Made by a program: the position numbers and the translations under genes
Shown: positions 1-64,000 of the stretch, one piece after another
How positions within the stretch are numbered: position 1 is the stretch's first letter
How the letters are laid out: every line of letters begins with the position of its first letter
Assembly (NCBI GenBank): GCA_023229865.1
Contig: JALNYL010000005.1
Span: 4,422 to 68,421, forward strand
Length of the DNA: 64,000 bases
Source: Minisyncoccota bacterium
GTDB taxonomy: Bacteria; Patescibacteriota; Minisyncoccia; Phycocordibacterales; UBA1550
Direction of reading: 5' to 3'
Notes under the pieces: generated by a model
What the model was told of the DNA's origin: nothing
What the model saw: only the letters and a program-made list of their open reading frames with translations
The model's database searches: none

Positions 1-63
1 GGGTACCCATTGCATATCCACACGATATTGATAGGGCTGAGGAAATTTTGAGAGGATTGCCAC

Positions 64-1386
64 GTGCAGGGAAATAACGGGATGAATGAAGAATTTTTAA
101 AAAATATTAAAGCCGCACATTTTGTCGGCATTGGGGGGATTGGCGTCTCGGCTGTGGCGCGTCTTATGCTTGCGCGCGGAGTGGTGGTGTCGGGTTCGGA
201 TCGTGGTGGCTCGCTCATTACAGAAAAGCTCGCGGCTCAAGGTGCTAAAGTTTTTGTGGGACACGAAGCGGCGCACGTGCCTCTCGTGTGCGATCTCGTA
301 GTGTATTCACCTGCGATCCCAAAAGATAATCCAGAGCTCGTGGTTGCGCGTGAGAAGGGGATACAAACTCTCTCGTATCCCGAGGCTCTCGGTATGATTT
401 CGCGCGGTATGCGCACTATTGCGGTCTCTGGCACGCACGGCAAGACGACAACCACAGGAATGCTTGCGGAGGTTTTTGTCGGTGCACACAAGGAGCCGAC
501 GGTCATCGTGGGGAGCCTCCTCAAGTCGGGCACCAATTTTATTGCGGGCACAAGCGACATTTTTATTGTGGAGGCATGTGAATATCAGCGCTCATTTTTA
601 AATCTTTCACCCGAAGTTTTGGTGATTACGAATATTGATAATGATCACCTCGATTACTACGGGACATTTGAGGGGATACAAAAAGCGTTTGCAGAGATGG
701 TAGAAAAAGTACCCGCACATGGAGCTATTGTGTGTGACCCTAATGACCCACGTGTCGCCCCCGTACTTCTCAAGGTAGTTGCTCGTGTTGTTGATTATAC
801 AAAAGAGAATCTCGGTGTAACACTCGCTGTTTCAGGGGAGCACAACATTAAAAATGCGAAAGCGGCACTTGCTGTCGCGCGATTCTTTGGGATTGATGAA
901 AAGGACGCGTCGGGACTCTTGGCGCAGTTTCAGGGTACGTGGCGTCGTATGGAGCACAAAGGAGACACGGAGAAGGGCGTGCCTGTTTATGATGACTATG
1001 CGCATCATCCGACGGAGATACAGGCGACCCTTCAGGGATTCCGTGCGAAGTTCCCTGACTCACGCATCCGCGTTGTTTTCCAACCACATCTCTACTCACG
1101 CACGAAACTTCTTCTTGATGATTTCGCAAAAAGTTTTAATGACGCAAATGAAGTAATCGTCGCGCCCATTTACGCTGCCCGTGAGGCAAATGATACTACG
1201 ATTAGTTCAGAGATTCTCGCGCAACGCATTATTGATGAGCAAAAGGTCGCCGGTCTTCGCGTCTGGGCGATGCTTGATTTTGAGACTATTGAAAAATATC
1301 TTCGTGAGACGGAAATGCCCAATGATGTCGTGGTCACGATGGGGGCGGGAGATATCTATAAAGTAGGGGAGAATATATTAGGCTAA
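64..1386 (+). CDS. murC: UDP-N-acetylmuramate--L-alanine ligase MurC
   Basis: 440-aa ORF; N-terminal HFVGIGGIGVS motif and GTHGKTTTT P-loop typical of Mur ligases; GTG at 64 or ATG at 82 possible start. Confidence 0.9.
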   Translation: MQGNNGMNEEFLKNIKAAHFVGIGGIGVSAVARLMLARGVVVSGSDRGGSLITEKLAAQGAKVFVGHEAAHVPLVCDLVVYSPAIPKDNPELVVAREKGIQTLSYPEALGMISRGMRTIAVSGTHGKTTTTGMLAEVFVGAHKEPTVIVGSLLKSGTNFIAGTSDIFIVEACEYQRSFLNLSPEVLVITNIDNDHLDYYGTFEGIQKAFAEMVEKVPAHGAIVCDPNDPRVAPVLLKVVARVVDYTKENLGVTLAVSGEHNIKNAKAALAVARFFGIDEKDASGLLAQFQGTWRRMEHKGDTEKGVPVYDDYAHHPTEIQATLQGFRAKFPDSRIRVVFQPHLYSRTKLLLDDFAKSFNDANEVIVAPIYAAREANDTTISSEILAQRIIDEQKVAGLRVWAMLDFETIEKYLRETEMPNDVVVTMGAGDIYKVGENILG

Positions 1387-1481
1387 CTGTTGGTCCCGTG
1401 CTATACTTTGTTTTTAGAAGTCTCTGACACCGATGCCCGCAACGGCCGGTGATTTTTTGTACAAATTGAAAGGAGGGAGAA

Positions 1482-1835
1482 ATGAAAAGCTCTCAAGAAC
1501 GAAATGTTGTCTTGGATTGGGATGAAGCACTTTTCCGAAAGTGTCATTCTGTTGAAGCGGAAATTCATTATAAAAATGCAGCCTACCAGGGGGTGGTTGC
1601 TTCGATCCGAAAATCTGCTTGTGCGGACAACGTCCTTGCGGTAAGACTTGTGTCGGTTGTCCAAACTCATGAGCTGCCTCTCAAAGATGAGGCAGTAGAA
1701 GATCGTGACTTCACACTGACAGAATGTTATCGTCCCCTTAGTCTTGTCGACGCTGAATATGATTGTTTGCATATCAACTGCAAGGAGGGCAGTGCGGACA
1801 TCTATTTCAAGCGACCCAAGAAGATATCTGAGTAA
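1482..1835 (+). CDS. hypothetical small Cys-rich protein
   Basis: 117-aa ORF with AGGAGG Shine-Dalgarno 6 nt upstream of ATG and a hairpin terminator immediately downstream; no recognisable family. Confidence 0.55.
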   Translation: MKSSQERNVVLDWDEALFRKCHSVEAEIHYKNAAYQGVVASIRKSACADNVLAVRLVSVVQTHELPLKDEAVEDRDFTLTECYRPLSLVDAEYDCLHINCKEGSADIYFKRPKKISE

Positions 1836-1838
1836 TTT

Positions 1839-1870
1839 GCCGGGCATACCAAGTGCCCGGTTTTCTTTTT
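1839..1870 (+). terminator. intrinsic terminator (ccgggca/tgcccgg stem + T-run)
   Basis: GC stem followed by ttttcttttt. Confidence 0.7.
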
Positions 1871-1903
1871 GCGACAGGTCTACAATTCTGCTAGTATGTC
1901 GAA

Positions 1904-2590
1904 ATGGCAACACTCTACATTATTGGCACCCCCATCGGGAATCTCGAGGATATCACCTTGCGCGCACTTCGTGTGCTTAAGGAAGTTGATTTGGTTTTGT
2001 GTGAGGATACGCGCGTGACGAAGCGCCTCCTTTCGAAATATGAGATTGATACACCGACGATGAGCTATCATGCTCAGTCGAAACTTGCGAAGGTTGATAA
2101 GATTTTGGAGCTCCTCACTGAGGGGAAAAACATCGCGCTCGTATCAGATGCGGGGACTCCGTGCATTTCAGATCCAGGAGTACTCCTTGTCTCGCAGGTG
2201 CGTGAAAAGTTTGGCGACGATGTTTCAATCGTGCCTATCCCCGGACCATCAGCGCTCATTACTGCACTTTCAGCGGCAGGGATCTCCGTGGCCGAGTTTA
2301 CGTTTCTTGGGTTCCTTCCACACAAGAAGGGGAGAGAGACGCTCTTTAAGGAAATCGCCGAATCAACGCGTGTGATGGCTTTTTATGAATCAACGCACCG
2401 CATCGAAAAGGCGCTCGAGTCACTTGAGAAATTTTGTGGGGCTGACCGTCACGTGATTGTCGCACGCGAGCTGACAAAAATTTATGAGGAGTTTGTACGA
2501 GGGACTGTCGCTGAGGTGCGTGCGCATTATGCCAAAAACCCCGACCGAGTGCGCGGGGAGTTTGTGGTGATAGTCCAGGGTAGAATATAG
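1904..2590 (+). CDS. rsmI: 16S rRNA (cytidine1402-2'-O)-methyltransferase RsmI (tetrapyrrole methylase fold)
   Basis: 228 aa; N-terminal LYIIGTPIGNLEDITLRALRVLKEVDLVLCEDTR motif characteristic of RsmI. Confidence 0.85.
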   Translation: MATLYIIGTPIGNLEDITLRALRVLKEVDLVLCEDTRVTKRLLSKYEIDTPTMSYHAQSKLAKVDKILELLTEGKNIALVSDAGTPCISDPGVLLVSQVREKFGDDVSIVPIPGPSALITALSAAGISVAEFTFLGFLPHKKGRETLFKEIAESTRVMAFYESTHRIEKALESLEKFCGADRHVIVARELTKIYEEFVRGTVAEVRAHYAKNPDRVRGEFVVIVQGRI

Positions 2591-2597
2591 AAAATTG

Positions 2598-2636
2598 AGC
2601 CCCGATTCGCCAAAGGCGAATCGGGGCTCAATTTTC
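2598..2636 (+). terminator. intrinsic terminator gagccccgattcgcc-aaa-ggcgaatcggggctc + T-run
   Basis: perfect 15-bp stem; same core (ccccgattcgcc/ggcgaatcgggg) recurs at 35689. Confidence 0.8.
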
Positions 2637-2667
2637 AACATTTGTTTTTTCGTGTATACTGTCGCAT

Positions 2668-2904
2668 ATGACAAAGCATACCGTTATTACTATTCTCAGT
2701 GTCGCTATCGTTGTGGTAGCTCTTGGTGGTTTCCCTGCATGGGCGCGCACCTCACTCATTGTGCTTGGGGGTGTGACGATCGCGGTCCTCTCATATCTTT
2801 CATCGGTAGTTTATTGCAGTAACTGCAAGAAGCTTATCGAAGATGCTGAGCAGGCGCTTCCATCTGCTTCAGAAGAATCAATAACGCCTCCTCGGGTACA
2901 ATAA
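2668..2904 (+). CDS. small membrane protein (2 TM helices), hypothetical
   Basis: 78-aa ORF, hydrophobic segments; immediately precedes next gene. Confidence 0.45.
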   Translation: MTKHTVITILSVAIVVVALGGFPAWARTSLIVLGGVTIAVLSYLSSVVYCSNCKKLIEDAEQALPSASEESITPPRVQ

Positions 2905-2906
2905 CA

Positions 2907-4166
2907 ATGCGAACAATACGCAAGAACAAACATTTTTTTATGGCGGGAGTGCTCGGAGTTGCAGCATTCTCCGTCTTCTATTTTTTTATACCAACGTTTT
3001 TTTCTGTTGGGTACAGTGTTGATGACCCTAAGGATGACAACAAAACCGCCTCATCTTCTGTAAAAGGTGATGCAAAGCCTGTTTCAAAAGAGCCCGAATT
3101 TGTTGTTACACACGTGAAGGTTCCCGAAGCGGTGAAGTCTATTTACATGACTGCTTGTGTGGCGTCGATGCCATCATTCCGCGACAAACTTGTGAAGATT
3201 GCCGACACGACCGAAGTAAACAGTATTATTATTGATGTGAAGGATTTTAGTGGGACGATCGCTTTTGTTGCAACAGACCCACTTACAAAAGATACCGTAG
3301 GCACAGGCTGTCGTGTAAAAGATTTGCGTGAGTTTATCGCAACGCTCCACGAGAAGGGGATTTATGTCATCGCGCGTATTACTGTTTTCCAGGACCCTTA
3401 CTACACGAAGGCACATCCAGAACTCGCGGTGCATAAAAAAAGTGATGGTACTGTTTGGAAAGATCGAAAGGGACTCTCGTTTGTTGATGTGAGCGCAAAA
3501 CCATTTTGGGATTACATCGTAGCTATTGGTAAAGAATCATATGCGCTCGGCTTTGATGAGCTCAACTTTGACTACATGCGTTTCCCTTCAGACGGCGACA
3601 TGAAGAACATTGAGTACTCATGGGGAAAGGGGATGGCAAAGGCTGAGGCCCTCGAGCATTTCTTTGCGTACCTCCACAATGCACTCAAAGACACGGGCGC
3701 AAAACTCTCTGTTGATTTGTTTGGCATGACCGCGACAAACACCGATGATTTGAATATTGGGCAGGTACTCGAGCGTGCGCTCCCATATTTTGATTACATT
3801 GCACCAATGGTGTACCCATCACATTACCCAACGGGATTTAATGGTTACAAGAATCCCAATGATCACGCGTACGATATTGTGCAGTTCTCAATGAAGAGAG
3901 CAGGGGATCGCGCTGAGGCAACAACGACAACCGTAGAACATTTTGGCGGGGTGCGCGTGGGGACATCTACGCCCGCGGTATACACAAAAGAAGTATACAG
4001 TCGCAACAAGCTTCGCCCATGGCTTCAAGACTTTGATTATGGCGGAGATTACGACGCAGCAAAAGTGCGCGCACAGATTCAAGCGACGTACGATGCAGAT
4101 ATGAATTCGTGGTTCCTCTGGGATCCAAAGAACTTGTACACAAAGGAGGCGCTTAAGGCGCAGTAG
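2907..4166 (+). CDS. membrane-anchored putative glycoside-hydrolase-like TIM-barrel protein (DUF4015/GHL-like)
   Basis: 419 aa; N-terminal TM anchor; family assignment from memory of similar conserved hypothetical proteins, not verified. Confidence 0.55.
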   Translation: MRTIRKNKHFFMAGVLGVAAFSVFYFFIPTFFSVGYSVDDPKDDNKTASSSVKGDAKPVSKEPEFVVTHVKVPEAVKSIYMTACVASMPSFRDKLVKIADTTEVNSIIIDVKDFSGTIAFVATDPLTKDTVGTGCRVKDLREFIATLHEKGIYVIARITVFQDPYYTKAHPELAVHKKSDGTVWKDRKGLSFVDVSAKPFWDYIVAIGKESYALGFDELNFDYMRFPSDGDMKNIEYSWGKGMAKAEALEHFFAYLHNALKDTGAKLSVDLFGMTATNTDDLNIGQVLERALPYFDYIAPMVYPSHYPTGFNGYKNPNDHAYDIVQFSMKRAGDRAEATTTTVEHFGGVRVGTSTPAVYTKEVYSRNKLRPWLQDFDYGGDYDAAKVRAQIQATYDADMNSWFLWDPKNLYTKEALKAQ

Positions 4167-4191
4167 GGAGGCGGTATAACAGTCTGCAAAA

Positions 4192-4236
4192 CAGGGGGCG
4201 CGGAGGGCAAAGCCCTCTGCGCCCCCTGTTTTTTTT
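4192..4236 (+). terminator. intrinsic terminator (17-bp GC stem + T8)
   Basis: cagggggcgcggagggc-aaa-gccctctgcgccccctg tttttttt. Confidence 0.85.
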
Positions 4237-4262
4237 GTGCGCTGCCTAGTATACTAATAGCA

Positions 4263-6224
4263 ATGTATCTCTACGATAAAAATCGCATCACGTATTTTGC
4301 GGAAACAGATCGTCGCAATAAGCGCGTACCTTTTGGTATTAAAGCAGATGACCGCACGCGTCACATGTACATCATCGGTAAGACGGGTATGGGTAAGTCG
4401 ACCCTTATTGAAAACATGGTGGTGCAGGATATCCAAAACGGGGAGGGTTTTGCATTCATTGATCCGCACGGTAAGTCTGCGGCGCTTCTCCTTGACTACA
4501 TTCCACCAGAGCGTTTGAAGGATGTGATTTATTTCGCGCCATTCGATGTGGAGAATCCTATCTCATTCAACGTGATGGAAGATGTTGGTGCGGATAAGCG
4601 TCACTTGGTTGCCAACGGTCTCATGAGTGCCTTCAAAAAGATTTGGGGACCAGAGACATGGTCGGCACGTATGGAGTACATCCTTATGAACGCGCTCCTC
4701 GCGCTCCTTGAATACCCTGAGTCAACACTCCTTGGTATCAGCCGTATGCTCACCGATAAAGACTATCGAAAGAAAGTTGTCGACAATGTAAAGGATCCAT
4801 CGGTAAAGGCTTATTGGATTGATGAGTTTGCAAAATACAGCGAGAACTATGCAAAGGAAGCGGTTCCAGGTATTCAAAATAAGCTCGGACAGTTTACATC
4901 GAACCCACTCATTCGTAACATCATCGGACAACCGAAGTCATCTTTTGATTTGCGCAAGATGATGGACGAGCGCAAGATTCTCATCGTGAACCTTTCAAAG
5001 GGGCAACTCGGAGAGGGTAACGCAAACCTTCTCGGAGGTATGATCATCACCAAGATTTATCTCGCCGCGATGTCACGCGCGGATTTGACGGAAGGGGAAC
5101 TCAAAAAACTTCCAAACTTTTACATGTATGTGGATGAGTTTCAATCATTTGCAAACGAATCGTTCGCTGACATTCTCTCAGAGGCACGTAAGTACAAACT
5201 CGCGCTTGTGGTCGCGCATCAGTACATCAAGCAGATGGATGAAAAAGTTGCCGATGCGGTTTTTGGTAACGTAGGTACACAAATAATGTTCCGTGTAGGC
5301 GCCCCCGATGCGGAGGTTCTCGAAAAAGAGTACGCCCCAGTCTTCGTCGCTGAAGATATGGTGAGTCTCGGCTTTACGCAGATTTATTTGAAGCTCATGA
5401 TTGATGGTGTTGCGTCACACCCATTTTCTGCGGTAACCCTTGGACCTATTGCCCCTCCTGCAAAATCACTTCGCGAAGAGGTGCTCCGTCTTTCTCGTGA
5501 ACAATATGGTCGTCCCCGCGCGGAAGTTGAAAAAGCAATTGCTGCTTGGTATGGAAGTGCTAGTGCTGTTCCGCCACCTCCTCCATCAATGGAAAAGGAC
5601 ACTCCCCGAGAAGGGACTGCTCCTCGTGCTGATTTTCCTCCTCGCCCTCCGCGCCAGGAAGCACCTTCAGCACCAAGACGCGACGGAAATGCGATGTTTG
5701 CACGCCCTGTACGTGCTGAAAAGCCCCCTGTAAAGCACGAAGAAGCCCCCCGTGCCCCAAAGCTCGAAAAGCCTTTTGCGAACGCGTTTAAGGAGATTTT
5801 GGCGGTTGAGCCAGTTAAGAAGGAAACCCCTGAGGCTATTAGTTTGGCGGACATCCCTCAGAAGCGAGAAGCGCGTACTGTTCCATCGCAACCAAAAGGG
5901 AAGGGCCCTTCAAATGAGGGGTTGAGTAGTCTTAAGGCGGCCCTCGCTGGCGTTCTTGCGGAGACCCCCGCAAAGGCGGAAGAAAAGAAGATTCCTGCTC
6001 CTCGGCCACAACCACAAGAGGTGCCTAAACCAGAATACAAACCTGCAGAACCAAAACCTCAGACACCAGCACCTGCTCCTCAGCAGAATATTTCTGTCGC
6101 GGCTGAAACGACTCCATCTCCCGCAGCATCGGCTCCTCTCCGTGAGCGAGACATTCCAGAAACTCCAAAGCCAAAAGAAGTTCCTGAAGATGTTCTTGCG
6201 GCACTTCTCCGCGACGATGACTAG
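4263..6224 (+). CDS. FtsK/HerA/TraD(VirD4)-superfamily P-loop ATPase with disordered Pro/Ala/Lys-rich C-terminal tail
   Basis: 653 aa; Walker A IIGKTGMGKST, FIDPHG motif, Walker B YMYVDEFQ; C-terminal ~200 aa low-complexity PAPRPQPQEVPKPE repeats. Confidence 0.8.
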   Translation: MYLYDKNRITYFAETDRRNKRVPFGIKADDRTRHMYIIGKTGMGKSTLIENMVVQDIQNGEGFAFIDPHGKSAALLLDYIPPERLKDVIYFAPFDVENPISFNVMEDVGADKRHLVANGLMSAFKKIWGPETWSARMEYILMNALLALLEYPESTLLGISRMLTDKDYRKKVVDNVKDPSVKAYWIDEFAKYSENYAKEAVPGIQNKLGQFTSNPLIRNIIGQPKSSFDLRKMMDERKILIVNLSKGQLGEGNANLLGGMIITKIYLAAMSRADLTEGELKKLPNFYMYVDEFQSFANESFADILSEARKYKLALVVAHQYIKQMDEKVADAVFGNVGTQIMFRVGAPDAEVLEKEYAPVFVAEDMVSLGFTQIYLKLMIDGVASHPFSAVTLGPIAPPAKSLREEVLRLSREQYGRPRAEVEKAIAAWYGSASAVPPPPPSMEKDTPREGTAPRADFPPRPPRQEAPSAPRRDGNAMFARPVRAEKPPVKHEEAPRAPKLEKPFANAFKEILAVEPVKKETPEAISLADIPQKREARTVPSQPKGKGPSNEGLSSLKAALAGVLAETPAKAEEKKIPAPRPQPQEVPKPEYKPAEPKPQTPAPAPQQNISVAAETTPSPAASAPLRERDIPETPKPKEVPEDVLAALLRDDD

Positions 6225-6226
6225 GC

Positions 6227-6385
6227 TAACACCCCTCCCCAATAACTCTTGCACAAAGAATTCAAAAATTTTATGCGAGACGATGAAAAAAACGAGAGGA
6301 ATATCGAGATACTTCGAACGTTTTTTTCGAAGTCGTAGCAAAAATTTTCGGATTATCGTGGATAGGTTATTGGGGAGGGGTGTTA
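6227..6385. repeat. 20-bp perfect inverted repeat (taacacccctccccaataac / gttattggggaggggtgtta) flanking a 119-bp segment with an internal hairpin
   Basis: arms at 6227-6246 and 6366-6385 are exact reverse complements; inner hairpin acttcgaa/ttcgaagt at 6311-6333. Confidence 0.9.
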
Positions 6386-7776
6386 AAACAACACTACTCA
6401 TACTGGTGTTGTTTTTTGCACAGACCGCATCTGCGCAGGTTTTTATAAATGAGATTGCATGGATGGGGACGAACGTATCATCCTCGAACGAATGGATAGA
6501 ACTTTCCAATAGTGGCACGGAACAAGTCTCTCTTGAGGGGTGGATTCTTTCGATTGAAGGGAAAAAAGATATCGCACTTGTGGGGAATATTTCTGCGGGC
6601 GGTTTTTATCTTGTTGAGCGCACAGACGATTCTACGGTGCCGACAGTTGCTGCAGATGTTGTTTCGTCGTTTGGCGCGGGGATCAACAACACGGGAGCAA
6701 TTATCTCTCTTAAAAATACAAGCGGAGCAATCGTTGATCGCGTGGATGGTTCACAGGGGTGGCTTATTGGAGGGAACCAAGCGGGGGATAACACCACAAA
6801 AGATACTGCACAAAAAGGATTGAGTGCTTGGATGACCGGCACACCAACTCCGCGCGGTGCAAATGTTGGTGCATCGTCTCAGACACAAACGACGGTGACG
6901 ACACAGGAAACACCACAAGTGGTAGCCGCCTCTCAGTCATCTGCATTTCCTGTTGAGCCGCAAATTTTTACTGATGCGGGACCTGCGGCTCTCATTGTAT
7001 CAACGGGCGCAACCGTGACATTTTTGGGTCGCGTGTGGGGCCTCAAAAAAGAACCGATTGAAAATGCGCGCATGGTGTGGGCGTTTGGTGATGGCGGAGT
7101 GGCGGAGGGCGCTTCTGTCTCACACGTTTTTTATTATCCAGGAGAATACACGGTAGTACTCGACGCTGCGTCAGGATTTTATGCAGCATCTGATCGTATT
7201 CGTGTAACTGCGATAACCCCTAATATTTTACTACGTACAGGAGGCGATAGCACTCGTTCGTTTGTCGCACTCGAAAATAAAGGCAACGATGAACTCGACC
7301 TTTCTCTGTGGCAAATCGAGTCCGCAGGTAAGAAATTTATTATCCCCAAAAATACTTTCGTTGGCGCAAAGAAAATTCTCACCCTCGCGTCTGAAGTTAC
7401 TAACCTTGTGACACCATCGGGGAGTGAAGTGCTCCTTAATTTCCCAAACGGCACGCGTGTCGGCGCTCAAGCGACCGCAGCCGCTCCTGTTCTCGCAACA
7501 AATACTTTCGCGCCAAAAATAAATTCTGTAGTTCCGCAAGCGCGCGAAAAAGTAGAAGGTGTCCACAGCCAGGAGGCCTCGGTAATCGGTGCTCTCTCTG
7601 ATTCGTCAGCACCTGGAAAAGAAGATGGTCTGTGGCTTTGGTATTCGAGCGCAGCGATTCTCGGGGCGCTGGCTCTTTTGGGGTTGCGAGCAGTGCAGGG
7701 GAGTGGAGAAAAAACAACGTTCACCGCTGACGATTTTGAAATCATTGAAGAAACTGATAACACCGAACCGCACTAG
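6283..7776 (+). CDS. secreted/cell-surface protein with two lamin-tail domains (LTD) and C-terminal TM anchor
   Basis: signal peptide (LLILVLFFAQTASA), FINEIAW...EWIELSN LTD signature twice, C-terminal hydrophobic helix; start uncertain (ATG 6283 or TTG 6370), ORF-track start 5956 rejected because it overlaps upstream gene. Confidence 0.75.
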   Translation: MKKTRGISRYFERFFRSRSKNFRIIVDRLLGRGVKTTLLILVLFFAQTASAQVFINEIAWMGTNVSSSNEWIELSNSGTEQVSLEGWILSIEGKKDIALVGNISAGGFYLVERTDDSTVPTVAADVVSSFGAGINNTGAIISLKNTSGAIVDRVDGSQGWLIGGNQAGDNTTKDTAQKGLSAWMTGTPTPRGANVGASSQTQTTVTTQETPQVVAASQSSAFPVEPQIFTDAGPAALIVSTGATVTFLGRVWGLKKEPIENARMVWAFGDGGVAEGASVSHVFYYPGEYTVVLDAASGFYAASDRIRVTAITPNILLRTGGDSTRSFVALENKGNDELDLSLWQIESAGKKFIIPKNTFVGAKKILTLASEVTNLVTPSGSEVLLNFPNGTRVGAQATAAAPVLATNTFAPKINSVVPQAREKVEGVHSQEASVIGALSDSSAPGKEDGLWLWYSSAAILGALALLGLRAVQGSGEKTTFTADDFEIIEETDNTEPH

Positions 7777-7838
7777 CATTTTTACACAAAACGTGGCATA
7801 ATCCTCACAGTTCTTTTTAATAACGAAGGGAGGTTGTG

Positions 7839-8465
7839 ATGAATGGAATAGTTCGCGGGACCCCGTTTCGCAATGATTCGGCCGACGAGTATGAGATCGA
7901 TGCAGCCTTCAGGTCTGCTGAACGAATTTGGGAAACTTTGCGAGACCTCAGAGAGGACATGAAGGATGTCCCTCTTTGGTATCGCTGTTGCGATCGTTTT
8001 GTCGAGCTTTATCTCGTCTTGCATCTCCGAAAAAAAATGCAAGGTTTGCTCGCTCTCCTCAAAACGAATCCGTTTACTACGGATCCGGAATTCCCGATTT
8101 TGGTCGGCGAATTTCTCTACAAGGCGGAGCGTTATGATGAGGCTGCGATGTGCTTCGGCAGATCCCTCGAAATCCTCAATGAGCCCAATCAGGATATCCG
8201 TATCCGGGCGCTCGTGGGGAAACTCGAAAGTCTCATTGCATATCAAGAACGTCTCTGGCTGTGTCGTAAGACCGATCCTCAAAAAGGAAAAGCCACAGAG
8301 ATTTTGTACGAGCTCGCGATGGAAGACTTGAAAGAGGTCTCCAAGCCTCTCCGTGGTGTTCTTGATGCTCGCCTCTCTCGGGCTTATTCTGACATGAATA
8401 TTCTCGAGATGAAAATCAAGGTTCGCAAGGAGTCCGAAATGCTCCGCAACATCAAGTTCTCCTAG
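7839..8465 (+). CDS. hypothetical helical (TPR-like) protein
   Basis: 208 aa; GAAGGGAGG SD upstream; hairpin terminator downstream; supersedes overlapping antisense ORF 7782..8591. Confidence 0.6.
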   Translation: MNGIVRGTPFRNDSADEYEIDAAFRSAERIWETLRDLREDMKDVPLWYRCCDRFVELYLVLHLRKKMQGLLALLKTNPFTTDPEFPILVGEFLYKAERYDEAAMCFGRSLEILNEPNQDIRIRALVGKLESLIAYQERLWLCRKTDPQKGKATEILYELAMEDLKEVSKPLRGVLDARLSRAYSDMNILEMKIKVRKESEMLRNIKFS

Positions 8466-8477
8466 AGTTTCACCTTC

Positions 8478-8509
8478 AAGCCGCTGGCACCCCCAGCGGC
8501 TTTTATTTT
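8478..8509 (+). terminator. intrinsic terminator aagccgctgg-caccccc-agcggctt + T-run
   Basis: seen directly. Confidence 0.8.
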
Positions 8510-8529
8510 GTTCTAAGTGGCTGTATACT

Positions 8530-9417
8530 GTGAAAACTATGAGCGAAACAGCAAAAAAGACTATTCTTGTGACAGGTGGTGCGGGGTTCATTGGGTCGCA
8601 CCTTATTGAAAAACTCGTACAAGATGAAGATAATATTGTTGTTTCTTTGGATAATTATTTTACGGGGTCTAAAGATAATCATATTGCTGGGGCGACATAC
8701 ATAGAAGGACACACAAAAGATATTGCGAAATTAATTGATTTTGCGCCGGACCTTGTTTTTCATCTTGGTGAATATTCTCGTGTGGAACAAAGCTTCGACG
8801 ATTTACAAATAGTTTGGGAGTCGAATAAAAATGGCACATTTGCGGTGCTTGAGTTTTGTCGAAAACACAACACAAAGATTGTTTATGCTGGTTCGAGTAC
8901 AAAGTTTGGTGATGGAGGTCTCGGGAGAGATCAGAGCCCTTACGCGTGGACAAAGGCAACAAACACCGAACTCGTTCGAAATTACGGGACCTGGTTCGGC
9001 ATCAAATATGCAATAACTTATTTTTATAACGTATATGGACCACGTGAAATTTCTACGGGTCCTTACGCAACCCTTATTGCGATTTTTAAAAATAAATTTA
9101 AGAACAATGAACCACTCACTATTGTTGCCCCAGGTACGCAGGTCCGCAACTTTACACACGTTGATGATATTGTGCGTGGGCTTATTTTGATCGGCGAAAA
9201 AGGGGAAGGTGATGACTATGGCCTTGGTGCTGAAGAGGGGTATAGTATTCTTAATATCGCTAAAATATTCGGCGGAGAGGTTGCAATGCTCCCTGAAAGA
9301 AAGGGGAACAGAATGGGGGCGCCTGTTGATTCCGCTCGTCCTAGAAATGAGCTTGGCTGGTGCGCAGAAAAGAGGATTGAGGATCACATCAAAGAATTTG
9401 TTAAAAACAATTCTTAA
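8530..9417 (+). CDS. NAD-dependent sugar epimerase/dehydratase family protein (UDP-sugar epimerase/decarboxylase-like)
   Basis: TGGAGFIGSH Rossmann motif, YxxxK-type SDR extended family; start GTG 8530 or ATG 8539. Confidence 0.8.
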   Translation: MKTMSETAKKTILVTGGAGFIGSHLIEKLVQDEDNIVVSLDNYFTGSKDNHIAGATYIEGHTKDIAKLIDFAPDLVFHLGEYSRVEQSFDDLQIVWESNKNGTFAVLEFCRKHNTKIVYAGSSTKFGDGGLGRDQSPYAWTKATNTELVRNYGTWFGIKYAITYFYNVYGPREISTGPYATLIAIFKNKFKNNEPLTIVAPGTQVRNFTHVDDIVRGLILIGEKGEGDDYGLGAEEGYSILNIAKIFGGEVAMLPERKGNRMGAPVDSARPRNELGWCAEKRIEDHIKEFVKNNS

Positions 9418-10657
9418 TTATCCCCCTAACCTCTTCGCTGTATTTTTTTTCTGAAAAATTTTCTTTTGCAAAAAGATGAGCCGCAGTTCTCATGTTTTGC
9501 CACTGTTCGATGTTGGTCTTTTTTAATGCGATGAATTCGTTCATGTACGATGCGTAGGTGTCAACGTCGTCTTTATTTGTGATACGCGCAAAGTCTGGAG
9601 ACAGATATTCGGTGTGTGCATTCCAAATGTGTGATCGATGGGAAATGATCGGATTCCCTGCGTGCATTGACTCAGCGATATTGAGGCCAAACGTTTCTCC
9701 GTCGTTTCTAAAATGTGCTAGGCAGTCCAGTGAGTAGTGGAATCCCCAAATGTCCAGTTCATTGCTGCTTGGTGGTATGAAATGTACATTTTTAATGCTC
9801 TCGTCGCGAACTATTTTTTCTAACAGGGGAGGGGGCGACATTATTATGTAATGTGCTTGCGGGTTCTCTTTTGAAATTTTCTGAAAAGCCCTGATTCCAA
9901 TGGGGTCAAAGATGCTATCTGCGTTTCTCCCGATCCTGCCAAACACGAAATCATCTTTGGAGATTCCAAATTCGTCTCTAATTTGTTGCCCGCGGTTCTT
10001 CTCGTTTTGGTGGTCAGACAAAACCTGTACAGGGATAAAAAGAGATCTGTTGCCCGATTGTTTCCCTGTGTATGCTTCAGCGTGTCGCTGTACTTCGTTC
10101 GAAATAAAAATATTCGCAACTATGTTTTTTTGCAGTGTAGGCGAACCAAAGATATTTATCATTATTATGGGAACACGAGAAATCGTGTTGATGGGGTACT
10201 GGGTATAACCACTGTCCGCAGTAGTGACAAGGTCAATATTGTGTTCCGTTATGACATTTTTTATATGAGGGTTCATCCCCTTGATATAAAAAGGATATGC
10301 CGATTCCTTCGCTGTGTAATCAAATTCTATACAGTGCACTCTTTTGTCGATATAGTTTATACGACTATTTGCTACATTTTTGTTCGAATATAAAAAAAAG
10401 ACATCATAGTCGTCGCAGAGGCTATTTGCTAGACTTTGGAGGTTTTTTTCGGTTCCGCCAAAACTCAACCCAGAAATATGATAGAGAAGTATCTTTTTTT
10501 TAAGGTTCAGTGTGTTTGACGTGCTTTTTTTGAGTTGGTATTCTCTTGCTTCTTTTATTGATGAGATATATTTAAAATATGCCTCGTATGAGCGTACGAC
10601 CCACTTTTTTGCAAAGAGAGGGAGTTTGGTTATTATTTTTTTAATTACGCCTCTCAT
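9401..10657 (-). CDS. glycosyltransferase family 1 (GT4-like)
   Basis: 418 aa; GT-B fold features (FGRIGRN..., HFIPPSS, E-x7-E-like C-terminal region); AT-rich. Confidence 0.75.
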   Translation of the reverse strand: MRGVIKKIITKLPLFAKKWVVRSYEAYFKYISSIKEAREYQLKKSTSNTLNLKKKILLYHISGLSFGGTEKNLQSLANSLCDDYDVFFLYSNKNVANSRINYIDKRVHCIEFDYTAKESAYPFYIKGMNPHIKNVITEHNIDLVTTADSGYTQYPINTISRVPIIMINIFGSPTLQKNIVANIFISNEVQRHAEAYTGKQSGNRSLFIPVQVLSDHQNEKNRGQQIRDEFGISKDDFVFGRIGRNADSIFDPIGIRAFQKISKENPQAHYIIMSPPPLLEKIVRDESIKNVHFIPPSSNELDIWGFHYSLDCLAHFRNDGETFGLNIAESMHAGNPIISHRSHIWNAHTEYLSPDFARITNKDDVDTYASYMNEFIALKKTNIEQWQNMRTAAHLFAKENFSEKKYSEEVRGIIKNCF

Positions 10658-10659
10658 GT

Positions 10660-11400
10660 TTATTTGAATTGTAAATATGTCGCCATTTTCTTTATCGCCC
10701 TTTCAATAACGTTGAAGAGCCAACTGAGCTTCCAGCCAAGATTTGTTACGCTCCCTGTCTTGTGGTTTGGTAGAACGTCTTGCTCGCCGACGCATACTCC
10801 AAAAATCCCGCTCGGATATCCTCCGATCTCAATATTGCAGAAAAATAATTGCCAGTTGGGAAGATTTTTAATCCACCAGTCTTTATTTCGCACGTGCCAC
10901 ATGTTCCAGCTTGTGTTTTTGTCGTACCGTTCATCGAAGAATAACGTTGAATTCGTGGGGAGGTTATTTACGTATGACAAAAACTCCTCTACGTAGTAAT
11001 TTTCAATATGATTCAAGACTGTTGCCGTTGTTATGAATACAGGAGCTTTGATATCTAGCTGTTGTAGCCCATCAATCATATCTGCATTAATAAAGGAGAC
11101 ATTCGTGTTTTCTTCGTTGATCCTTGTTGCTACTTTTGTGATGGCTGTTGACGGCTCTATCCCGATGGATTTTTTAAAGAATCGAGAACTTTTTCGCACG
11201 AGCCATCCGTTCCCAGAACCAATATCAATATGGGTTTCTGGTAGGGGATTGGACATTCTTATTGCGAGTTCAAAACCTAGCGTTTTAAATAGATTGCACT
11301 GATCGTACTTTTTGATGAGTTGAATGTTGTTTTCGTAACTGTTCGTCTCTTCAAGATATTCAGAGTTATGCTTTTCGTAGCTTTGTAAGTCTTTTTTCAT
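10660..11400 (-). CDS. class I SAM-dependent methyltransferase
   Basis: DIGSGNG motif I; 246 aa. Confidence 0.75.
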   Translation of the reverse strand: MKKDLQSYEKHNSEYLEETNSYENNIQLIKKYDQCNLFKTLGFELAIRMSNPLPETHIDIGSGNGWLVRKSSRFFKKSIGIEPSTAITKVATRINEENTNVSFINADMIDGLQQLDIKAPVFITTATVLNHIENYYVEEFLSYVNNLPTNSTLFFDERYDKNTSWNMWHVRNKDWWIKNLPNWQLFFCNIEIGGYPSGIFGVCVGEQDVLPNHKTGSVTNLGWKLSWLFNVIERAIKKMATYLQFK

Positions 11401-11405
11401 AAAAT

Positions 11406-12362
11406 TTATTGAATTATACTATTTTTTACCTTATTCTTTAAGTCGTTTAAGAAGAGTAGCCAGTCGGGGAATACCCTTGCTTCTGGTCCTCTGCCTACTT
11501 TTCTCACAAACATCTCTCTCAATTCTGGTATATCCCAAATATCGAGTGATTCAAAAAATACGATGTTTTTTTGCTCAAAAAGAGTGCTAATCTGTTGTAT
11601 GTAAAAATCATAATCCGCGTCTGTTCGAATGTCTTTAAAATTGGAAAGCGTAAATTCATCCTTGAGCAGTTCTTTGTTGCGTGCCACAGATTCTTTTGAG
11701 TGGCGGTATGTGGCGTTGATCCTTCTTGCGGAGCGGCTACCCTCGACTAGCTCGCTACAGCGGTACCAGGCTTGTTTCAGCTGATTTCTTTTTTGTGCAA
11801 TCTTTTGAAAGTGAAGCACGTACCCTGTTTCAAAGGAATGGTATGTTTTAAGCGTATGATCTCCCGGGGTTCGTTCTTCTGAGAGAAACTGCTTTTTGTA
11901 GGTGCTTGTTCCGTCGTCGGAAAAAATAAAATCTTTATAGATCGACCTATCGGTTGAATTAAAGCAAAGTTCTCCGTTGTCTTGCCTTATCAAAACCCAT
12001 GGCAAAAACAATGTCGCCCCTTTATCCATCGAGCTCACCGTTTCTTTGAGTTTTTTTGAAAACTCGCCCGAGAATGTTTCGTCAGCATCAAGAAAAACGA
12101 AATGGGTACCATTAGACCTTCGCCCCTCTTGTAAAAGGATGTTTCTGCGGAGCGACATATCAACATGACGCTCTGTCGTTTCGAAGGGGACGACGCGCAC
12201 CTTGGGGTATTCTTGCGCTATTTCAAGCAGGTCATCTGTTGAATGGTCGTCCAAAATGATTATTTCATCTGAAAAAAGAGAGAAATTCTTAAGAGAAAAT
12301 CGTAAGATCCAACCTTCGTTTTTTACGGGGACAAGAGTGATTATTTTCATATTATTGAACAT
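11406..12362 (-). CDS. glycosyltransferase family 2
   Basis: IILDDHSTDD and FLDADE (DXD) motifs. Confidence 0.8.
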   Translation of the reverse strand: MFNNMKIITLVPVKNEGWILRFSLKNFSLFSDEIIILDDHSTDDLLEIAQEYPKVRVVPFETTERHVDMSLRRNILLQEGRRSNGTHFVFLDADETFSGEFSKKLKETVSSMDKGATLFLPWVLIRQDNGELCFNSTDRSIYKDFIFSDDGTSTYKKQFLSEERTPGDHTLKTYHSFETGYVLHFQKIAQKRNQLKQAWYRCSELVEGSRSARRINATYRHSKESVARNKELLKDEFTLSNFKDIRTDADYDFYIQQISTLFEQKNIVFFESLDIWDIPELREMFVRKVGRGPEARVFPDWLLFLNDLKNKVKNSIIQ

Positions 12363-13047
12363 TACGTATGATGGTATCGTTCTCTTTTTTTTGTAGGTCG
12401 TTTTTTGAACCGCTTAATGTTTTTCCGTCGTTGTTGAAAACACCTGAAAGGGTCTTTGTCTTTATTATCCTCACGTTTTTTTGTGCCGCGCGCGACCACC
12501 AGTCAAAGTCACCAGAGATCTTGAACGATTCATTGAATTCCCCGACGATACTAAATGTCTCCTTGGTGAACATAAAATGCGGACCTGCGTACATACCAAC
12601 TTTGAAAAGTTCGCGATCGTACTCAGCCGGATCAACGACCTTTATCATTGCAAGGATCTTGATGCCCCATACATAGATATATCTTTTATAGATGTACGGG
12701 AAATAAGTCGCTTGGAATCCCTTGCTAAGATTCGCGCTTCCTTCGATGAATGCTTTCGTAAAACGCAGGTCATCCACAGCCCAGAAGGTGATGTATTCAT
12801 AGAGACTTTCTTTGGTGCCCCTGTTCCAACTTGCATAAAGAGTTTCTCTGGGGACGGTGATAATTTTAAAGTTGAGGCCGGAGTTTCCTACGAGCATCCT
12901 TTCTTGATTTGAAAAATCGTTTGCGACCAAAATGTGTTCAAATTGGATATTTTGTTTTGCTAATCCATGATGAACCTTCTGGGCGCTTTTAAGGAACGCT
13001 GGAAGGTGTGTTTCTGATTTATACAAAGACGTGACGATGGAGATCAT
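12352..13047 (-). CDS. glycosyltransferase family 2-like
   Basis: N-terminal ISIVTSLYK, WAVDD DXD-like motif; 231 aa. Confidence 0.6.
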   Translation of the reverse strand: MISIVTSLYKSETHLPAFLKSAQKVHHGLAKQNIQFEHILVANDFSNQERMLVGNSGLNFKIITVPRETLYASWNRGTKESLYEYITFWAVDDLRFTKAFIEGSANLSKGFQATYFPYIYKRYIYVWGIKILAMIKVVDPAEYDRELFKVGMYAGPHFMFTKETFSIVGEFNESFKISGDFDWWSRAAQKNVRIIKTKTLSGVFNNDGKTLSGSKNDLQKKENDTIIRNVQ

Positions 13048-13053
13048 GTTGAA

Positions 13054-14265
13054 TTAAATAAGTTTTTTGATTTCGTTAATCACTGCTTCGGTGCTTATGT
13101 TACTCACACAGGGGGCAGGGCTCCCTGTGGTAAGTCCATTTGCGCAGGCGTAGGCGTCGTTGAGGCAGTCCATGTTTTTTACTGAAACAACGATGTTCTT
13201 TTCCGTATCTTGGGACGGGTAAAATTCTTTGAAATGACCAAGTCCTAATGGGCAAATCACGGTTGCTCCCACGGCCTCGGCTAAATGCGTCGGGCCGCTG
13301 TCGTTCCCAATATAAAATTTTGCCAATCGTATTATGCCCGCAGTGGAAAAGATGTTCGTTTTTGCTGTTAGGTTAAAGATGTGATCCATCTTGCTTTTGT
13401 CGACATGTTGTAGGATTCCCTCCGCTAAGTTTTTTTCCATTGCGGAGCCACAAATAACGACATCGAAATTGTGTTCAACGAGATGCTCTGCAATTTTTGC
13501 AAATTTGTCGACTGGCCATTTTGAAACAGCTCTTCCTGCGCCAGGGAAGATGACGACAAATGCTCCTTGGGCAATCCCGTATTCGGACAGTATCTTTCGA
13601 GCGCCAGCAATGTCACTGTCTTTTGAGGGGAAGGTTGTTGAGTAGTCGTCAAATGTTTTTCCCGCTAATTCTTCAATAAGATGTTTGTGTCGATAAAATT
13701 CATTTGAAATAGTTGTAGGGGTGCGTATCAACTTTGTGTACGGGTCCAAGAGAAAAATCCGACCTAGTTTTTCAACTTCATATCCCGCAAAAGATATTTT
13801 TTCTGTAGCTTGTGTTGCTCTTACGATAAAGTCGCTGATTTTTCTTCTGTAATATATTGGATTTATTACGGTATCAAAATTCATTTGGTAAAATTTCTTA
13901 GACAGAGCAAATCTGTAGAAAATATTTTTCGAGAATTTTTTTGCGTCAAAGAGAATGACATTGTCGACATTTTCTCCTTTGTATCGGTTGGCAATTTCGT
14001 AGTTGATTTTATTATCAACGAGAAGAGATATTTCATAACCAGGAAAGACTTCTCGGTATTTTAGTAATGACGGGAGGAAAATAATGAAATCGCCCAGCCC
14101 TTCAAGCTTGATAAGAAGTAATTTTTTCTTGGTATTTTGGTCTCTTCTTGTGAAGGGCAAAGTGGCCATTATCAAATTATTTACCAGTGTTCGGAAAAGA
14201 TTTATTGCAGAGTTCATGTTGTTGCGAGTGGGGAAGTGGTTGTTGATTAAAGCAAAGTATATCAT
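13054..14265 (-). CDS. glycosyltransferase family 9 (ADP-heptose:LPS heptosyltransferase-like)
   Basis: KLEGLGDFIIFLPSL and GNDSGPTHLAEAVGATVI motifs typical of GT9; alternative start at 14217. Confidence 0.75.
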   Translation of the reverse strand: MIYFALINNHFPTRNNMNSAINLFRTLVNNLIMATLPFTRRDQNTKKKLLLIKLEGLGDFIIFLPSLLKYREVFPGYEISLLVDNKINYEIANRYKGENVDNVILFDAKKFSKNIFYRFALSKKFYQMNFDTVINPIYYRRKISDFIVRATQATEKISFAGYEVEKLGRIFLLDPYTKLIRTPTTISNEFYRHKHLIEELAGKTFDDYSTTFPSKDSDIAGARKILSEYGIAQGAFVVIFPGAGRAVSKWPVDKFAKIAEHLVEHNFDVVICGSAMEKNLAEGILQHVDKSKMDHIFNLTAKTNIFSTAGIIRLAKFYIGNDSGPTHLAEAVGATVICPLGLGHFKEFYPSQDTEKNIVVSVKNMDCLNDAYACANGLTTGSPAPCVSNISTEAVINEIKKLI

Positions 14266-14373
14266 TTCTTGTTGTGCGGGAACAACTTAATCCCGCAACG
14301 CCGCAGCCCTGTACAAGAGCGTTAATATGTAGTATATTTGCGGGAGTTGTACTTTACCAATGAGGAGAAAAAA

Positions 14374-16215
14374 ATGAATGCACCCCAGCAGAGAATTCGG
14401 GTTTTGTTGGTTGCTCGATATTACATCATTGAGCCCCTCGGAATCCTCCATTTGATAGGGCTTGCTGATTCGATTGGTTGTGAAGTTGATGTGGAGCTTG
14501 TCCCCGGGAATGACTTTTCTGCTCTTTACAAAAAGGTAGAAGAGTGGAAACCGGATTTTGTTGGTTTCCAAATTTGGACAGGGTGGCATCTCCAGATTTT
14601 TGCGGCTTGTGATCATGTCCGCAACATGGGGACAAAGGTGATTGTCGGTGGCCCTCACGTCACGTACTTCACCCACGAATGTGCCAAGCATGCTGATTTT
14701 GTTGTTCGCGGTGACGGTTTCCGTAATTTCAGGCGCATCTTGCAGGGAGAACTTCTCCCTGGTATACATTTTGACGTCGAACAGCTGGCGGAGTCGTTCC
14801 CTATGCCTAATCGCAGTATCGTGTACAACAAGTACCCCGCATTACGCAATAGCCCCATTCGTAGCATAATTACATCTGTTGGTTGTCCCTTTACGTGTAG
14901 TTATTGCTACGCACCAGAATGGAACAGGATGTATGGTGGTTTCAGACACCGACAACGTTCGGTGGATGACATCATTCGCGAAGGGGTTGAAATCAGTACC
15001 AAGTGGGGAGCGGAGATGGTCTACATTCAAGATGACATCTTTGGCTTTGATAAGGTTTGGCTTGCTGATTTTGCAAAACGATGGAAGGAAGAAGTTAACC
15101 TTCCGTTTCATTGCCAAATCCGATTGGAGCTTACTCGTCATACTGCCGGAGATGAGAGGTTGGACCTCTTCAAACAGGCGGGGTGTACTGGTATTACGCT
15201 TGCTATTGAGTCAGGTGATCCGTTTCTAAGGGAGCATGTTCTTCACCGCGAAATGTCAGACGAACTTATTCTTGAGGGGTGTGCGAAGATTCGCTCCCGA
15301 GGGATGACGCTTCGTACAGAGCAGATTCTTGCGGTCCCCTTTAGTAATCTGGATACAGATCTTTCGACTCTACACCTTAACAACCTTGTTGCACCAGAAA
15401 TGGCTTGGACTTCGATCTTGGTGCCATATAGTGGCACTGAATTGGGTGGAATTGCCAATGCCTTTGGTTATTACAAAGGAGAAAACGACGATATTAAGGA
15501 GGTGTTTTTCGACAGAAGTGTCATGCGACATTCAAAAACCGCAAAGGGTGTCGTGGAAAAAGTTGTCGGTGAAATGGTTAGAGTGAATAAAACCATGGAG
15601 AAGGCACAGCAATATCGGGGTTCCCCCTTGCAACGCCTCGAAGCACGAGAGGTAGCACCGTTTGTCTCGGAAGTTTTTATTCGTGATGGACAAGGCTCGT
15701 CTTTCCCGGTGCTCCCGTCTCGCCAAAAGCCGCTCTGCACCATTGAGTTTTTGAACGATGAGGAGAACGATCGATATTCCAATCAAATCGTCATTCTTCA
15801 AAGGCTCTTTATGTGGTTTGCCGCTGTCCCAGAAGCACGCGAACTCGCCAAGAGATATATATCACTTGAGCAGGAAGAGTGGACGTGGGTGCGCCTTGGC
15901 GAGGTCGTCATGGAGCACTTCAAACTGCTCGGAAAGGAGCAAGACGCAGAAAGGTGGATAAATGAACTCGTTCAGGCATTCAGCTGTGATTCTCGAGATG
16001 AATTGCCAAGCGTTGTGAAGGATAATCCACTCTACTTCGTTTTCTTTCCTTCGAGCGCTGATTTTGCTAAGCATGTTGTTGCACTAAATGTAATCAACAT
16101 GAAGGCAGAGCCAGGACGTCAGTTTGACGAGCTCGGTGGGGTGGCGCGTAGATGGTTGTTTGATACTGCTCTTTATAAAATTGTTCCCGCAACAAAACCA
16201 ATTGCTTGCGATTGA
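14374..16215 (+). CDS. B12-binding domain radical SAM protein (class B radical SAM, putative C-methyltransferase)
   Basis: N-terminal cobalamin-binding Rossmann-like region, then CPFTCSYC CxxxCxxC radical SAM cluster motif; GGAG SD upstream. Confidence 0.8.
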   Translation: MNAPQQRIRVLLVARYYIIEPLGILHLIGLADSIGCEVDVELVPGNDFSALYKKVEEWKPDFVGFQIWTGWHLQIFAACDHVRNMGTKVIVGGPHVTYFTHECAKHADFVVRGDGFRNFRRILQGELLPGIHFDVEQLAESFPMPNRSIVYNKYPALRNSPIRSIITSVGCPFTCSYCYAPEWNRMYGGFRHRQRSVDDIIREGVEISTKWGAEMVYIQDDIFGFDKVWLADFAKRWKEEVNLPFHCQIRLELTRHTAGDERLDLFKQAGCTGITLAIESGDPFLREHVLHREMSDELILEGCAKIRSRGMTLRTEQILAVPFSNLDTDLSTLHLNNLVAPEMAWTSILVPYSGTELGGIANAFGYYKGENDDIKEVFFDRSVMRHSKTAKGVVEKVVGEMVRVNKTMEKAQQYRGSPLQRLEAREVAPFVSEVFIRDGQGSSFPVLPSRQKPLCTIEFLNDEENDRYSNQIVILQRLFMWFAAVPEARELAKRYISLEQEEWTWVRLGEVVMEHFKLLGKEQDAERWINELVQAFSCDSRDELPSVVKDNPLYFVFFPSSADFAKHVVALNVINMKAEPGRQFDELGGVARRWLFDTALYKIVPATKPIACD

Positions 16216-16257
16216 TGTTATGGGGAAACGCCGCTGAGTTATTTCAGCGGCGTTTTT

Positions 16258-16992
16258 TTATTTGATTATTTTCCTTAATATAACTTCGATTTGAAGCTTG
16301 GGAGCAAAGACAAGGATTTTAAATAACCAATTATTGATCTTTTTGTTCGTTATTATGTGGATGTTTTTTCCGTCAGTGTAAAAATGTAATCCAAATTTCG
16401 AGGCAAGGTTTCGAAGGGATTGTTCTGAATAAAAGGCGACGTGCTGTCCATGGTGAAATCCATAATAACCCCAAGCGTCAGGGTCGGGGATCTCATTGGG
16501 GGGAATGAGTTTTGTTGAAAAAAGGATGGTATTGGATATGGATAATATCTTTTTAATTTCCTCTACAGGGGCAGGAAAGTGTTCAAAACATTCAAAACAT
16601 GTGACTGCTTTTATTTCTTCATTATGGTATTCAAGTCCAGTTGCGAAAATACCCTCGGTGTATTGGTCCATCCAGTAGAATTTTAGACCATAGTCGTTCA
16701 TGAGTCGCGCAAACAATCCGTACCCACCTGCATAGTCGAGAAATTTATCTTTCGCGCTAAACAAGGTATAAAAAATTACCAGGGTGATTCTCGACATGAG
16801 GATGTTTCTGCCGACATACCCCGTATCTGATTTGTTGATCGAATTTTTGTATGCTTCGTCGAGCCAGTAAGGAGTCTCTGTTTGTATGAAGTGACAGTTT
16901 TTGCAGTGAAAATAATCGACATCATACTTTTCGAGTACTCTTTTTGTGAAAATTTTTTCTACTTCTTTGCCGCAAATGTTACATGTTTTCAT
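16258..16992 (-). CDS. SAM-dependent methyltransferase with N-terminal zinc ribbon (sugar C-methyltransferase-like)
   Basis: CNICGK...HCKNCHF zinc ribbon followed by MTase-fold region (LDYAGGYG). Confidence 0.6.
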   Translation of the reverse strand: MKTCNICGKEVEKIFTKRVLEKYDVDYFHCKNCHFIQTETPYWLDEAYKNSINKSDTGYVGRNILMSRITLVIFYTLFSAKDKFLDYAGGYGLFARLMNDYGLKFYWMDQYTEGIFATGLEYHNEEIKAVTCFECFEHFPAPVEEIKKILSISNTILFSTKLIPPNEIPDPDAWGYYGFHHGQHVAFYSEQSLRNLASKFGLHFYTDGKNIHIITNKKINNWLFKILVFAPKLQIEVILRKIIK

Positions 16993-17545
16993 GATGGGGA
17001 ATCATTTTTATTAATTTTGCAGGATTTCCGCCTACAATTGCATAATCTGGAACATTTTGCGTCACAACACTACCAGCTGCAACCACACTGTGTTTGCCGA
17101 TGGTTACCCCACCAAGAACGATTGCTCGAGTGCCAATCCAGGCACCTTCTTTGATGTGTATTGGTTTTTCAGTGATGCTTGCGTGGCGTTCTTCATTGAA
17201 GAAATTATAATCATGCCCTCGTGCAAGTAAGCACACTCCATGTCCAAAAAAAACATAATCATCGATAGTGATTTTGCCAACATTATTCCCTGCGTTGATG
17301 AGTGTGTCAACCAAGGAGATATGCGAACCAAGATATATATTGTGGTGCCCGCTAAATACTCGGAATCCTTTTTCAATATACACCTGAGAACCTTTGTGGG
17401 GGATCATCTTGAAGTGTTGTCTTTCTGAGATGCGATCCCTCTTTCTTATGATGATTTCAGTGTAATCCATGCCGTAATACCAGCCCCTAACAAAACGTGC
17501 TACGGACTTGATTTGCTTTTTTATTTCGTTTAGATATGCTTTCAT
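16979..17545 (-). CDS. hexapeptide-repeat (left-handed beta-helix) sugar O-acetyltransferase
   Basis: AWIGTRAIVLGGVTIGKHSVVAAGSVV hexapeptide repeats. Confidence 0.8.
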   Translation of the reverse strand: MKAYLNEIKKQIKSVARFVRGWYYGMDYTEIIIRKRDRISERQHFKMIPHKGSQVYIEKGFRVFSGHHNIYLGSHISLVDTLINAGNNVGKITIDDYVFFGHGVCLLARGHDYNFFNEERHASITEKPIHIKEGAWIGTRAIVLGGVTIGKHSVVAAGSVVTQNVPDYAIVGGNPAKLIKMIPHHENM

Positions 17546-17551
17546 TTTTTT

Positions 17552-18514
17552 TTAAATTTTTAATTTTAATTTTCTGTAAATGAGTCTTGTGAATTTACGT
17601 AATTTTAGCATATCTAGTATTTGTATGAGGAGTATTCGATAGTTAAAATTATCAACAAATGTATCTTTGAGAAGTGCGTACTCAATTTCGATATTAGGCG
17701 TCATCTCTCGTGGGTGCTTGAGGTTCTCGACAGAAATGAATTCCGTGTGCATGTTGTTGAAGGGAGATGCGGAGATGCTGTGCGTCCCGCTAATTCCGAT
17801 GTTGCTTACCAAGTTTCTTGGGGGGATAATGCAGAGCATGTTATTCGCAAGGCAAGAAAAAAACCACTGAACATCCCACGTGTTGATGCGTTTACTGTAG
17901 CCGAATTCAAACGAGTCGTTATAAAATGACGACACGTTTTTACTGCTAAATATTTTCTGAAGGCGGTGTTGTTTTTTAAAATTAGGCCAACTCTTCATTT
18001 CTATATCATATTTACTCCAAGCTCTCCTCCAAGTGGCCCAGCCCCATATGTAGATTGGTCGCACAAAATAGTATTCGTCTTTGTTTGGATTGATTTTCAC
18101 GAGAGTTTTTTCTTGCACAAAATTGTCTCCTGATATCATCCCCACGTGTTCGTTATCCTGATATTTTTTTAACATCGTTTCGCAAAAAGCAAAAAAAGAA
18201 GGATGGGGAAGGCAGTCGTCCTCTAAAATGATCCCTTGTTCGACGTTTTCAAAAAACCAAGTAATCGAGGAGCTGACAGCATTTTTGCAGCCCAGGTTTT
18301 TTTTCTCGGAACAATGTTTTAACCTCGCATTCCCAGTCGATATTTTTCACGATGCTTTTTGTTTCAGCACAAAGGACCTGATCGCCCGGGACATTATCTC
18401 GGGGGCCATCTGACGCGATAAAAAGCTGCTTTGGTCTTGCTTTTCGAATTTCTTCAAAGACTTTTGCCGTAGTGTCTGGCCTGTTGAATATCAAGAGAAG
18501 GATGGGGGTATCCA
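17552..18514 (-). pseudogene. glycosyltransferase (nucleotide-diphospho-sugar transferase fold) disrupted by a +1 frameshift in a T6/A6 homopolymer
   Basis: ORFs 18249..18608 and 17552..18175 are one reading frame interrupted at plus-strand aaaaaa 18251-18256; removing one base gives continuous ...QLLDYLVFENVEQGIILEDDCLPHPSFF... Confidence 0.65.
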
Positions 18515-18591
18515 TAATATAATTAGTGTGTCCTTGAATTATAGCATTTTTTGAAGACCATGCCTTTTGTTTTGTGCTATTATTGATTTTG

Positions 18592-19509
18592 ATGATTTCT
18601 TTCAGCAAACTAGGGAATTATGGGAGGTTGGGGAACCAGCTTTTCCAATATGCTTTTCTGAGAACTCAAGCAGAAAGACTTGGGGTGAAATTTTATTGTC
18701 CGACATGGGAGGGGGATAGTATATTCAACTTAGGGGACGAAGGCGCGCGTTGCGCCGAATTTGTTCCACGTACATACTACGAAGATCATTCCAATGGTTA
18801 CAACCTTGATGCCACTCAAATCCAAGATGGTACTGATATTGCAGGTTTCTTTCAGTCTGATAAATATTTTAAAAAGGGGGATGTGCATCGCTGGTTTTCA
18901 TTTAATGAATCATTGTTTGTCGCCGTTAACAAAAAATATTCGGACATAAATTTTTCAGAAAGTACTGGATTGCACGTACGTCTCGGAGACTATACGACAC
19001 CCCAGCTTGTTTTCTATGTTCCAAGACCAGAATTTTATAAAAAAGCACTCGAGCTGGTTGATCACAAAAGAAGTATCCTGGTTTTTTCTGACGATGTTGT
19101 TTTTGCAAAAAAATACTTAAAGGGGATTCCCGGGAACTTCGTTTATATGGAGAAGAACAAGGGCTATGAGGATCTATACTTGATGTCTAAATGCAGAGAT
19201 GTGGTAATTTCCTCCTCGAGTTTCAGTTGGTGGGCGGCGTTCCTGAATACCTATTCAGATAAAAAGGTTGTCATGCCCGCTTCTTGGTTTTTACCAGGAG
19301 GGAAGACTGCTAATAATGATATATTTGTTGAGGGTTGGATTCGACTGAGGGCGCACCGGTTTTACGATTATTACTATATCAAGTATCTTCCTAATATAAT
19401 CAGGGTATACAGTGGAAGAATATCTAAAAGCATCGATCTATTAAGAAGGGATGGGGTTGTGTCCGCGATGAATGAAATTAAAAAATTTGTTCTCAAAAGA
19501 CAACGATAG
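18592..19509 (+). CDS. glycosyltransferase family 11 (alpha-1,2-fucosyltransferase)
   Basis: GRLGNQLFQYA and HVRLGDY motifs. Confidence 0.8.
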   Translation: MISFSKLGNYGRLGNQLFQYAFLRTQAERLGVKFYCPTWEGDSIFNLGDEGARCAEFVPRTYYEDHSNGYNLDATQIQDGTDIAGFFQSDKYFKKGDVHRWFSFNESLFVAVNKKYSDINFSESTGLHVRLGDYTTPQLVFYVPRPEFYKKALELVDHKRSILVFSDDVVFAKKYLKGIPGNFVYMEKNKGYEDLYLMSKCRDVVISSSSFSWWAAFLNTYSDKKVVMPASWFLPGGKTANNDIFVEGWIRLRAHRFYDYYYIKYLPNIIRVYSGRISKSIDLLRRDGVVSAMNEIKKFVLKRQR

Positions 19510-19518
19510 TCTAGTCTT

Positions 19519-20295
19519 TTATTTTTTAATGAACCAGAAGCAGCCACAAGCGTCGTTCTGCTTGTCTGATTCTTCTTTTGTTGCGTTCCTGATTATACCA
19601 ACCTCTCTGGCGTTGTCGGGAATCAAAGAAAACTCCTCTAGGTGAAGATCTGAAAAATATTTCATAATTTGAGCGTATGAATATTGTCGGTGAGCGTTAA
19701 AGATGATTTTTGGATCACCGCCGATAGGCACGACGAACAATAAGCTTCCGCCAGGAGCGAGTACTCTTTTGAGTTCTTGTATTGCTTTTAAATCTCCTTG
19801 CGGATCAACGGGGTCTCCGTATCGGCCTAGTCCTACATGTTCTACTGTGTGCATGCAAGAAAGTGACATTATTGAGTTGTCTTGAAACGGCATTGAAAGC
19901 AGGTCGCCACTTTTTGTCTCGAGATTGTCTAGTTTTATATCTGCGGGGCGGTAGTCATAAAATTTTATGGGAATAAAAGCAGAGATAAGCGTGCTGAACG
20001 GGAGAAACGAAGAGAAGTCAACATGATACTCTGGCTTTGTTTTTGCAAGAATTCTTGCTGCCCATGCCGGGTGGTAGGTATAGTGTGGTTCGATTTTTGT
20101 TACTGTTGTTCTGTCGAGTAGTTGAGGGGCCATCGAAGATATTTTGAGAGGGAATCGCCCGTCATTGTTTTTTGAAAATTTATACAGATCAAGAACAAAA
20201 TAAACAAAGTTAATCAGTTTTTTTATTTTGATATAGAAAAAAACCGAAAAAGGGATCGCGATAATGATTTTTTTTGTTCTATTACTTATGTTCAT
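19519..20295 (-). CDS. methyltransferase-like protein (DUF268-type, class I MTase fold)
   Basis: SCMHTVEHVGLGRYGD...LAPGGSLLFVVP; paralog of 22505..23254. Confidence 0.6.
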   Translation of the reverse strand: MNISNRTKKIIIAIPFSVFFYIKIKKLINFVYFVLDLYKFSKNNDGRFPLKISSMAPQLLDRTTVTKIEPHYTYHPAWAARILAKTKPEYHVDFSSFLPFSTLISAFIPIKFYDYRPADIKLDNLETKSGDLLSMPFQDNSIMSLSCMHTVEHVGLGRYGDPVDPQGDLKAIQELKRVLAPGGSLLFVVPIGGDPKIIFNAHRQYSYAQIMKYFSDLHLEEFSLIPDNAREVGIIRNATKEESDKQNDACGCFWFIKK

Positions 20296-21558
20296 TTATT
20301 TATTGATGACCTTGTAGTCTAATATCGATGCCATGACACCAAGATTTTGTCCGTTATAGGCTGCGGTTTTTGGATTATTGATATCTTGAATTTCGAAGCC
20401 GATGTATTGTCGTATGTCGAGTCTTTCAACAAAAACCTTGTCTACGGTTACGTCAAAATGGTAATGACCAACATTGAATAAAAATTTTGGTACAGACACA
20501 ATTACCTCGTAATCACCCTTCTTGAAATCGGATAATTTTTCCGCCTGATCAGAGATTGATGAAATAAGAACCACTTCCCCCTGATAAGAGAATTGCAAGG
20601 TGATGATTACTCCAGTAACGTCGTTATTCACCTCTAGGTTTAACTTTATCGAGAAGTCTTCGCTTATGGGGATGCGCGCTGCTGGAGTATTGTTTTTGTT
20701 GAGAATCGTTATTTTGGATACTTGTACGTCTTTCCCATGGTTGGTGTTAAATTCGCTGACAGCATTCAACCCCTTGGTGTCATTAAGGTAGTGGTCAACC
20801 ACCTTGTCTGTTGTGTCAAACATCACAATGTTTCCTTTTTCAAGAAGGATGCTTTTGTTGCAAAGTTGCTGTATCGCGTTTATATTGTGGCTCACAAAGA
20901 GAATTGTGCGACCCTTCTTTTCAGTGATATCCTGCATTTTCCCCATGCACTTTTTTTGAAATTCTGCGTCTCCAACAGCAAGCACTTCATCAACAATAAG
21001 AATATCTGGCTCCATGTGTGCTGCGACGGAAAACGCAAGTCGAACATACATACCAGAAGAGTAGTATTTTACGGGCGTATCCAAAAACTTTTCGATCTCT
21101 GCAAAGGCAACGATCTCGTCAAATTTACGCGCGATCTCACTTCGTTTCATTCCCAAAATTGCGCCGTTGAGAAAAATGTTTTCTCTGCCTGTTAATTCTG
21201 GATGAAATCCTGTCCCAACTTCAAGGAGTGATCCCACTGTCCCGCGAATCTTTATTTCTCCTGTTGTTGGTGGTGTAATTTGGGAAAGAATTTTAAGCAA
21301 GGTTGATTTTCCTGCGCCGTTTCTTCCAATAATACCGACAACTTCCCCTTTTTTAATAGTAAGATTGAGGTCTTTTAATGCCCAAAAGTCCTCCTGTTTT
21401 TCAAGTCCAGCGACTTGCTTGATTTTGTACTTCAAAAATTTGAAGGGGGCTTTGAGAACCCCTGCGAGAACGTCGCGCAATGCAACATACCGCCCACGTT
21501 CATGTGTGATTTTGTATTTTTTCCCAATGTTCTTTATTTCGATGATAGTGTCGGTCAT
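20296..21558 (-). CDS. wzt: polysaccharide ABC exporter ATP-binding protein Wzt with C-terminal glycan-binding extension
   Basis: GRNGAGKSTLLKIL Walker A, LSGG-like signature, Walker B ILIVDE; ~170-aa C-terminal beta-rich extension beyond the NBD. Confidence 0.9.
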   Translation of the reverse strand: MTDTIIEIKNIGKKYKITHERGRYVALRDVLAGVLKAPFKFLKYKIKQVAGLEKQEDFWALKDLNLTIKKGEVVGIIGRNGAGKSTLLKILSQITPPTTGEIKIRGTVGSLLEVGTGFHPELTGRENIFLNGAILGMKRSEIARKFDEIVAFAEIEKFLDTPVKYYSSGMYVRLAFSVAAHMEPDILIVDEVLAVGDAEFQKKCMGKMQDITEKKGRTILFVSHNINAIQQLCNKSILLEKGNIVMFDTTDKVVDHYLNDTKGLNAVSEFNTNHGKDVQVSKITILNKNNTPAARIPISEDFSIKLNLEVNNDVTGVIITLQFSYQGEVVLISSISDQAEKLSDFKKGDYEVIVSVPKFLFNVGHYHFDVTVDKVFVERLDIRQYIGFEIQDINNPKTAAYNGQNLGVMASILDYKVINK

Positions 21559-21564
21559 GTTGTG

Positions 21565-22428
21565 TTATATGGTGTCGGCGAAATGGCGCTCTGCCTTCTT
21601 GAAGTTTACAATACCAACAATAAGAATGATCGCACATACGATGAATGATATTGAGATGAGGAGCCAGTTGATGGGTGTGGTTCCAAGAAGTGCCGCGCGA
21701 GCGTTCTGGATTACCCCCGTCATGGGGTTGATTGCAAGTATCCATGAATACTTTTCGGCAACGCTTGCGGGGTAGATGACAGGGGTCACGAAAAGCAAGA
21801 TTTGAATAAAGAACGGTAAGACGTATCTAACGTCGCGATACTTTACATTGATTGCAGCGAGAATGAGTCCCCCTCCCACCGATATCATGAATGTGATGAC
21901 GAGAAGTAGGGGGAAGACGAGGATCCCAACAAGATTCGGCGTGTACCCATAATAGAGCATCATCCCGAAAAGAATCATCGCTGCGATAGTAAAGTCGACG
22001 AATTTTGTCATTACTGAAGAGAAGGGGAGAATAAGTCTCGGAAAGTAAACTTTGGTAACTATCGCTTGGTTGGCGATGAGTACATTACTGGTGTCAGCAA
22101 GAGATGATGAAAAAAACTGCCAAAATATCAAGCCGGTATAAACAAAGATTGGGTAGGGAACTCCGTTTGAAGGAACCTTAAGAAGAATACCGAAAAAGAT
22201 GCTAAAAATTACCATCGTGACGAACGGCTGGAATACTGCCCACATAATCCCAATGTATGTTTGTTTGTATCGAACCTTAATGTCTCTCCATGTAAAAAAA
22301 TAAAGAAGTTCACGATACTGCCACACCTCGCGCAGGTCGTCAAAGCTGAATACTTTTTTGGGCTTTATGATTGTTAGATTACTCATGTGGTACTTTGCAA
22401 TGGTAGCATTTTGCGAGCTTAATTTCAA
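21565..22428 (-). CDS. wzm: ABC-2 type polysaccharide exporter permease Wzm
   Basis: 287 aa, 6 predicted TM helices, ABC-2 family character. Confidence 0.85.
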   Translation of the reverse strand: MKLSSQNATIAKYHMSNLTIIKPKKVFSFDDLREVWQYRELLYFFTWRDIKVRYKQTYIGIMWAVFQPFVTMVIFSIFFGILLKVPSNGVPYPIFVYTGLIFWQFFSSSLADTSNVLIANQAIVTKVYFPRLILPFSSVMTKFVDFTIAAMILFGMMLYYGYTPNLVGILVFPLLLVITFMISVGGGLILAAINVKYRDVRYVLPFFIQILLFVTPVIYPASVAEKYSWILAINPMTGVIQNARAALLGTTPINWLLISISFIVCAIILIVGIVNFKKAERHFADTI

Positions 22429-22504
22429 AAGACCAAAATATAGGCCTATTTCACGGTGTTTTTCTTGATAACATTTGATTGCGTTGGTGTGTTATAATTC
22501 ACCT

Positions 22505-23254
22505 ATGTTCAATTTTTTACGCACCATAAAGAGGTATTTTTTTAGAGTAAGATCATACGCGCTTTTCCCATTCGTTGCGAGTAGTTTTTTTGCCTTTAAG
22601 GCAAAGGATAAGCAGCACAGATTCAGCACTTCGTTTTTCGATGTGTTCCCGTGTCTTTTTGAAAACATTCCTTACACAAGATTTGATACCCACTATATTT
22701 ATCACACGGGATGGGCTGCACGAAAGGTTGAGGAAATAGGAGCAAAGGAGCACGTTGATATTTCTTCCAGTTTGTATTTTTCTAGTATCGTGTCGGCTTT
22801 CAAACCGGTTCGCTTTTATGATTTTCGCCCTGCTAAATTGAATTTATCGAATTTAATTTCAAGTCCGGCAAATCTTTTGAACTTGCCATTTGAAACAAAC
22901 TCGATAGATTCTCTTTCTTGTATGCACACAGTAGAACACGTTGGGTTGGGGAGGTATGGAGACGATATTGAACCAGATGGGGACTTGCGCGCCGCGCAAG
23001 AATTGTCTCGTGTTGTCAGGTCTGGGGGAAGTTTGCTTTTTGTTGTTCCTGTTGGTAAACCAAGGATTCAGTTTAATGCCCATCGCGTGTATTCATATGA
23101 TATGGTCGTCACCATGTTCCCTGACCTTACTCTTAAGGAGTTCTCTCTCATCCCTGATGACGCCCTGGAAACTGGTATGATATACAATGCGACAAAAGAA
23201 ATCGCTGACGCACAGGTGTATGGATGTGGATGTTTTTTGTTTACCAAAAAGTAG
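22505..23254 (+). CDS. methyltransferase-like protein (DUF268-type), paralog of 19519..20295
   Basis: near-identical motif block SCMHTVEHVGLGRYGDDIEPDGDL...SGGSLLFVVP; TTG at 22475 alternative start. Confidence 0.6.
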   Translation: MFNFLRTIKRYFFRVRSYALFPFVASSFFAFKAKDKQHRFSTSFFDVFPCLFENIPYTRFDTHYIYHTGWAARKVEEIGAKEHVDISSSLYFSSIVSAFKPVRFYDFRPAKLNLSNLISSPANLLNLPFETNSIDSLSCMHTVEHVGLGRYGDDIEPDGDLRAAQELSRVVRSGGSLLFVVPVGKPRIQFNAHRVYSYDMVVTMFPDLTLKEFSLIPDDALETGMIYNATKEIADAQVYGCGCFLFTKK

Positions 23255-23260
23255 CTTCAT

Positions 23261-24115
23261 ATGATTATAATAAAATTACAAGGAGGTCTTGGAAATCAAC
23301 TTTTTCAGTATGCGCTCGGGAAGACAATCGAAAAAACATACAACAAAGAGGTTGCATACGACATCTCTTCGTTTGAAGGGGATAAAAAAGTGACTCCCCG
23401 GTCGTTTCTTCTGGATAAATTCAAGACTAAATTAAAAATAGCGAATAATGTCGAGATCCGTGAGGTAAAAGAATCACTTTTATATCTTGCAAAAAAGATT
23501 TTGAACAAATTCTTTTTTAAAAAATACCATATTGCTTATGAAGCAGATTTCTTGGATTCGATCAAAGATTCGGACTCCATGTATTTGGAGGGATATTGGC
23601 AGAGCGTTCGTTATGTAGAGCCGTGTATTATTGATTTGAGGGAGGAAATTGTCTTGGTTGATGGTTCGAATGAGCGGCTTGAGGGGGCGGTAGGGGGCGC
23701 CATGCAAGGTGAGTCAGTTGCGGTACATGTCCGAAGAGGGGACTATGTGACTGCGGGGACTGATCTAAGTGTTCTTGATATTTCGTATTATAAAATGGCA
23801 AAAGAATTTCTTTGTGAAAAGTTAAAGAACCCTCATTTTTATGTTTTTACCGATGATGCTATGTGGGTGAAGGAACAGTTTACTTTTTTACCCAAAGGAA
23901 ATACCACCTATGTTTCTGAGCTTGGATTGCGGGACTATGAGGAACTCATTTTGATGACAACGTGCAAAAATGCAGTCATTGCGAACTCGTCGTTCTCTTG
24001 GTGGGGAGCTATGTTGCGTAACGAAAAGGGGCTTACTCTCTGTCCAAAAGACTGGAAGAATGCATTTCTTAAAAACGATGAAAATCTGTGCCCAGATGAC
24101 TGGATCAGAATCTAG
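23261..24115 (+). CDS. glycosyltransferase family 11 (alpha-1,2-fucosyltransferase), second copy
   Basis: GGLGNQLFQYA and HVRRGDY motifs. Confidence 0.8.
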   Translation: MIIIKLQGGLGNQLFQYALGKTIEKTYNKEVAYDISSFEGDKKVTPRSFLLDKFKTKLKIANNVEIREVKESLLYLAKKILNKFFFKKYHIAYEADFLDSIKDSDSMYLEGYWQSVRYVEPCIIDLREEIVLVDGSNERLEGAVGGAMQGESVAVHVRRGDYVTAGTDLSVLDISYYKMAKEFLCEKLKNPHFYVFTDDAMWVKEQFTFLPKGNTTYVSELGLRDYEELILMTTCKNAVIANSSFSWWGAMLRNEKGLTLCPKDWKNAFLKNDENLCPDDWIRI

Positions 24116-24119
24116 TAGC

Positions 24120-24890
24120 TCATCCTTTAATGCTAAGGCGGACAAAACGCAAGAGTAGATATATGCAAAATGTCGGATGATAGAGGAGGTGAAGATTGAA
24201 TCCTTCTTGTGCAATTAAGGATAGCATCTCAAGTTGTTTTTTACGCGGGCGAGTGCGGAAATTGAGGCCAGAAGCTTCGTCGTACCCGTCGGTGAGAGTG
24301 CTGTTGTGGGGAGAATAGAACATGTGTGTTTTGAGTCCGATTTGAAAAAAGAAGATCCACTCTTCCGCCTGCTTGATGCGTGTCGAAAATCGCACGTTCG
24401 TAACGATTTTTGCGTTTATACAGTGCGTCGCATCACCTTCACCTTTTTTAGTAATGAGATAGTCCCATGCGTAAGAATATGTGGTGTCGGGCTTTGGAAA
24501 TTTTGTTGCTGACTTACCGCTTGCGTATGCGCGGTTTGTAACAAACCATGTTTCCTTTGGGTGTGCCAAGATAAGGTCGTGAAGTGTTGCGAGTGCGTCT
24601 GGGGTGAGGTAGTCGTCATCATCTAAAAAGATGACCCAGTCCGAATCCCTTACGGCAATATCAAGTGCTCGGTTGCGGGAGAAATTTACTCCTGAGTTTT
24701 CCTCGTTTTTCAAATAGGTGATACGACGGTCGGCGATATCTTGTTCAAGGGGTGCATAGCTTATGTCTTCAGGGGAGTCGTTGACGATGATCATTCTCCA
24801 TTCGGCATAGGTCTGCCCAAGAACCGACTCGATTGCGCGAGTAAGCTTGTCGGCGCGTTTGTGGGTAGGGGTGATGATGGTGAATCTCAT
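24120..24890 (-). CDS. glycosyltransferase family 2
   Basis: FTIITPTHKR..., FLDDDD DXD motif; start chosen at MRFTIITP. Confidence 0.75.
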   Translation of the reverse strand: MRFTIITPTHKRADKLTRAIESVLGQTYAEWRMIIVNDSPEDISYAPLEQDIADRRITYLKNEENSGVNFSRNRALDIAVRDSDWVIFLDDDDYLTPDALATLHDLILAHPKETWFVTNRAYASGKSATKFPKPDTTYSYAWDYLITKKGEGDATHCINAKIVTNVRFSTRIKQAEEWIFFFQIGLKTHMFYSPHNSTLTDGYDEASGLNFRTRPRKKQLEMLSLIAQEGFNLHLLYHPTFCIYLLLRFVRLSIKG

Positions 24891-24901
24891 GATTGGGAAG
24901 T

Positions 24902-25810
24902 TTATTTTTGGGGTAAGCAAAGGAGGTCGCACTGAGCTTTTTTGTTGTTGGAGAACTCAGAAAGAAAATCTTCCTTCGATACTACTTGCTTCATGTAATT
25001 TTCGACATCGTATAAATTGTAGCCAAGGTTCTGCAATAGGGAAATAATCTTATTGCCATGATCCCTTCCTTTTTCAAAATACAATTTACCAGAAAATTCC
25101 ATAACGATGACTGGTTTATGGATGGCGAGAACCTTTTGTATACCAGCTAGGACTTCGTATTCGTACCCCTCAACATCCATCTTGATCATATCGACACGCT
25201 GAAAGTCTTTCAATTCATCGTCGCCTCTTTTGATGTTGATGACAATCTCCTCGTTTTCTTTCCCGTGGGGTCCAACAATAGAAGAGCCACCGACATTGTT
25301 TGTTTCAACATAGAGAGTCTCTGTTTTTGGTGCTTCTCCAAGGGCTATGTTGCGTGCGTCAATGATGTCTTCAAAGTGGTTGATCCTTGCGCTGTCGAGG
25401 AGCTGGTTATAGACACGGGGGATTGGTTCGAATGAGGATACTTTCCCTTCAGTGCCCACGACTGAAGCTGCGAACATGGTATGTTGTCCAATGTTTGCCC
25501 CAATATCTACAAAGACATCTCCTTTTTTGAGATGCTGCGCAATAAGGTCAAGGATAAACGGTTCGTAGACTCCGTATAGATAGATATGCTTATCAATGAA
25601 CCCATTTTGGGGAGAAATGAACAAGGAAAAAGCATGCCCGTGATGAGACACGTCTACTGGTCGATATGTTGTAAAGCTTTTTAAGCGAACTGCATCAATG
25701 GTGTCCACAAGTTTGATGAATATTTTTTGCCAAAGACCAAGAACCACCACAAAAAGTGTTTTTGGTAAGATTTTTTTTAGTGTGTACTTGATTTTGCTTC
25801 TGTTGATCAT
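24902..25810 (-). CDS. FkbM-family methyltransferase
   Basis: VFVDIGANIGQHT motif, MTase_21-like. Confidence 0.7.
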   Translation of the reverse strand: MINRSKIKYTLKKILPKTLFVVVLGLWQKIFIKLVDTIDAVRLKSFTTYRPVDVSHHGHAFSLFISPQNGFIDKHIYLYGVYEPFILDLIAQHLKKGDVFVDIGANIGQHTMFAASVVGTEGKVSSFEPIPRVYNQLLDSARINHFEDIIDARNIALGEAPKTETLYVETNNVGGSSIVGPHGKENEEIVINIKRGDDELKDFQRVDMIKMDVEGYEYEVLAGIQKVLAIHKPVIVMEFSGKLYFEKGRDHGNKIISLLQNLGYNLYDVENYMKQVVSKEDFLSEFSNNKKAQCDLLCLPQK

Positions 25811-25814
25811 AGTT

Positions 25815-26513
25815 TTATATAAAACCTAAAAGTTTTTTTAAAAACTTTTTAATGCCAATTATTTCAACCATTTTTTTCCCAAAACTATAAAGGCCTATTT
25901 TTTTGAAGAATTTGTTAAGTGGATGACCCCATGAATAGTGCCAGAGATGAACTCCGAGGACTTCGGGTCCAAGGTTTTGTCCGTGGAATTCTTTGATGTG
26001 GTCGCTATCGAATGGGTAAAAAGTTTTTGGTGGGCAAACGACAATATTTGATTTGTCTGTGTAAGTTTCGAAAGCTTGCGAGAGGGCGCGGGGGATAGTG
26101 ATGAGTTCGCTAGGGTTCTCGTCATAGAACTTTTTACACGTTTCAACGAAGGGGTGATGTGCTGTGGTGCCAATCATGCCGGCGCTAATAATTCCAGGGG
26201 CCTCTTCTCCGAGGACACATGAGTGGCGCGTGAGTGGTCCCAGAGACTGAAGGAGGAGCATATCAGTATCAAGGTAGAAACCACCATGTTCGGTAAGGAT
26301 GTGGAGTCGCGCGTAATCTGCAACAAACGCCCACTTTTTTTCAGCATACATCCGTTTTGCAAAAGGGAAGTCGTTGATGGGGAAGTTGTCCTCGTTCCAT
26401 TCCTTGATTTCAAAATCTGGGCACATTTTTTTCCAGCTTTCAATACAATCAAGAATTTCGGGAGTTTTTGGATTATTGCCGAACCAACAATAATGGATGA
26501 TTTTTGGGATCAT
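25815..26513 (-). CDS. glycosyltransferase family 32-like (DXD-containing sugar transferase)
   Basis: IPKIIHYCWFG and YLDTDM motifs; start trimmed to avoid overlap with fcl. Confidence 0.7.
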   Translation of the reverse strand: MIPKIIHYCWFGNNPKTPEILDCIESWKKMCPDFEIKEWNEDNFPINDFPFAKRMYAEKKWAFVADYARLHILTEHGGFYLDTDMLLLQSLGPLTRHSCVLGEEAPGIISAGMIGTTAHHPFVETCKKFYDENPSELITIPRALSQAFETYTDKSNIVVCPPKTFYPFDSDHIKEFHGQNLGPEVLGVHLWHYSWGHPLNKFFKKIGLYSFGKKMVEIIGIKKFLKKLLGFI

Positions 26514-26556
26514 GATGTTCGTAAGTTTTAGTATACCATCAACACACTGAGATCCA

Positions 26557-27486
26557 TTATTTATAATTTTCTTTGAACCACTCGTATGTTGATATGATGC
26601 CTTCGTCGAGGGGTATGGTGTGCTTCCAACCAAGATTGTGAAGTTTTGACACATCAAGTAGTTTTCTTGGGGTGCCGTCGGGCTTGGTTGAATCCCAGAC
26701 TATCTCGCCTTCATAGCCGACCACCTCTTTAATCTTTTCCGCGAGCTCTTTAATGGTGACGTCTTCTCCTGTGCCGACGTTTACAATTTCAGAATCGTTG
26801 TAATTCTCTACAAGGAAGATGCTTGCTGCAGCAAGGTCGTCAACGTGAAGAAACTCGCGCATAGCGCTCCCTGTGCCCCAGAGGGTAATAGTAGGGCTCC
26901 CTGAAGCCTTGGCTTCGTGGAATTTACGAATCATTGCAGGCATAACGTGCGAATTTTCAAGGTCAAAATTGTCATTTGTGCCATAGAGGTTTGTTGGCAT
27001 GAGTGAAATAAAGTTAGTGCCATATTGTTCATTGTAAGATTGGCACATAATAATGCCTGCAATCTTTGCGATGGCGTAGGCTTTATTGGAAGGTTCGAGT
27101 GCGCTTGTGAGAAGGTACTCCTCTTTGATCGGCTGTGGACAAAGTTTTGGATAAATGCACGAGCTGCCGAGGAACAACAATTTCTTTATCTTGTTTTCAT
27201 AAGCGCTTTGAATAATGTTTGTTTGTATAACAAGGTTGTGATGGATGAAATCAGCGGGGTAGGTTTTGTTGGCCATAATCCCGCCCACTTTTGCAGCGGC
27301 GAGAAAAACATACTCAGGTTTTTCTTCCGCAAAGAAGTTAGTGACTGCTTGTTGATTGGTGAGATCAAGCTCTTTGTGTGTTTTTAGAACAAGATTGGTA
27401 AAACCCGCTTTTTCTAGCGCTCGTACAATAGCAGATCCTACGAGTCCACGATGTCCAGCGACAAAAATTTTTGAATTCTTTTCCAT
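26557..27486 (-). CDS. fcl: GDP-L-fucose synthase (GDP-4-keto-6-deoxymannose 3,5-epimerase/4-reductase)
   Basis: [14 protein letters not shown]..., YxxxK SDR; operonic with gmd. Confidence 0.9.
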
Positions 27487-27494
27487 GTTATAAA

Positions 27495-27947
27495 TTATTT
27501 AGATTTTGTAAAACCTGCCAAAACAAGAAACTTTTTCACATAAGGATGCCAGGTGTCGTCAATATGAGTATACCATTGATATTCTTCATTTTGTGTATCA
27601 AGAGCTACGGTGTCGCCATCGTCTTTAGAATTAGCGAGAAAGACAACGTTTATTGTATGTGTGGAGTCATCAAATGGACCGTCGGGGAACATCGTTTCGT
27701 CTACGCCAAGGATCTTTTCAATACTTATTTCAATTCCCAATTCCTCCTGCGCCTTTCTTTTTGCTGCATCTTCGAGCCCCTCACCCTTAAATATTCTTCC
27801 TCCTGGGAAAAACCATTGCCCCTGAGCGGGCTTGTTGTTTCGTTTTGCGAGTAAGAAGGAATTATCCCTCACGACAACAACATCGACGCAGACAATAGGG
27901 AGGACTGCGTGAATCTTTTGGTAGAGTTCGGTGGGGATGTGATTCAT
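27495..27947 (-). CDS. gmm: GDP-mannose mannosyl hydrolase-like Nudix protein
   Basis: Nudix box [25 protein letters not shown]; location between gmd and fcl. Confidence 0.75.
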
Positions 27948-27963
27948 TTAGGGGCGTCTAACT

Positions 27964-29046
27964 TTATTCGTAATGTTTTTCAATGGTAAATCCACCTTTG
28001 GTGAGGTGTAGATCTTTCTTTGCTTCTGCGAGGTCAGTCGCAACCATTTCTTTTACGAGACCTTCAAATTTAATCTCTGCCTCCCACCCAAGTTTTTTTC
28101 TCGCTTTTGATGGGTCTCCAAGGAGTGATTCAACTTCAGTCGGACGGAAATAGCGAGGGTCTACCTCAATAATTGTTTTCCCGGTAGTTTTGTCGATGCC
28201 GATTTCATTAACACCCTCTCCTTTCCACTCAAGCTCAATACCAAGCTCTTTGAAGACGGCGTCACAAAAAACGCGCACGGAATATTGTTCGCCCGTTGCA
28301 ATCACAAAATCTTCTGGGGTCTCCACTTGGAGCATGAGATACATTGCGTTCACGTAATCTTTTGCATGGCCCCAGTCGCGTTTCGCATTGAGATTACCAA
28401 GAAATAATTTCTCTTGGAGACCTAGAGAGATTCGTGCTGCTGCACGGGTGATCTTTTTAGTAACGAACGTTTCGCCACGACGAGGGGACTCATGGTTGAA
28501 GAGAATTCCTGACACTGCAAATATACCATAGGCTTCGCGATAGTTTTTGGTAATCCAATACGCATACACCTTTGCGGCGCCGTAGGGACTGCGTGGGTAA
28601 AAAGGAGTTTCCTCACTTTGGGGCGGAGGAGTTGCTCCAAACATTTCTGAGGTTGATGCTTGGTAGAATCTCGTTTTTTTCTCAAGGCCAAGGAGACGGA
28701 TTGCTTCAAGGATGCGGAGCGTGCCGAGCGCGTCTGAGTTACCCGTGTATTCAGGGACCTCAAAAGATACCTTCACGTGACTCTGTGCGGCGAGATTATA
28801 AATCTCGTCGGGTTGAACTTCTTTGATGATGCGAATGAGGTTGGTTGAGTCGGTGAGGTCTCCATAGTGAAGAAAGAGTCGTTTTCCTGACTCGTGCGGA
28901 TCTTGATAGATGTGATCGATTCTTCCTGTGTTAAAACTACTTGCGCGACGAATCAGCCCGTGGACCTCGTACCCCTTTTCAAGGAGGAGTTCTGCAAGGT
29001 ATGAACCATCTTGCCCGGTAATTCCTGTTATAAGTGCTTTTTTCAT
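27964..29046 (-). CDS. gmd: GDP-mannose 4,6-dehydratase
   Basis: [27 protein letters not shown]... canonical Gmd N-terminus. Confidence 0.95.
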
Positions 29047-29141
29047 ATAAAGGAATGTTACACTATTTTTACCTGATTTGGTAGCGTTTATTAGGGAAAT
29101 TGTGGTACGATAAAAACAAACAGAACTTCTTGGGGAATTCT

Positions 29142-30557
29142 ATGAAAGAACAATTAAATAATCACCATTATGCAGTAATACTTGCGGGGGGGTCGGGGAC
29201 AAGGCTCTGGCCTATTAGTCGTGAGCTCTACCCAAAGCAGCTCTTGGCCCTTACGGGGAACAAAACGCTTATTCAAGAGACTTTTTTGCGAGCAGAAAGT
29301 ATTGTTCCAAAAGAAAATATTTTTATCGTTACGAATAAACAGTTCACTACAGATATTCTTCTTCAGCTTAAGGAGTATGGTTTTGTGCGCGATCAGCTTA
29401 TTATCGAGCCATCACAAAAAAATACAGCCCCTGCAATCGCTCTCGCAGCTCAAGTTATTGAAAAGAAAGACAAAGATGCCTTAATGTTCGTCGCCCCTGC
29501 AGACCATCTGATTGTCGACGCGATGGGGTTTAAAAAAAGTGTGATCAATGCATTTGCGCGCGCAAAAGAGGGGAAACTTATAACGTTTGGGATTACTCCA
29601 GATAATCCAAGTACTGAATACGGTTATATTAAACCCAATAAGGACATTATCGACGGGGAAGCAACCTCAGTTGAATGCTTTGTTGAGAAGCCCCCATTAG
29701 AAATCGCTGAAAAATATATTAAAGAAGGGTATCTTTGGAATGCGGGTATTTTTGTGTGGGGAGTTAAGTCATTTAATGAAGAGCTCAAAAAATATTTGCC
29801 TGAGATTATTCATGCGATTTCTTTACGAGATAAAGATGAAGAGAAATTTGTTGAACATTTTTCGGTTATATCTCCTGTATCAATTGATGTTGGTCTTCTT
29901 GAGAGGAGTAGGGAAGTCGAAGTAATCAAAGTTAATTTTGGATGGAAAGATATTGGCTCCTGGAAGTCCTTGTATGAGCTTCTTGAAAAGGATGAGTGCG
30001 GAAATGTACTAAACGAGCATGCGCTTACTATCGATTGTGAAAATTCTTTAGTGTATGGCAACTCAAAAAGAGCCACCGTTGCAATAGGAATAACAGGGAT
30101 TGTCGTCGTGGACACTGAGGACGCGGTGCTCGTGGTTCGGAAAGAAGAAACGCATAAAATTAAACATGCATACGCTGAGCTCAAGGAGCGCAACAAGATG
30201 CAGTATAAAGAGCACAAGACCGTAATTCGTCCTTGGGGCTCGTACACCGTGCTTGAAGAAGGGCTTGGTTATAAGGTAAAAAAGATCGTCGTGAATCCGC
30301 ATGAAAAACTTAGCCTTCAGCTTCACCACAAGCGCTCAGAGCACTGGGTTGTAATACAGGGGACAGCAAAGGCGACTGTCGGCGAAAACGAGCTTCTTTA
30401 TGGTGCGCATCAGACCGTTGATATCCCTGTTGAAACAGTGCATCGTCTCGAAAATCCAACCAACGAAATCCTTGAGATTATAGAGGTACAGAGTGGTGTA
30501 TATTTGGGAGAGGATGATATTGTCCGCTATGATGATGTGTACGCGCGAAATGTTTAG
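29142..30557 (+). CDS. manC: mannose-1-phosphate guanylyltransferase / mannose-6-phosphate isomerase (bifunctional, C-terminal cupin)
   Basis: ILAGGSGTRLWP nucleotidyltransferase motif; C-terminal cupin (HHKRSEHWVV). Confidence 0.9.
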   Translation: MKEQLNNHHYAVILAGGSGTRLWPISRELYPKQLLALTGNKTLIQETFLRAESIVPKENIFIVTNKQFTTDILLQLKEYGFVRDQLIIEPSQKNTAPAIALAAQVIEKKDKDALMFVAPADHLIVDAMGFKKSVINAFARAKEGKLITFGITPDNPSTEYGYIKPNKDIIDGEATSVECFVEKPPLEIAEKYIKEGYLWNAGIFVWGVKSFNEELKKYLPEIIHAISLRDKDEEKFVEHFSVISPVSIDVGLLERSREVEVIKVNFGWKDIGSWKSLYELLEKDECGNVLNEHALTIDCENSLVYGNSKRATVAIGITGIVVVDTEDAVLVVRKEETHKIKHAYAELKERNKMQYKEHKTVIRPWGSYTVLEEGLGYKVKKIVVNPHEKLSLQLHHKRSEHWVVIQGTAKATVGENELLYGAHQTVDIPVETVHRLENPTNEILEIIEVQSGVYLGEDDIVRYDDVYARNV

Positions 30558-30577
30558 ACATTTCTAAATTTAACGGA

Positions 30578-31306
30578 ATGAAAAAACATTTCTTTTTTGA
30601 TATGGACGGCACCCTTACGCGCTCGCGCAGTGAGATAACTGATACTATGGTCGCGTGTCTTCGGGGGCTTATTGAAAATGGGGGAGATGTGATTGTTGTG
30701 TCGGGAGCCGTAAAAAGTCAGATTATTAAACAAATTGGCGAGATAGTAAAAGATGTTGTAATCTTGGCGCAAAATGGTAACCATGCCGAATCTTCATCAG
30801 GAGAGATTGTCTGGCGCAATGAGCTGACTGCAATTCAAAAAAATGAAACTCTGAAACTTGCTCGCAAGATGATCGGCCATGCGAATCTTGGAATTAGGGA
30901 TCCTGGTGATTTAGTTGAAGATAGAATGTGCCAGATTTCATATTCATTGATTGGACACAATGCTCCCCTTGAAGAGAAAGAGGCTATAGATTCTGAAAAA
31001 ATAATTCGTAAAGGCCTCCTTTGTTGCTTTGAGAAAGAAATTTCTCAATTGAATATTCTGGGAATCCAGGCACGTATTGGAGGAACGACGTGCATTGATT
31101 TCACCGCTCTCAATAAGGGGGATAATGTGAAGTGTTTTATTGAACGTATGGGGTGGGACCCTGAGGAGTGTATTTATATTGGAGACGCTTTGTTTGAGGG
31201 TGGAAATGATCATAGTGTGGTTGGGGTTGTTCCCACCTACTCTGTTGATTCACCTAGGGGGTGTGAAGATGTAATCCGTTCATTCATTAATGAACTGGGG
31301 GCGTAA
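30578..31306 (+). CDS. HAD-family phosphomannomutase-like phosphatase/mutase (eukaryotic PMM-type)
   Basis: FDMDGTLT HAD motif I; position after manC. Confidence 0.6.
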   Translation: MKKHFFFDMDGTLTRSRSEITDTMVACLRGLIENGGDVIVVSGAVKSQIIKQIGEIVKDVVILAQNGNHAESSSGEIVWRNELTAIQKNETLKLARKMIGHANLGIRDPGDLVEDRMCQISYSLIGHNAPLEEKEAIDSEKIIRKGLLCCFEKEISQLNILGIQARIGGTTCIDFTALNKGDNVKCFIERMGWDPEECIYIGDALFEGGNDHSVVGVVPTYSVDSPRGCEDVIRSFINELGA

Positions 31307-31342
31307 CGTCGGTAATTTAAATATGGTATACTTCTACACATT

Positions 31343-33310
31343 ATGAATATCCATAAATTTTTAGCGAATGCGGTGGTTTTGGCGGGGTTTGTGGCGATAC
31401 CATTCATTGCCTTCATTATTCTTGGACAAAGTACATTTTTCCCCTTTATCACAGGGAAGAACTTTGCCTTTCGTGTCATTGTTGAAATAATGCTTTCTGC
31501 GTGGGTTGTACTCGCGTTTATTGATCCCGCGTATCGTCCAAAGAAAAGCTATCTTCTTGGTGCTTTTGCGGCGCTCATTGGTATCATCACTCTCTCTGCG
31601 ATTTTTGGAGAAAATCCTGCAAAGAGTTTCTGGTCAAACTTTGAGCGTATGGAAGGCGTCGTGACATATTTCCATCTCTTTGCATACTTCATCGTCGCAT
31701 CCACCGTGCTTTCAGTGCGTGATTTATGGAAGCCATATCTCAATCTTCATCTAGGTGCTGGAGTTATTATGGCCATCTATGGTGTGCTCCAGTGGGCGGG
31801 ACAGGTCAAGGTTGTGCAAGATGGGATCCGTATCAACGGCACTCTCGGCAACGCAGAGTATCTAAGTACCTACGCGCTCTTCAATATTTTCCTTGCGCTC
31901 TATATGCTCGTGCGTGAAAATTTCGAAACGACATCGGGTAATGTGCGCGCTGCGATATATGCTGTCATCGTCGTTCTCCAGACATTTGTCCTCTATCACT
32001 CGGGGACACGTGGGGCTATGCTTGGACTTCTTGCGGGGGTAGGACTCACGACGCTCCTCATTGCTATTTTTGAGAAAGAACGCAAGACGATTCGCAATGT
32101 TGCCATTGGGGCCCTTGTCGCCCTCGGTCTCCTTGTTGGTGGTTTTATCGCTGCCCGTGATACGGCAATCGTGCAGGGGAGTCCTGTCCTCTCTCGTCTC
32201 GCTGCTATTTCTCCATCAGAGGGCACCGGTAAGGCGCGTCTTATGGTGTGGGGGATGGCGTACGAAGGATTTAAAGAGAAGCCTATCCTTGGTTGGGGTA
32301 TGGATAACTTTGGTTATGTTTTCAATAAGTACTATGATCCAAATATGTGGGGACAAGAGCAGTGGTTCGACCGCGCTCACAACGTCTTCTTTGATTGGTT
32401 GATCGCGGGTGGAATCCTCGGACTCCTTGCATACCTCTCACTTTTTGGAGGAGCTCTCTTTTATATTTGGCGACGACAGAGTGGGCTCTCTGTCGTCGAA
32501 AAAAGTGTACTGACAGGGCTTCTGGGGGGATACTTCTTTCAAAATCTTTTTGTATTCGATAATATCACAAGCCTCGTCTTGCTCGGAACAATCCTTGCGT
32601 ACGTCGAGAGTTTTGGAAAAACAGAAACGCTCCCTGTTGTGGAAAATAAAAAAATAAATAAGTCTGAGGACGCAGAAGATTTGACCTTCATGATTTCAGG
32701 TGGAGCTTTTATTCTCGCTATTGTTCTTATTTATATAGTGAACTACAAAGGCTTTATGCAGAACACGACACTCCTTCGTGCATTATCGGAAAGAACATCA
32801 GAGGGGATTGCCCATAACCTTAATCTTTTTAAAGAGGTGCTCGCGTATAACTCTTTCGGGACAGCTGAAGCGCGCGAGCAATTGGGGTCTATTGCGATGA
32901 ATGGTCTTGATCGCTCGAAGGAGATTACTGAGGTTCAGAAACAATTTATCATCCTTGCCAGTGATGAGCTTGAAAAGCAGGTTGCAGAAGTACCAGGAGA
33001 AGCGCGTCATCAGGTTTTTGCCGGGTCGTTCATTGCGCGCACGGGGGATATCGATAAAGCAATTGGATACCTAGAAAAGGCAGCAGAACTTTCTCCAACA
33101 AAACAGGCAATCCTCTTTGAGCTTGGTAATGTGTATTACAACAAGAAGGAGCCCATAAAGGCTGAGGAAACATTTAAGCGCGCGTATGAGCTCGCGCCAG
33201 AGTTTGCGACAGCAGAGAAGTACTATTTGCAGGTCCTCCTCTTAAACGGCAAACGCGCAGAAGCAGAGAAGCTCTTTAAGGAGCGTCCAATTCAGGGGGT
33301 CTCGTTATAA
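31343..33310 (+). CDS. O-antigen ligase/polymerase-family (Wzy_C) membrane protein with C-terminal TPR repeats
   Basis: ~12 TM helices, HNVFFDWLIAGGILGLL Wzy_C-like motif, C-terminal TPR-like repeats. Confidence 0.75.
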   Translation: MNIHKFLANAVVLAGFVAIPFIAFIILGQSTFFPFITGKNFAFRVIVEIMLSAWVVLAFIDPAYRPKKSYLLGAFAALIGIITLSAIFGENPAKSFWSNFERMEGVVTYFHLFAYFIVASTVLSVRDLWKPYLNLHLGAGVIMAIYGVLQWAGQVKVVQDGIRINGTLGNAEYLSTYALFNIFLALYMLVRENFETTSGNVRAAIYAVIVVLQTFVLYHSGTRGAMLGLLAGVGLTTLLIAIFEKERKTIRNVAIGALVALGLLVGGFIAARDTAIVQGSPVLSRLAAISPSEGTGKARLMVWGMAYEGFKEKPILGWGMDNFGYVFNKYYDPNMWGQEQWFDRAHNVFFDWLIAGGILGLLAYLSLFGGALFYIWRRQSGLSVVEKSVLTGLLGGYFFQNLFVFDNITSLVLLGTILAYVESFGKTETLPVVENKKINKSEDAEDLTFMISGGAFILAIVLIYIVNYKGFMQNTTLLRALSERTSEGIAHNLNLFKEVLAYNSFGTAEAREQLGSIAMNGLDRSKEITEVQKQFIILASDELEKQVAEVPGEARHQVFAGSFIARTGDIDKAIGYLEKAAELSPTKQAILFELGNVYYNKKEPIKAEETFKRAYELAPEFATAEKYYLQVLLLNGKRAEAEKLFKERPIQGVSL

Positions 33311-33313
33311 AGC

Positions 33314-33341
33314 TTGACTTTTTCACCAAATCTGCTATAGT
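33314..33341 (+). promoter_or_regulatory. near-consensus sigma70-type promoter TTGACT-N16-TATAGT
   Basis: TTGACT 33314-33319, 16-nt spacer, TATAGT 33336-33341; 3 nt after ligase stop. Confidence 0.45.
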
Positions 33342-33347
33342 GGCCTT

Positions 33348-33428
33348 ATGTGAGTGCGCGGGAGGAAACTCTTGTGCGATTCATCCAACGAAAGTCTACA
33401 AAAACCCCCGCGAAAGCGGGGCTTTTTG
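33348..33428 (+). ncRNA. candidate ~80-nt small RNA or leader (promoter to terminator unit, unclassified)
   Basis: predicted TSS ~7 nt after -10, ends at ccccgcgaaagcgggg + T-run; an upstream gcgcggg could alternatively pair with the terminator 5' arm. Confidence 0.3.
33405..33428 (+). terminator. intrinsic terminator ccccgcg-aaa-cgcgggg-like (ccccgcgaaagcgggg) + T-run
   Basis: identical hairpin recurs at 37178. Confidence 0.75.
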
Positions 33429-33615
33429 TTCTTGTTATTTCTCTGGCGTGCTCGTTAAAAATCTGTATACTATATTAGTAAGTTTCGTGTATTCCTCTGG
33501 CTAGCGACTGCACTCACATATTAGACATTTGTTGGAGCTCGCACTCGCTGGCCAAAAGAGTACAGGAAAAACAGTCTTAAAGTTAAAAGTCTTAAAGTCG
33601 AAAGCCGGAATACAG

Positions 33616-33653
33616 AAAAGAGCGGGATTGCCTTCGGCAATCCCGCTCTTTTC
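33616..33653. terminator. bidirectional terminator (17-bp stem, ttcg loop) preceded by aaagttaaaag motif
   Basis: gaaaagagcgggattgcc-ttcg-gcaatcccgctcttttc. Confidence 0.75.
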
Positions 33654-33707
33654 CCGGTAATTATAAATGCAACAAAGAAACGAAAAAAGTAATGTATAAT
33701 GTAAATT

Positions 33708-33944
33708 ATGACAGTATTACCTTATGTATTTATTGTGATAGGTTTTAGTTTAGTTATGTGGCATAAACCAATTGCGCAATGGTTGTATAATCAACATAGG
33801 TCATTGTTCAAAACGATATTTTCATGGTTGATCAATGTGGACGCACCGTGGTTTCGCAAGGCGTATGACCTTGCAATGTTAGGCATGGGCATCATGTTTT
33901 TTATTGTTGCGTACTTCACCTACTTCGGTCCTATTACTCGGTAG
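33708..33944 (+). CDS. possible small membrane protein
   Basis: 78-aa hydrophobic ORF after a tataat box; weak RBS. Confidence 0.3.
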   Translation: MTVLPYVFIVIGFSLVMWHKPIAQWLYNQHRSLFKTIFSWLINVDAPWFRKAYDLAMLGMGIMFFIVAYFTYFGPITR

Positions 33945-34069
33945 TAATAACATGAAAAAATATTACACAGATTGGAAAACTATAACAATAACTTTTGGAG
34001 TTGCACTTGAGAAAATGGAAAATGGTGACAGCCACTATTGTTTCGTAAATAGAGTGGTATAATTTTCTC

Positions 34070-34744
34070 ATGTCACGTAATGCTCGTGTCGATGTTGGTG
34101 GAGAAATATATCACGTAATCAATCGTGCGAATGGGCGATTTAAAATATTTGATGAAGACAAGGATTATAAACTATTTGAGCAACTTCTTCTTGAAACAAA
34201 AGAACTGAACGGGATGCGTATCCTTGCGTATGTAATCATGCCGAACCATTGGCATCTTGTATTGTATCCCAAAAACGACGGAGATCTTGGTGTGTTTATG
34301 CAACGACTAACCAATGCGCACACAAGAAAGGTTCATGCAAAGACTGGAACAAATGGTAACGGACACCTTTATCAAGGACGCTACAAATCATTTCTCGTTG
34401 ACTCAGAAAATTACCTTCTTTCTGTCATTAAATATGTTGAACGTAATCCGGTGCGAGCAAAGCTTGTCATCAGCTGCGAAGATTGGGAATGGGGGAGCGC
34501 CTATTTTCGCTTAGCTAGAAAGAGAAAAAATGTTGAACTAATTGATCTGCCCCCTATCAACTTACCGATTGATTACAAACAATGGATTAACGCGCCAGAA
34601 AAGCAAGACGAGGTGGATACTATTCGCATTTCAGTAAACAAAAGTGTACCATATGGTGGAGAGGGTTGGGTGGAGAAGATGGTTGTAAAACATAAACTTG
34701 AATCCACTCTGAAATCTCCTGGCCGACCCAAGAAACGAATATGA
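34070..34744 (+). CDS. REP-associated tyrosine transposase / IS200-like Y1 HUH transposase
   Basis: HVINRANGRFKIF, HuH motif NHWHLVL, catalytic YQGRYKSF, YVERNPVRAKLV; tataat promoter at 34055-34060. Confidence 0.85.
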   Translation: MSRNARVDVGGEIYHVINRANGRFKIFDEDKDYKLFEQLLLETKELNGMRILAYVIMPNHWHLVLYPKNDGDLGVFMQRLTNAHTRKVHAKTGTNGNGHLYQGRYKSFLVDSENYLLSVIKYVERNPVRAKLVISCEDWEWGSAYFRLARKRKNVELIDLPPINLPIDYKQWINAPEKQDEVDTIRISVNKSVPYGGEGWVEKMVVKHKLESTLKSPGRPKKRI

Positions 34745-34874
34745 GTACAACAATATTAGACCACACAAAACGCAAAACAATGGTGGCTGTCACCATTTCC
34801 ACAAGAAACGAATATGAGTACAACAATATTAGACCACACAAAACGCAAAACAATGGTGGCTGTCACCATTTCCA
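34729..34874 (+). repeat. perfect 73-bp tandem duplication (2 copies) including last 16 nt of transposase ORF and one hairpin each
   Basis: 34729-34801 identical to 34802-34874. Confidence 0.9.
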
Positions 34875-35211
34875 CGAAATTAAACTTCGGGTTCAGGGGC
34901 TTCGATATAACGGAGTAATTGCAACTACGACACCAGAAACTACTATGAAGTATGAGTGGTCAGTAGACAAGACAGGTAATATTAAGGAACTTGAACAAAA
35001 GGTTACAGTAGGGGAAACAGAGGTCGAGGCGCATTACAATGCGAAAAAGAATGTGACTGAAATTAAAAAGAAGTTGGAAGGCAAGAAATATGGGAACCAT
35101 AGAGATGGTGACGGTAACAAAATTGAAAAGAAAGAAATTTTGCCTGGAATGGTAATTCTTGATCTTGTTACTAAAAATAGGGAAATGGTAGTAAGTTATT
35201 AATCAAATTCT

Positions 35212-35664
35212 ATGACAAAGAATACATTGTTAATCATCATACTCAGTGCCTTGTTGCTTGTTAGCGTTGTAATATGGCTAGATTCTCTGCATGGTTATTG
35301 CCCTGGTGTGTACATGGATAGTTCCGGGGTAGAATATTGTACTAAGCGAATTTCTGATTATTTCCCAGAACCGCTAGTGTTGAGTATTTTAGCCCTCTCC
35401 CTTTCTTTACTACCCTTCTCCCTCCTTACCTACTGGACCAAAGAAGAAGTCTTTCGCGCGTGGTGGAATCCAGCGATTCGCTTCTGGATTCCCGCAATTG
35501 TCATTGTGACAATTTTCACCGCTTGGATGGACAGTGGAAGTGGGGCAATGGGGGTTGTTGACTTCTCTCCTGGTCTCCCCATTCTTGTTCTCCTTTATTC
35601 TCTCTTCGTTATTACCTCACTTGTAAAAATCATCCGAACGTACTTGAGAACGAGAGGGAAGTAG
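35212..35664 (+). CDS. hypothetical integral membrane protein
   Basis: 150 aa, 4 hydrophobic segments; terminator downstream. Confidence 0.55.
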   Translation: MTKNTLLIIILSALLLVSVVIWLDSLHGYCPGVYMDSSGVEYCTKRISDYFPEPLVLSILALSLSLLPFSLLTYWTKEEVFRAWWNPAIRFWIPAIVIVTIFTAWMDSGSGAMGVVDFSPGLPILVLLYSLFVITSLVKIIRTYLRTRGK

Positions 35665-35688
35665 GTGATTGAATGAAAACTTAAATAA

Positions 35689-35722
35689 TACCCCCCGATT
35701 CGCCTATGGCGAATCGGGGGGT
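35689..35722 (+). terminator. intrinsic terminator taccccccgattcgcc-tatg-gcgaatcggggggta
   Basis: same core as 2598 terminator. Confidence 0.8.
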
Positions 35723-35730
35723 ATTTCGCT

Positions 35731-36750
35731 ATGATGGGGGTATCTATGGCAATTCAGATTTTAGAAAATGTGGCACTGGCGCCAATGACGACTATGCGCG
35801 TGGGTGGGGATGCGCGGTTTTTTGCGCGCGTGGGGGGTATTGAGGAGCTCTCGGAGGCTGTACTCTGGGCGCAGCGGAAAGGATTGCCGATCTTCATCCT
35901 TGGTGGCGGAGCAAATACACTCGTCTCTCAAGATGGTTTTGTGGGACTCGTTATAAAAATAGAAATGAAAGGAATCTCATACGATGGCAATCGTGTGACC
36001 GTGGAGGCTGGTGAGTGGTGGGATGATGTCGTGTGCGATATTGTTGCACACGATTTGTGGGGAGTAGAAAATTTGTCGCTCATACCGGGTACTGTCGGCG
36101 GTGCTGTTGTCCAAAATATCGGTGCGTATGGTGCAGAGATTTGCAACACGATTTTTTCTGTAGAAGCACTTGATATCGAAAAAATGCAAATAAAAACTTT
36201 TTTGCAAGCAAAATGCGAATTTGGTTATCGAGAAAGTATTTTTAAGAAAAACAAAAATCTTGTCGTTCTTCGTGTCACACTTGAGCTCAAGAATGATGGA
36301 GTCCCCAACACTGAATATGAAGATGTAAAAAAATATTTTGAAAATAAAAATATTGAGGCGCCTTCGCTCCAAGAAATTCGTGAAGCAATCGTCGCGATAC
36401 GCACTGCAAAGATGCCTGCGCCTCCACTCGGCACCGCGGGGTCATTTTTCAAAAATCCTGTTGTCGATATGACGACCTACGAGACGCTAAAAAAGGAGTT
36501 TCCTGAAATAAAGGCCTATATGCAAGGCGATAATACCGTTAAGCTTTCAGCTGCGTGGCTTATTGATCATGTGGGTGGATGGCGTGGTTATAGAAAGGGG
36601 GATGCAGGAGTGCACGAAAAGCAAGCACTCATACTTGTAAACTATGGTAACGCGAGCGCAGAAGAAATGTTGTCACTCGCTCATGAAATAAAAAATAACA
36701 TCAAAGAAAAAACAAATGTGACGCTCGAAGAAGAGGTGGTGATGCTCTAA
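35731..36750 (+). CDS. murB: UDP-N-acetylenolpyruvoylglucosamine reductase MurB
   Basis: FAD-binding PCMH domain (MTTMRVGGDARFF, ILGGGANTL), MurB C-terminal domain. Confidence 0.9.
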   Translation: MMGVSMAIQILENVALAPMTTMRVGGDARFFARVGGIEELSEAVLWAQRKGLPIFILGGGANTLVSQDGFVGLVIKIEMKGISYDGNRVTVEAGEWWDDVVCDIVAHDLWGVENLSLIPGTVGGAVVQNIGAYGAEICNTIFSVEALDIEKMQIKTFLQAKCEFGYRESIFKKNKNLVVLRVTLELKNDGVPNTEYEDVKKYFENKNIEAPSLQEIREAIVAIRTAKMPAPPLGTAGSFFKNPVVDMTTYETLKKEFPEIKAYMQGDNTVKLSAAWLIDHVGGWRGYRKGDAGVHEKQALILVNYGNASAEEMLSLAHEIKNNIKEKTNVTLEEEVVML

Positions 36751-37018
36751 AAAATATTTTTTAAGAAATTATTTTTGTAACAGTAAAAATTATTATAAAG
36801 AGAAGAAAAAAGTTATCCACAGTTTAATTTCAAAATGCATTGTGTTTGATTTTTTTATGCGAGATAATAATAGTAGATCACAGTACAGAGTGATAAAGAA
36901 ATTTATTACGAAGATGATCCAGTGATTGTACGTGATGCGCATTAAAATAATTTTCGCGCGTTAGGTCGAACATCATTGTAGATATTAATTTTTGCATACA
37001 ATGTTTTAGGAGACAGAA

Positions 37019-37159
37019 ATGTTTTTCAAAACAGCACATAAAAAAATGGCAGCAAAGAAAAAGGCAGTTAAGAAGGTAGCAAAGAAGAAGGTAGCAAAGA
37101 AGGCTGTAAAGAAGGTGGCAAAGAAGGCCGCAAAGAAGAAGACTGCAAAGCGTGCATAA
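37019..37159 (+). CDS. lysine/alanine-rich histone H1-like small basic protein (46 aa), not in ORF track
   Basis: MFFKTAHKKMAAKKKAVKKVAKKKVAKKAVKKVAKKAAKKKTAKRA; AGGAG SD 7 nt upstream; strong terminator downstream. Confidence 0.6.
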   Translation: MFFKTAHKKMAAKKKAVKKVAKKKVAKKAVKKVAKKAAKKKTAKRA

Positions 37160-37175
37160 TACGCTTCGTCACAAA

Positions 37176-37206
37176 AAGCCCCGCGAAAGCGGGGCTTTTT
37201 GTTTTG
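37176..37206 (+). terminator. intrinsic terminator ccccgcgaaagcgggg + T-run
   Basis: identical hairpin to 33405. Confidence 0.85.
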
Positions 37207-37229
37207 GGCTTTTTGTTTTGACGCATTAC

Positions 37230-37400
37230 TTTGTTGCCCGCGAAGATTTCTTCCGCACTGTATTCTTATACACCTTGGTCGAAATCCTCGCGGGCGCCTC
37301 GTACTGCATTCAAAACGAAAAATCCCTGGAGGGGACTAAGGGCTTGGCCCCGTTTTGGGCGCCCAAAACGGGGCCTTTAGTCGAGGCGTTTTTTATGCTA
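37230..37400 (+). promoter_or_regulatory. multi-hairpin structured region in secA 5' leader (candidate cis-regulatory RNA)
   Basis: stems cccgcgaagatttc/gaaatcctcgcggg (37236-37294), ggccccgttttgg-gcgc-ccaaaacggggcc (37339-37368), outer cgcctcg/cgaggcg (37296-37379). Confidence 0.3.
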
Positions 37401-37410
37401 AAGTATCTAA

Positions 37411-39873
37411 ATGTCATTTCTAGAAACCATTTTTGGAGGTAGTGGGGTAGCGGGGAAATACGCGCCTCTCGTGAAGAAAATAAATAGCTTTGAGCCAGCC
37501 CTTCAGGCCCTCTCAGATGAAGCTCTTCGCGCAAAAACCGAAGAGTTTCGCGCGCGCCTCACTGCGGGCGAAACTTTAGAGGATATCCTTCCTGAGGCTT
37601 TTGCGACTGTGCGCGAAGCTTCGCGCCGTACGCTCGGCCAGCGTCATTATGATGTACAGCTCATGGGAGGTATCGCGCTTCACCAGGGCAAGATTGCTGA
37701 GATGATGACCGGAGAAGGTAAGACTCTCGTGGCGACACTTCCTGCATATCTCAATGCTCTCACCTCAAAAGGTGTGCACGTAGTTACGGTCAACGACTAC
37801 TTGTCACGCCGTGACGCCACATGGATGGGGCAGATTTATTCTTTCCTCGGACTTTCTACGGGCGTACTCAATCACGCCACTTCATATCTTTATGACCCAA
37901 ATCATCAGGAGCTCGACGGAGAGCGTGACGAGATTGGCTCATTCAAGGTTATCCATGAGTTTATGCGCCCTTGTTCAAAACAGGAAGCATACAATGCTGA
38001 TATTACGTACGGGACGAACAATGAGTTTGGTTTCGACTACCTCCGTGACAACGTCGCCTACAATCCTGCCGACCTCTGTCAGCGTGATTACAACTATGCG
38101 ATCGTGGATGAAATAGACTCTATCTTGATCGACGAGGCTCGTACTCCGCTCATTATTTCTGCGCCGTCAGGAGATGCAGAAAATTTGTATACGATTTTTG
38201 CTGGCATCGCTTCAAAACTCAAGGCCCCAGAACACTACACTGTGGATGAGAAAATGAAGGCTATTCAGCTTACTGATGAAGGTATCAACCGTGCCGAAGA
38301 GCTCTTGGGTGTTGAAAATATTTATACCGAGCGCGGCGTGAAGTATGTGCACCACCTCGAGACTGCGGTGCGCGCGCAGGCACTTTTTATCCGCGACAAG
38401 GAATACGTTGTTCAAAATGATGAGGTTGTTATCGTGGATGAATTCACGGGTCGCCTCCAGCCGGGACGTCGCTGGTCAGAAGGGCTCCATCAGGCGGTGG
38501 AAGCAAAGGAAGGGGTGAAGATTCAGCAAGAGTCACGCACCTTTGCATCTATTACATTCCAGAATTATTTCCGTCTCTATGGCAAGCTCGCAGGAATGAC
38601 GGGAACCGCAGAAACCTCAAGCGAGGAATTTTATAAAGTATACGGACTCGAAGTGACCCCGATCCCTACCAATCGTGGCGTGGCGCGTATCGACCGCACC
38701 GACCTCATCTATCAGACAGAGAATGGCAAGTTTAAAGCAATCGCGCGCAAAGTAAAGGAGCTCAATGCAAAAGGCCAGCCCGTACTTATCGGTACCGTAT
38801 CTATCGAAAAGAACGAACTCCTTTCGGAGTATTTGAAAAAAGAAAATGTTCCGCACGAAGTTTTGAACGCAAAGAATCACGAGCGTGAAGGTGAAATCAT
38901 TGCACAGGCCGGGAAGAGGGGGAGTGTTGTTATCGCAACCAACATGGCGGGTCGTGGTGTGGACATTAAGCTCGGTGGCAATCCCTCAACGCCAGAATCA
39001 ATGGATGAAATCAAATCCCTTGGTGGACTCTTTGTCCTCGGTACTGAGCGTCATGAGGCGCGTCGCATCGACAACCAGCTCCGTGGCCGTGCAGGCCGTC
39101 AGGGTGACCCAGGAGAGACACAGTTCTTTGTATCTATGGAGGACAGCCTTATGCGTGTCTTTGCTTCAGATGTAGTGAAGAATATGATGGGCAAGCTCGG
39201 TATTCCCGAAGATGAAGCTATTCAGAATAAAATAATTTCTCGCTCACTCGAAACAGCTCAGGAGAAAATTGAAGGATTCCACTTTGACTCACGCAAGCAC
39301 GTGCTTTCCTATGACGACGTGATGACCAAGCAACGTGAATACGTCTACGGTATGCGCCGTGGGGTACTCATGGGTGGCGTCGAGGAGGCGAAAGCTTATC
39401 TCGCGGGTATCATCGCTGAAGATCCAGCTCTCACAAAGGTAGTCGAAGAAAAAGTCGCACAGCTCGGCGAGGCTGAATTTTATCAGGCGGTAAAGCGTTT
39501 GATTCTTCAGGTCACCGATATGATGTGGATGGAGCACCTCGACTCGATGGAGTATTTGAAGTCATCAGTAAACCTCCGTGCGTACGGACAGCGTGATCCG
39601 CTCGTGGAATATAAAAAAGAAGGCCTCCGTCTTTTCCGTGAGATGAAAGAGTCAGTGCAGAATGAAATCCTCCGCCTCATGCCTGCTATTGGTGCTGGCG
39701 CCTTTGTAAAAGAAGAAGAAAAAGCTCGCGAAGTAGTGAAGAACGCTATTGAAATCGGTGGCGGGGAAGATGAGGTATCTACTGCGTCACCAATTCATTC
39801 AGACAAAACAGGACGTAACGAAATCTGTTCATGTGGGTCTGGCAAGAAGTACAAGAAGTGTTGCGGTAAATAA
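37411..39873 (+). CDS. secA: preprotein translocase ATPase SecA
   Basis: 820 aa; MTGEGKTLVATLPAYLNAL Walker A; C-terminal zinc finger CSCGSGKKYKKCCG. Confidence 0.95.
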   Translation: MSFLETIFGGSGVAGKYAPLVKKINSFEPALQALSDEALRAKTEEFRARLTAGETLEDILPEAFATVREASRRTLGQRHYDVQLMGGIALHQGKIAEMMTGEGKTLVATLPAYLNALTSKGVHVVTVNDYLSRRDATWMGQIYSFLGLSTGVLNHATSYLYDPNHQELDGERDEIGSFKVIHEFMRPCSKQEAYNADITYGTNNEFGFDYLRDNVAYNPADLCQRDYNYAIVDEIDSILIDEARTPLIISAPSGDAENLYTIFAGIASKLKAPEHYTVDEKMKAIQLTDEGINRAEELLGVENIYTERGVKYVHHLETAVRAQALFIRDKEYVVQNDEVVIVDEFTGRLQPGRRWSEGLHQAVEAKEGVKIQQESRTFASITFQNYFRLYGKLAGMTGTAETSSEEFYKVYGLEVTPIPTNRGVARIDRTDLIYQTENGKFKAIARKVKELNAKGQPVLIGTVSIEKNELLSEYLKKENVPHEVLNAKNHEREGEIIAQAGKRGSVVIATNMAGRGVDIKLGGNPSTPESMDEIKSLGGLFVLGTERHEARRIDNQLRGRAGRQGDPGETQFFVSMEDSLMRVFASDVVKNMMGKLGIPEDEAIQNKIISRSLETAQEKIEGFHFDSRKHVLSYDDVMTKQREYVYGMRRGVLMGGVEEAKAYLAGIIAEDPALTKVVEEKVAQLGEAEFYQAVKRLILQVTDMMWMEHLDSMEYLKSSVNLRAYGQRDPLVEYKKEGLRLFREMKESVQNEILRLMPAIGAGAFVKEEEKAREVVKNAIEIGGGEDEVSTASPIHSDKTGRNEICSCGSGKKYKKCCGK

Positions 39874-39874
39874 T

Positions 39875-40342
39875 ATGGAATATTTAAGCGGACACCAAGA
39901 AGAAGAGGCGGTGACGTGGATGAATGAAGCTGCTCGTGTTGCAAGAGGGGCGCTTTGTCTTGCGACAAAATGCGGAACGGTCATTGTGAAAGACGGTGCA
40001 ATAATCGGCGAAGGATACAATGGGCCACCTCTTGATAAGACCGAGGGAAGAATCTGTGGCGAGGAAATCGGACCAAGCACCTGCGTGCATTCAGAGTGGC
40101 GTGCTATTTTTGATGCACTCAGAAATAATCCTGAGAAAATAAAAGGATCAAAATTATATTTTGTGAGAGTGGATGAAGAGGGGGATACCAAGAGGTCTGG
40201 CAATCCGACCTGCACGGTGTGTAGCCGTATGGCGCTTGATGTCGGCATTGATAAATTCCTCCTGTGGCACAAAGAGGGAATAGGCGAGTATGGGACAGGG
40301 GAATACAATCGGTTGTCGTATGAGCACACCTCAGAGAAGTAG
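39875..40342 (+). CDS. cytidine/deoxycytidylate deaminase-family zinc enzyme
   Basis: HSEW (H-x-E) and PCxxC (PTCTVCSRM) zinc-binding motifs; ORF-track N-terminal extension overlapping secA rejected. Confidence 0.7.
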   Translation: MEYLSGHQEEEAVTWMNEAARVARGALCLATKCGTVIVKDGAIIGEGYNGPPLDKTEGRICGEEIGPSTCVHSEWRAIFDALRNNPEKIKGSKLYFVRVDEEGDTKRSGNPTCTVCSRMALDVGIDKFLLWHKEGIGEYGTGEYNRLSYEHTSEK

Positions 40343-40388
40343 AACCCACCTGTTTGTTTAAATTTTTTATGTTAAGATAAGTATCGTT

Positions 40389-41030
40389 ATGTTTAAAGAA
40401 CTCAAAGAACGATATGAGAAATACGCATCGGATCCAGTGTTCCGTTTCTCGACTCTCATCGCTGTTATTGCGCTTCCGATAAGCGTCATCGTCAATTATT
40501 ACGCTGGGATGTATGCAACACAGCGGGCAAGTAACTCGGTTACGGATATTATCTTGAGTAATATCCCTGTTTTTGATGTTGATGGAATTTTTATCTACGG
40601 CTCCTTTCTTTTGATTGTATTTATCCTATCCCTCCTCATTCTCCAGCCGAAGTATATTCCTTTTACCCTCCACAGCCTCACCCTGTTTATTCTGACTCGA
40701 GCACTCTTTATCTCACTTACCCATATTGGACCATTTCCATCGCAGACAGCTCTTGATCTTGGGGCAGTATCGAGTAAATTTATTTTTGGAGGAGATCTCT
40801 TTTTCTCGGGGCATACGGGAATCCCGTTTTTGATGGCACTTGTCTTTTGGCGCGAGCGCGTGCTCCGTTACGTTTTCATCATTTGGTCGATTGTGTTTGG
40901 AATCACGGTGCTTATGGGACACCTGCATTATTCAATCGATGTACTTTCGGCGTTCTTCATCACGTATGTGATTTTCCATGTATCAGAAAAGATATTTAAG
41001 AAAGAACGCAGACTGTCGCTTCGTGCATAA
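40389..41030 (+). CDS. PAP2-superfamily-like integral membrane protein (putative phosphatase)
   Basis: FSGHTG and HLHYSIDV motifs resembling PAP2 motifs 2/3; 5-6 TM helices. Confidence 0.5.
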   Translation: MFKELKERYEKYASDPVFRFSTLIAVIALPISVIVNYYAGMYATQRASNSVTDIILSNIPVFDVDGIFIYGSFLLIVFILSLLILQPKYIPFTLHSLTLFILTRALFISLTHIGPFPSQTALDLGAVSSKFIFGGDLFFSGHTGIPFLMALVFWRERVLRYVFIIWSIVFGITVLMGHLHYSIDVLSAFFITYVIFHVSEKIFKKERRLSLRA

Positions 41031-41042
41031 TTTATTTTTATT

Positions 41043-41279
41043 ATGATTTGGCAAGATTGGGTTTTTGGTCTCGGGGCAATCGCTTTTGCGGTGGCGCTCA
41101 TCCCGACCCTCTTAGGGAAGGAAAAGCCGTCACTCGGGACGAGTATTCCCACAGGGCTCATTTTGGTCTTGTACGCTTTTACACAGGCATCGCTATCTCT
41201 TTGGTTTGCCGCGGTAACAAGTGTCCTTGCAAGCGCCCTCTGGTTTACTCTGGCAGTGCAAAAGTATAAAATTAAATAA
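41043..41279 (+). CDS. small membrane protein (2 TM), hypothetical
   Basis: 78-aa hydrophobic ORF in operon context. Confidence 0.45.
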   Translation: MIWQDWVFGLGAIAFAVALIPTLLGKEKPSLGTSIPTGLILVLYAFTQASLSLWFAAVTSVLASALWFTLAVQKYKIK

Positions 41280-41291
41280 CCACAAAATATT

Positions 41292-41762
41292 ATGTCTAAA
41301 AAAGTTTTAACATTGTGTTTGCTTCATAATGACACGCAAGTTCTCCTAGGAATGAAAAAGCGTGGTTTTGGCGCTGGTCGCTGGAATGGCTTCGGGGGTA
41401 AGGTTGAGGCAGGGGAGACCATAGAGGAAGGGGCGCGCCGGGAGTTTCTCGAGGAGGCGGGGATAGAAGTGCCAGCCCTTGAAAAAGTGGGGCTTATGGA
41501 CTTTGAATTTGAGGGGAACCCAGAAATCCTCGAAGTGCATATCTTCCGCGCTCGTGAGCATGTGGGGGAACCGATGGAAAGCGAAGAAATGCTCCCGAAG
41601 TGGTTTTCTCTCGATGAAATCCCGTTTTCTGAGATGTGGCCAGACGATCCGCACTGGATGCCACTCTTTTTTGCGGGGAAAAAGTTCCAGGGAAAGATAC
41701 TTTTTGGGGCAGGGGACACTATTTTGGGGATGGACATCGGGGAGGTGTCCGAGCTCGCTTAG
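41292..41762 (+). CDS. Nudix hydrolase, MutT/8-oxo-dGTP diphosphatase-like
   Basis: Nudix box GGKVEAGETIEEGARREFLEEAGI. Confidence 0.8.
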   Translation: MSKKVLTLCLLHNDTQVLLGMKKRGFGAGRWNGFGGKVEAGETIEEGARREFLEEAGIEVPALEKVGLMDFEFEGNPEILEVHIFRAREHVGEPMESEEMLPKWFSLDEIPFSEMWPDDPHWMPLFFAGKKFQGKILFGAGDTILGMDIGEVSELA

Positions 41763-41971
41763 TCGACACATTGGACCCCATCTTTTGGTGGCAAGTCGCT
41801 TTTTTGACTGTAAAATACATAAACAAAGTTGTAAAGGGGTGTCAAAATTAAGCATTGTAAAATAAGGATATTTCGACAAATTTTCAGAAATTACTCGTTT
41901 GAAACGGGCTAAAATCATTGACTTTTGTGGGCTATTGTGATAGGATTGACCCATCGTCAGTAAGTTCAAAT

Positions 41972-41995
41972 GCACCTTTATATGGTGCTTTTTTC
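41972..41995 (+). terminator. short hairpin + T-run (possible terminator of a small transcript)
   Basis: gcacc-tttatat-ggtgc tttttt. Confidence 0.45.
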
Positions 41996-42080
41996 TTAAA
42001 CGAACTTTGGTCCACTCTTAATGTATGTGTGACCCGGGCGATACTGATACGAAGTTTTGCGGAGCTCATACCGCTACACT

Positions 42081-42608
42081 ATGAAAAACAAAACAATTCA
42101 GTTCGCGCACGGCTTGATGCTTATTCCGTTTCTTACGATGGGCTCACCGCTCGCGATGTTTAATACGAATCTTGCGCTTAAGGTGTCTGTCCAGGAGTCA
42201 GTAGCTCTTGAGAACGACTTGGACCTTCAGGCGGAAAAGATTGATGCGTACTTTGCTAAGCGCGATATGCCCCTCGAGGGGTATGGTGCGAAGCTTGCGC
42301 AAGCTGCCAAGGATAATGACCTTGACTGGCGTCTTTTGCCCGCTATTGCGATCAAGGAGTCAACGGGCGGTAAGTTTGCCTGTCACAGTAACCCATTTGG
42401 TTGGGGATCATGCAAAATCAAGTTTAAGAGCTTTGATGCTGCAATCGAGACTGTAGCAATGAACCTTGGTGGGAAGAATCCAAACACGGAGCGTTACTAT
42501 AAAGATAAAACGACCATCGAAAAGCTTCACCACTACAACAACTCTGTTGTTCCTACCTACACAAAAGAAATTTTTGAGTTTATGGAACTTATTGAGGAGG
42601 GGAAGTAG
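42081..42608 (+). CDS. hypothetical secreted protein
   Basis: N-terminal signal-like hydrophobic segment; 175 aa. Confidence 0.55.
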   Translation: MKNKTIQFAHGLMLIPFLTMGSPLAMFNTNLALKVSVQESVALENDLDLQAEKIDAYFAKRDMPLEGYGAKLAQAAKDNDLDWRLLPAIAIKESTGGKFACHSNPFGWGSCKIKFKSFDAAIETVAMNLGGKNPNTERYYKDKTTIEKLHHYNNSVVPTYTKEIFEFMELIEEGK

Positions 42609-42653
42609 GGAGGCAAGTTAAAGGTAGAAAGTTTTAAAGTTAAAAGAAGATAC

Positions 42654-42697
42654 CAAAATACAAGCCCCGCGAGCTTCGCTCGCGGGGCTTGTATTTT
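42654..42697. terminator. bidirectional terminator (long stem caaaatacaagccccgcgagc-ttcg-...) preceded by aaagttaaaag motif
   Basis: seen directly. Confidence 0.8.
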
Positions 42698-42759
42698 GGT
42701 GGGTGCGTGCTAGTATCGAAATTGGAAATTCTGATAGTTTATATACCAAGGAGAGAAAA

Positions 42760-43212
42760 ATGACGACAATGATAGGTGGCCTCCCCCGGGGGGACAAAGA
42801 ATTTTTGAATGCAGCTGAGCAGCGTACAGTTGAAAAGCTTTTGAATCTTGCATCTCAGATGATGCGAGTAAAAGAGCTCCTGAAGGACCTCCAAAGCTCA
42901 TATACGAGCCTTAAGCCGAGCGACGAACTCCTCCTCGAGTATTTGTTGCAGGAGGCGGAACTCGCGCGCTTAGTGAAGGAAGTCGACGAGACTATTAGCG
43001 ATCATGAAATTCAGTGCCATGATTGCGGAGAGATTCACAATCTGCATGAAGTAGCACTCGTCCACACCACTCCAGTCATTGTACTTCGGTGTCCGCACGG
43101 TACCTCCATGGAACAGCGGCCCCTCAAAACAGCCGAAATGAAAAGCCTCGAGCGTATCCTGCGCTTTGTGCGGGGTGATGCAAGAAAAATTTTCAACACG
43201 AAGGTTCCGTAG
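42760..43212 (+). CDS. hypothetical protein with CxxC...C zinc-ribbon-like motif
   Basis: AAGGAGAG SD upstream; CHDCGE...LRCPHG. Confidence 0.55.
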   Translation: MTTMIGGLPRGDKEFLNAAEQRTVEKLLNLASQMMRVKELLKDLQSSYTSLKPSDELLLEYLLQEAELARLVKEVDETISDHEIQCHDCGEIHNLHEVALVHTTPVIVLRCPHGTSMEQRPLKTAEMKSLERILRFVRGDARKIFNTKVP

Positions 43213-43224
43213 TATGTAAAAACA

Positions 43225-43250
43225 AAATCCGCCCAATGGGCGGATTTTTC
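43225..43250. terminator. bidirectional terminator aaaatccgccc-aatg-ggcggatttt
   Basis: between convergent genes. Confidence 0.8.
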
Positions 43251-43254
43251 TTTG

Positions 43255-43974
43255 TTACTTCTTGGTGCTCGTTGCTGTCGCGGCCTTTGCGGCTTTTTCA
43301 TGCTCGGCACGGAGTTTCTTGAGTTGTGGAATTATCTTCTCAAGATCTTCGGCGGTCTTGAATCCATAGTATGGTTCATCGCTAATAATGAGGGCAGGGA
43401 GCTTGTTTTGTACGCCGTGAATCGACTTCATGGTCTTTACTGCTGAGAGGTCGAGGTTGTAATCAAATGAATATACGCGGAACTCGGGGAACTCTTCGCG
43501 AAGCTTAGTGAGAACGTAACCTTCTTTTCGGCAATCTTCACACTCGCCGTCTTTGTTGGAATAGAAGTAAATAATCGTGAGGGGCTTGATGCCACATTTT
43601 TGCTCAACCTGCGCGGTCAAAAGGTAATCCTTGATCTGAAGCAATGAGTAATACTTTTTAAGGTTGGTCACCGCAGCGTCACTGTCGCCGAGGTTTTCTT
43701 CCATGTAGGAGAGCTTTGCGGCGAGGGAACTCAACTCTTCTGAGAATGCGGTCGAATGATCGATAGCCTTACAAGAAGATTCCTTGAGAAGGGCGAACTG
43801 TGTTTCTGAAGAAAGAATGTCTAAAGAAATCTTGCTCTCAACTGCCTTAATCTCAGCGATGCGATTTTCTGAAAAACGGTTACTAATGATGAGTGCGCCA
43901 AAAAATACCATCACGGTGATGACGAAGGCGAGAACATATTTTCTTGTTTCGATTTTTGCGCGAATGTTTTTCAT
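43255..43974 (-). CDS. membrane-anchored hypothetical protein with CxxC motif (possibly thioredoxin-like)
   Basis: N-terminal TM, coiled region, GECEDC motif. Confidence 0.5.
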   Translation of the reverse strand: MKNIRAKIETRKYVLAFVITVMVFFGALIISNRFSENRIAEIKAVESKISLDILSSETQFALLKESSCKAIDHSTAFSEELSSLAAKLSYMEENLGDSDAAVTNLKKYYSLLQIKDYLLTAQVEQKCGIKPLTIIYFYSNKDGECEDCRKEGYVLTKLREEFPEFRVYSFDYNLDLSAVKTMKSIHGVQNKLPALIISDEPYYGFKTAEDLEKIIPQLKKLRAEHEKAAKAATATSTKK

Positions 43975-43989
43975 ATTGAGTTTGGTGGT

Positions 43990-45228
43990 TTAGCGCCAGC
44001 TTGTCCCGCGAGAAAAGATGACATTGATAACGGCACGAATAAACCAGATTGGTGCCACAATACCATAAAGGAAGAGGAAATAGAAGATACCCGTGCTTGG
44101 ACGGAAACGTCCCTCAGCGAGCTTCACACCGTTCCAAATAATGACGAGCCCGAGCCCAAGGAACATATATGAGAGGATGGCCGCAAAGTCAGTATTGAAG
44201 AAGAAAGGATTTGCCTTGGGAAGCGCAAACATGAAACCAACAGTACTGATCTCCACGATTTTTTCGGCAACGACTTTAACCGCATGAAAGGCAACGAAGC
44301 CGAAATTGTAGAGGAAGACAAACACTCCAAAGAATGAGAGGGGGAGGGTAATCATGCCGAGGATGCCGTACTCGCGACGGAACATCATAAAGCGATAATC
44401 GAGCGTGTTCTTCATTGTGCCGTATGACCAGCGGAGGCGCTGGCGATAGAGCTTGTAGAGTGTGCTCGGTGTCGAGGTGTATACCTGCGCGGTGTGCACA
44501 TTGCGAATACGCATGTGGTTTGCTTGCATGCGAAGTGCGTATTCACCATCTTCGGTGTTGTGTGCTTTTTTGTAGAGGCCGATTTGCTTAAACACTTCGC
44601 TACGGAAAATAGAAAAAGGGCCCGGCGTCACATTGATCGCATCAAGAGGAGAGAGCATACGCTTGAGGAATGCGCCCATGTGGTACTCGGTCTTCTGCAT
44701 TTTTTGGAGAATCGTTTTTGGTTCGTGGACGACGAGCATTGGTGTCGCGGCCATCATCTTGGGGTCTTCGTTGAAGGCAGCGGCGATCTCGTGGAGTGCA
44801 TCCTTGTCGACGAATGAGTCAGCGTCGAGACAGCCGATGAGCTCGGCTTGCGAGTTTTCGATGCCGAAGTTTACTGCCGTGTGCTTGCCACCGTTTTCTT
44901 TGTGGAAAAGTTTTACTTGAGGATTATTTTTAAATTTTTGAACAATGCTCCAGGTGTTGTCGGTCGAGCCGTCGTCAATGATGAAAATTTCGAGTTTGTT
45001 TTTTGGATAGTTGAGTCGAAGGAGCGAGTCGACAGTTTTTGAAACTGTCTTTTCTTCGTTCCAGCAAGGGACAATGATCGTGGTGGAGGGGTAATAAGCG
45101 AGTTTCTCTTTTAGTTTTTCCGTGCTTAATTTTGCTCGTTCCTCAAAAAAGGTGATAAGGAAAAATACCTCGAGGTAAAGGGTGAGAAAGAGGAACACAT
45201 AGAGGATGCTGTTGAAAATTGTCTCCAC
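43990..45228 (-). CDS. membrane glycosyltransferase family 2, processive type (QxxRW; PgaC/NodC/cellulose-synthase-like)
   Basis: IVPCWNEE, DADS, QRLRW motifs with flanking TM helices; start ambiguous: GTG 45228 preferred, ATG 45345 would abut the divergent gene start. Confidence 0.75.
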   Translation of the reverse strand: METIFNSILYVFLFLTLYLEVFFLITFFEERAKLSTEKLKEKLAYYPSTTIIVPCWNEEKTVSKTVDSLLRLNYPKNKLEIFIIDDGSTDNTWSIVQKFKNNPQVKLFHKENGGKHTAVNFGIENSQAELIGCLDADSFVDKDALHEIAAAFNEDPKMMAATPMLVVHEPKTILQKMQKTEYHMGAFLKRMLSPLDAINVTPGPFSIFRSEVFKQIGLYKKAHNTEDGEYALRMQANHMRIRNVHTAQVYTSTPSTLYKLYRQRLRWSYGTMKNTLDYRFMMFRREYGILGMITLPLSFFGVFVFLYNFGFVAFHAVKVVAEKIVEISTVGFMFALPKANPFFFNTDFAAILSYMFLGLGLVIIWNGVKLAEGRFRPSTGIFYFLFLYGIVAPIWFIRAVINVIFSRGTSWR

Positions 45229-45347
45229 GATATTTGGAAAAAATGCCCGTACATAACGGGCGCTTGATTCCAAAACTATACCAAATTTTCGGCTCTTTCG
45301 CAATGGCCTCGCTTGGGGGACTTGTGTGGTATTATATTGGTACATAT

Positions 45348-46322
45348 ATGGCAAAAAAAATATTTATAACCAGACGTATTCCTGCAAAGGCCGAAGAAAT
45401 GTTGCGCGCGCAGGGGTATGAGGTGACGGTGAGTGAAAAAGACGGAGTACTAACACGCGATGAGCTCAAGGCAGTGCTCGTGGCCAGTGAGTACGATGCG
45501 GTCGCTTCACTTCTTACCGATACTCTGGATGCTGAGATAATCGCAGCGATGCCTGCGTCGGTAAAAATTATTGCCAACTATGCCGTAGGGTATAACAATA
45601 TCGACGTCGCTGCCGCGCAGGCAAAAGGAATCGTAGTGACCAACACTCCTGACGTACTCACCTCGACGGTCGCTGAGCATACGGTTGCGCTCATTCTCAC
45701 ACTTGCTTCGCGTGTTGCGGAAGGGGATCGATTTATTCGTGAGGGGAAATTTGTCGGCTGGGAGCCAATGCTTCTTTTGGGGACTGATATAAAAGGAAAG
45801 ACTTTAGGGCTCGTGGGTGCGGGACGTATTGGCTCAGAAGTTGCAAGTATCTTGCATAAAGGGTTTGGGATGGATGTTGTGTACTGTGATGTGAAGCAGA
45901 ACGAAACACTTGAGGCAGTGTGTGGGGCAAGATTTTGCGCGACTCACGAAGAGGTGATCAAGGGTGCGGACATTGTGAGCATCCACGTACCGCTCCTTCC
46001 TACGACGAAGCACCTTATCAACGCAGGACGTCTCGCGATGATGAAAAAGTCAGCACTCCTCATCAATACTTCACGTGGCCCCGTCGTCGACGAGCTCGCA
46101 CTTGTGGAGGCGCTCAAGAATGGCGTCATCCGCGGAGCAGCACTCGATGTGTTTGAATTTGAGCCAAAAGTTTCAGAAGGACTTCTATCGCTTCCTAATG
46201 TGGTCGTGAACCCACACCTCGCTTCTGCAACAGAAGAGACGCGCACCAAAATGGCGGAGATGGTCGCAACAAATATTATTGAAACACTTGAGGGACGCAC
46301 GGCGCCGAATGTGATAAAATAA
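45348..46322 (+). CDS. D-isomer-specific 2-hydroxyacid dehydrogenase (glyoxylate/hydroxypyruvate reductase-like)
   Basis: MAKKIFITRRIP start, GLVGAGRIGSEV NAD-binding motif. Confidence 0.85.
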   Translation: MAKKIFITRRIPAKAEEMLRAQGYEVTVSEKDGVLTRDELKAVLVASEYDAVASLLTDTLDAEIIAAMPASVKIIANYAVGYNNIDVAAAQAKGIVVTNTPDVLTSTVAEHTVALILTLASRVAEGDRFIREGKFVGWEPMLLLGTDIKGKTLGLVGAGRIGSEVASILHKGFGMDVVYCDVKQNETLEAVCGARFCATHEEVIKGADIVSIHVPLLPTTKHLINAGRLAMMKKSALLINTSRGPVVDELALVEALKNGVIRGAALDVFEFEPKVSEGLLSLPNVVVNPHLASATEETRTKMAEMVATNIIETLEGRTAPNVIK

Positions 46323-46326
46323 CAAT

Positions 46327-46668
46327 ATGAAGATTATTGCTACATGGGTTTTAGTTGCTCTCGTGATTCTCACGCTTCCTTCGTTTATTCCAGGGATTGA
46401 AATCACTTCATTTGGGACGGCGATGATCGTCGCGCTTTTCTTTGGTATTTTGAACGCCATCGTCCGTCCTATCATTTTGCTCATTGCGTTCCCGATTACG
46501 ATTCTTACGCTTGGCCTCTTTTCGTTTGTTGTCAACGCGGGACTCTTTTGGTCTATCGGCTCTTTCGTGAAAGGATTTTATGTTGATGGTTTTGTGCCAG
46601 CGCTCCTCGGCTCGCTCGTGATTTCAGTAACGACATTTATTGTCGACAAACTCCTTGGGGATAATTAA
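46327..46668 (+). CDS. small membrane protein, phage-holin-4_2-like family
   Basis: 113 aa, 3-4 TM helices. Confidence 0.55.
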   Translation: MKIIATWVLVALVILTLPSFIPGIEITSFGTAMIVALFFGILNAIVRPIILLIAFPITILTLGLFSFVVNAGLFWSIGSFVKGFYVDGFVPALLGSLVISVTTFIVDKLLGDN

Positions 46669-46670
46669 AT

Positions 46671-47291
46671 ATGTTTGAGCAATCTATCGACGTTTTTGTG
46701 CACCTCGTGCAGGGCCACCGTGTTTGGGGGTATGTAGTGCTTTTTATTGCCATGATGCTTGAAGGGGAGGTGCTTCTTATTGTCGCCGGGATGCTCGCTT
46801 CGCTTGAAGCGTTTGACGTGGGGGACGTGTTTTGGATCGCGCTTGTGGGGGTCGTCCTCGGAAACACAATGTATTACCAGGCGGGGGTGATGCTCAAGAA
46901 TGGTAAGGTTGCTACGCGGGTGATTCATTGGGCGGAGAAAGCAATCACATTTTTCTTGCCGGAGTTTCGTCAGAAGCCTTTTAAATCCATTTTTATTTCC
47001 AAGTTTATTTATGGCGCAAACCGTGCGACCGTGATTATGTCGGGGGTATTTCGTATTCCGTTCAAACTCTTTTTCAAAGCGGAATTTCTTGCGTCGATTT
47101 TTTGGGTCATTGTCTACATGAGTGTGGGGTACTTCTTTGGGTATGCGGCAATCAATGTTACGCACAATGCATCACGTTTTGTTTTGCTCGCTCTCGTTTT
47201 CGTGTTAGGATTCATCTTGATTCAAAGTCTGGTGACACATCGTTATGAACGCAACAAACACAAAAAACTCGAAGAGGATAATAACGCATAG
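46671..47291 (+). CDS. DedA-family (SNARE-associated) membrane protein
   Basis: VLFIAMMLEGEVLLIVAGMLA and GANRATVIMSG-type DedA features. Confidence 0.75.
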   Translation: MFEQSIDVFVHLVQGHRVWGYVVLFIAMMLEGEVLLIVAGMLASLEAFDVGDVFWIALVGVVLGNTMYYQAGVMLKNGKVATRVIHWAEKAITFFLPEFRQKPFKSIFISKFIYGANRATVIMSGVFRIPFKLFFKAEFLASIFWVIVYMSVGYFFGYAAINVTHNASRFVLLALVFVLGFILIQSLVTHRYERNKHKKLEEDNNA

Positions 47292-48162
47292 TGGGAATTT
47301 TCACACTGACGAAGTTTTTGCGTGCGCGGTGCTTTCACTCGTAAACGATGGCAATGTGGAGATCGTGCGCAGTCGCGACCCTGAGGTGTGGGCGACGGGG
47401 GATTATGTCGTGGATGTGGGTGGTGAGTATGATGTGGTTCGTGGGAGATATGACCATCACCAGCAGGGTGGTGCAGGGACGCGTGAAAATGGCATCCCAT
47501 ATTCTTCTATTGGAATAGTATGGAAAGAGTTTGGAGAGGCTTTGTGTGGAGACGCTCAGTCCGCGCAGCGCATTGATGAGAAACTCGTGCAGCCAGTAGA
47601 TATGGCGGATAATGGCGTTGATTCGTTTAATCTCACCGAGCAGAAAGTTTTTCCATATCTCTTGCATCACGTCGTCACCGCATTTCGTCCTACGTGGAAG
47701 GAAGAAGAAAATGGAACACTTTCGTTTGATGGGGGGTTTGCGCGTGCGGTCGAAATTGCAAAACAAGTTATCGTGCGCGAGATTACGCTTGCGAAGGATC
47801 AGCGCGAGGGGGAAAGAATTGTCGCGGACCTTTATGAAAAATCAGAAGACAAGCGCATCATCGTGATCGACGGGCAGTATCCTTGGGAGTGGATACTCAC
47901 ACAATTCCCTGAGCCTCTTTACATCGTAAAGCCTGATCATGAAAACGGTGGCAAGTGGAAAGTAAAAACAGTGCGCAATAGCGTCGATTCTTTTGAATCG
48001 CGAAAACTTTTGCCTGAATCATGGGCAGGGAAGCGTGATCAGGAATTTGTAGAAATAACGGGTGTTGCCGATGCCTTTTTCTGTCACAATAAGCGCTTCA
48101 TTGCCGGCGCTGGCTCAAAAGAGGGCGCGCTTGCGCTCGCAAAATTAGCCCTTGATGCGTAG
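47245..48162 (+). CDS. MYG1/UPF0160-family metal-dependent hydrolase
   Basis: THSGNFHTDEVFACAVL signature; overlaps dedA 3' end by 47 nt. Confidence 0.8.
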   Translation: MNATNTKNSKRIITHSGNFHTDEVFACAVLSLVNDGNVEIVRSRDPEVWATGDYVVDVGGEYDVVRGRYDHHQQGGAGTRENGIPYSSIGIVWKEFGEALCGDAQSAQRIDEKLVQPVDMADNGVDSFNLTEQKVFPYLLHHVVTAFRPTWKEEENGTLSFDGGFARAVEIAKQVIVREITLAKDQREGERIVADLYEKSEDKRIIVIDGQYPWEWILTQFPEPLYIVKPDHENGGKWKVKTVRNSVDSFESRKLLPESWAGKRDQEFVEITGVADAFFCHNKRFIAGAGSKEGALALAKLALDA

Positions 48163-48267
48163 TGTGTTTTTCTGCATACTTGCGGAAAATCCGGTTTCGT
48201 GTTACTTTTAGCGCTCAATATTACTTAACGTACACATTCGGCGTACACTTCTAATTTTAAAAATATT

Positions 48268-49251
48268 ATGGCTTTCGTTGATGAAATGACAATGCATATG
48301 AAGGCAGGTGACGGCGGAAACGGCGTTATGCGTCTTAAGCACGAGAAAGGCAAGGAATTTGCTGGGCCTTCTGGTGGTGACGGTGGTAAGGGTGGGGATG
48401 TGTACATCCACGCTGTTCGTGATGTGCATATTCTCCTCAAGTATCGTCACGAGAAGGATTTTGCCGCAGAGCGCGCAGGAGATGGTGGAAACGACAGTAT
48501 GCACGGCCGCAACGGCGATGACTTCGTTTTGGATTTGCCTATTGGCTCTATTGTGACCAATGTTGACTCAGGCGAAACCTACGAGCTTCTGCATGAAGAT
48601 CAGAAGATTCTCGTGCTTAAGGGTGGACGTGGTGGATTTGGTAATGAGCACTTCAAGACATCGACGAACCGTACGCCAAAGGAGCATGTGCCAGGGATGA
48701 AGGGGTTGGAGGCTGATTTTAAAGTCGAGCTTCAAATCGTTGCAGACCTCGGTCTTGTTGGGTTGCCAAACGCTGGCAAGTCATCTCTCTTGAACACACT
48801 TACGCGTGCGGGGGCGAAGACTGCGGACTATGCGTTTACTACACTTGAGCCAAACTTGGGAGAGTGTTATGGATTTATTATTGCAGACATCCCAGGTCTT
48901 ATCGAAGGTGCGTCAGAGGGTCGTGGACTCGGTCATAAGTTCCTCCGCCACGTGAAGCGTACACACGTACTCGCACATTTGGTATCACTCGAGAATGAGA
49001 ATCCTCTTGAGGTGTACAAGACCGTGCGCAAGGAGCTTGAAGCTTTCGATAAAGAGCTCGCGTCAAAGCACGAGATCATTGTCCTTACGAAGACTGATAT
49101 GGTAACTCCTGAGCGTGTGAAGGAAGTGGGAAAAGAAATGAAGAAGGCTTGCCCTGAATCGGAAATCTTCACTATCACTATCCTCGACGATGAAGGAATG
49201 AAGAAGTTCCAAGATGATCTTTTGAAACTATTGAAGGAAGCGGATAAATAA
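48268..49251 (+). CDS. obg: GTPase Obg
   Basis: Gly-rich Obg fold N-terminus and GLPNAGKSSLLN G1 motif. Confidence 0.95.
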   Translation: MAFVDEMTMHMKAGDGGNGVMRLKHEKGKEFAGPSGGDGGKGGDVYIHAVRDVHILLKYRHEKDFAAERAGDGGNDSMHGRNGDDFVLDLPIGSIVTNVDSGETYELLHEDQKILVLKGGRGGFGNEHFKTSTNRTPKEHVPGMKGLEADFKVELQIVADLGLVGLPNAGKSSLLNTLTRAGAKTADYAFTTLEPNLGECYGFIIADIPGLIEGASEGRGLGHKFLRHVKRTHVLAHLVSLENENPLEVYKTVRKELEAFDKELASKHEIIVLTKTDMVTPERVKEVGKEMKKACPESEIFTITILDDEGMKKFQDDLLKLLKEADK

Positions 49252-49265
49252 GGGGAATTTGGTAA

Positions 49266-49309
49266 AACAAAGGGTCGGGAACGCATTGCGTTCCCGACCC
49301 TTTGTTTTG
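49266..49309 (+). terminator. intrinsic terminator (19-bp stem)
   Basis: aacaaagggtcgggaacgca-ttgc-gttcccgaccctttgtt. Confidence 0.85.
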
Positions 49310-49353
49310 AGGGAGGATTATCGTCGTGATAATTTTATGCTACAATCTCCCTT

Positions 49354-50766
49354 ATGAGTTACAAACTTACCGTGGGGCTCGAGGTTCATGCCGAGCTCAA
49401 GACAAAAACAAAGATGTTCTGCAATTCGGCGAACGACCCCTTCAATTCTGAGCCGAATGTGAATATTTGTCCTGTGTGTATGGCGCACCCGGGGACCTTG
49501 CCCGTGATCAACAAGCAGGCGGTGCGTCACGTACTCCGCGTGGGGACAGCGCTCGGCTCTAACCTCGCTGATTTCACCGAGTTTGACCGCAAGAACTATT
49601 TTTACCCCGACATTCCAAAGGGCTATCAAATCAGCCAGTACAAATATCCACTCGTATCAAATGGCGTGCTTGCGGGGATTGCTATTGAACGTGTGCATCT
49701 CGAGGAAGACACCGCGAGCTCGTCGCATGAAGGAAGTGAGGGGAGTCTCGTCGACTACAATCGCGCAGGCGTACCCCTCATGGAGCTTGTAACGAAGCCC
49801 GTCATTCACAGCGCTGAAGACGCAGGGCGTTTTGCACGTGAGCTTCAGCTTCTCCTCCGCACACTCGGTGTGTCAGATGCAAACATGGAGAAAGGAGAGA
49901 TGCGCGTGGAAGCAAACATTTCAATATCAAAGACAGATAAGCTTGGTACGAAAGTGGAAGTGAAAAACTTGAACTCATTCCGCTCAGTAGAGCGCGCTAT
50001 CGCGTACGAGGTTGAGCGCATGACGCGTATCCTCGATGGTGGCGAAGGGGAGATCGTACAGGAGACACGTGGTTGGGACGAGGTTGCTCAGAAAACATTT
50101 TCACAGCGCAAGAAGGAGTCAGCACATGACTACCGCTATTTCCCTGATCCAGATTTACCAAAGCTCAAGATTTCAGAAATTCCTGAATTTTCAAATGAAG
50201 CTTTGAAGGCGACAATGCCTGAGCTTCCTTGGGAGAAGCGTGAGCGACTCGTGCGTGAGTATGGTGTGAAGCCAGAAAATGCGGAAGCGTTTACCGTAGA
50301 TAGCAAACTCGGCGGACTTTTTGAGGAGGCTGTTCTCGCAACAGACTCTGACCTCTCGGTGGTCACGCTTCTCGAAAACTACATTACGTCGGACCTCGTA
50401 GGACTTATGAAAGGGAGCGATTCTTTTGGTGGTATCACAGGCGCGACACTTGCCGAACTCGTGCTTATGATCAAGGCAGGTGACCTCTCATCACGTGGAG
50501 CAAAGGATACGCTCGCGATAATGTATGCCGAAGGTGGTGAGTCACGCGCAATCGCAGAGAAAAATAATTTCATCCAGAAGAACGATATTGAGGCACTCAA
50601 GAAAATTGTTGAGGAAGCAATCTCTGCAAACCCAACCGTTGTCGCTGACTACAAGTCTGGCAAGGTTGCACTCATTCAATTCTTCGTAGGGCAGGGGATG
50701 AAAGCATCAAAAGGATCAGGCAATCCTGCAATCCTCAAGCAACTCTTTGAAGAGGGATTGAAGTAA
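49354..50766 (+). CDS. gatB: Asp-tRNA(Asn)/Glu-tRNA(Gln) amidotransferase subunit B
   Basis: GLEVHAEL, NICPVC, RKNYFYPD GatB signatures. Confidence 0.95.
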   Translation: MSYKLTVGLEVHAELKTKTKMFCNSANDPFNSEPNVNICPVCMAHPGTLPVINKQAVRHVLRVGTALGSNLADFTEFDRKNYFYPDIPKGYQISQYKYPLVSNGVLAGIAIERVHLEEDTASSSHEGSEGSLVDYNRAGVPLMELVTKPVIHSAEDAGRFARELQLLLRTLGVSDANMEKGEMRVEANISISKTDKLGTKVEVKNLNSFRSVERAIAYEVERMTRILDGGEGEIVQETRGWDEVAQKTFSQRKKESAHDYRYFPDPDLPKLKISEIPEFSNEALKATMPELPWEKRERLVREYGVKPENAEAFTVDSKLGGLFEEAVLATDSDLSVVTLLENYITSDLVGLMKGSDSFGGITGATLAELVLMIKAGDLSSRGAKDTLAIMYAEGGESRAIAEKNNFIQKNDIEALKKIVEEAISANPTVVADYKSGKVALIQFFVGQGMKASKGSGNPAILKQLFEEGLK

Positions 50767-50773
50767 AAAATCA

Positions 50774-50801
50774 AAAAAGGCACGGTGTTCGTGCCTTTTT
50801 T
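50774..50801 (+). terminator. intrinsic terminator
   Basis: aaaaaaggcacg-gtgttc-gtgcctttttt. Confidence 0.85.
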
Positions 50802-50858
50802 GCTGTGTATGGTAAAATATCCAGATAGTTTTAATCATTTTAACAACAATAAATCAGC

Positions 50859-51908
50859 ATGAGAAAAGTACGAGTAGCTATTAACGGGTTTGGGCGCATT
50901 GGACGCGCGTTTTATAAGTTGGCACGCACACGTCCTGAGTTTGAGATTGTGGCAGTGAACGACCTTGGCGACCCTGAGAACATGGCATACCTCCTCAAGT
51001 ACGACACTGCGTACGGCAAGGCTGATTTTGAAGTGACCGTAGTTCCTCCTGCAGAAAGTGAGGAACCAGGATTCATTGTTGGTGGACACAAAGTTCTCCT
51101 CATTCAAGAAAAAGATGCAACCAAGCTCCCTTGGGCGAAGCACAATATTGATATCGTGGTGGAGTCGACAGGTTTCTTTACAAGCTATGAGAAATCAAAA
51201 GTACATCTCGACGCAGGTGCAAAGCGTGTGGTCATCACCGCTCCTGTAAAAGGAGAGGCAGTTGTTCCTGGCATCACTGGCGTGACGGTGCTTATGGGTA
51301 TCAATGAAGAGCTCCTCTCAACGTGTGATATCTCATCAAACGCATCATGTACAACCAATGCAGCATCACCACTCATCCACATTCTTCATGAGGCTATTGG
51401 TATTGAGAAAGCACTCCTCAACACGACACACGCATACACAGGGACGCAGAAGATCGTCGATGGTCCTGGAGGAAAGGATCTCCGTGGTGGACGTGCTGCT
51501 GCACAGAATATGATCCCTGGTTCAACAGGGGCAGCTATTGCGGTAACTGAGGCGGTGCCAGATCTCATTGGGAAGTTTGATGGTATTGCAATCCGCGTGC
51601 CGGTGATTGCGGGCTCAATCGCAGACATTACCTTCATCGCAAAGCGCAACACTTCAGCAGAAGAAGTGAACCAGATTCTCCGCGATGCTGCAAAGGACCC
51701 TCGCTGGGAAGGAGTCTTCACGGTAAGTGAGGAACCTATTGTATCTTCGGATATCGTGGGCGAGCTCTATGGAGCTATTGCTGACCTTGAGATGACACGC
51801 GTAGCTGATGGCAATCTTGTGAAGGTGCTCTCATGGTATGACAATGAAATGGGTTACACTAACACACTTGTAAAGCACGTAGCAAAGGTAGCAAGCCATC
51901 TAGAATAA
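50859..51908 (+). CDS. gap: glyceraldehyde-3-phosphate dehydrogenase, type I
   Basis: VAINGFGRIGR, SCTTN active site region. Confidence 0.95.
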   Translation: MRKVRVAINGFGRIGRAFYKLARTRPEFEIVAVNDLGDPENMAYLLKYDTAYGKADFEVTVVPPAESEEPGFIVGGHKVLLIQEKDATKLPWAKHNIDIVVESTGFFTSYEKSKVHLDAGAKRVVITAPVKGEAVVPGITGVTVLMGINEELLSTCDISSNASCTTNAASPLIHILHEAIGIEKALLNTTHAYTGTQKIVDGPGGKDLRGGRAAAQNMIPGSTGAAIAVTEAVPDLIGKFDGIAIRVPVIAGSIADITFIAKRNTSAEEVNQILRDAAKDPRWEGVFTVSEEPIVSSDIVGELYGAIADLEMTRVADGNLVKVLSWYDNEMGYTNTLVKHVAKVASHLE

Positions 51909-51913
51909 TATTT

Positions 51914-52354
51914 ATGAGGATTTTCATCGGCACCGATCACGCAGGGTTTGAACTCAAGGAAGCACTTGTACCTTTCTTGCGCGAGCTTGGACATGATGTA
52001 GAAGATATGGGCGCGCACACCTTTGAGGCGCTTGATGATTATCCTGATTTTATTCGTCCTGTTGCAGAAGCGGTTGCAAATGATTTGGAATCTCGCGGAA
52101 TCATCCTCGGTGGTTCGGGGCAAGGGGAGGCAATGTGTGCAAATCGGGTGAAAGGTATTCGCGCTGCAGTGTACTACGGTGGGCCGTTTGATATTGCTGT
52201 CCTTTCTCGCGAACACAACGACGCAAACATTCTTTCACTTGGGGCACGATTTGTGACAGAAGATGAAACAAGGGAAGTAGTGCGCGTGTGGCTCGAGACG
52301 GCGTTTAGTGGTGAGGAAAAGCACGCGCGAAGAATTGCGAAGCTTGATAAATAA
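51914..52354 (+). CDS. rpiB: ribose-5-phosphate isomerase B
   Basis: IGTDHAGFELK..., GGSGQGEAMCANR RpiB/LacAB signatures. Confidence 0.9.
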   Translation: MRIFIGTDHAGFELKEALVPFLRELGHDVEDMGAHTFEALDDYPDFIRPVAEAVANDLESRGIILGGSGQGEAMCANRVKGIRAAVYYGGPFDIAVLSREHNDANILSLGARFVTEDETREVVRVWLETAFSGEEKHARRIAKLDK

Positions 52355-52359
52355 AAACC

Positions 52360-53031
52360 ATGATTGAAATTATTCCCGCAATAATGCCACGTGACTACGA
52401 TGACCTCGATGAAAAGATGAGTCTTTTTGTGAACGTCGTGCCACTTGTCCAGCTCGATATTATGGATGGCAAATTTGTGCCTGCACGGACGTGGCCGTAT
52501 CCGCGCGACCCACACTTCGATGCCTTGATGACTGAAGAGGAGGGGATGCCGTCGTGGGAAGATATTAACTTTGAAGCGGACTTGATGATTAAAGATCCCG
52601 AGCTCTGGGTTGCAAAGTGGGTGATTGCAGGAGCAAGCCGCATCATTGTACACATCGAAGGGATGAGTGACTTCGAGACTATTCGTGCTGGGGTACCTGA
52701 GGGTTTGATCGAGCTCGGTCTTGCGATTAACACCACGACTTCACTCTCGGCAATCGAGCCATATCTCGATCGTATCGATTTCGTACAATGCATGGGGATT
52801 GCGCGCATTGGTTTCCAGGGGGAGCCATTTGATGAACGCGTACTCGACCATGTGCGCGCTATCCGCGCACTCCAACCCGAGATGCCTATTAGTATTGATG
52901 GCTCGGTAAACTTCGACACCGCGCGCGCCCTTGTGGATGCAGGAGCAACACGTCTCGTGTCGGGTTCGGCAATCCTTGAGGCAGATGACTTCGTCGGCGC
53001 TATTAACAAGTTTGAGAATTTGGTACAATAG
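52360..53031 (+). CDS. rpe: ribulose-phosphate 3-epimerase (divergent)
   Basis: DIMDGKFVP motif, TIM-barrel, pentose-phosphate operon context. Confidence 0.8.
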   Translation: MIEIIPAIMPRDYDDLDEKMSLFVNVVPLVQLDIMDGKFVPARTWPYPRDPHFDALMTEEEGMPSWEDINFEADLMIKDPELWVAKWVIAGASRIIVHIEGMSDFETIRAGVPEGLIELGLAINTTTSLSAIEPYLDRIDFVQCMGIARIGFQGEPFDERVLDHVRAIRALQPEMPISIDGSVNFDTARALVDAGATRLVSGSAILEADDFVGAINKFENLVQ

Positions 53032-53035
53032 CCCC

Positions 53036-53905
53036 ATGACACATCTCCACGACGAAAAAACAAAGTTCCTTGAAGAGAAAGCGATTGAGATTCGCAAGTC
53101 GATCATTGAGGCGCTCGTAGAAGCAAAATCAGGACACACCGCGGGGCCTCTCGGAATGACGGATATTTTTACCGCATTCTATTTTCATATTTTGAAACAG
53201 GATCCAAAGAATCCTACTTGGGAAGATCGTGACCGCGTCGTCCTTTCAAATGGACACATTTGTCCTGTACTCTATGCGACGATGGCTCACGCAGGATATT
53301 TCCCTGTGGAGGAGCTCAAAACACTCCGCAAATTCGGCTCACGCCTCCAAGGACATCCTCATCGTGAATATCTTCCCATGCTTGAGACAAGCTCGGGCCC
53401 ACTCGGGCAGGGGCTTTCACAGGCGGTCGGTATGGCGCTCGTTGATCGTCTTGATCGCGGACAGAATACCAATAGAACCGTGTACTGTTTCTTGGGGGAC
53501 GGTGAGCTCAATGAAGGACAGGTATGGGAAGCAGCAATGCTCGCAGGGAAGGAGAAGCTCCACAACCTTGTCGCAATCGTCGATCGCAATAATATTCAAA
53601 TCGACGGATACACAGAAAATGTGATGCCGCTCGAACCGCTCGCACTCAAGTGGGCATCGTTTGGTTGGCACGTGCTTGAGATCGACGGACACAATATGGC
53701 AGCCATCGTAGACGCCGTCGACGCAGCACGCGCAATTTTTGAAAAGCCGTCAGTGATCATTGCACACACAACCCCTGGTAAGGGGGTGGAGATGTTTGAG
53801 AATGACTACAAGTGGCACGGCAACCCCCCTAATAAAGAGCAGGGAGAGAATGCTCTTGCGGAGCTTCGCACACTTGGAGGGCAAATTGATAGTGAGCATC
53901 AATAA
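53036..53905 (+). CDS. transketolase, N-terminal (thiamine-PP-binding) subunit
   Basis: SGHTAGPLGM, GDGELNEGQVWEA TPP motif; ORF-track start 52931 trimmed to MTHLHDEK. Confidence 0.9.
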   Translation: MTHLHDEKTKFLEEKAIEIRKSIIEALVEAKSGHTAGPLGMTDIFTAFYFHILKQDPKNPTWEDRDRVVLSNGHICPVLYATMAHAGYFPVEELKTLRKFGSRLQGHPHREYLPMLETSSGPLGQGLSQAVGMALVDRLDRGQNTNRTVYCFLGDGELNEGQVWEAAMLAGKEKLHNLVAIVDRNNIQIDGYTENVMPLEPLALKWASFGWHVLEIDGHNMAAIVDAVDAARAIFEKPSVIIAHTTPGKGVEMFENDYKWHGNPPNKEQGENALAELRTLGGQIDSEHQ

Positions 53906-53906
53906 A

Positions 53907-54347
53907 ATGAACAATAAGAAGTCACAGCATTTTGTCTCAGTACTCGTGCTTTTTTTGACCAGAGTTGGTTTTGTTGTTTTGACCCCATTTTTAACCGCAA
54001 CATCTGTTTTTTTGTTTGGCACAGATTCAGTAATGGTTGAAGAATACTCACTCACTCTTCCCTTGATGTTTGAATTTTTTTCATTATTTGTCGCACTTCC
54101 ATTACTTTTAATACTCAGTTTTGTTAGGAAACCAAGGTTCTATGTGAGTACCTTTTTGGCAAATATTTTTGCAGCAACACCTTTTATTTTTGGTATTGCC
54201 TTGTTTGGAGGTTTTATGAAGTTCCCATACGTTACACAAATTTTTGCGCTTAAGGCAACTCTTTCCCCGGCAATAATCTCATTTATTTTTGGAGTTATTA
54301 TCAATTATCATTTCAAAAAAAAGCAAAATGAAGTAGAATCTAAATAA
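53907..54347 (+). CDS. hypothetical integral membrane protein inserted between transketolase subunit genes
   Basis: 146 aa, 4 TM helices; ATG one nt after tktN stop. Confidence 0.55.
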   Translation: MNNKKSQHFVSVLVLFLTRVGFVVLTPFLTATSVFLFGTDSVMVEEYSLTLPLMFEFFSLFVALPLLLILSFVRKPRFYVSTFLANIFAATPFIFGIALFGGFMKFPYVTQIFALKATLSPAIISFIFGVIINYHFKKKQNEVESK

Positions 54348-54348
54348 C

Positions 54349-55317
54349 ATGACCCCACTTAATCCAAAACTTTTTGATACTGACGTAGAGCAAGCTCCTA
54401 TTCGTGCTGGCTTTGGCGAGGGGCTCGTGCTTGCGGGACGTGCAGATGATCGCGTCGTCGCCATGTGTTGTGACCTCACGGAATCGACCAAGATGGATGC
54501 ATTTGCAAAAGAATTTCCAAAGCGATTTTTTGAAATGGGGATTATGGAGCAGTCATCGATTTCAGTTGCATCAGGGATGGCAGCGATGGGAAAGGTTCCT
54601 TTTGTCTCGTCATACGCGATGTTTTCTCCAGGACGTAGCTGGGAGCAGATTCGTACAACGGTTTGTTATAATGATCGTCCGGTAAAAATCGTTGGTTCGC
54701 ACGCGGGGATCTCTGTTGGGCCTGATGGAGGGACCCATCAAGCGATTGAGGATATCGCTATCACACGTGTTCTTCCTAATATGACCGTCATCGCTCCGTG
54801 TGACAGTATTGAAGCGCGCAAAGCAACTCTCGCAATGGCAAAAACAAATTCGCCAACCTATATTCGTCTCGCGCGCGAGAAGACACCTATCGTTACTACG
54901 GAAGAAACGCCATTTGAAATAGGGAAGGCACAAGAATTTTTCCGCACCGAAAGTCCCAAGGTTGGCATTATTGCATGTGGTGGACTCGTTTACAATGCGC
55001 TTGTGGCGGCAAAAGAGCTTCAGGCCGAGGGAGTTAACACTGTTGTGCTCAATATAGCAACGATCAAGCCACTTGATCGTGATGCGGTGATTGCACTTGC
55101 AAAAGAATGCAATGCTATCGTCTCTGTAGAGGAGCATCAGGTCGCAGGAGGTCTTGGCTCGGCTATTGCAGAAGTTCTCGCCGTAGAGCATCCAACAAAG
55201 ATGGCATTCATCGGTGTGCATGATAAGTTTGGCCAGTCAGGTACGCCAACAGAGCTCATTGAGCACTACGGTATGGGGATTAGTCATATCAAGGAGGCAG
55301 TTAAAAAACTTTTGTAA
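54349..55317 (+). CDS. transketolase, C-terminal (pyrimidine-binding) subunit
   Basis: FFEMGIMEQSSISVASGMAAMG..., classic split-tkt C subunit. Confidence 0.9.
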   Translation: MTPLNPKLFDTDVEQAPIRAGFGEGLVLAGRADDRVVAMCCDLTESTKMDAFAKEFPKRFFEMGIMEQSSISVASGMAAMGKVPFVSSYAMFSPGRSWEQIRTTVCYNDRPVKIVGSHAGISVGPDGGTHQAIEDIAITRVLPNMTVIAPCDSIEARKATLAMAKTNSPTYIRLAREKTPIVTTEETPFEIGKAQEFFRTESPKVGIIACGGLVYNALVAAKELQAEGVNTVVLNIATIKPLDRDAVIALAKECNAIVSVEEHQVAGGLGSAIAEVLAVEHPTKMAFIGVHDKFGQSGTPTELIEHYGMGISHIKEAVKKLL

Positions 55318-55329
55318 TGCGTGTAAACA

Positions 55330-55363
55330 AAAAGAACTTCCTTTCATAGGGAAGTTCTTTTTC
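55330..55363 (+). terminator. intrinsic terminator
   Basis: aaaagaacttccct-ttcata-gggaagttcttttt. Confidence 0.85.
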
Positions 55364-55434
55364 AGTAGGGGTTATCCACTGTTTGTTTCAAAAGTTCCTT
55401 GCGAAGCATGAGTGATTAAAAGTATACTGTTTGA

Positions 55435-55923
55435 ATGAACAATAAGAAAATAATTCTTATAGGTGTGGGAGGTATTATTGCTGCGCTTCTTTGTGTCCTC
55501 TTTTTTAATATGCAAAAGAGTGAGAATCTTTCCCCTCAGTCAGGGGAACAAACAACAATAAGTGCACAACCTGTAAAAACAGATTTTGGCATCAGTGTGC
55601 CAGCCGACTTTCCTGCCGATATTCCTACAGAGAAAGGAGCGAAGGTTGAACAGAGCTATAGTTTAAACTATGCTAACCAGAAGCAGCTCACCATTGTTTT
55701 CCTTTCTGCAAAAACGGTAAAAGAAAATTATAATCTCTATGCAGATTTTCTTAAAAAACAGAATTGGAGCGTTGCCAATACTTACGAAGGGATACCAGTT
55801 TCTTCTCTTTATGCTACAAAGGAAAACAATGACATTAATATAACTATTAGCGAAAACATCTCGACCCCAATGATTAAATCACAGGTAAGTATTAGTGTAT
55901 TAAAAAATGAAAAATCAAATTAA
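55435..55923 (+). CDS. hypothetical membrane-anchored protein
   Basis: N-terminal TM helix, 162 aa. Confidence 0.5.
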   Translation: MNNKKIILIGVGGIIAALLCVLFFNMQKSENLSPQSGEQTTISAQPVKTDFGISVPADFPADIPTEKGAKVEQSYSLNYANQKQLTIVFLSAKTVKENYNLYADFLKKQNWSVANTYEGIPVSSLYATKENNDINITISENISTPMIKSQVSISVLKNEKSN

Positions 55924-57694
55924 TTCAGAATCAAGGTTGAGGGTTTTTCTTATCCACTCTCTGTGGGCAAAGTTTGGTTTGGGTGTTTTAGTAATTGTAG
56001 CCATCTCCTCCTTTTTAAATATTTCTTTTGCGGGGACACAAACATTTACCAATGGTGCTGGTGGCTGGGTTGCAATTCCTACTGGAGTAACAACGGTAAC
56101 TTTTGTTGCTCAAGGAGGGAATGGTTATTCTACCGGAAGTGGAAATGCTGGCGGCGGTGGTGGTGGGGCATTTGCGAGAACTGCCTCAATCCCAGTTATT
56201 TATGTTGGCGGCGGTGGTGGTGGTGTTAACGGCGGAGCAGGGGGTTCAACATCTGGTACTGGTGCTGGGCTTGGTGGATTTTCTATTAGTCCAATACCCG
56301 TTTGGTCACAATATGGGGGTAATGGGACTGAGGGCGTTGGTGGAAATGGGTGGAGCTCTTGGGGGTTCATTGCTGGGGTTGGTGGGATTGGGGATAATTC
56401 GGGAACTATTGGCGCCAGCAATGTTGGCGGCGGTGGTGGAGCTAGTGGCTTTTCTGCTGCTGGGGGCAATGGTGGGGTCCTGGGCAATCCTTATGGAATT
56501 AAATTTGGCGGTGGCGGTGGCGGTGGTTATGGCGGTGGAGGAGGTGGTGTAGGAGTGTATAATCCTAGTGGAGTTAGTGGAGGGACCCCCGCTGGCGGCG
56601 GCGGCAGCTATGCTGCTCCAGGGATGTCAGTCCCTTCTCCTTCTGGAAGATCAATTCTTCTTTCAAATATTGGGAACCCTTCTCAAATCTATCTTGGGAC
56701 AGGCCTTGGGGGTCTTAGTGATAATGGAGTCCGTGCTCAAGGGGGAACCATTACGATTTCTTGGCCCGATCCGGGTACGGTGAATGTTTCTTCAAACGTT
56801 GCCTCCTCGTGGACAATCACTGGGCCTATGACCATTGCGGGGTCGGGGATTTCACAATCTGCTCCAGCGGCTCCAGGTTCGTATACTATTACTTGGGGGA
56901 GTGTTCCTGGATACATAACTCCAACATCGCAGAGTATTTCTCTTACTCCGGGAGGAACGATCTCTTTTAATGGAAATTATATAGCACCCAATACTGCCCC
57001 TGTTGCACCAATAATCTCAGGGCCTATTACTGTTGCCGAAAATACAACGCAAACATATTCATTTGTTGCCACTGATCCACAGGGCGACCAAGTGCGTTAT
57101 GGTGTTGATTGGAATATGGACGGGGTTGCAGAAGTATGGGTCCCAGCTGGAGTATCTTACGTAAACTCTGGAACCTCTCAATCAACAACCTACAGTTGGT
57201 CCACCACGGGGATAAAGACATTCCAAGTCCTTACTCAAGATGCCCCTGGCCTCAATTCTTCATGGGCAACATATACCATTACTGTCACGTGTTCAAACGG
57301 TACCAACAACCCTCCGACTTGTACTCAGTGTCCCGACAATGAGGCTTATCAAACTTCACACTGTGTTGCTTGCGGGGGAACTGGTTGTACCGGGGTCCCT
57401 GGAGGAAGTGTTTCTGACCCAACCGGAGGACTCATTTGTAATAATGGGGCACAATCTCCTGCTTACTGCGCGGACTGCCCCGTTGGAAAAACATTAGTAG
57501 GGGGTGTTTGTGTAGATAATTGTACGAATGGGGCAACGAATCCACCAACTTGCAATGCGTGTTCCTCTGGGTATGAACTTATTCTCGGCGTCTGTACCCT
57601 TATCCCTAGTTGCGACTCTGATAATATCTGTGAAGCAGGGGAAACTATGTCTAATTGCGCCCGTGATTGTAACCCGCAATTTCAGCAGTTCTAG
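55907..57694 (+). CDS. glycine-rich cell-surface protein with PKD/Ig-like middle region and C-terminal cysteine-rich repeats
   Basis: signal anchor, GGxGGG repeats over ~230 aa, then ~13 Cys in CxxC-rich C-terminal 110 aa. Confidence 0.7.
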   Translation: MKNQINSESRLRVFLIHSLWAKFGLGVLVIVAISSFLNISFAGTQTFTNGAGGWVAIPTGVTTVTFVAQGGNGYSTGSGNAGGGGGGAFARTASIPVIYVGGGGGGVNGGAGGSTSGTGAGLGGFSISPIPVWSQYGGNGTEGVGGNGWSSWGFIAGVGGIGDNSGTIGASNVGGGGGASGFSAAGGNGGVLGNPYGIKFGGGGGGGYGGGGGGVGVYNPSGVSGGTPAGGGGSYAAPGMSVPSPSGRSILLSNIGNPSQIYLGTGLGGLSDNGVRAQGGTITISWPDPGTVNVSSNVASSWTITGPMTIAGSGISQSAPAAPGSYTITWGSVPGYITPTSQSISLTPGGTISFNGNYIAPNTAPVAPIISGPITVAENTTQTYSFVATDPQGDQVRYGVDWNMDGVAEVWVPAGVSYVNSGTSQSTTYSWSTTGIKTFQVLTQDAPGLNSSWATYTITVTCSNGTNNPPTCTQCPDNEAYQTSHCVACGGTGCTGVPGGSVSDPTGGLICNNGAQSPAYCADCPVGKTLVGGVCVDNCTNGATNPPTCNACSSGYELILGVCTLIPSCDSDNICEAGETMSNCARDCNPQFQQF

Positions 57695-57751
57695 AAGATG
57701 CAACAAAAATACCGACTTTATTAAAGTCGGTATTTTTGTTGCATCTTCTAG
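57691..57751. repeat. perfect 61-bp palindrome (30-bp arms, 1-nt centre) between convergent genes; probable very stable bidirectional terminator
   Basis: ctagaagatgcaacaaaaataccgacttta-t-taaagtcggtatttttgttgcatcttctag; left arm includes the stop codon of the upstream gene. Confidence 0.9.
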
Positions 57752-57757
57752 TGTTTA

Positions 57758-58759
57758 TTAGTTGAGTTTTACCGCTTTGTAATCAGCTGGTGCCTCTGCG
57801 AGATATTTTTCAAGCTGCTCGCGCGGGAGGAGGCCTTCTTGTGCTCCCACGTACTGCACTACAGACATTGAGTTGATCGGTGCCCATGCGATAGCTTCAG
57901 ATGGGGTCTTCCCAAGAGCGAGTGCTGAGACGAATGCCGATGCAAATGAATCTCCGGCACCTGTGCGCTCGTACGGTGGCTTTGGGTCTGGGTAGATAGG
58001 CATGAACCAGTTGTCGACGCCGTCAAACACATATGCTCCCTTTGGTCCGTCGGTAATAACTACAATCTTTGGTCCGAGGGCTGCAATCATTTTTGCAAGA
58101 TCCTTGCGCTCAATCATTTCGTCCTTCAAAATTTGTCGCGCTTCTTCTACGTTACAGAAGAATACTTCAGTGTGTGCATAAAGATCCTTGAGTGCTTCTA
58201 CGCCGAGCTTGATTTGGAAACCGCCTGGCTGGAATGAAAGCTTGGTCTCAGGGTGCGCTGCGAGGTAGCGACTGATCTCATGATGATACTCGAGTGACTT
58301 CTCGTTGAGCGATGAGAGGTAGAGCCACTTTGGACCAACGTCACCAAGGGGAAGTGTGTAGGGGAAATCTTCATGCTTGATGAGGATAGTGCGCTCGCTG
58401 TCGTACCAGAGTACATAGTGATAGTTGGTTTTGATCCCGTCGTATTCCTTAATGTACTGTGTGCTTACTCCGTCGTTTTTGAGTGATGCGAGACACTTCT
58501 TCCCGTCGTCATCGTTACCGAGGTTGGTGATGAGTGCGCTTTTGAGGCCGAGGCGTGAAGCAGACACGCAGGCGTTCGCGCTGTTGCCTACGGCGTAGCA
58601 AACCTTCACAAAGTCAAAAGGAACTTTTGCGCCAAATGGCATACAGAGTTCACAAGCATTTGTGTCAACGCGACAGGTTGTGTGAGCGTGATCTTCTTTG
58701 AGGCGAATAAATGCATCGACGACCGTGTCGCCAATACCAACGAAATCTAATTGGTCCAT
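57758..58759 (-). CDS. PfkB-family carbohydrate kinase (ribokinase/fructokinase-like)
   Basis: GAGDSFASAFV motif 2 and N-terminal GIGDTVVD. Confidence 0.8.
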   Translation of the reverse strand: MDQLDFVGIGDTVVDAFIRLKEDHAHTTCRVDTNACELCMPFGAKVPFDFVKVCYAVGNSANACVSASRLGLKSALITNLGNDDDGKKCLASLKNDGVSTQYIKEYDGIKTNYHYVLWYDSERTILIKHEDFPYTLPLGDVGPKWLYLSSLNEKSLEYHHEISRYLAAHPETKLSFQPGGFQIKLGVEALKDLYAHTEVFFCNVEEARQILKDEMIERKDLAKMIAALGPKIVVITDGPKGAYVFDGVDNWFMPIYPDPKPPYERTGAGDSFASAFVSALALGKTPSEAIAWAPINSMSVVQYVGAQEGLLPREQLEKYLAEAPADYKAVKLN

Positions 58760-58859
58760 AAATTAATTATTTTCTCACTATTAATCCCTATATTCTATCA
58801 TACTAGAGCTTTTTTATGGTAGAATATCTTCATTAACAACAAAGAAATTAAGCGTTTTT

Positions 58860-59726
58860 ATGACATCAATTCCAACATTACGAGAGACGATTGCGCAGGC
58901 GGAAGCCAAGGGTGTTGCAGTGGGGCATTTTAATATTTCAGATATGGAGGGCTTCTGGGGGGTTATTAAGGGGGCAAAGGCAGCGGGGGTGCCCGTAATC
59001 ATCGGTGTCTCAGAGGGTGAGCGTGACTTCATTGGCATCAAGCAAGTCGTCGCAATCGTGAAGAGCGTACGTGATGAAGGATACCCTGTGTATTTGAATG
59101 CTGATCACACCTACACCTTTGAGCGCGTGAAGGAAGCTATAGATGCAGGATTTGATGCAGTCATCTTTGATGGAGCGAAGCTATCATTTGAAGAGAATGC
59201 GCGCGTTACGAAACAGTGTGTTGATTATGCACGCAGTGTGAATCCTGAAATTATTGTTGAAGCAGAACTCGGTTACATCGGTTCTGGCTCAAAAGTGCTT
59301 GATGAAGTGCCAGAAGGAGTATCTCTTGAAAATCTCACGACGGGGGAGGAGTCTGCACGTTTTGTACAAGAGACAGGAATTGATCTCTTTGCCCCGTCAG
59401 TGGGGAATATTCACGGTATGCTCCGCAATGCTCCTGAGCCACGTCTCAATATTGAGCGCATTAAGGAAGTTCGCCAGGCTGCGGGAGTGCCACTCGTGCT
59501 TCACGGAGGTTCAGGGACGAGCGATGAAGATTTCCAGGAGGCAATCAAGGCGGGGATTGGTATCATTCACATCAATACAGAAATCCGCGTTGCATACCAC
59601 GATGCAGTAAAGGCGTATTTGGCAGAGCACCCAGATGAGACTGCTCCATATAAATTTATGAAGCCAGCCGTTGATGCGGTGGCGGCGGTGGTGGAGAGGA
59701 GAATGAGATTGTTTAATATGATGTAG
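58860..59726 (+). CDS. fba: class II fructose-bisphosphate aldolase
   Basis: GVAVGHFNISDMEG..., LNADHT, HGGSGTSDE metal-binding motifs. Confidence 0.9.
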   Translation: MTSIPTLRETIAQAEAKGVAVGHFNISDMEGFWGVIKGAKAAGVPVIIGVSEGERDFIGIKQVVAIVKSVRDEGYPVYLNADHTYTFERVKEAIDAGFDAVIFDGAKLSFEENARVTKQCVDYARSVNPEIIVEAELGYIGSGSKVLDEVPEGVSLENLTTGEESARFVQETGIDLFAPSVGNIHGMLRNAPEPRLNIERIKEVRQAAGVPLVLHGGSGTSDEDFQEAIKAGIGIIHINTEIRVAYHDAVKAYLAEHPDETAPYKFMKPAVDAVAAVVERRMRLFNMM

Positions 59727-59777
59727 GCGTCGCTTTGCTCCAGTCAAAAGTTAAAAGTTAAACGTCGAAAGTGAATT

Positions 59778-59817
59778 CACGAAGGACGGTTTGCCTACGG
59801 CAAACCGTCCTTCGTTG
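59778..59817. terminator. bidirectional terminator (16-bp stem) preceded by aaagttaaaag motif
   Basis: cgaaggacggtttgcc-tac-ggcaaaccgtccttcg. Confidence 0.8.
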
Positions 59818-59908
59818 CTTGCAAATTGTTTATAAAAGCGTAGAACTAAATTACCTATCCGAATGCGAGATAGGGATGAAAGGGGCTGTGCCCCAGAAGG
59901 GTTTGAAA

Positions 59909-60388
59909 ATGTTGAAATTGTCAATTACACAAGGCCCCATAATTAACGGGGAAGATGTTGGTTTTGCTATTTCATTGAAACATATTAAGGAAATTTCAAA
60001 TTTCCTGTGCGAGTGGTATGAAGCAGTTCCTAGTGGAATTGCTAAACATATTGAGGTAATAAGAGTTGTTCCTTCGAATGGTAAACATAAATACGCGCGA
60101 GTGCTTATTGAGGTAATTCTCTCTGGGGATTCTTCGCGCGTTGGTGTTACAGGAATATCGGATGGCTTCATCTTGACTCCCTGGAAAAGTAGTATAGGCT
60201 ATTGTTTTTATTCATACGATTCATCTATGGATATTCTTGATGGTGATGCGAGGAGAGAAGTTGAAAAGGAGCTGAATGAGAGACTCGCGAGTGCTATCTG
60301 TCAGCAATTGGAAAGTCATCAAGCGCAGCACAAATATTTTGATTCTTTGTTCCGGCAGCTTGAAGGTGCAGAAAAATCGATTTTGTAG
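59909..60388 (+). CDS. hypothetical protein
   Basis: 159 aa; AAGGG 9 nt upstream; ORF-track start 59771 rejected (overlaps terminator hairpin). Confidence 0.5.
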   Translation: MLKLSITQGPIINGEDVGFAISLKHIKEISNFLCEWYEAVPSGIAKHIEVIRVVPSNGKHKYARVLIEVILSGDSSRVGVTGISDGFILTPWKSSIGYCFYSYDSSMDILDGDARREVEKELNERLASAICQQLESHQAQHKYFDSLFRQLEGAEKSIL

Positions 60389-60392
60389 CATT

Positions 60393-60426
60393 CCGCCCGC
60401 CGATTATTCGGCGGGTTTTGTTTTTG
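60393..60426 (+). terminator. intrinsic terminator cccgccg-attatt-cggcggg + T-run
   Basis: seen directly. Confidence 0.75.
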
Positions 60427-60430
60427 CCTC

Positions 60431-60457
60431 ATTTACATAGGGTAACCCTATGTAAAT
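60431..60457. promoter_or_regulatory. 27-bp perfect palindrome (13-bp arms) immediately upstream of rplY promoter; candidate dimeric-regulator operator
   Basis: atttacatagggt-a-accctatgtaaat; followed by ttgcct...tgtatact promoter-like elements. Confidence 0.5.
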
Positions 60458-60495
60458 TTGCCTTTTTCATCTTATTTATGTATACTAGCCCCACT

Positions 60496-61134
60496 ATGAC
60501 TATCACATTAAAAGGAGAAATTCGCGACCCAAAGACAAAGCTTTCGGCTATTCGCGCAGAAGGTTTTATTCCCGCTGTATTTTACGGACACAATCAGGAG
60601 GCAACTCCATGTGTTTTTGCTGCAAATGAGTTTGTAAAGGCTTGGAAAGCAGCAGGCGAGTCAACAGTGGTTGTTCTCGAGATGCCAAAGGGAAAGGTGA
60701 ACGCACTCATTACTGAGGTTCAGGTTGACCCAGTGAAGGGTATGCCAATTCACGCTGACTTCTATGTTATCGAAAAGGGACACGAGGTTACCGTAAAGGT
60801 TCCTGTTGAGTTTACTGGTGTGTCAGAGGCAGTGAAGACTCTTGGTGGTCAGCTCGTGAAGGTTATGCACGATCTCGAAGTGAAGGCACAGCCAGAAAAT
60901 CTCCCTCATAGTTTTACCGTAGATATCGCTCCTCTCGTTGCGCTTGATAGTCAGATTCTTGCAGAGAGCATTGTTCTTCCAAAGGGAGTTACCCTCGTAA
61001 CCCACGGAAACGAAGTTGTTGCAGCTATCGCCGTTGCAAAGGAGGAAGTAGAAACTCCCGTAATGGATCTCTCAGCTATTGAAGTAGAGAAGAAGGGCAA
61101 GAAGGAAGAGGAAGCAACAGAAGAAGCAAAATAA
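60496..61134 (+). CDS. rplY: 50S ribosomal protein L25 / general stress protein Ctc
   Basis: two-domain L25/Ctc, acidic Lys/Glu-rich tail. Confidence 0.9.
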   Translation: MTITLKGEIRDPKTKLSAIRAEGFIPAVFYGHNQEATPCVFAANEFVKAWKAAGESTVVVLEMPKGKVNALITEVQVDPVKGMPIHADFYVIEKGHEVTVKVPVEFTGVSEAVKTLGGQLVKVMHDLEVKAQPENLPHSFTVDIAPLVALDSQILAESIVLPKGVTLVTHGNEVVAAIAVAKEEVETPVMDLSAIEVEKKGKKEEEATEEAK

Positions 61135-61139
61135 ATCTC

Positions 61140-61190
61140 ATACAACAAAAAAGCCCGACGCGCGTGCGCATCGGGCTTTTTTGTTGTATG
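61140..61190. terminator. long bidirectional terminator (atacaacaaaaaagcccga...tcgggcttttttgttgtat)
   Basis: 19-bp outer stem incl. A/T tracts. Confidence 0.85.
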
Positions 61191-61250
61191 GAGTATTACA
61201 TGTTGCATGTTTGTCGCGCTCCTCATTTGACGATATAATATACATTACCT

Positions 61251-62627
61251 ATGCCAAAAAGCATTCTTGGAAAAATTGTTGTTATTGTGGTTTTTGCTGC
61301 GATTGCATTTGAGGGTTTTACTCTTATTGCAGGCGCGCAAACCTCGCCTTCGTGCAACCCCGAAGATGCTGCTTGTCGCGCGAAGCTTGAGGCCGAGCTT
61401 GCGGCTGTTGAAAAAGAGATTAATGTTCAAGCAGCGCTCGTCGAAAGTAAGCAACGTGAAGGGGTCTCTCTTGAACGTGACTTGGTGATTTTGTCCGCAC
61501 AGATTCAAAAAGCAAAACTTTCTATCAAGGCACAAAATCTTTCTATTGCGAAACTCACTGATGATATCGGTGTGAAGAATCGCACTATTACGAAATACTC
61601 AGCAAAAATCGACCTTGAGCGTGAGTCGCTCGCGGGGCTCATGCGTCGCACCAACGAGCTCGATACCTACTCAATCATTGAGGTCGCACTCTCCGACAAA
61701 GAGATGTCAGATTTTTTTAGCGATTTGGATAACTTTGAATATGTTGAAGACGCGATAGGGAAGTCTCTCGAAGAAGTTGGTGCAGCGAAGAAGGTGACCG
61801 AAGAGGCAAAGGCGACCCTTGAAGAAAAAAAGAATAAAGAAATCGACCTCCGTTACCAGAAGGAACTTGAGCAGAAATTCCTCTCTTCAAAAGAAAAGGA
61901 AAAAGCCCAAGTGCTCAAAGTCACTAAAGGACAAGAGGTTGCTTATCAAAAAGTTTTGAGAGATAAGCAAGCAAAGGCTGCGTCGATTCGCGCGGCGCTC
62001 TTCGCCCTCCGCGATACGGGAGAGATTCCGTTTGGCACCGCATACGATTATGCAAAGCTCGTGTCACAGAAGACAGGTGTGCGTCCTGCGTTTCTTCTCG
62101 CTATTTTTATGCAGGAGTCAGGGTTCGGGAAAAGTCAGGGCTCGTGTTACCTCAAAGATACTACAACAGGAGCAGGGGTGGGTAAAAATACAGGAACGCC
62201 ATTTGCGAATGTTATGAAACCAAACAGAGATATTGAGCCGTTTATTGATATCACGAGTCGTCTCGGAAGGGATCCGTTTAAAACAGCTGTTTCGTGCCCA
62301 CAGCAAGCAGGTTATGGTGGGGCAATGGGACCTGCGCAATTTATTCCTTCAACGTGGGTGCTTTTTGAAAATCGCCTCAAGAATGCCCTCGGGGTCACTT
62401 CTTCTGATCCGTGGCGGGCGCGTGACGCGTTTATGGCGGCAGGATTTCTCTTGAAAGACAATGGTGCGAAGGCAAATTCGTACAGTGCAGAGCGTAATGC
62501 TGCGTGTCGATATTTCTCAGGCTCTGTTTGTTCGAAGTCTTCTTGGGCAGCAACGTATGGTTCTCAGGTTATGAGCAAGGCGGAAACCATCCAAACCACC
62601 ATGATCGACCCTATTGAGAACCTATAA
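61251..62627 (+). CDS. secreted coiled-coil protein with C-terminal lytic-transglycosylase (SLT)-like domain
   Basis: signal peptide, ~250-aa heptad-rich region, FLLAIFMQESGF catalytic-Glu motif. Confidence 0.65.
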   Translation: MPKSILGKIVVIVVFAAIAFEGFTLIAGAQTSPSCNPEDAACRAKLEAELAAVEKEINVQAALVESKQREGVSLERDLVILSAQIQKAKLSIKAQNLSIAKLTDDIGVKNRTITKYSAKIDLERESLAGLMRRTNELDTYSIIEVALSDKEMSDFFSDLDNFEYVEDAIGKSLEEVGAAKKVTEEAKATLEEKKNKEIDLRYQKELEQKFLSSKEKEKAQVLKVTKGQEVAYQKVLRDKQAKAASIRAALFALRDTGEIPFGTAYDYAKLVSQKTGVRPAFLLAIFMQESGFGKSQGSCYLKDTTTGAGVGKNTGTPFANVMKPNRDIEPFIDITSRLGRDPFKTAVSCPQQAGYGGAMGPAQFIPSTWVLFENRLKNALGVTSSDPWRARDAFMAAGFLLKDNGAKANSYSAERNAACRYFSGSVCSKSSWAATYGSQVMSKAETIQTTMIDPIENL

Positions 62628-62683
62628 AAAGGGGGATGATTTTTGACTAAATCCTCAACATTTGTTATACTCCACGGGTAATT

Positions 62684-62706
62684 CTGCTGGGTTCCAGCAG
62701 TTTTTC
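62684..62706 (+). terminator. intrinsic terminator ctgctgg-gttc-cagcag + T5
   Basis: seen directly. Confidence 0.75.
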
Positions 62707-62733
62707 TTACCTATTTAAAGCTTAATTAATCAC

Positions 62734-64000
62734 ATGGAAATCAGAAATATCGCAATTATCGCTCACGTGGACCACGGCAAGACAACCTTGACCGACGCCT
62801 TGATGCGCCAGACAGGAATGACCAAGGAGGGCGTAACGATGGACTCAAACGCTCTTGAGCAGGAGCGCGGTATTACTATTTATGCAAAGAACACCTCTGT
62901 GTTCTACAAAGACACCAAGATTAACATTGTGGACACACCAGGTCACGCCGACTTCGGTTCTGAGGTGGAGCGCGTGCTTCGTTCTATCGACACCGTGCTT
63001 CTCCTTGTGGACGCACAGGAAGGTCCTATGCCACAGACACGTTTCGTGCTCAAGAAGTCACTCGAGCTCGGACTCAAGCCTATCGTTGTTTTGAACAAAA
63101 TCGACAAGCCAGCAGCGCGTCCTCAGGAGGTGCATGATGAAGTGTTTGAGCTTTTCTTTGAGCTCGGCGCAACAGATGAGCAGCTTGATTTTACAACCGT
63201 GTACGCTATTGGTCGTCAGGGTATTGCAAAGCGCACACTTGAAGAAGAGTCGACTGATCTCACACCACTCCTTGATGTAGTTTTGGAAAAGGTTCCTGCA
63301 GTGAAGGCTGATATTCATGCTCCTATGCTTATGCAGCCTTTCAACTTGGGTTACGATAACTTCCTTGGACGTCTCGCTATTGGACGTATTTACCAGGGTA
63401 CTATTCATGCAGGGGAGGCAATCATTATTAAAAATGTTGATGGCACTTCACGCAATGCGAAGATCACCAAGCTTTGTACTTTTGAAGGTACTGAGCGTAA
63501 GGAGGTAGAAGAAGCAGTTGCAGGTGATATCGTGATGGTGGCAGGACTTCCTGATGTGTACATCGGAGAAACACTTTGTGTAAATGCAGACCAGGAGCCA
63601 TTGCCTGCTATTAAGGTTGATGAGCCAACTATTTCCCTCAACTTCTTTGTGAACGACTCACCATTCGCAGGCCGCGAAGGTAAGTTTGTTACGATTCGTC
63701 AGATTCGTGAGCGTCTTGAGCGCGAGCTCGAGGTCAATGTGGGTCTCCGTGTAGACTTCTCAGCAAACGACTCATTCAAAGTATATGGTCGCGGAGAAAT
63801 GCACATCTCGATTCTTCTTGAACAAATGCGTCGTGAAGGATTTGAGCTCCAAGTGTCACAGCCTCAGGTTATTATCAAAGAGGAGAATGGCAAGAAGCTT
63901 GAGCCGTACGAGGAACTCATCATCGACGTTCCTTCAGAGCTTTCAGGTATCGTGATTGAAAAGCTCAACAAGCGTAAGGCTATGATGACCAACATGAAAG
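62734..64000 (+). CDS. typA: translational GTPase TypA/BipA (3' end outside window)
   Basis: [14 protein letters not shown]1, DTPGHADF G3, NKID G4; ORF runs off the window end. Confidence 0.9.

Follow-up and report, generated by a model that had tools for sequence, protein, structure and literature searches.

What is the function of a long inverted repeat that lies between a gene for a type IV secretion coupling-protein-like ATPase (T4CP) and a gene for an LTD-domain surface protein in a Paceibacteria/Yonathbacteria-type CPR bacterium? The junction belongs to the 64,000-nucleotide stretch of DNA analyzed here (the window). The initial annotation had likened the repeat to an invertible promoter switch, with a long-range RNA stem over the start region or a terminator-like element as alternatives. 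We conclude with high confidence that the repeat is an in-frame, locus-specific hairpin element at the T4CP/LTD junction. As to its role, we tentatively favor a very stable structure at a translationally coupled junction, where LTD would be made by ribosomes coming from T4CP, a reading that derives from the geometry of the junction.

The repeat folds into one long hairpin

The 20-bp perfect inverted repeat described in the initial annotation is real (TAACACCCCTCCCCAATAAC and its exact reverse complement; Table 1), and its arms form the outer part of 46-nt arms that are 74% complementary (6227–6272 and 6340–6385). The enclosed segment does have a hairpin of its own, with inner imperfect arms at 6247–6272 and 6340–6365 and an apical hairpin at approximately 6283–6335. 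In the predicted RNA fold, the whole element becomes a single long hairpin of 159 nt. The region 6215–6440 folds at −91.4 kcal/mol (z = −10.5 relative to shuffles), and the 159-nt element alone folds at −71.3 kcal/mol on the mRNA strand versus −64.7 kcal/mol on the antisense strand. The left arm, and with it the base of the hairpin, begins 3 nt past the last base of the T4CP stop codon (TAG, 6222–6224), as had been stated, and 8 nt past the LTD ATG.

Table 1. Features of the T4CP/LTD junction, in window coordinates.
Feature	Position	Strand	Basis or remark
T4CP: type IV secretion coupling-protein-like ATPase (TrwB/TraD-like)	4263–6224	+	Pfam TrwB_AAD_bind, TraG-D_C, DUF87
LTD/PKD surface-protein ORF	6217–7776	+	Pfam LTD and PKD; start ATG 6217 proposed
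Left arm, perfect 20-bp inverted repeat	6227–6246	.	20/20 complementary to right arm
Spacer, 119 nt	6247–6365	.	itself quasi-palindromic
Conserved core including GAGGAATATCGAGATACTTCGAA	6266–6347	+	alignment to L006/L098 element
Right arm, perfect 20-bp inverted repeat	6366–6385	.	20/20 complementary to left arm
Second small hairpin (AAAACAACAC / GTGTTGTTTT, then T-run)	6385–6421	+	inside signal-peptide codons

A pattern search that allowed up to three mismatches returned only the two arms themselves from the 64-kb window, and 100 dinucleotide-preserving shuffles gave no arm match. When all inverted repeats of the window were compared, the one at 6227–6385 was the only spaced perfect repeat; the other strong ones are tight terminators of the A-tract/stem/T-tract type or the ends of an IS200-like gene.

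The remaining hairpins of the window include terminator-type structures at 2584–2642 and 35687–35725 (also 33615–33653 and 59779–59815) with a near-identical apex (CCCCGATTCGCC nnn GGCGAATCGGGG) and variants of the form ...TTGCC nnn GGCAA..., which may represent either a small family of hairpins or a favored way of building terminators. Between the convergent genes 55907–57694 (+) and 57758–58759 (−) is a perfect palindrome of 30 bp (57691–57751) whose center is a single nucleotide. The only transposase-like gene found in the window, an IS200-like Y1 transposase ORF (34070–34741; Pfam Y1_Tnp), is flanked by 47-nt inverted repeats (34020–34871) containing a hairpin with a 7-bp stem (AATGGTGGCTGTCACCATT), and its right-hand repeat is tandemly duplicated (34752–34798 and 34825–34871). 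This hairpin motif is absent elsewhere in the window and is unrelated to the element at 6227–6385.

The element is carried in frame within the LTD presequence

The T4CP protein is 100% identical to NCBI MCK9344965.1 and has a low-complexity C-terminal tail; it and the LTD protein (NCBI MCK9344966.1) are encoded on a contig of 78 kb. The LTD protein has the layout LTD-PKD-LTD and is predicted to be secreted and anchored at its C terminus. Adjoining this gene pair is a lower-GC (0.39–0.43) surface-glycan island at approximately 8500–31300, with genes for glycosyltransferases, methyltransferases, an ABC-2/Wzt exporter, GDP-mannose dehydratase and epimerases.

Open from 5956, the LTD frame contains several candidate start codons: ATG 6217, which overlaps the T4CP stop (ATGACTAG); ATG 6283 and GTG 6358, both in the spacer; and TTG 6370 in the right arm, which codes for LLGRGV in this frame. 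The overlap of the right arm with a candidate start, pointed out in the initial annotation, is therefore present at TTG 6370, and the likelier start, ATG 6217, precedes both arms. The position at which relatives have their ATG is occupied by GTT (6382–6384), inside the right arm. ATG 6217 is the sole unpaired candidate in the predicted fold. Moreover, an ATG-ACT at or near the T4CP stop is common to the window, to the closest relatives L018/L100 (T4CP 82–83% identical) and to L101, a related locus that has no element and whose stop and start overlap as ATGACTAA. The L101 junction reads ATG ACT AAA ATA..., encoding MTKINFCWVFLIVFFAQTASA and a normal signal peptide; in that of the window, ATG(6217) ACT A precedes the element and AAA ACA ACA... 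follows it, encoding ...KTTLLILVLFFAQTASA. From this comparison, ATG 6217 is most likely the true LTD start.

If so, both arms lie inside the ORF, in a signal-peptide region that is probably cleaved. The presequence from ATG 6217 comprises 71 amino acids, and cleavage is predicted between ASA and Q at 6429/6430. Relative to the empty site of L101, the element is an in-frame insertion of 53–54 stop-free codons after LTD codon 2. The probability of no stop, given the composition, is 0.016 in the LTD frame, and the other two plus-strand frames carry 2 and 4 stops. An in-frame, stop-free insertion suggests that the element is transcribed with both genes and translated in the n-region of the signal peptide. 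A second in-frame case is found in L099, where the ATG abuts the stop and the next feature, within the coding sequence, is an element whose perfect arms measure 18 bp; in the window and in L099 alike, the LTD frame stays open with the spacer in either orientation. We also considered a T4CP–LTD fusion made by frameshifting or readthrough, and dropped it because the far-upstream open LTD frame is unique to this genome.

Public gene models place the start elsewhere. The JGI gene call starts LTD at ATG 6283, and NCBI MCK9344966.1 (window 6457–7776) starts at an internal Met (MGTNV...), so that the annotated protein has no signal peptide, a point that stands regardless of what the element does.

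Immediately downstream of the element is a separate 10-bp hairpin (6385–6415), at the position where L018/L100 have a terminator-like hairpin. We noted that Lys/Arg codons of the signal-peptide n-region (AAA/AGA) are complementary to Phe/Ser/Leu codons of the h-region (TTT/TCT/CTT), and this pairing is visible in the short hairpins of L018, L091 and window 6385–6415. Such complementarity could be a built-in source of hairpins in DNA coding for signal peptides, from which local inverted duplication could be seeded.

No Shine-Dalgarno sequences were seen upstream of genes in the window; without such sites, downstream cistrons appear to depend on stop/start overlap. Most genes, approximately 30 in the window, instead have −10-like boxes (TAGTAT, TACAAT, TATACT, TATAAT; TAnnAT) 0–12 nt before their start, examples being the genes at 1904, 2907, 4263, 10660-, 49354 and 61251. 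This spacing suggests mRNAs with no leader or a very short one.

Unrelated hairpins occupy the same junction in related genomes

We compared the junction across approximately 30 related Parcubacteria loci from genomes and metagenomes (L numbers), all of which keep the gene order T4CP then LTD. In addition to L101, five loci (L001, L002, L009, L019 and L109) have empty junctions in which stop and start abut as TAG-T-ATG or similar (TAGTATG). An element homologous to that of the window (type A) occurs only in L006/L098 among the junctions compared, with perfect 24-bp arms of different sequence and a 110-nt spacer, located between stop and ATG. A second class (type B; L003, L005, L102, L104–106 and L107–108) is 125–165 nt long, has imperfect arms and likewise lies between stop and ATG. 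Short terminator-like hairpins are found within the first LTD codons of L018/L100, L091 and L008. Two further, unrelated structures directly follow the T4CP stop in more distant relatives: a 137-nt hairpin with 13-bp perfect arms in L061 (4093–4232) and a 21-bp G+C-rich perfect stem in L065 (about 4300–4345). We looked for homology among the type A, type B, L099 and L061 elements and detected none. Whatever the function, at least three unrelated long hairpins have colonized one gene junction across related genomes.

T4CP trees place the window with L018/L100 and L101 (empty), and L006 with L109 (empty) and the carriers of type B. Placement differs as well, the element following the ATG in the window and preceding it in L006. 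Type A would thus either have been gained twice or be old with frequent precise loss. With regard to the two genes themselves, the ATPase domain of T4CP hardly varies within the clade (identity at most of residues 1–430), adjacent LTD proteins are at most 60% identical, and T4CP and LTD similarity relationships disagree (for example, window versus L018). The junction is therefore a boundary between a conserved gene and a fast-evolving or exchanged one.

This distribution could also be produced by a palindromic insertion that has no function, whether of mobile origin, like a MITE or a Rickettsia palindromic element (RPE), or derived from local inverted duplication. Such an insertion would survive since the site is permissive, being removed with the signal peptide or lying between stop and start, and its arms would be kept perfect by hairpin-templated repair rather than by selection. 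Close relatives do differ in whether they carry an element, and their empty sites are precise; the junction is shared by at least three element types that are unrelated, and an in-frame, stop-free state is what a survival filter would leave. In several loci, type B elements are flanked by copies of the stop context (TAGT...TAGT in L003 and L107; TAA...TAA in L102), in-frame palindromic insertions are known from Rickettsia (PMC10969869), and the window contains the Y1 transposase gene described above. In addition, the left arm of L006 is colinear with LTD codons 2–8 of the empty-site locus L109 (19/23 identical, p = 0.0015), which hints that a local inverted duplication of the 5′ end of the gene itself can give rise to arms. 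The window arms, however, have no similarity to their own downstream sequence: we looked for such a duplication and found no signal, the L006 arm being the only one that resembles L109 codons. The element is single copy in the 64 kb of the window plus 480 kb of related loci, and selection on pairing is suggested by G·U pairs that are conserved and by compensatory changes across a long divergence. We rejected membership of a MITE family as well, as there is no consistent target-site duplication at the window or L006 copies and the arms are unconserved; a conserved core with unconserved termini is the reverse of what is expected for a MITE recognized by a transposase. On balance, we consider a functionless insertion rather unlikely, though the foremost competitor to a coupled structure.

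The type A element is flipped between genomes but has one orientation in independent assemblies of the same organism

The window interior aligns to the reverse complement of the L006 element with a local score of 55, compared with 22 in the forward direction (shuffles: mean 15.7, sd 2.2, maximum 26). Ungapped in-register identity is 92/158 in reverse versus 67/158 forward, and gapped global alignments give 106 versus 88 matches. Where L006 is asymmetric, the window has the reverse version at 38 positions and the forward version at 13 (p = 6e-4). L006 also folds better as the antisense strand (−68.0 versus −57.1 kcal/mol), so that the better-folding strand is reversed with respect to the window, matching the flipped homology. 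Judged by these comparisons, the type A family is present in both orientations relative to the same flanking genes, and the inverted repeat is shared with related loci as a flipped homologue at the same junction with different perfect arms.

Aligned in the reverse register, 13/62 predicted pairs differ by compensatory changes between the window and L006, by which pairing is maintained. Over the core (6266–6347), the window and the reverse-complemented L006/L098 element share approximately 74% identity, compared with only approximately 37% over the arms. In these alignments, the arms are seen to evolve in concert within a genome, with the core constrained in sequence; arms that are perfect within a genome and differ between genomes would fit arm-to-arm exchange.

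These features raise the possibility of an active inverton at or within the 5′ end of LTD, in which a recombinase or recombination between the arms flips 6247–6365 within the population, with consequences for LTD expression or for the presequence, which would contain ...SCTKNSKILCETMKKTRGISRY... in the forward and ...LSTIIRKFLLRLRKKRSKYLDIPLVFFIV... in the inverted state. The geometry is appropriate, with perfect 20-bp arms separated by 119 bp beside a surface-protein gene, the LTD frame is open both ways in the window and L099, and the homologous element of L006/L098 is opposite in orientation to the same flanking genes, with arm divergence that fits exchange. Furthermore, the imperfect-armed type B never flips (its orientation is constant in 5/5 lineages), whereas the perfect-armed type does, and cwpV (PMC2784873) and flgB (PMC7446863) are precedents for switches without a promoter. 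Other assemblies argue in the opposite direction, as independent assemblies of the same organism never differ in orientation. The window and the Logan contig of SRR18595301 have 0 mismatches over 5540 bp including the element, and orientation is likewise the same in L006 and L098, in L104, L105 and L106, and in L107 and L108. Carriers belong to different subclades beside empty-site relatives, with the element placed differently relative to the ATG; two separate gains, in opposite orientations, would therefore be just as likely as inversion in situ. The self-complementarity of the spacer over its whole length is not needed in an inversion switch.

Promoter, terminator and recombinase searches

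A switch of the kind proposed in the initial annotation would also be expected to carry a signal that depends on orientation. A consensus scan detected no sigma-70-like promoter on either strand in or around the element, and none in the junctions of relatives; weak hexamers resembling a −10 box (minus-strand TAAAAT, and TGATAAAAT in L006) were dismissed, as they are not conserved between the two copies. The terminator alternative fared no better: the stem is followed by AAAACAAC rather than a U-tract, the terminator scan did not report it, and a T-run is present only after the separate small hairpin at 6385–6421. Overall, no orientation-dependent promoter or terminator was found in the segment on either strand. 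ATG 6283 exists in the forward orientation only, and the likely start, ATG 6217, is outside the segment. Among the 43/67 window ORFs scanned with Pfam, there is no tyrosine or serine recombinase.

Of the invertible-promoter interpretation, the inversion-prone geometry stands and is joined by a flipped homologue, but the promoter, the recombinase and a difference in orientation within one organism were not found in these searches. We consider an actively flipping switch at LTD an unlikely explanation. We regard as equally doubtful the variant in which an intragenic switch recodes the LTD presequence or its translation and the junction is a lineage-wide hotspot that recruits hairpins to diversify the surface module.

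We searched for further copies by exact and 3-mismatch matching, blastn(-short) and a covariance model. Within the sequence covered, the element does not belong to a scattered repeat family: neither the window nor 480 kb of related loci yielded a further copy, and an exact search of metagenome contigs for the element gave 0 matches. A single match to the core motif in a viral contig lies inside a phage portal gene and was attributed to chance. No Rfam 15 family matches the element (best 15–20 bits versus thresholds of 53–195), and no Rfam match was obtained at the junctions of related loci.

Several known classes of element were rejected. The R′/R′′ consensus of integron attC sites is not present on inspection by eye, and there is no integrase among the 43 ORFs scanned. 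A REPIN/RAYT origin does not fit arms that are not themselves palindromic and an element in single copy. A conserved peptide encoded by the element was discarded, since homologous nucleotides lie in different frames (L003 versus L005, window versus L006). Finally, the idea that orientation tracks the direction of replication proved uninformative, as the T4CP strand has positive GC skew at every locus.

A stable hairpin may couple LTD translation to T4CP

The long-range RNA stem at the start region, offered previously as an alternative, comes closer to the reading we prefer, that of a stable hairpin at a coupled start. In the proposed mechanism, the hairpin (−71 kcal/mol) would block free initiation on LTD, and LTD would come chiefly from ribosomes that had just completed T4CP and melted the base of the stem. 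The hairpin would thereby tune LTD output relative to T4CP, and it may double as an RNase III or mRNA-stability site. Its perfect arms would make the segment prone to inversion, and inversion or arm-to-arm conversion would keep the arms identical; inversion would not be the regulatory principle.

Several observations weigh against this reading. Many close relatives do without any element, which is accordingly dispensable, and the patchy phylogenetic distribution would be explained just as well if a tolerated or selfish element had been gained and lost repeatedly. Three independent elements have perfect Watson–Crick arms (of 20, 24 and 18 bp) that contain no G·U pair, which points to a process at the level of DNA rather than to selection at the level of RNA. 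The main evidence against a simple function in the sense mRNA for the whole family is the asymmetry of folding. Type B elements, across five lineages, fold 8–29 kcal/mol better as the strand antisense to T4CP and LTD, and their conserved G·U pairs are on that strand (23 G·U versus 6 A·C cells, with three compensatory pairs); among the type A and B elements compared, only that of the window has the mRNA strand as its better-folding strand. Local GC skew does not account for the asymmetry.

The same asymmetry raises the question of whether the functional form is instead the other strand, or single-stranded DNA. The element could then act as an antisense RNA that has a hairpin at its 5′ end, or as a DNA hairpin site specific to one strand, such as an oriT-like or uptake-related site linked to the DNA-translocase-like ATPase, with the window copy in the less common orientation. 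In keeping with this, L006 as well as type B folds markedly better antisense to T4CP/LTD, with the G·U pairs of type B conserved there; the neighboring gene encodes a TrwB/TraD-like DNA-binding ATPase; and the direction of the asymmetry is, in part by inference, opposite to that of a C-to-T bias on a G-rich coding strand. However, no promoter or terminator consensus was found on the antisense strand, no relaxase was found and no conserved motif resembling a nick site was identified, and the better-folding strand of the window is the sense strand. Because types A and B have no detectable homology, extrapolation from one to the other is weak. We consider a role of the other strand very unlikely for this element.

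The interest of the locus depends on which reading holds. If the hairpin controls the coupling between the ATPase and the surface protein, it would be an example of gene regulation in organisms without Shine-Dalgarno sites, and the CPR organisms concerned are almost unstudied experimentally. True flipping would mean that a CPR bacterium phase-varies a module that probably takes part in host contact or DNA traffic, and a true switch would diversify the expression of a cell-surface module used in an episymbiotic lifestyle. Whatever its function, the element indicates that palindromic DNA can ride in frame within a signal peptide.

Comparison with known systems

In translational coupling by stop/start overlap, a stem just past the downstream start is opened only by terminating ribosomes, and the classical cases involve short local stems. 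The T4CP/LTD junction resembles these cases in that the LTD ATG overlaps the T4CP stop and a stable stem follows a few nucleotides downstream. It differs in that the stem is a translated quasi-palindrome of 159 nt and in that coupling is here deduced from the arrangement.

Among invertible elements, the closest parallels are cwpV and flgB of C. difficile. Their invertible segment, 195 or 154 bp long and with 21-bp inverted repeats at its ends, separates the promoter from the ORF and contains neither of them; control is exerted once transcription has initiated, by way of RNA structure or Rho. Cultures contain both orientations, and RecV has been identified as the recombinase (PMC2784873, PMC7446863, PMC5386303). 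The window element shares with them a short, promoter-less segment bounded by inverted repeats at a gene for a surface structure. In contrast, their repeats are imperfect and their spacer has no hairpin, whereas the window element has a self-complementary spacer and lies inside an ORF; here, no orientation-specific terminator, recombinase (43/67 ORFs) or inversion within the population was found. Intragenic invertons, which are defined from reads showing both orientations (PMC10028968), likewise have inverted repeats within a coding sequence, and inversion at LTD would recode without truncation. The window element differs from them in that its orientation varies only between genomes and in that the recoded part is a presequence, which is probably cleaved.

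Mobile palindromes provide a different comparison. Correia (CREE) and ERIC MITEs are high-copy elements with conserved terminal repeats, a TA target duplication and built-in promoters; for Correia elements, the long hairpin in co-transcribed mRNA is a target of RNase III in Neisseria, and inversion in situ has been reported (PMC10969869). At 159 bp, the window element falls within their size range of 100–160 bp, and it has terminal inverted repeats that form a long hairpin. Unlike in these families, the arms are its least conserved part, and further copies, a TA duplication, a promoter and conserved termini were not found in the sequences searched. The RPEs of Rickettsia are multi-copy families scattered over many genes (reviewed in PMC10969869). 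The window element resembles an RPE in being a palindrome of approximately 150 bp that is in frame, free of stops, translated and located at a structurally permissive position; it differs in being single copy in the searched sequence and, together with its analogues, in being confined to one junction.

Follow-up and report, generated by a model that had tools for sequence, protein, structure and literature searches.

A surface-glycan gene cluster that probably evolves by module exchange in a fixed chromosomal slot of a patescibacterium

Between two housekeeping blocks of a patescibacterial chromosome lies a stretch of glycan-biosynthesis genes, for which an earlier note had proposed either horizontal acquisition or rapid evolution in place. 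Which of the two applies was analyzed here for the window, i.e. the whole stretch of 64,000 nucleotides under study. SecA is 82-90% identical to that of Yonathbacteria MAGs; the host is an ultra-small groundwater bacterium of Candidatus Yonathbacteria (Patescibacteria). The Pfam/NCBIfam inventory together with synteny identified the locus of ~25 kb, around window 9401-33310, as a surface-glycan gene cluster, the gene families and the completeness of the pathway being supported directly. The slot is bracketed by murC-rsmI-DUF4015-trwB-LTD/PKD-epimerase on the left and by wzyC(TPR)-murB-secA on the right. In between, three modules were distinguished: A (~9401-22428; GT1, GT2, a GT2-like ORF, GT9, radical SAM (rSAM), methyltransferases, acetyltransferase, GT11a, DUF268a and Wzt/Wzm), B (22505-26513; DUF268b-GT11b-GT2-FkbM-GT32) and C (26557-31306; Fcl-NUDIX-Gmd-ManC-PMM). 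The features are as follows:

8530-9417 (+): NAD-dependent sugar epimerase/dehydratase, conserved left-edge gene (Pfam Epimerase, 145 bits)
9401-10657 (-): GT1/GT4-fold glycosyltransferase (PF00534, 27.1 bits vs cut-off 26.4)
10660-11400 (-): SAM methyltransferase (Pfam Methyltransf_25/23)
11406-12362 (-): GT2 glycosyltransferase (PF00535, 42.8 bits; 72% identity in relative L167)
12352-13047 (-): conserved ORF, weakly GT2-like (PF00535, 17.3 bits, under cut-off; 71% in L167, syntenic)
13054-14265 (-): GT9-family glycosyltransferase (PF01075, 78.7 bits)
14374-16215 (+): B12-binding radical-SAM enzyme (PF02310 and PF04055)
16220-16261 (no strand): terminator-like hairpin of 19 pairs where the rSAM and methyltransferase genes converge
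16258-16992 (-): SAM methyltransferase (Methyltransf_23, 54.8 bits)
16979-17545 (-): hexapeptide-repeat O-acetyltransferase (PF00132; Maa/WcaF-like, under cut-offs)
17552-18515 (-): GNT-I/GT2-fold-like glycosyltransferase, frameshifted (homologues have one uninterrupted ORF of 306-325 aa)
18592-19509 (+): GT11 glycosyltransferase a, alpha-1,2-fucosyltransferase family (PF01531, 74.2 bits)
19519-20295 (-): DUF268 methyltransferase a (PF03269, 56.7 bits; 52% identity to DUF268b)
20296-21558 (-): Wzt, ABC ATPase with C-terminal carbohydrate-binding-type domain (PF00005, 84 bits; PF14524, 30.4 bits)
21565-22428 (-): Wzm, ABC-2 permease (PF01061, 56.5 bits)
22505-23254 (+): DUF268 methyltransferase b (PF03269; P0001 at 100% identity, 249 aa)
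23261-24115 (+): GT11 glycosyltransferase b, 6 bp 3' of DUF268b (PF01531, 112.6 bits)
24120-24932 (-): GT2 glycosyltransferase (PF00535, 86.7 bits)
24902-25810 (-): FkbM-family methyltransferase, weakly RfbT-like (PF05050, 79.7 bits; TIGR01444, 103.7 vs cut-off 37.7)
25815-26513 (-): GT32 (DXD sugar-binding region) glycosyltransferase (PF04488, 56.2 bits; 232 aa in L159)
26557-27486 (-): GDP-L-fucose synthase Fcl (NF047922, 509.9 bits vs cut-off 500)
27495-27947 (-): NUDIX hydrolase, GDP-mannose mannosyl hydrolase (Gmm)-like (PF00293; NF011963, 73.3 bits, under cut-off 146)
27964-29046 (-): Gmd (TIGR01472, 599.7 bits vs cut-off 415)
29100-30557 (+): ManC, mannose-1-phosphate guanylyltransferase / mannose-6-phosphate isomerase (TIGR01479, 502.4 vs cut-off 373)
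30578-31306 (+): HAD-IIB hydrolase-fold protein, candidate phosphomannomutase (PF03332 PMM, 26.3 vs 22.4; TIGR01484, 65.3 vs 41.8)
31343-33310 (+): Wzy_C (WaaL/PglL-type) membrane protein with C-terminal TPR, conserved right-edge gene (PF04932, 73.2 bits)

With respect to the gene content the earlier note was largely borne out. Its 5 methyltransferases (at 10660, 16258, 19519, 22505 and 24902), acetyltransferase, B12-radical-SAM enzyme, Wzm/Wzt and Wzy_C-like protein were all recovered in the inventory, and its GDP-fucose pathway is represented by Gmd, Fcl and ManC, all above their NCBIfam equivalog cut-offs, plus the PMM-like candidate. Against its 8 glycosyltransferases, 7 intact and Pfam-supported ones were counted, plus one frameshifted gene and one sub-threshold GT2-like ORF. 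Instead of six alternating operons, 8 strand blocks were counted across 9401-33310. The frameshifted gene comprises ORFs 18249-18608 and 17552-18175, split by one additional A in an A7 tract (T8 on the + strand, 18297-18304), and deletion of one A gives back an ORF of 320 aa. The site reads A7 in L167 and the same A8 in the Logan contig L159; owing to this frameshift the encoded pathway may differ from that of L167. The radical-SAM gene starts at the ATG at 14374 with AGGAG upstream, and ORF 14287-14769 was rejected as spurious since it runs antisense to this gene. The top PDB match of the enzyme is AprD4 (6fd2, E=1.6e-12) and no NCBIfam equivalog was matched; it probably modifies a sugar by C-methylation or deoxygenation. 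The epimerase likewise matched no NCBIfam equivalog, and the GT9 protein remained under every NCBIfam heptosyltransferase cut-off. Taken together, the terminator-like sites were not above chance.

Wzt residues 54-373 matched full-length A. aeolicus Wzt (structures 8dku/7k2t, E=5e-68), a match that covers part of the CBD, and its Wzt_C (PF14524) score of 30.4 bits lies exactly at the cut-off. The N-domain was found in 90 loci and the C-domain was recognisable in 7 of those 90. Wzt CBDs recognise caps, and methyl/phosphate capping is established (PMC9445017, PMC3482155). A WbdD-like terminator (WbdD-type kinase/methyltransferase) was not identified, capping could be assigned to none of the five methyltransferases, and among the window ORFs scanned neither an initiating phosphoglycosyl transferase nor a WecA-type initiator was present. 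The profile of the Wzy_C-TPR protein, built from 25 homologues, matched WaaL (7tpg, E=1.8e-7). R223, R299 and H346, invariant in these 25 homologues, align to WaaL R191, R265 and the AHN histidine, i.e. to the Arg/Arg/His residues whose roles in WaaL-type enzymes are described (PMC12800693).

The following scheme is inferred as regards carrier lipid, step order, recognition of the cap, acceptor and biological role. GDP-L-fucose would be made by ManC, PMM, Gmd and Fcl, and cytoplasmic glycosyltransferases, including the two enzymes of the GT11 fucosyltransferase family, would assemble the glycan on a polyprenyl-phosphate carrier, with the initiating phosphoglycosyl transferase presumably encoded beyond the window. 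Methyl, acetyl and radical-SAM enzymes would decorate the glycan, one modification probably being the non-reducing-end cap. The finished chain would be exported by Wzm/Wzt, whose type-specific C-terminal domain may recognise the glycan or its cap, and the WaaL-like Wzy_C-TPR protein would move it from the lipid carrier to a non-LPS acceptor, possibly a surface protein (S-layer, pilin), a lipid or the wall. The host, a patescibacterium, is presumed to be without outer membrane and lipid A; consequently, a lipid A-core acceptor cannot be assumed.

The locus is in several respects analogous to ABC-transporter-dependent O-polysaccharide pathways (E. coli O8/O9a, Klebsiella O-antigens, Aquifex aeolicus Wzm/Wzt): in Wzm and a Wzt with C-terminal carbohydrate-binding-type domain, in several cytoplasmic glycosyltransferases, in methyltransferases that could supply a terminal cap, in a Wzy_C/WaaL-type enzyme suited to the last transfer step and in a Wzt C-domain varying with the glycan type (PMC9445017, PMC3482155). 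It differs in its host, in the absence of a recognised WbdD-type terminator and of a WecA-type initiator in the window, and in the TPR extension of the ligase. In Gram-positives, e.g. Geobacillus stearothermophilus NRS 2004/3a, slg clusters (S-layer glycoprotein glycan) combine Wzm/Wzt export with an O-methyl cap at the end of the glycan, and the Wzy_C-domain O-oligosaccharyltransferase WsaB passes the glycan, a rhamnan, to a surface protein. Monoderm context, export, capping and transferase constitute a functional resemblance alone, whereas a fucose pathway and GT11 enzymes replace the rhamnan here and neither an S-layer gene nor an acceptor was identified. Furthermore, GDP-L-fucose de novo pathways with GT11 alpha-1,2-fucosyltransferases (colanic acid, E. 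coli O86/O128, Helicobacter pylori FutC) are paralleled by the two GT11-family enzymes, and colanic-acid/O-antigen clusters by the adjacency of ManC, Gmd, Fcl and the Gmm-like NUDIX. In contrast to these clusters, the phosphomannomutase candidate is a HAD-IIB protein (eukaryote-type PMM-like) and not ManB, and each GT11-family gene is paired with a DUF268 methyltransferase.

For comparison, the loci of relatives were analyzed (JACRKU010000024.1 without its middle part, 34986-52153; JBAZWZ010000004.1 up to 58484); all comparators are other species (SecA ≤90%), and the variability seen is between species. The order WzyC-murB-secA is kept in 11 loci (L003, L004, L005, L006, L009, L010, L015, L017, L040, L043, L052), with Gmd/Fcl directly upstream in 7 of them, and also in L080 and L086 (SecA 66-67% identity); in L008 WzyC and SecA were matched and MurB was without match. 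At least 13 close relatives, and more distant ones too, have the Wzy_C gene adjoining murB-secA, and a glycan locus occupies the same site down to ~66% SecA identity. On the left, L164, L165/L166, L170 and L171 have glycan genes after MurC-RsmI-DUF4015-TrwB-LTD/PKD; the epimerase is 81% identical in L164, again after LTD/PKD, and 58% in L165/L166. The gene sets behind this flank differ among relatives, L164 and L171 being alike. From epimerase start to WzyC end L164/L043 (the same contig) measures ~30.9 kb vs 24.8 kb here, and in another relative glycan-type genes reach at least ~20 kb past Wzy_C (~27 kb from secA), so that the size, which the earlier note called unusual given a reduced genome, does not set this genome apart. 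The closest relative, L160 (SecA 90%), keeps the genes between and including DUF268b and WzyC in collinear order with 63-89% aa identity, similar to the flank genes (56-92%), and carries NTP-transferase, TPP-enzyme, DJ-1, HAD and epimerase genes at the position of module A. L167 matches 11954-26513 collinearly, with 71-72% nt identity (86% for Wzt and 87% for Wzm), and is without module C (GDP-fucose genes) and a counterpart of acetyltransferase 16979-17545. The slot is not universal, since upstream of secA L033 matches no window protein, the sole match in L012 is WzyC-like (28% identity), and murB lies ~7 kb away in L014. The synteny comparison suggested in the earlier note thus revealed the same slot with differing modules: the internal content differed in every comparison while both flanks and the edge genes were kept, in agreement with a rapidly evolving surface-glycan locus.

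GC amounts to 0.480 (1-9400), 0.421 (9401-33310), 0.409 (33311-37410) and 0.472 (37411-64000), confirming an AT-richer stretch (42.1% vs 47-48% in the flanks) and a composition that is not uniform across the window. The AT-rich zone, however, extends beyond 9401-33310 to ~8530-37000 and takes in murB and the conserved epimerase (GC 0.414, GC3 0.355). Per-gene GC was 0.418 (26 island ORFs) vs 0.474 (33 flank ORFs; Mann-Whitney p=2e-7, out-of-frame rSAM start and ORF 14287-14769 included). GC1 was 0.470 in the locus vs 0.558 in the flanks, GC2 0.339 vs 0.383 and GC3 0.445 vs 0.483 (p=0.006), the last shift being smaller than at codon positions 1 and 2. Karlin codon bias against the flank genes was clearly raised in the left half (9401-22428; 0.415 vs 0.305, p=2e-4) and marginal in the right half (0.342, p=0.06). 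The different codon usage claimed earlier therefore holds for the left half, and foreign-looking usage is confined to module A.

The AT-richness might be a by-product of the encoded protein kinds (membrane proteins and glycosyltransferases rich in Lys/Asn/Ile/Phe) and of weak expression, without evolutionary signal. Indeed, the low GC is a property common to the locus across the lineage (dip in 10/10 relatives with the locus) and partly an amino-acid composition effect, as the GC1 and GC2 differences (0.09, 0.04) are no smaller than that of GC3 (0.04), and the right-half codon bias does not differ significantly from the flanks. As a complete explanation we regard this as possible but rather doubtful: synonymous usage does differ in module A, exactly this part is replaced in the closest relative, and the rSAM gene within it keeps flank-like codon usage (B=0.253) and ~0.47 GC both here and in L167, an AT-richer relative, so that composition tracks gene history to some degree. 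Recent horizontal acquisition of the whole 24-kb stretch as a genomic island is very improbable. It would accommodate the lower GC, the deviating codon usage of 9401-22428, the missing module A in the closest relative seen and the Y1 (IS200-like) transposase with 47-nt inverted repeats directly right of the locus, but it is already contradicted by synteny, the flanks and edge genes (epimerase; Fcl-Gmd-ManC-PMM-WzyC) being kept at the same site. The shared GC dip, a GC shift for which the first two codon positions mostly account and the flank-like identities of the right half to L160 also argue against it, and neither tRNA nor integrase was found at the locus borders, nor flanking direct repeats.

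Concerning the product, a polymer (teichoic-acid-like, capsule or EPS) that is attached to the wall or secreted, with TagGH-type export, is conceivable; the Wzy_C protein would then be a polymerase or unrelated and would not ligate the polymer. The good scores of the Wzt N-domain vs TagH/TarH models and structures are opposed by its Wzt_C-type domain and by an O-antigen Wzt as top structural relative; a scan of the window revealed neither TagF/TagD (glycerol-/ribitol-phosphate) genes nor an LCP ligase. The host is presumed monoderm, polymerases also fall under Pfam Wzy_C, and L164 and L171 possess Wzx-type flippases at the locus, the usual partners of a Wzy polymerase; yet the WaaL Arg/Arg/His residues are retained, and the protein is kept whichever exporter the relatives have, which suits a pathway-independent ligase. 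Altogether, we consider a non-ligated polymer unlikely.

The best reading, which we hold with good though not full confidence, is that the genes encode a pathway which depends on an ABC transporter and makes a fucosylated, O-methylated surface glycan, and that they sit at a conserved hotspot of replacement and evolve by exchange of modules. The stretch is, in our judgement probably, a surface-glycan biosynthesis locus in a fixed chromosomal slot that holds other internal modules in relatives. The left half alone (~9401-22428) looks exchanged: its codon usage deviates, the closest relative lacks it and another relative carries it. Synteny and modularity are directly supported, and the lineage-wide low GC together with odd codon usage in module A alone is consistent with modules being replaced through recombination in a patescibacterial gene pool rather than with island insertion. 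The enterobacterial rfb between galF and gnd is such a replacement-type glycan locus. Replacement-type flexible islands or 'glycotype' loci are also described for the Pelagibacterales O-chain cluster (PMC11898729), Alteromonas (PMC4898812) and the P. syringae CPA locus (PMC7820976). They share the fixed position between conserved genes, the modular mosaic, a lineage-specific gene complement of one functional class and a GC below the genome rest, whereas the present case is documented between species (SecA ≤90%) and not within a population, in a CPR host with a presumably very small genome. Since relatives hold the cluster at the same site with the same neighbours and modules alone are exchanged, the locus is not newly imported; bacterial surface-glycan loci usually behave in this way, with modules swapped at a kept site.

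According to Pfam and NCBIfam scans the glycan locus (9401-33310) encodes glycosyltransferases of the families GT1/4, GT2 (two), GT9, GT11 (two) and GT32 plus one sub-threshold GT2-like ORF, five methyltransferases (Methyltransf_25, Methyltransf_23, two DUF268 proteins and one FkbM), a hexapeptide acetyltransferase, a B12-binding radical-SAM enzyme (rSAM), the Wzm/Wzt pair and a Wzy_C+TPR protein, arranged as follows.

8530-9417: epimerase gene, left edge
about 9401-22428: module A, from GT1 to Wzm
14374-16215: rSAM, within module A
17552-18515 (-): split glycosyltransferase gene, within module A
20296-21558: Wzt, ATPase
21565-22428: Wzm, permease
22505-26513: module B, from DUF268b to GT32
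26557-31306: module C, from Fcl to PMM
31343-33310: Wzy_C-TPR (WzyC), right edge

Thereby nearly all of the glycan gene list of the earlier note was upheld, while NCBIfam offered no equivalog names for the glycosyltransferases or methyltransferases except for the FkbM domain. The six operons claimed there turned out to be eight strand runs, and because neither promoters (40 vs 32.8 ± 5.6 in shuffles) nor terminators (16 vs 15.7 ± 4.2) exceeded chance between 8400 and 24000, operon boundaries are unsupported beyond these strand runs. An ORF at 14287-14769 was rejected as spurious since it runs antisense to the rSAM coding sequence, which actually begins with the ATG at 14374, preceded by AGGAG. 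Scanning the whole window for tRNAs and against Rfam gave no match.

The position of the locus was compared with loci fetched from relatives (L-numbers) by tblastn of the window proteins for the right flank. The order WzyC(TPR)-murB-secA was kept in L003, L004, L005, L006, L009, L010, L015, L017, L040, L043 and L052, and Gmd/Fcl lie directly upstream of it in seven loci; in L008 WzyC and SecA matched and MurB gave no match. SecA, for which an exact look-up retrieved no entry, is 82-90% identical to that of Candidatus Yonathbacteria MAGs, and the order SecA-MurB-WzyC-...-Wzm-Wzt is retained in remoter Paceibacteria (SecA 66-67%). On the left, MurC-RsmI-DUF4015-TrwB-LTD/PKD is directly followed by glycan genes in L164, L165/L166, L170 and L171, and the epimerase is the first of them in three of these left-flank relatives, the L164 copy being 81% identical to that of the window. 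Past this edge L164 and L171 are alike (NTP-transferase, epimerase, GT2 and a Wzx-type flippase), L165 continues with a GT4 and an inositol-phosphatase, and L170 with a GT4 and two methyltransferases. Altogether the left junction was observed in four independent cases and the right one in at least twelve. Both flanks stand on a single contig in JACRKU010000024.1; L164 and L043 lie on one contig, on which the distance from epimerase start to WzyC end is ~30.9 kb vs 24.8 kb in the window. The region upstream of secA deviates in three relatives, with no window-protein match in L033, only a 28%-identical WzyC-like match in L012 and murB ~7 kb off in L014, so that the slot is common, not universal.

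The kept right flank is itself envelope-related, and small toxin-antitoxin or defence-type genes (RhuM/Fic, MazE, PemK/DUF5674) occur in relatives at varying points in the flanks or the glycan locus.

40389-47291: envelope-related stretch of the right flank, including a PAP2 phosphatase
43990-45354: processive-type GT2, 454 aa, 71-84% identical in relatives
46671-47291: VTT/DedA-family protein
L170 11895-12884, L171 4395-4649, L167 14445-15260: toxin-antitoxin/defence-type insertions in relatives

Within the slot the modules are combined differently. The closest relative, L004/L160 (SecA 90%), which was also found in this genome's own sample (L161, SRR18595301), is collinear with the window from DUF268b to WzyC at protein identities (DUF268b 78%, GT11b 63%, GT2 66%, GT32 74%, Fcl 84%, NUDIX 66%, Gmd 89%, ManC 86%, PMM 75%, WzyC 67%) which fall inside the range of the flank genes (56-92%). 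It is devoid of the stretch from GT1 to Wzm and carries in its place a module X of NTP-transferase, TPP enzyme, DJ-1, HAD, epimerase, HD protein and FkbM. L167 is collinear with 11954-26513 at 71-72% nucleotide identity (proteins: rSAM 78%, Wzt 86%, Wzm 87%), has no acetyltransferase and bears toxin-antitoxin and MerR genes in place of Fcl-NUDIX-Gmd-ManC-PMM, followed by WzyC. In L168, from a MAG labelled Gracilibacteria, the TPP/DJ-1/HAD module is joined to GT2/GT32/DUF268/WzyC. The combinations A+B+C (window), A+B (L167) and X+B+C (L160), found among comparators which apart from L159 are different species, argue for module exchange in a fixed slot and not for the insertion of an island. Same slot, kept flanks and differing content of one functional class are the features of a replacement-type glycotype locus, and the gene content differing between relatives bears out the earlier view of a rapidly evolving surface-glycan locus.

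The alternative of that note, horizontal acquisition, was drawn there in part from the deviating composition. GC amounts to 0.480 (1-9400), 0.421 (9401-33310), 0.409 (33311-37410) and 0.472 (37411-64000), confirming the claimed AT-richer stretch, and the per-gene mean is 0.418 for locus ORFs vs 0.474 for flank ORFs (p = 2e-7; in this test rSAM was read from an out-of-frame start, and the spurious ORF 14287-14769 was counted as well). The drop is bigger at the first (GC1 0.470 vs 0.558) and second (GC2 0.339 vs 0.383) than at the third codon position (GC3 0.445 vs 0.483, p = 0.006), so much of it reflects amino-acid composition. Furthermore, the AT-rich zone sets in at the epimerase gene (GC 0.414) and extends through murB to ~37000, and in 10/10 relatives carrying the locus its GC lies 2.5-6.6 points under that of secA and the downstream sequence. 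The different codon usage held for 9401-22428, with a Karlin codon bias of 0.415 vs 0.305 for the flank genes used as reference (p = 2e-4); the right half reached 0.342 (p = 0.06). An integrative, horizontally acquired island was rejected: in relatives this site is likewise occupied by a glycan locus bounded by the same edge genes, the flanking ORFs include no integrase, the locus borders show no repeats, and the window was found to be free of tRNA genes. The only mobile gene, a Y1 transposase (34070-34744), lies outside the locus. Consequently, acquisition is unsupported for the stretch as a whole and could concern the left module at most.

The composition of rSAM is decoupled from the remainder of module A: its codon usage is flank-like (B = 0.253), and its 1-kb bins form the GC peak of the locus (~0.47-0.48) in the window as well as in L167 (2462-4303), where the adjoining bins have a GC of 0.30-0.36.

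The ORFs 18249-18608 and 17552-18175, initially two hypotheticals, are really one glycosyltransferase gene (17552-18515, minus strand) broken by one additional A, which turns A7 into A8 (T8 on the plus strand, 18297-18304). Unrelated loci that encode a homologue beside Wzt, and likewise the collinear L167, have it as a single ORF of 306-325 aa; the L167 homologue is intact with A7, and removal of one A from the window tract restores an ORF of 320 aa. The A8 is present in the JGI/NCBI contig and also in L159, a Logan contig from an assembly stored independently, which has 100% nucleotide identity over 12505-26798, represents the same genotype and is the sole near-identical sequence among the comparators. 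A/T runs of at least 7 nt reach a density of 2.0/kb in the left half of the locus, as against 0.26/kb in the right flank, and no A/T tract is longer than 9 nt. The split gene could be either a switch prone to slippage or a pseudogene that has become fixed; since no run exceeds this length and A8 occurs in both assemblies, phase variation is speculative.

With respect to sugar supply, ManC (TIGR01479, 502.4 bits vs a cut-off of 373), Gmd (TIGR01472, 599.7 vs 415) and Fcl (NF047922, 509.9 vs 500) were identified together with a Gmm-like NUDIX protein. The PMM candidate is a HAD-IIB protein (Pfam PMM 26.3 bits vs 22.4; TIGR01484 65.3 vs 41.8) which has no equivalog match. The profile matches thus show a complete predicted GDP-fucose supply, with the PMM step assigned to this candidate, alongside two GT11-family enzymes. 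DUF268 methyltransferase genes stand directly beside GT11 in 8/9 occurrences in related loci (window 22505-24115 and 18592-20295; L008, L043, L088, L160, L167). The domain takes its name from C. elegans proteins whose function is unknown and which likewise cluster with glycosyltransferases (PMC7614267). The gene neighbourhood suggests that DUF268 O-methylates glycans, perhaps on fucose. A search with DUF268b retrieved 4768 homologues at E ≤ 1e-20, and L167 surfaced solely in this way; no relative indicating phage carriage of the DUF268 module was detected in IMG/VR at the sensitivity used.

Wzm (PF01061, 56.5 bits) and the adjoining Wzt (PF00005, 84 bits) jointly provide permease and ATPase, the hallmark of an ABC-transporter-dependent glycan pathway. 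Wzt matches full-length A. aeolicus Wzt (PDB 8dku/7k2t) with E = 5e-68 over residues 54-373 of 420, the C-terminal domain (PF14524), the candidate for recognising the capped end of the glycan, scoring 30.4 bits, exactly at the cut-off. Its C-terminal 155 residues are recognisable in only 7/90 loci with a common N-domain, and type-specific carbohydrate-binding domains vary likewise (PMC9445017). A metagenome scan with Wzt yielded no close relative (best full-length match 61%). In such pathways an enzyme such as WbdD terminates the chain by capping its non-reducing end; the WbdD architecture of kinase and coiled coil was seen in none of the five methyltransferases, one of which is FkbM/RfbT-like, and no initiating phosphoglycosyl transferase of the WecA/WbaP type (PF00953 or PF02397) was matched among the window ORFs scanned; the initiator may be encoded elsewhere in the genome, as is wecA in E. 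coli. The nearest solved structure to rSAM is the sugar diol-dehydratase AprD4. In the proposed pathway, cytoplasmic assembly of the glycan on a polyprenyl carrier would be accompanied by its modification through O-methyl, O-acetyl and radical-SAM chemistry and followed by capping and by export via Wzm/Wzt; finally, Wzy_C-TPR would attach it to a non-LPS acceptor.

Wzy_C ligases transfer glycans to lipid A-core (WaaL) or to Ser/Thr of pilin or other proteins (PglL/PilO/WsaB), and lipid A genes were absent from the window. The polytopic membrane protein at the right edge carries the Wzy_C domain (PF04932, 73.2 bits vs a cut-off of 31.7). In a phmmer search against the PDB it retrieved TPR designs only, and WaaL was reached only by the family profile (7tpg from C. 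metallidurans, E = 1.8e-7). R223, R299 and H346 are invariant across 25 homologues and correspond in the alignment to R191, R265 and the 'AHN' histidine of this WaaL, in which the arginines bind Und-PP and the histidine belongs to the catalytic motif (PMC12800693). As Wzy_C-TPR is kept at the locus edge with either exporter type (ABC or Wzx), we favour its assignment as a putative glycan ligase.

Several further features were noted along the window. Between wzyC and murB, a gap of 0.5-1.7 kb in relatives and 5.2 kb in L004, the Y1 (IS200-like) transposase gene (224 aa) is framed at 34020-34874 by 47-nt inverted repeats bearing the hairpin motif AATGGTGGCTGTCACCATTT, of which the window holds 3 copies vs 0.01 expected; the right end occurs twice in tandem, in exact copies of 73 bp (34729-34801, 34802-34874). 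The element is REP/RAYT-like. Two GC-rich 33-nt hairpins (33398-33430 and 37171-37203), 97% alike and followed by T-runs (ACAAAAA[C/G]CCCCGCGAAAGCGGGGCTTTTTGTT), stand after wzyC and after a small ORF upstream of secA, and resemble copies of a common terminator or repeat element. Between murB and secA, a 37-codon ORF (37046-37159, plus strand) with 12- and 15-nt repeats encodes the Lys/Ala-rich peptide MAAKKKAVKKVAKKKVAKKAVKKVAKKAAKKKTAKRA. At the LTD/PKD-epimerase junction, which in relatives comprises 48 bp or another small ORF, the 269-aa ORF 7782-8591 (minus strand) found no homologue among 5.8 billion proteins, and within it the plus strand has a strong hairpin of the terminator type (8478-8502); the ORF may be an ORFan or, if not a gene, a non-coding spacer. 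Farther downstream, a 595-aa ORF (55907-57694, plus strand) of unusual composition (GC2 0.61, GC3 0.34) has no Pfam match and, with its N-terminal hydrophobic segment and subsequent long glycine-rich stretches, probably encodes a secreted or surface protein.

The locus reveals no new system type. Functionally it resembles an ABC-transporter-dependent O-polysaccharide or S-layer-glycan pathway, and in evolutionary terms replacement-type glycan islands such as the enterobacterial rfb locus, the Pelagibacterales O-chain cluster (PMC11898729), the Alteromonas glycotypes (PMC4898812) and the P. syringae CPA locus (PMC7820976). The abundance of cell-surface modification genes in Patescibacteria has been stated in general terms (PMC12911398), and our literature searches found no description of the LTD/PKD-epimerase...wzyC-murB-secA slot. 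Tentatively, and with more doubt than belief, we propose that a conserved TPR-tailed WaaL-like ligase links a hypervariable fucosylated, O-methylated glycan to a non-LPS acceptor (for example a lipid anchor, a pilin or an S-layer protein) in these ultra-small, presumably monoderm and LPS-free bacteria, whose glycotype would be determined by the slot next to murB-secA. If so, the way in which phages or host cells recognise them would be tuned by module swaps and perhaps by frameshifts in A-tracts, and the widespread DUF268 proteins would be glycan (fucose) O-methyltransferases partnering GT11.

This patescibacterial lineage invests ~25-31 kb in a decorated surface glycan, perhaps 3-4% of the genome if its inferred size is close to that of the complete relative CP174359 (0.72 Mb). 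The investment is made in a fixed slot with exchanged modules, the same arrangement as for O-antigens in the streamlined, free-living Pelagibacterales and in Gram-negative pathogens. For CPR biology the locus offers a conserved candidate ligase as a handle, a predicted surface chemistry of fucose, O-methyl and O-acetyl groups, and, in LTD/PKD-epimerase ... wzyC-murB-secA, a syntenic marker by which glycotypes may be catalogued in metagenomes.

Follow-up and report, generated by a model that had tools for sequence, protein, structure and literature searches.

A clade of radical SAM enzymes with class-B architecture, linked to GT9 glycosyltransferase and heptose genes in Patescibacteria and archaea, that probably tailors a cell-surface heptose

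Class-B radical SAM enzymes form a very large group, and only a minority have a known function. The hopanoid-associated enzyme HpnJ probably rearranges a head group derived from a sugar (glucosamine), and ring contraction or carbocycle formation has reportedly been proposed for HpnJ and shown for OxsB. OxsB, BchE, HpnJ and ThnL are class-B enzymes with chemistry other than methylation (PMC12931638). Class-B-like domains that work without cobalamin also exist, in AprD4, which binds none, and in ArsL (PMC12931638), so a protein that carries such a domain need not bind cobalamin. A radical SAM enzyme with a heptose as substrate has been described in the albomycin pathway, where AbmJ is a heptofuranose C3 epimerase (PMC9978623). 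Our literature searches found no paper that ties a class-B radical SAM enzyme to a GT9 glycosyltransferase or to ADP-heptose. Here we describe such an association, starting from a gene in a 64-kb stretch of patescibacterial DNA, referred to below as the window, whose features are collected in Table 1.

The window protein is a radical SAM enzyme with a B12-binding-type domain, i.e., it has class-B architecture, as the original prediction had it from the CxxxCxxC core and the domain in front of it. Both Pfam models scored above their cut-offs, PF02310 with 43.1 bits (cut-off 32.1) on residues 9-116 and PF04055 (Radical_SAM) with 56.8 bits (cut-off 29.5) on residues 165-325. The cluster motif C171-P-F-T-C175-S-Y-C178 was invariant in 56 homologues and likewise in the sequences of the clade and the outgroup. 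We considered an auxiliary Fe-S cluster but rejected it, as no further cysteine motif is conserved across the clade. In the N-terminal domain three loops, E20-P-L-G23, W68-T69-G70-x-H72 and G92-G93-P94-H95-x-T97, are invariant across the family. The barrel carries clade-specific residues at Q219-D-D221, H246-x-Q-x-R-x-E252 and R314-T-E-Q317, polar side chains that would suit a sugar, phosphate or nucleotide substrate. The AF2 model (pLDDT 93.5) shows a partial TIM barrel and a Rossmann domain; the C-terminal domain of 220 aa matched no known fold.

Table 1. Features of the radical SAM gene and its surroundings (window coordinates)
Feature	Position	Strand	Evidence or remarks
Polysaccharide locus, low GC, Wzm/Wzt (ABC-transporter) export	8530..33310		GDP-fucose genes, many methyltransferases, Wzy_C/TPR ligase-like gene
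GT9 (heptosyltransferase-like) glycosyltransferase, first gene of divergent operon	13054..14265	-	PF01075, 78.7 bits
Promoter-like site in 108-bp divergent spacer	14310..14338	+	Consensus scan
Second promoter-like site, facing GT9 operon	14360-14331	-	Consensus scan
GAGGAG ribosome-binding site of radical SAM gene	14362..14367	+	Sequence read; ends 6 nt before ATG
Radical SAM gene, class-B architecture, 613 aa	14374..16215	+	ORF and translation (start ATG 14374, stop 16213-16215), Pfam, homologues, AF2 model
N-terminal B12-binding-type Rossmann domain, residues 9-116	14398..14721	+	PF02310, invariant columns, N-domain profile
Radical SAM core, residues 165-325	14866..15348	+	PF04055, clade-specific barrel residues
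CxxxCxxC motif for [4Fe-4S] cluster (C171, C175, C178)	14884..14907	+	Translation, alignments
Family-specific C-terminal domain, residues ~390-613	15541..16212	+	Beta-hairpin and helical bundle, conserved aromatics
Terminator-like hairpin, 19 pairs, then T-run	16220..16261	+	Directly after radical SAM stop codon

The window protein has 308 homologues, the best 120 of which are 46-75% identical to it. The family amounts to about 300 sequence clusters, the majority from Patescibacteria, with relatives in DPANN archaea, and the clade to which the window protein belongs has members in Patescibacteria, DPANN archaea, Methanosarcinales, Polyangiales and others. A signature of three motifs, QDD(I/V)F-G, H(C/A)Q(I/M)R(L/W)E and RTEQ(I/M), is shared by the window protein and the majority of core and extended members, a few of which have a single substitution, and was absent from 10 other class-B proteins. 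Judged by sequence, the window protein is thus a member of a distinct, deep-branching, uncharacterized radical SAM clade of class-B architecture. It had been supposed that such a gene would be unusual in the small genome of a presumed cobalamin auxotroph; as these lineages commonly carry the family, finding it here is nothing out of the ordinary.

The gene lies, as predicted, within a glycan cluster. The surrounding locus holds genes for GT9, GT2, GT4 and two GT11 glycosyltransferases, at least six methyltransferases, a hexapeptide acyltransferase, wzm and wzt, a Wzy_C/TPR protein and the enzymes leading from GDP-mannose to GDP-fucose. The radical SAM gene is indeed transcribed divergently from the GT9 operon, with 73 bp between the GT9 gene and the longest radical SAM ORF call and 108 bp to the ATG, and it looks monocistronic. 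The spacer has promoter-like sites on both strands, which are weak evidence because such sites are no more numerous than in shuffled sequence. The GT9 protein scored 79 bits against the Heptosyltransferase III model, below the cut-off of 170. The observation that the gene is richer in GC than its neighbors was correct (47.4% versus 37-43%), but as a clue it says little because the value matches the genome backbone (about 47-50% in the window). The difference falls mostly at codon positions 1 and 2 (GC1 0.575, GC2 0.379, GC3 0.469) and therefore reflects protein composition; on these grounds foreign origin was rejected as the source of the raised GC.

The neighborhoods of the clade members were then compared. 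The clade's GT9 partners were identified by iterated HMM searches, since most of them escape plain tblastn with the GT9 of the window as query. A GT9 gene was found ≤3 kb from the radical SAM gene in 19 of 31 clade loci, in 13 of these ≤150 bp away, and GT9 genes were nearby in four further contexts (within ~100 bp in three, at ~2.6 kb in one). By Fisher's test, GT9 within 3 kb was enriched in clade loci (18/30, 12 immediately adjacent, versus 1/55 other class-B loci; p 1e-9), as were GT9 and/or ADP-heptose synthesis genes (20/31 versus 3/55; p 5e-9), p-values that overstate significance because the loci are not phylogenetically independent. In Archaeon GW2011_AR15 the radical SAM-GT9 pair is flanked by complete gmhA, hldE, gmhB and hldD genes, hldE is an immediate neighbor in Polyangiales and Woesearchaeota, and a Kaiserbacteria homologue, 73% identical, has rfaE-II, gmhB and rfaE-I directly downstream. 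Further, the gene run FkbM methyltransferase, GT9 and radical SAM occurs in three contexts; two others have these genes near one another. The suspected sugar-pathway link was thereby upheld and narrowed to GT9 and heptose. As the family adjoins heptosyltransferase and heptose-synthesis genes in many ultra-small bacteria and archaea, the clade enzyme probably tailors a seven-carbon cell-surface sugar. In the window itself gmhA, hldE and gmhB were not found, so a heptose donor is assumed for this organism.

A substrate other than a sugar, such as a lipid anchor, a peptide or a cofactor, would make the glycan setting a matter of shared regulation or chance. About a third of the clade loci have neither GT9 nor heptose genes, among them some patescibacterial loci and that of Stellaceae, where the nearby genes are limited to a GFO/IDH/MocA oxidoreductase and an MFS transporter. 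Lipids or peptides are the substrates of many class-B enzymes, and the window protein's NCBIfam matches include ladderane-lipid and RiPP families. However, the GT9/ADP-heptose linkage recurs across bacterial and archaeal phyla, often at <100 bp and on the same strand, and genes for a precursor peptide, a carrier protein or lipid synthesis do not occur regularly near the clade's radical SAM genes. We regard a non-sugar substrate as very improbable. The reading we prefer, and consider likely, is that a radical SAM enzyme of class-B type works with GT9 in tailoring a glycan that contains heptose.

Does the N-terminal domain bind cobalamin? The N-domain profile matched TokK (E 6e-7) and OxsB as well as a B12-dependent mutase (4e-5) and corrinoid proteins. 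In the alignment, the invariant W-T-G-x-H loop falls on the loop of TokK in which Trp76, the lower-axial residue, lies (PMC12931638). From these profile matches, the domain resembles true cobalamin binders. In the window, no cobalamin transport or remodeling genes were detected by Pfam among the scanned ORFs (most of those above ~150 aa), and Rfam detected no cobalamin riboswitch or other RNA family; no tRNA was detected either. A TP_methylase match at 1904-2590 seems to be an rRNA methylase of the RsmI type rather than a corrin enzyme.

If the heptose-tailoring reading is correct, the [4Fe-4S] cluster would reductively cleave SAM, and the resulting 5'-deoxyadenosyl radical would take a hydrogen from an unactivated carbon of the heptose. 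The enzyme would act either on ADP-heptose, ahead of the transfer step, or on the heptosyl residue that the neighboring GT9 has added. Scavenged cobalamin would be held by the N-terminal domain, and the methyl group of methylcobalamin could then pass to the heptose, giving a C-methylated heptose. The O-methyltransferases that often accompany the radical SAM-GT9 pair (FkbM type, Methyltransf_23) may decorate the same residue. For the window locus this would mean incorporation of the product into the fucose-containing, heavily methylated polysaccharide exported by Wzm/Wzt. We take C-methylation specifically to be the likeliest single reaction, at somewhat less than an even chance. The original prediction had named C-methylation of the type of GenK, Fom3 or GenD1, which are sugar or phosphonate C-methylases; it stands as one option, but no curated methylase model was reached, and the closest solved structure is that of AprD4, which does without cobalamin. 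In the comparison with curated family models, the scores were far below the cut-offs for PhpK (51.6 versus 600 bits), KedN5 (29.4 versus 700), HpnR (31.6 versus 650), the TsrM type of Trp methylase (22.2 versus 500), QCMT (19.8 versus 360) and BzaD (27.5 versus 450).

The clade's remoteness from every methylase model, together with its novel C-terminal domain and the non-methylating class-B enzymes cited above, speaks for a different use of cobalamin, in which the radical would bring about ring contraction or carbocycle formation, epimerization, or formation of a C-C bond to give a higher-carbon sugar. HpnJ (TIGR03471) is moreover the best NCBIfam match of the window protein. The score is 63.9 bits, far under the cut-off of 577.6, and the alignment covers the barrel only, residues 151-399; the same model gives roughly double that score to unrelated class-B proteins (115-131 bits). 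No hopanoid genes were found in the 64 kb, and the loci do not point to any single rearrangement. Non-methylating radical chemistry on the heptose is unlikely, in our estimate. With BchE the window protein scored 34 bits (cut-off 481), so that neither of the outcomes named beforehand as contrary to the prediction, failure of the B12-binding and radical SAM profiles or placement in a hopanoid or bacteriochlorophyll clade, is what was found. It is possible, though we advance it tentatively, that the clade is cobalamin-dependent and alters the carbon skeleton of ADP-heptose, or that of a heptosyl residue already installed by GT9, either through C-methylation, which would give an eight-carbon sugar, or through radical rearrangement. 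The result would be an undescribed monosaccharide, and many Patescibacteria and DPANN archaea would need cobamide, scavenged from hosts or the community, to make their surface glycan.

The clade is now defined, with a testable guess at its substrate, heptose, a conserved partner in GT9 and a new C-terminal domain. To our knowledge, heptose metabolism is otherwise limited to isomerase, kinase, phosphatase, nucleotidyltransferase, epimerase and dehydratase chemistry, to which a radical step would be added if the guess is true. It would also give concrete insight into the envelope glycans of symbiotic bacteria and archaea of ultra-small size, about which little is known and which might rely on borrowed vitamin B12.

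Among known systems, the closest solved relative in both sequence and fold is AprD4, the 1,2-diol dehydratase of apramycin (PDB 6fd2; NF033070). In a search of PDB sequences, the family profile had just two matches, to the barrel of AprD4 and to the N-domain of TM0182. Like the window protein, AprD4 joins an N-terminal Rossmann-type domain to a radical SAM partial TIM barrel, and its substrate is a carbohydrate. The window protein might accordingly be a cobalamin-independent dehydratase of the AprD4 type, abstracting hydrogen beside a vicinal diol, for example the exocyclic C6-C7 diol of the heptose or a ring diol, and eliminating water, with a keto or aldehyde sugar as the product. A nearby SDR would reduce this product to a deoxy-heptose, and the Rossmann domain would be structural only. 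The likeness is generic, however. Identity is 19%, and the window protein scores 58.3 bits on the AprD4 model (cut-off 500), whereas unrelated class-B proteins score 67-83, and specific kinship with AprD4 was rejected on this basis. The cluster spacing is CX3CX3C in AprD4 (CPYPCRFYC) but the canonical CX3CX2C in the window protein (CPFTCSYC). The N-domain profile, with its matches to TokK, mutases and corrinoid proteins, never reached AprD4, even at E up to 10, and the residues of the Rossmann loops are invariant across the family. SDR genes are loosely linked, at a median distance of 3.6 kb compared with 73 bp for GT9. AprD4 also lacks the 220-aa C-terminal domain and is set in an aminoglycoside gene cluster, not beside GT9 or heptose genes. 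A dehydratase of this kind therefore seems improbable. Other known enzymes also differ from the clade. The class-B methyltransferases TokK, QCMT/MgmA, CysS and TsrM differ from it in their barrel residues, and its C-terminal domain is unique. AbmJ, compared by description only, resembles the proposed role in being a radical SAM enzyme that acts on a heptose; it presumably has no B12-type domain, and it serves a nucleoside-antibiotic pathway, whereas the clade would serve a cell-surface glycan together with GT9.

The original prediction of a B12-binding radical SAM gene was correct as to its position, since a reading frame, a ribosome-binding site, both Pfam domains and a CxxxCxxC cluster motif were all found there (table). 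The biologically sensible start is the ATG that follows a GAGGAG, and alignments of homologues begin at about residue 6 of the product of this version. The 613-residue product matches PF02310 (B12-binding; residues 9-116, 43.1 bits, cut-off 32.1) and PF04055 (Radical_SAM; residues 165-325, 56.8 bits, cut-off 29.5), has the cluster motif C171-PFT-C175-SY-C178, and has no Pfam match over residues ~400-613. Because a hairpin with a T-run follows the stop codon, the gene looks monocistronic.

Searching 5.8 billion proteins produced 308 matches; among the best 120 of these, identity ran from 75% down to ~46% and most covered the protein end to end. Named sources include Kaiserbacteria, Jorgensenbacteria, Paceibacterota, Stellaceae and Pyrinomonadaceae. 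A 56-member alignment had 55% mean column identity, and each of the three regions holds many residues that are invariant. For clade definition, phmmer scores divided 80 loci from a genome scan into three groups: core (>500 bits; Patescibacteria, Polyangiales, Acidobacteriota, Stellaceae), extended (219-357 bits; Woesearchaeota, Nanoarchaeota, Archaeon GW2011_AR15, Methanosarcinales, Nitrospirae, Deltaproteobacteria, Verrucomicrobiota, Lentisphaerae and Nealsonbacteria) and other class-B (≤201 bits). The class-B loops EPLG, TG.H and GGPH.T are common to all groups; the barrel motifs QDD(I/V)F-G, H(C/A)Q(I/M)R(L/W)E and RTEQ(I/M) are common to core and extended members and absent from the others. 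The family is common across Patescibacteria, with relatives among DPANN archaea, so the claim that such a gene is unusual in this organism was mistaken. The premise of a small-genome bacterium held: SecA encoded in the window shares 82-93% identity with its counterparts in Candidatus Yonathbacteria, Paceibacterota and Patescibacteria MAGs, and a 784-kb contig carries one of these relatives.

The protein has class-B architecture and failed every curated subfamily test, reaching no NCBIfam cut-off; the top scores were HpnJ 63.9 (cut-off 577.6), AprD4 58.3 (500), TIGR04013 54.7 (251) and PhpK 51.6 (600). Generic class-B proteins from other loci scored 115-131 bits with HpnJ, about twice the window protein's score, about twice also with BchE, and 67-83 bits with AprD4. 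Since generic proteins outscore it, kinship with any single one of these families was rejected, and the clade is an outlying lineage among class-B enzymes. Tandem arrays of 4-7 class-B paralogues were also seen in several unrelated scan loci (L085, L059, L030, L033, L034), one example being a series of seven in a Gastranaerophilales MAG; the arrays have no connection with the finding on the heptose-linked clade.

The gene lies in a low-GC block (~40% GC vs ~48% elsewhere in the window) that is a polysaccharide locus. The predicted glycan setting was borne out by the glycosyltransferase, methyltransferase, wzt/wzm and GDP-fucose-type genes around it (the fcl match, 509.9 bits, exceeds its cut-off), and the gene is indeed divergent from a GT9-led operon. 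It is also, as predicted, GC-richer than its neighbours (47.4% vs 37-43%); because this value equals that of the window backbone and most of the excess falls at the first and second codon positions, we attribute it to the composition of a conserved protein and do not take it as a sign of transfer. Backbone-like GC is found in the island also in one GT2 gene, gmd and the Wzy_C/TPR gene. Close to the right end of the island, the stretch from the Wzy_C/TPR gene to murB contains an IS200-like transposase and small ORFs. The wzt and wzm genes are bracketed on each side by a GT11 fucosyltransferase-like/DUF268 methyltransferase pair (the two DUF268 are 52% identical, the two GT11 28%), as if a "fucosylate and methylate" module had been duplicated long ago. 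Wzt has the C-terminal carbohydrate-binding domain PF14524, scoring exactly at the cut-off; elsewhere in bacteria it recognises a modification that terminates the chain, and by analogy the locus's many methyltransferases could be the source of such a cap. A frameshift near 18291-18304 splits one gene into two adjacent ORFs, so that this is either a pseudogene or an error of assembly; both halves match one 299-aa protein, with no Pfam domain, that directly adjoins the radical SAM gene in homologue locus L087. The window's other genes have housekeeping roles, one of them being a split transketolase; amid them is a type IV secretion coupling protein-like gene (TrwB/TraG-D_C/HerA domains). A further 595-aa ORF without a Pfam match (21% glycine, N-terminal hydrophobic segment, long GGxGG runs, cysteine-rich C-terminus, unusual GC2 of 0.61) resembles a protein that is secreted or exposed at the surface.

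Features of the window and of homologue loci
Feature	Position	Strand	Remarks
Coupling protein-like gene	4263-6224	+	
Low-GC block	~8500-36750		
GT9	13054-14265	-	
Divergent operon		-	GT9 first, then GT2-like, GT2, methyltransferase, GT4
Promoter-like site	14310-14338		5' of radical SAM gene
Longest ORF	14338-16215	+	
GAGGAG	14362-14367		
Radical SAM gene	14374-16215	+	
19-pair hairpin + T-run	16220-16261		3' of stop codon
Other side of radical SAM gene			Methyltransf_23, hexapeptide acyltransferase, two GT11 fucosyltransferase-like, two DUF268 methyltransferases
Other side, export and further genes			wzt (with Wzt_C), wzm, GT2, FkbM-type methyltransferase
Split gene	17552-18175, 18249-18608	-	
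GT11/DUF268 pairs and wzt/wzm	18574-24115		
Wzt	20296-21558	-	
GT2, backbone-like GC	24120-24932		
Sugar-nucleotide set			fcl, nudix hydrolase, gmd, manC, phosphomannomutase-like
Wzy_C/TPR ligase-like gene			in polysaccharide locus
IS200-like Y1 transposase	34070-34744		
murB	35731-36750		
SecA	37411-39873		
Glycine-rich ORF	55907-57694	+	
Split-gene counterpart	L087, 4084-4983		
Sub-threshold class-B gene and heptose genes	L039, 75-3947		Saccharibacteria
Sub-threshold class-B gene and heptose gene	L084, 9203-11203		Woesearchaeota
Stellaceae member	L002/L003, 8612-11815		
Class-B paralogue array	L085, 9854-20964		

In an unbiased clustering of neighbours the GT9 family was the most tightly linked, at a median distance of 73 bp. 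With partners scored by an iterated GT9 profile, a GT9 gene lay within 3 kb in 18 of 30 clade loci, 12 of these within 150 bp, vs 1 of 55 other class-B loci (Fisher p 1e-9, from mutually non-independent loci), and four extra contexts agreed. An FkbM methyltransferase-GT9-radical SAM run was found in three contexts, with the same genes close by in two more. Because GT9 enzymes are heptosyltransferases, all loci were searched for heptose synthesis genes with E. coli K-12 GmhA, GmhB, HldE and HldD as queries, and matches were confirmed by NCBIfam. Archaeon GW2011_AR15 has the order gmhB/rfaE-II, rfaE-I, hldD, gmhA, radical SAM, GT9 (hldD 276.7 bits, cut-off 274.6; gmhA 218.2, cut-off 209.45). A bifunctional hldE (504.5 bits) is directly upstream of the radical SAM gene in Polyangiales, an hldE is directly downstream in one Woesearchaeote, and rfaE-II, gmhB and rfaE-I come directly after a Kaiserbacteria homologue 73% identical to the window protein. 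GT9 and/or heptose genes were present in 20 of 31 clade loci vs 3 of 55 others (p 5e-9, with the same non-independence), heptose genes adjoining the radical SAM gene in two of the three exceptions. About a third of clade loci have neither, and the 64-kb window has no heptose synthesis genes.

Because two class-B genes below the clade threshold also directly adjoin heptose genes (L039, 451 aa, beside gmhA, hldE and gmhB; L084, 437 aa, beside an hldE domain), the heptose link may extend past the limits set here for the clade; both proteins are without the long C-terminal domain. A Stellaceae member (49% identity) lacks any neighbouring glycosyltransferase gene. It is preceded by genes for a GFO/IDH/MocA oxidoreductase and an MFS transporter, a context that hints at another role there, possibly catabolic or free-sugar.

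Architecture, motifs, fold and genomic linkage are what we observed. In the reaction proposed, the enzyme would generate a 5'-deoxyadenosyl radical that would attack an unactivated carbon of heptose, in ADP-heptose or in the residue after GT9 transfer. AprD4 binds no cobalamin (PMC12931638), so a B12-binding domain label is no proof of B12 use. The N-terminal-domain profile missed AprD4 even with E allowed up to 10. It did match TokK (E 6e-7), a B12-dependent mutase (4e-5), corrinoid proteins (~1e-3) and OxsB (6e-3), and the TokK loop with Trp76, the residue beneath the corrin (PMC12931638), aligned on the family's invariant W68-T69-G70-x-H72. Together, the profile matches and this alignment moderately support a functional cobalamin site. 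The 64-kb window has no cobalamin transport or remodelling genes, no cobalamin riboswitch or other Rfam family at gathering score, and no tRNA genes. Because the N-terminal domain is B12-like, the single most probable reaction is C-methylation that depends on cobalamin, if only as a tentative choice. An AprD4-like dehydration without cobalamin and a non-methylating, cobalamin-assisted rearrangement are both rather unlikely, to about the same degree, and a substrate other than a sugar is very improbable. The original prediction was right in outline, as to class-B architecture and a sugar pathway, but too specific on C-methylation.

Literature searches found no paper linking class-B radical SAM enzymes with GT9 or ADP-heptose, and the sole heptose-acting radical SAM enzyme found was AbmJ, of an antibiotic pathway (PMC9978623). 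Uncharacterised class-B enzymes are common, but for this one there is now a specific substrate hypothesis that can be tested, together with a partner that is conserved. In sum, by analogy the protein would work like a class-B radical SAM tailoring enzyme, with a fold and cofactor logic that are already known, and a C-terminal domain, active-site signature and heptose/GT9 partnership that are new.
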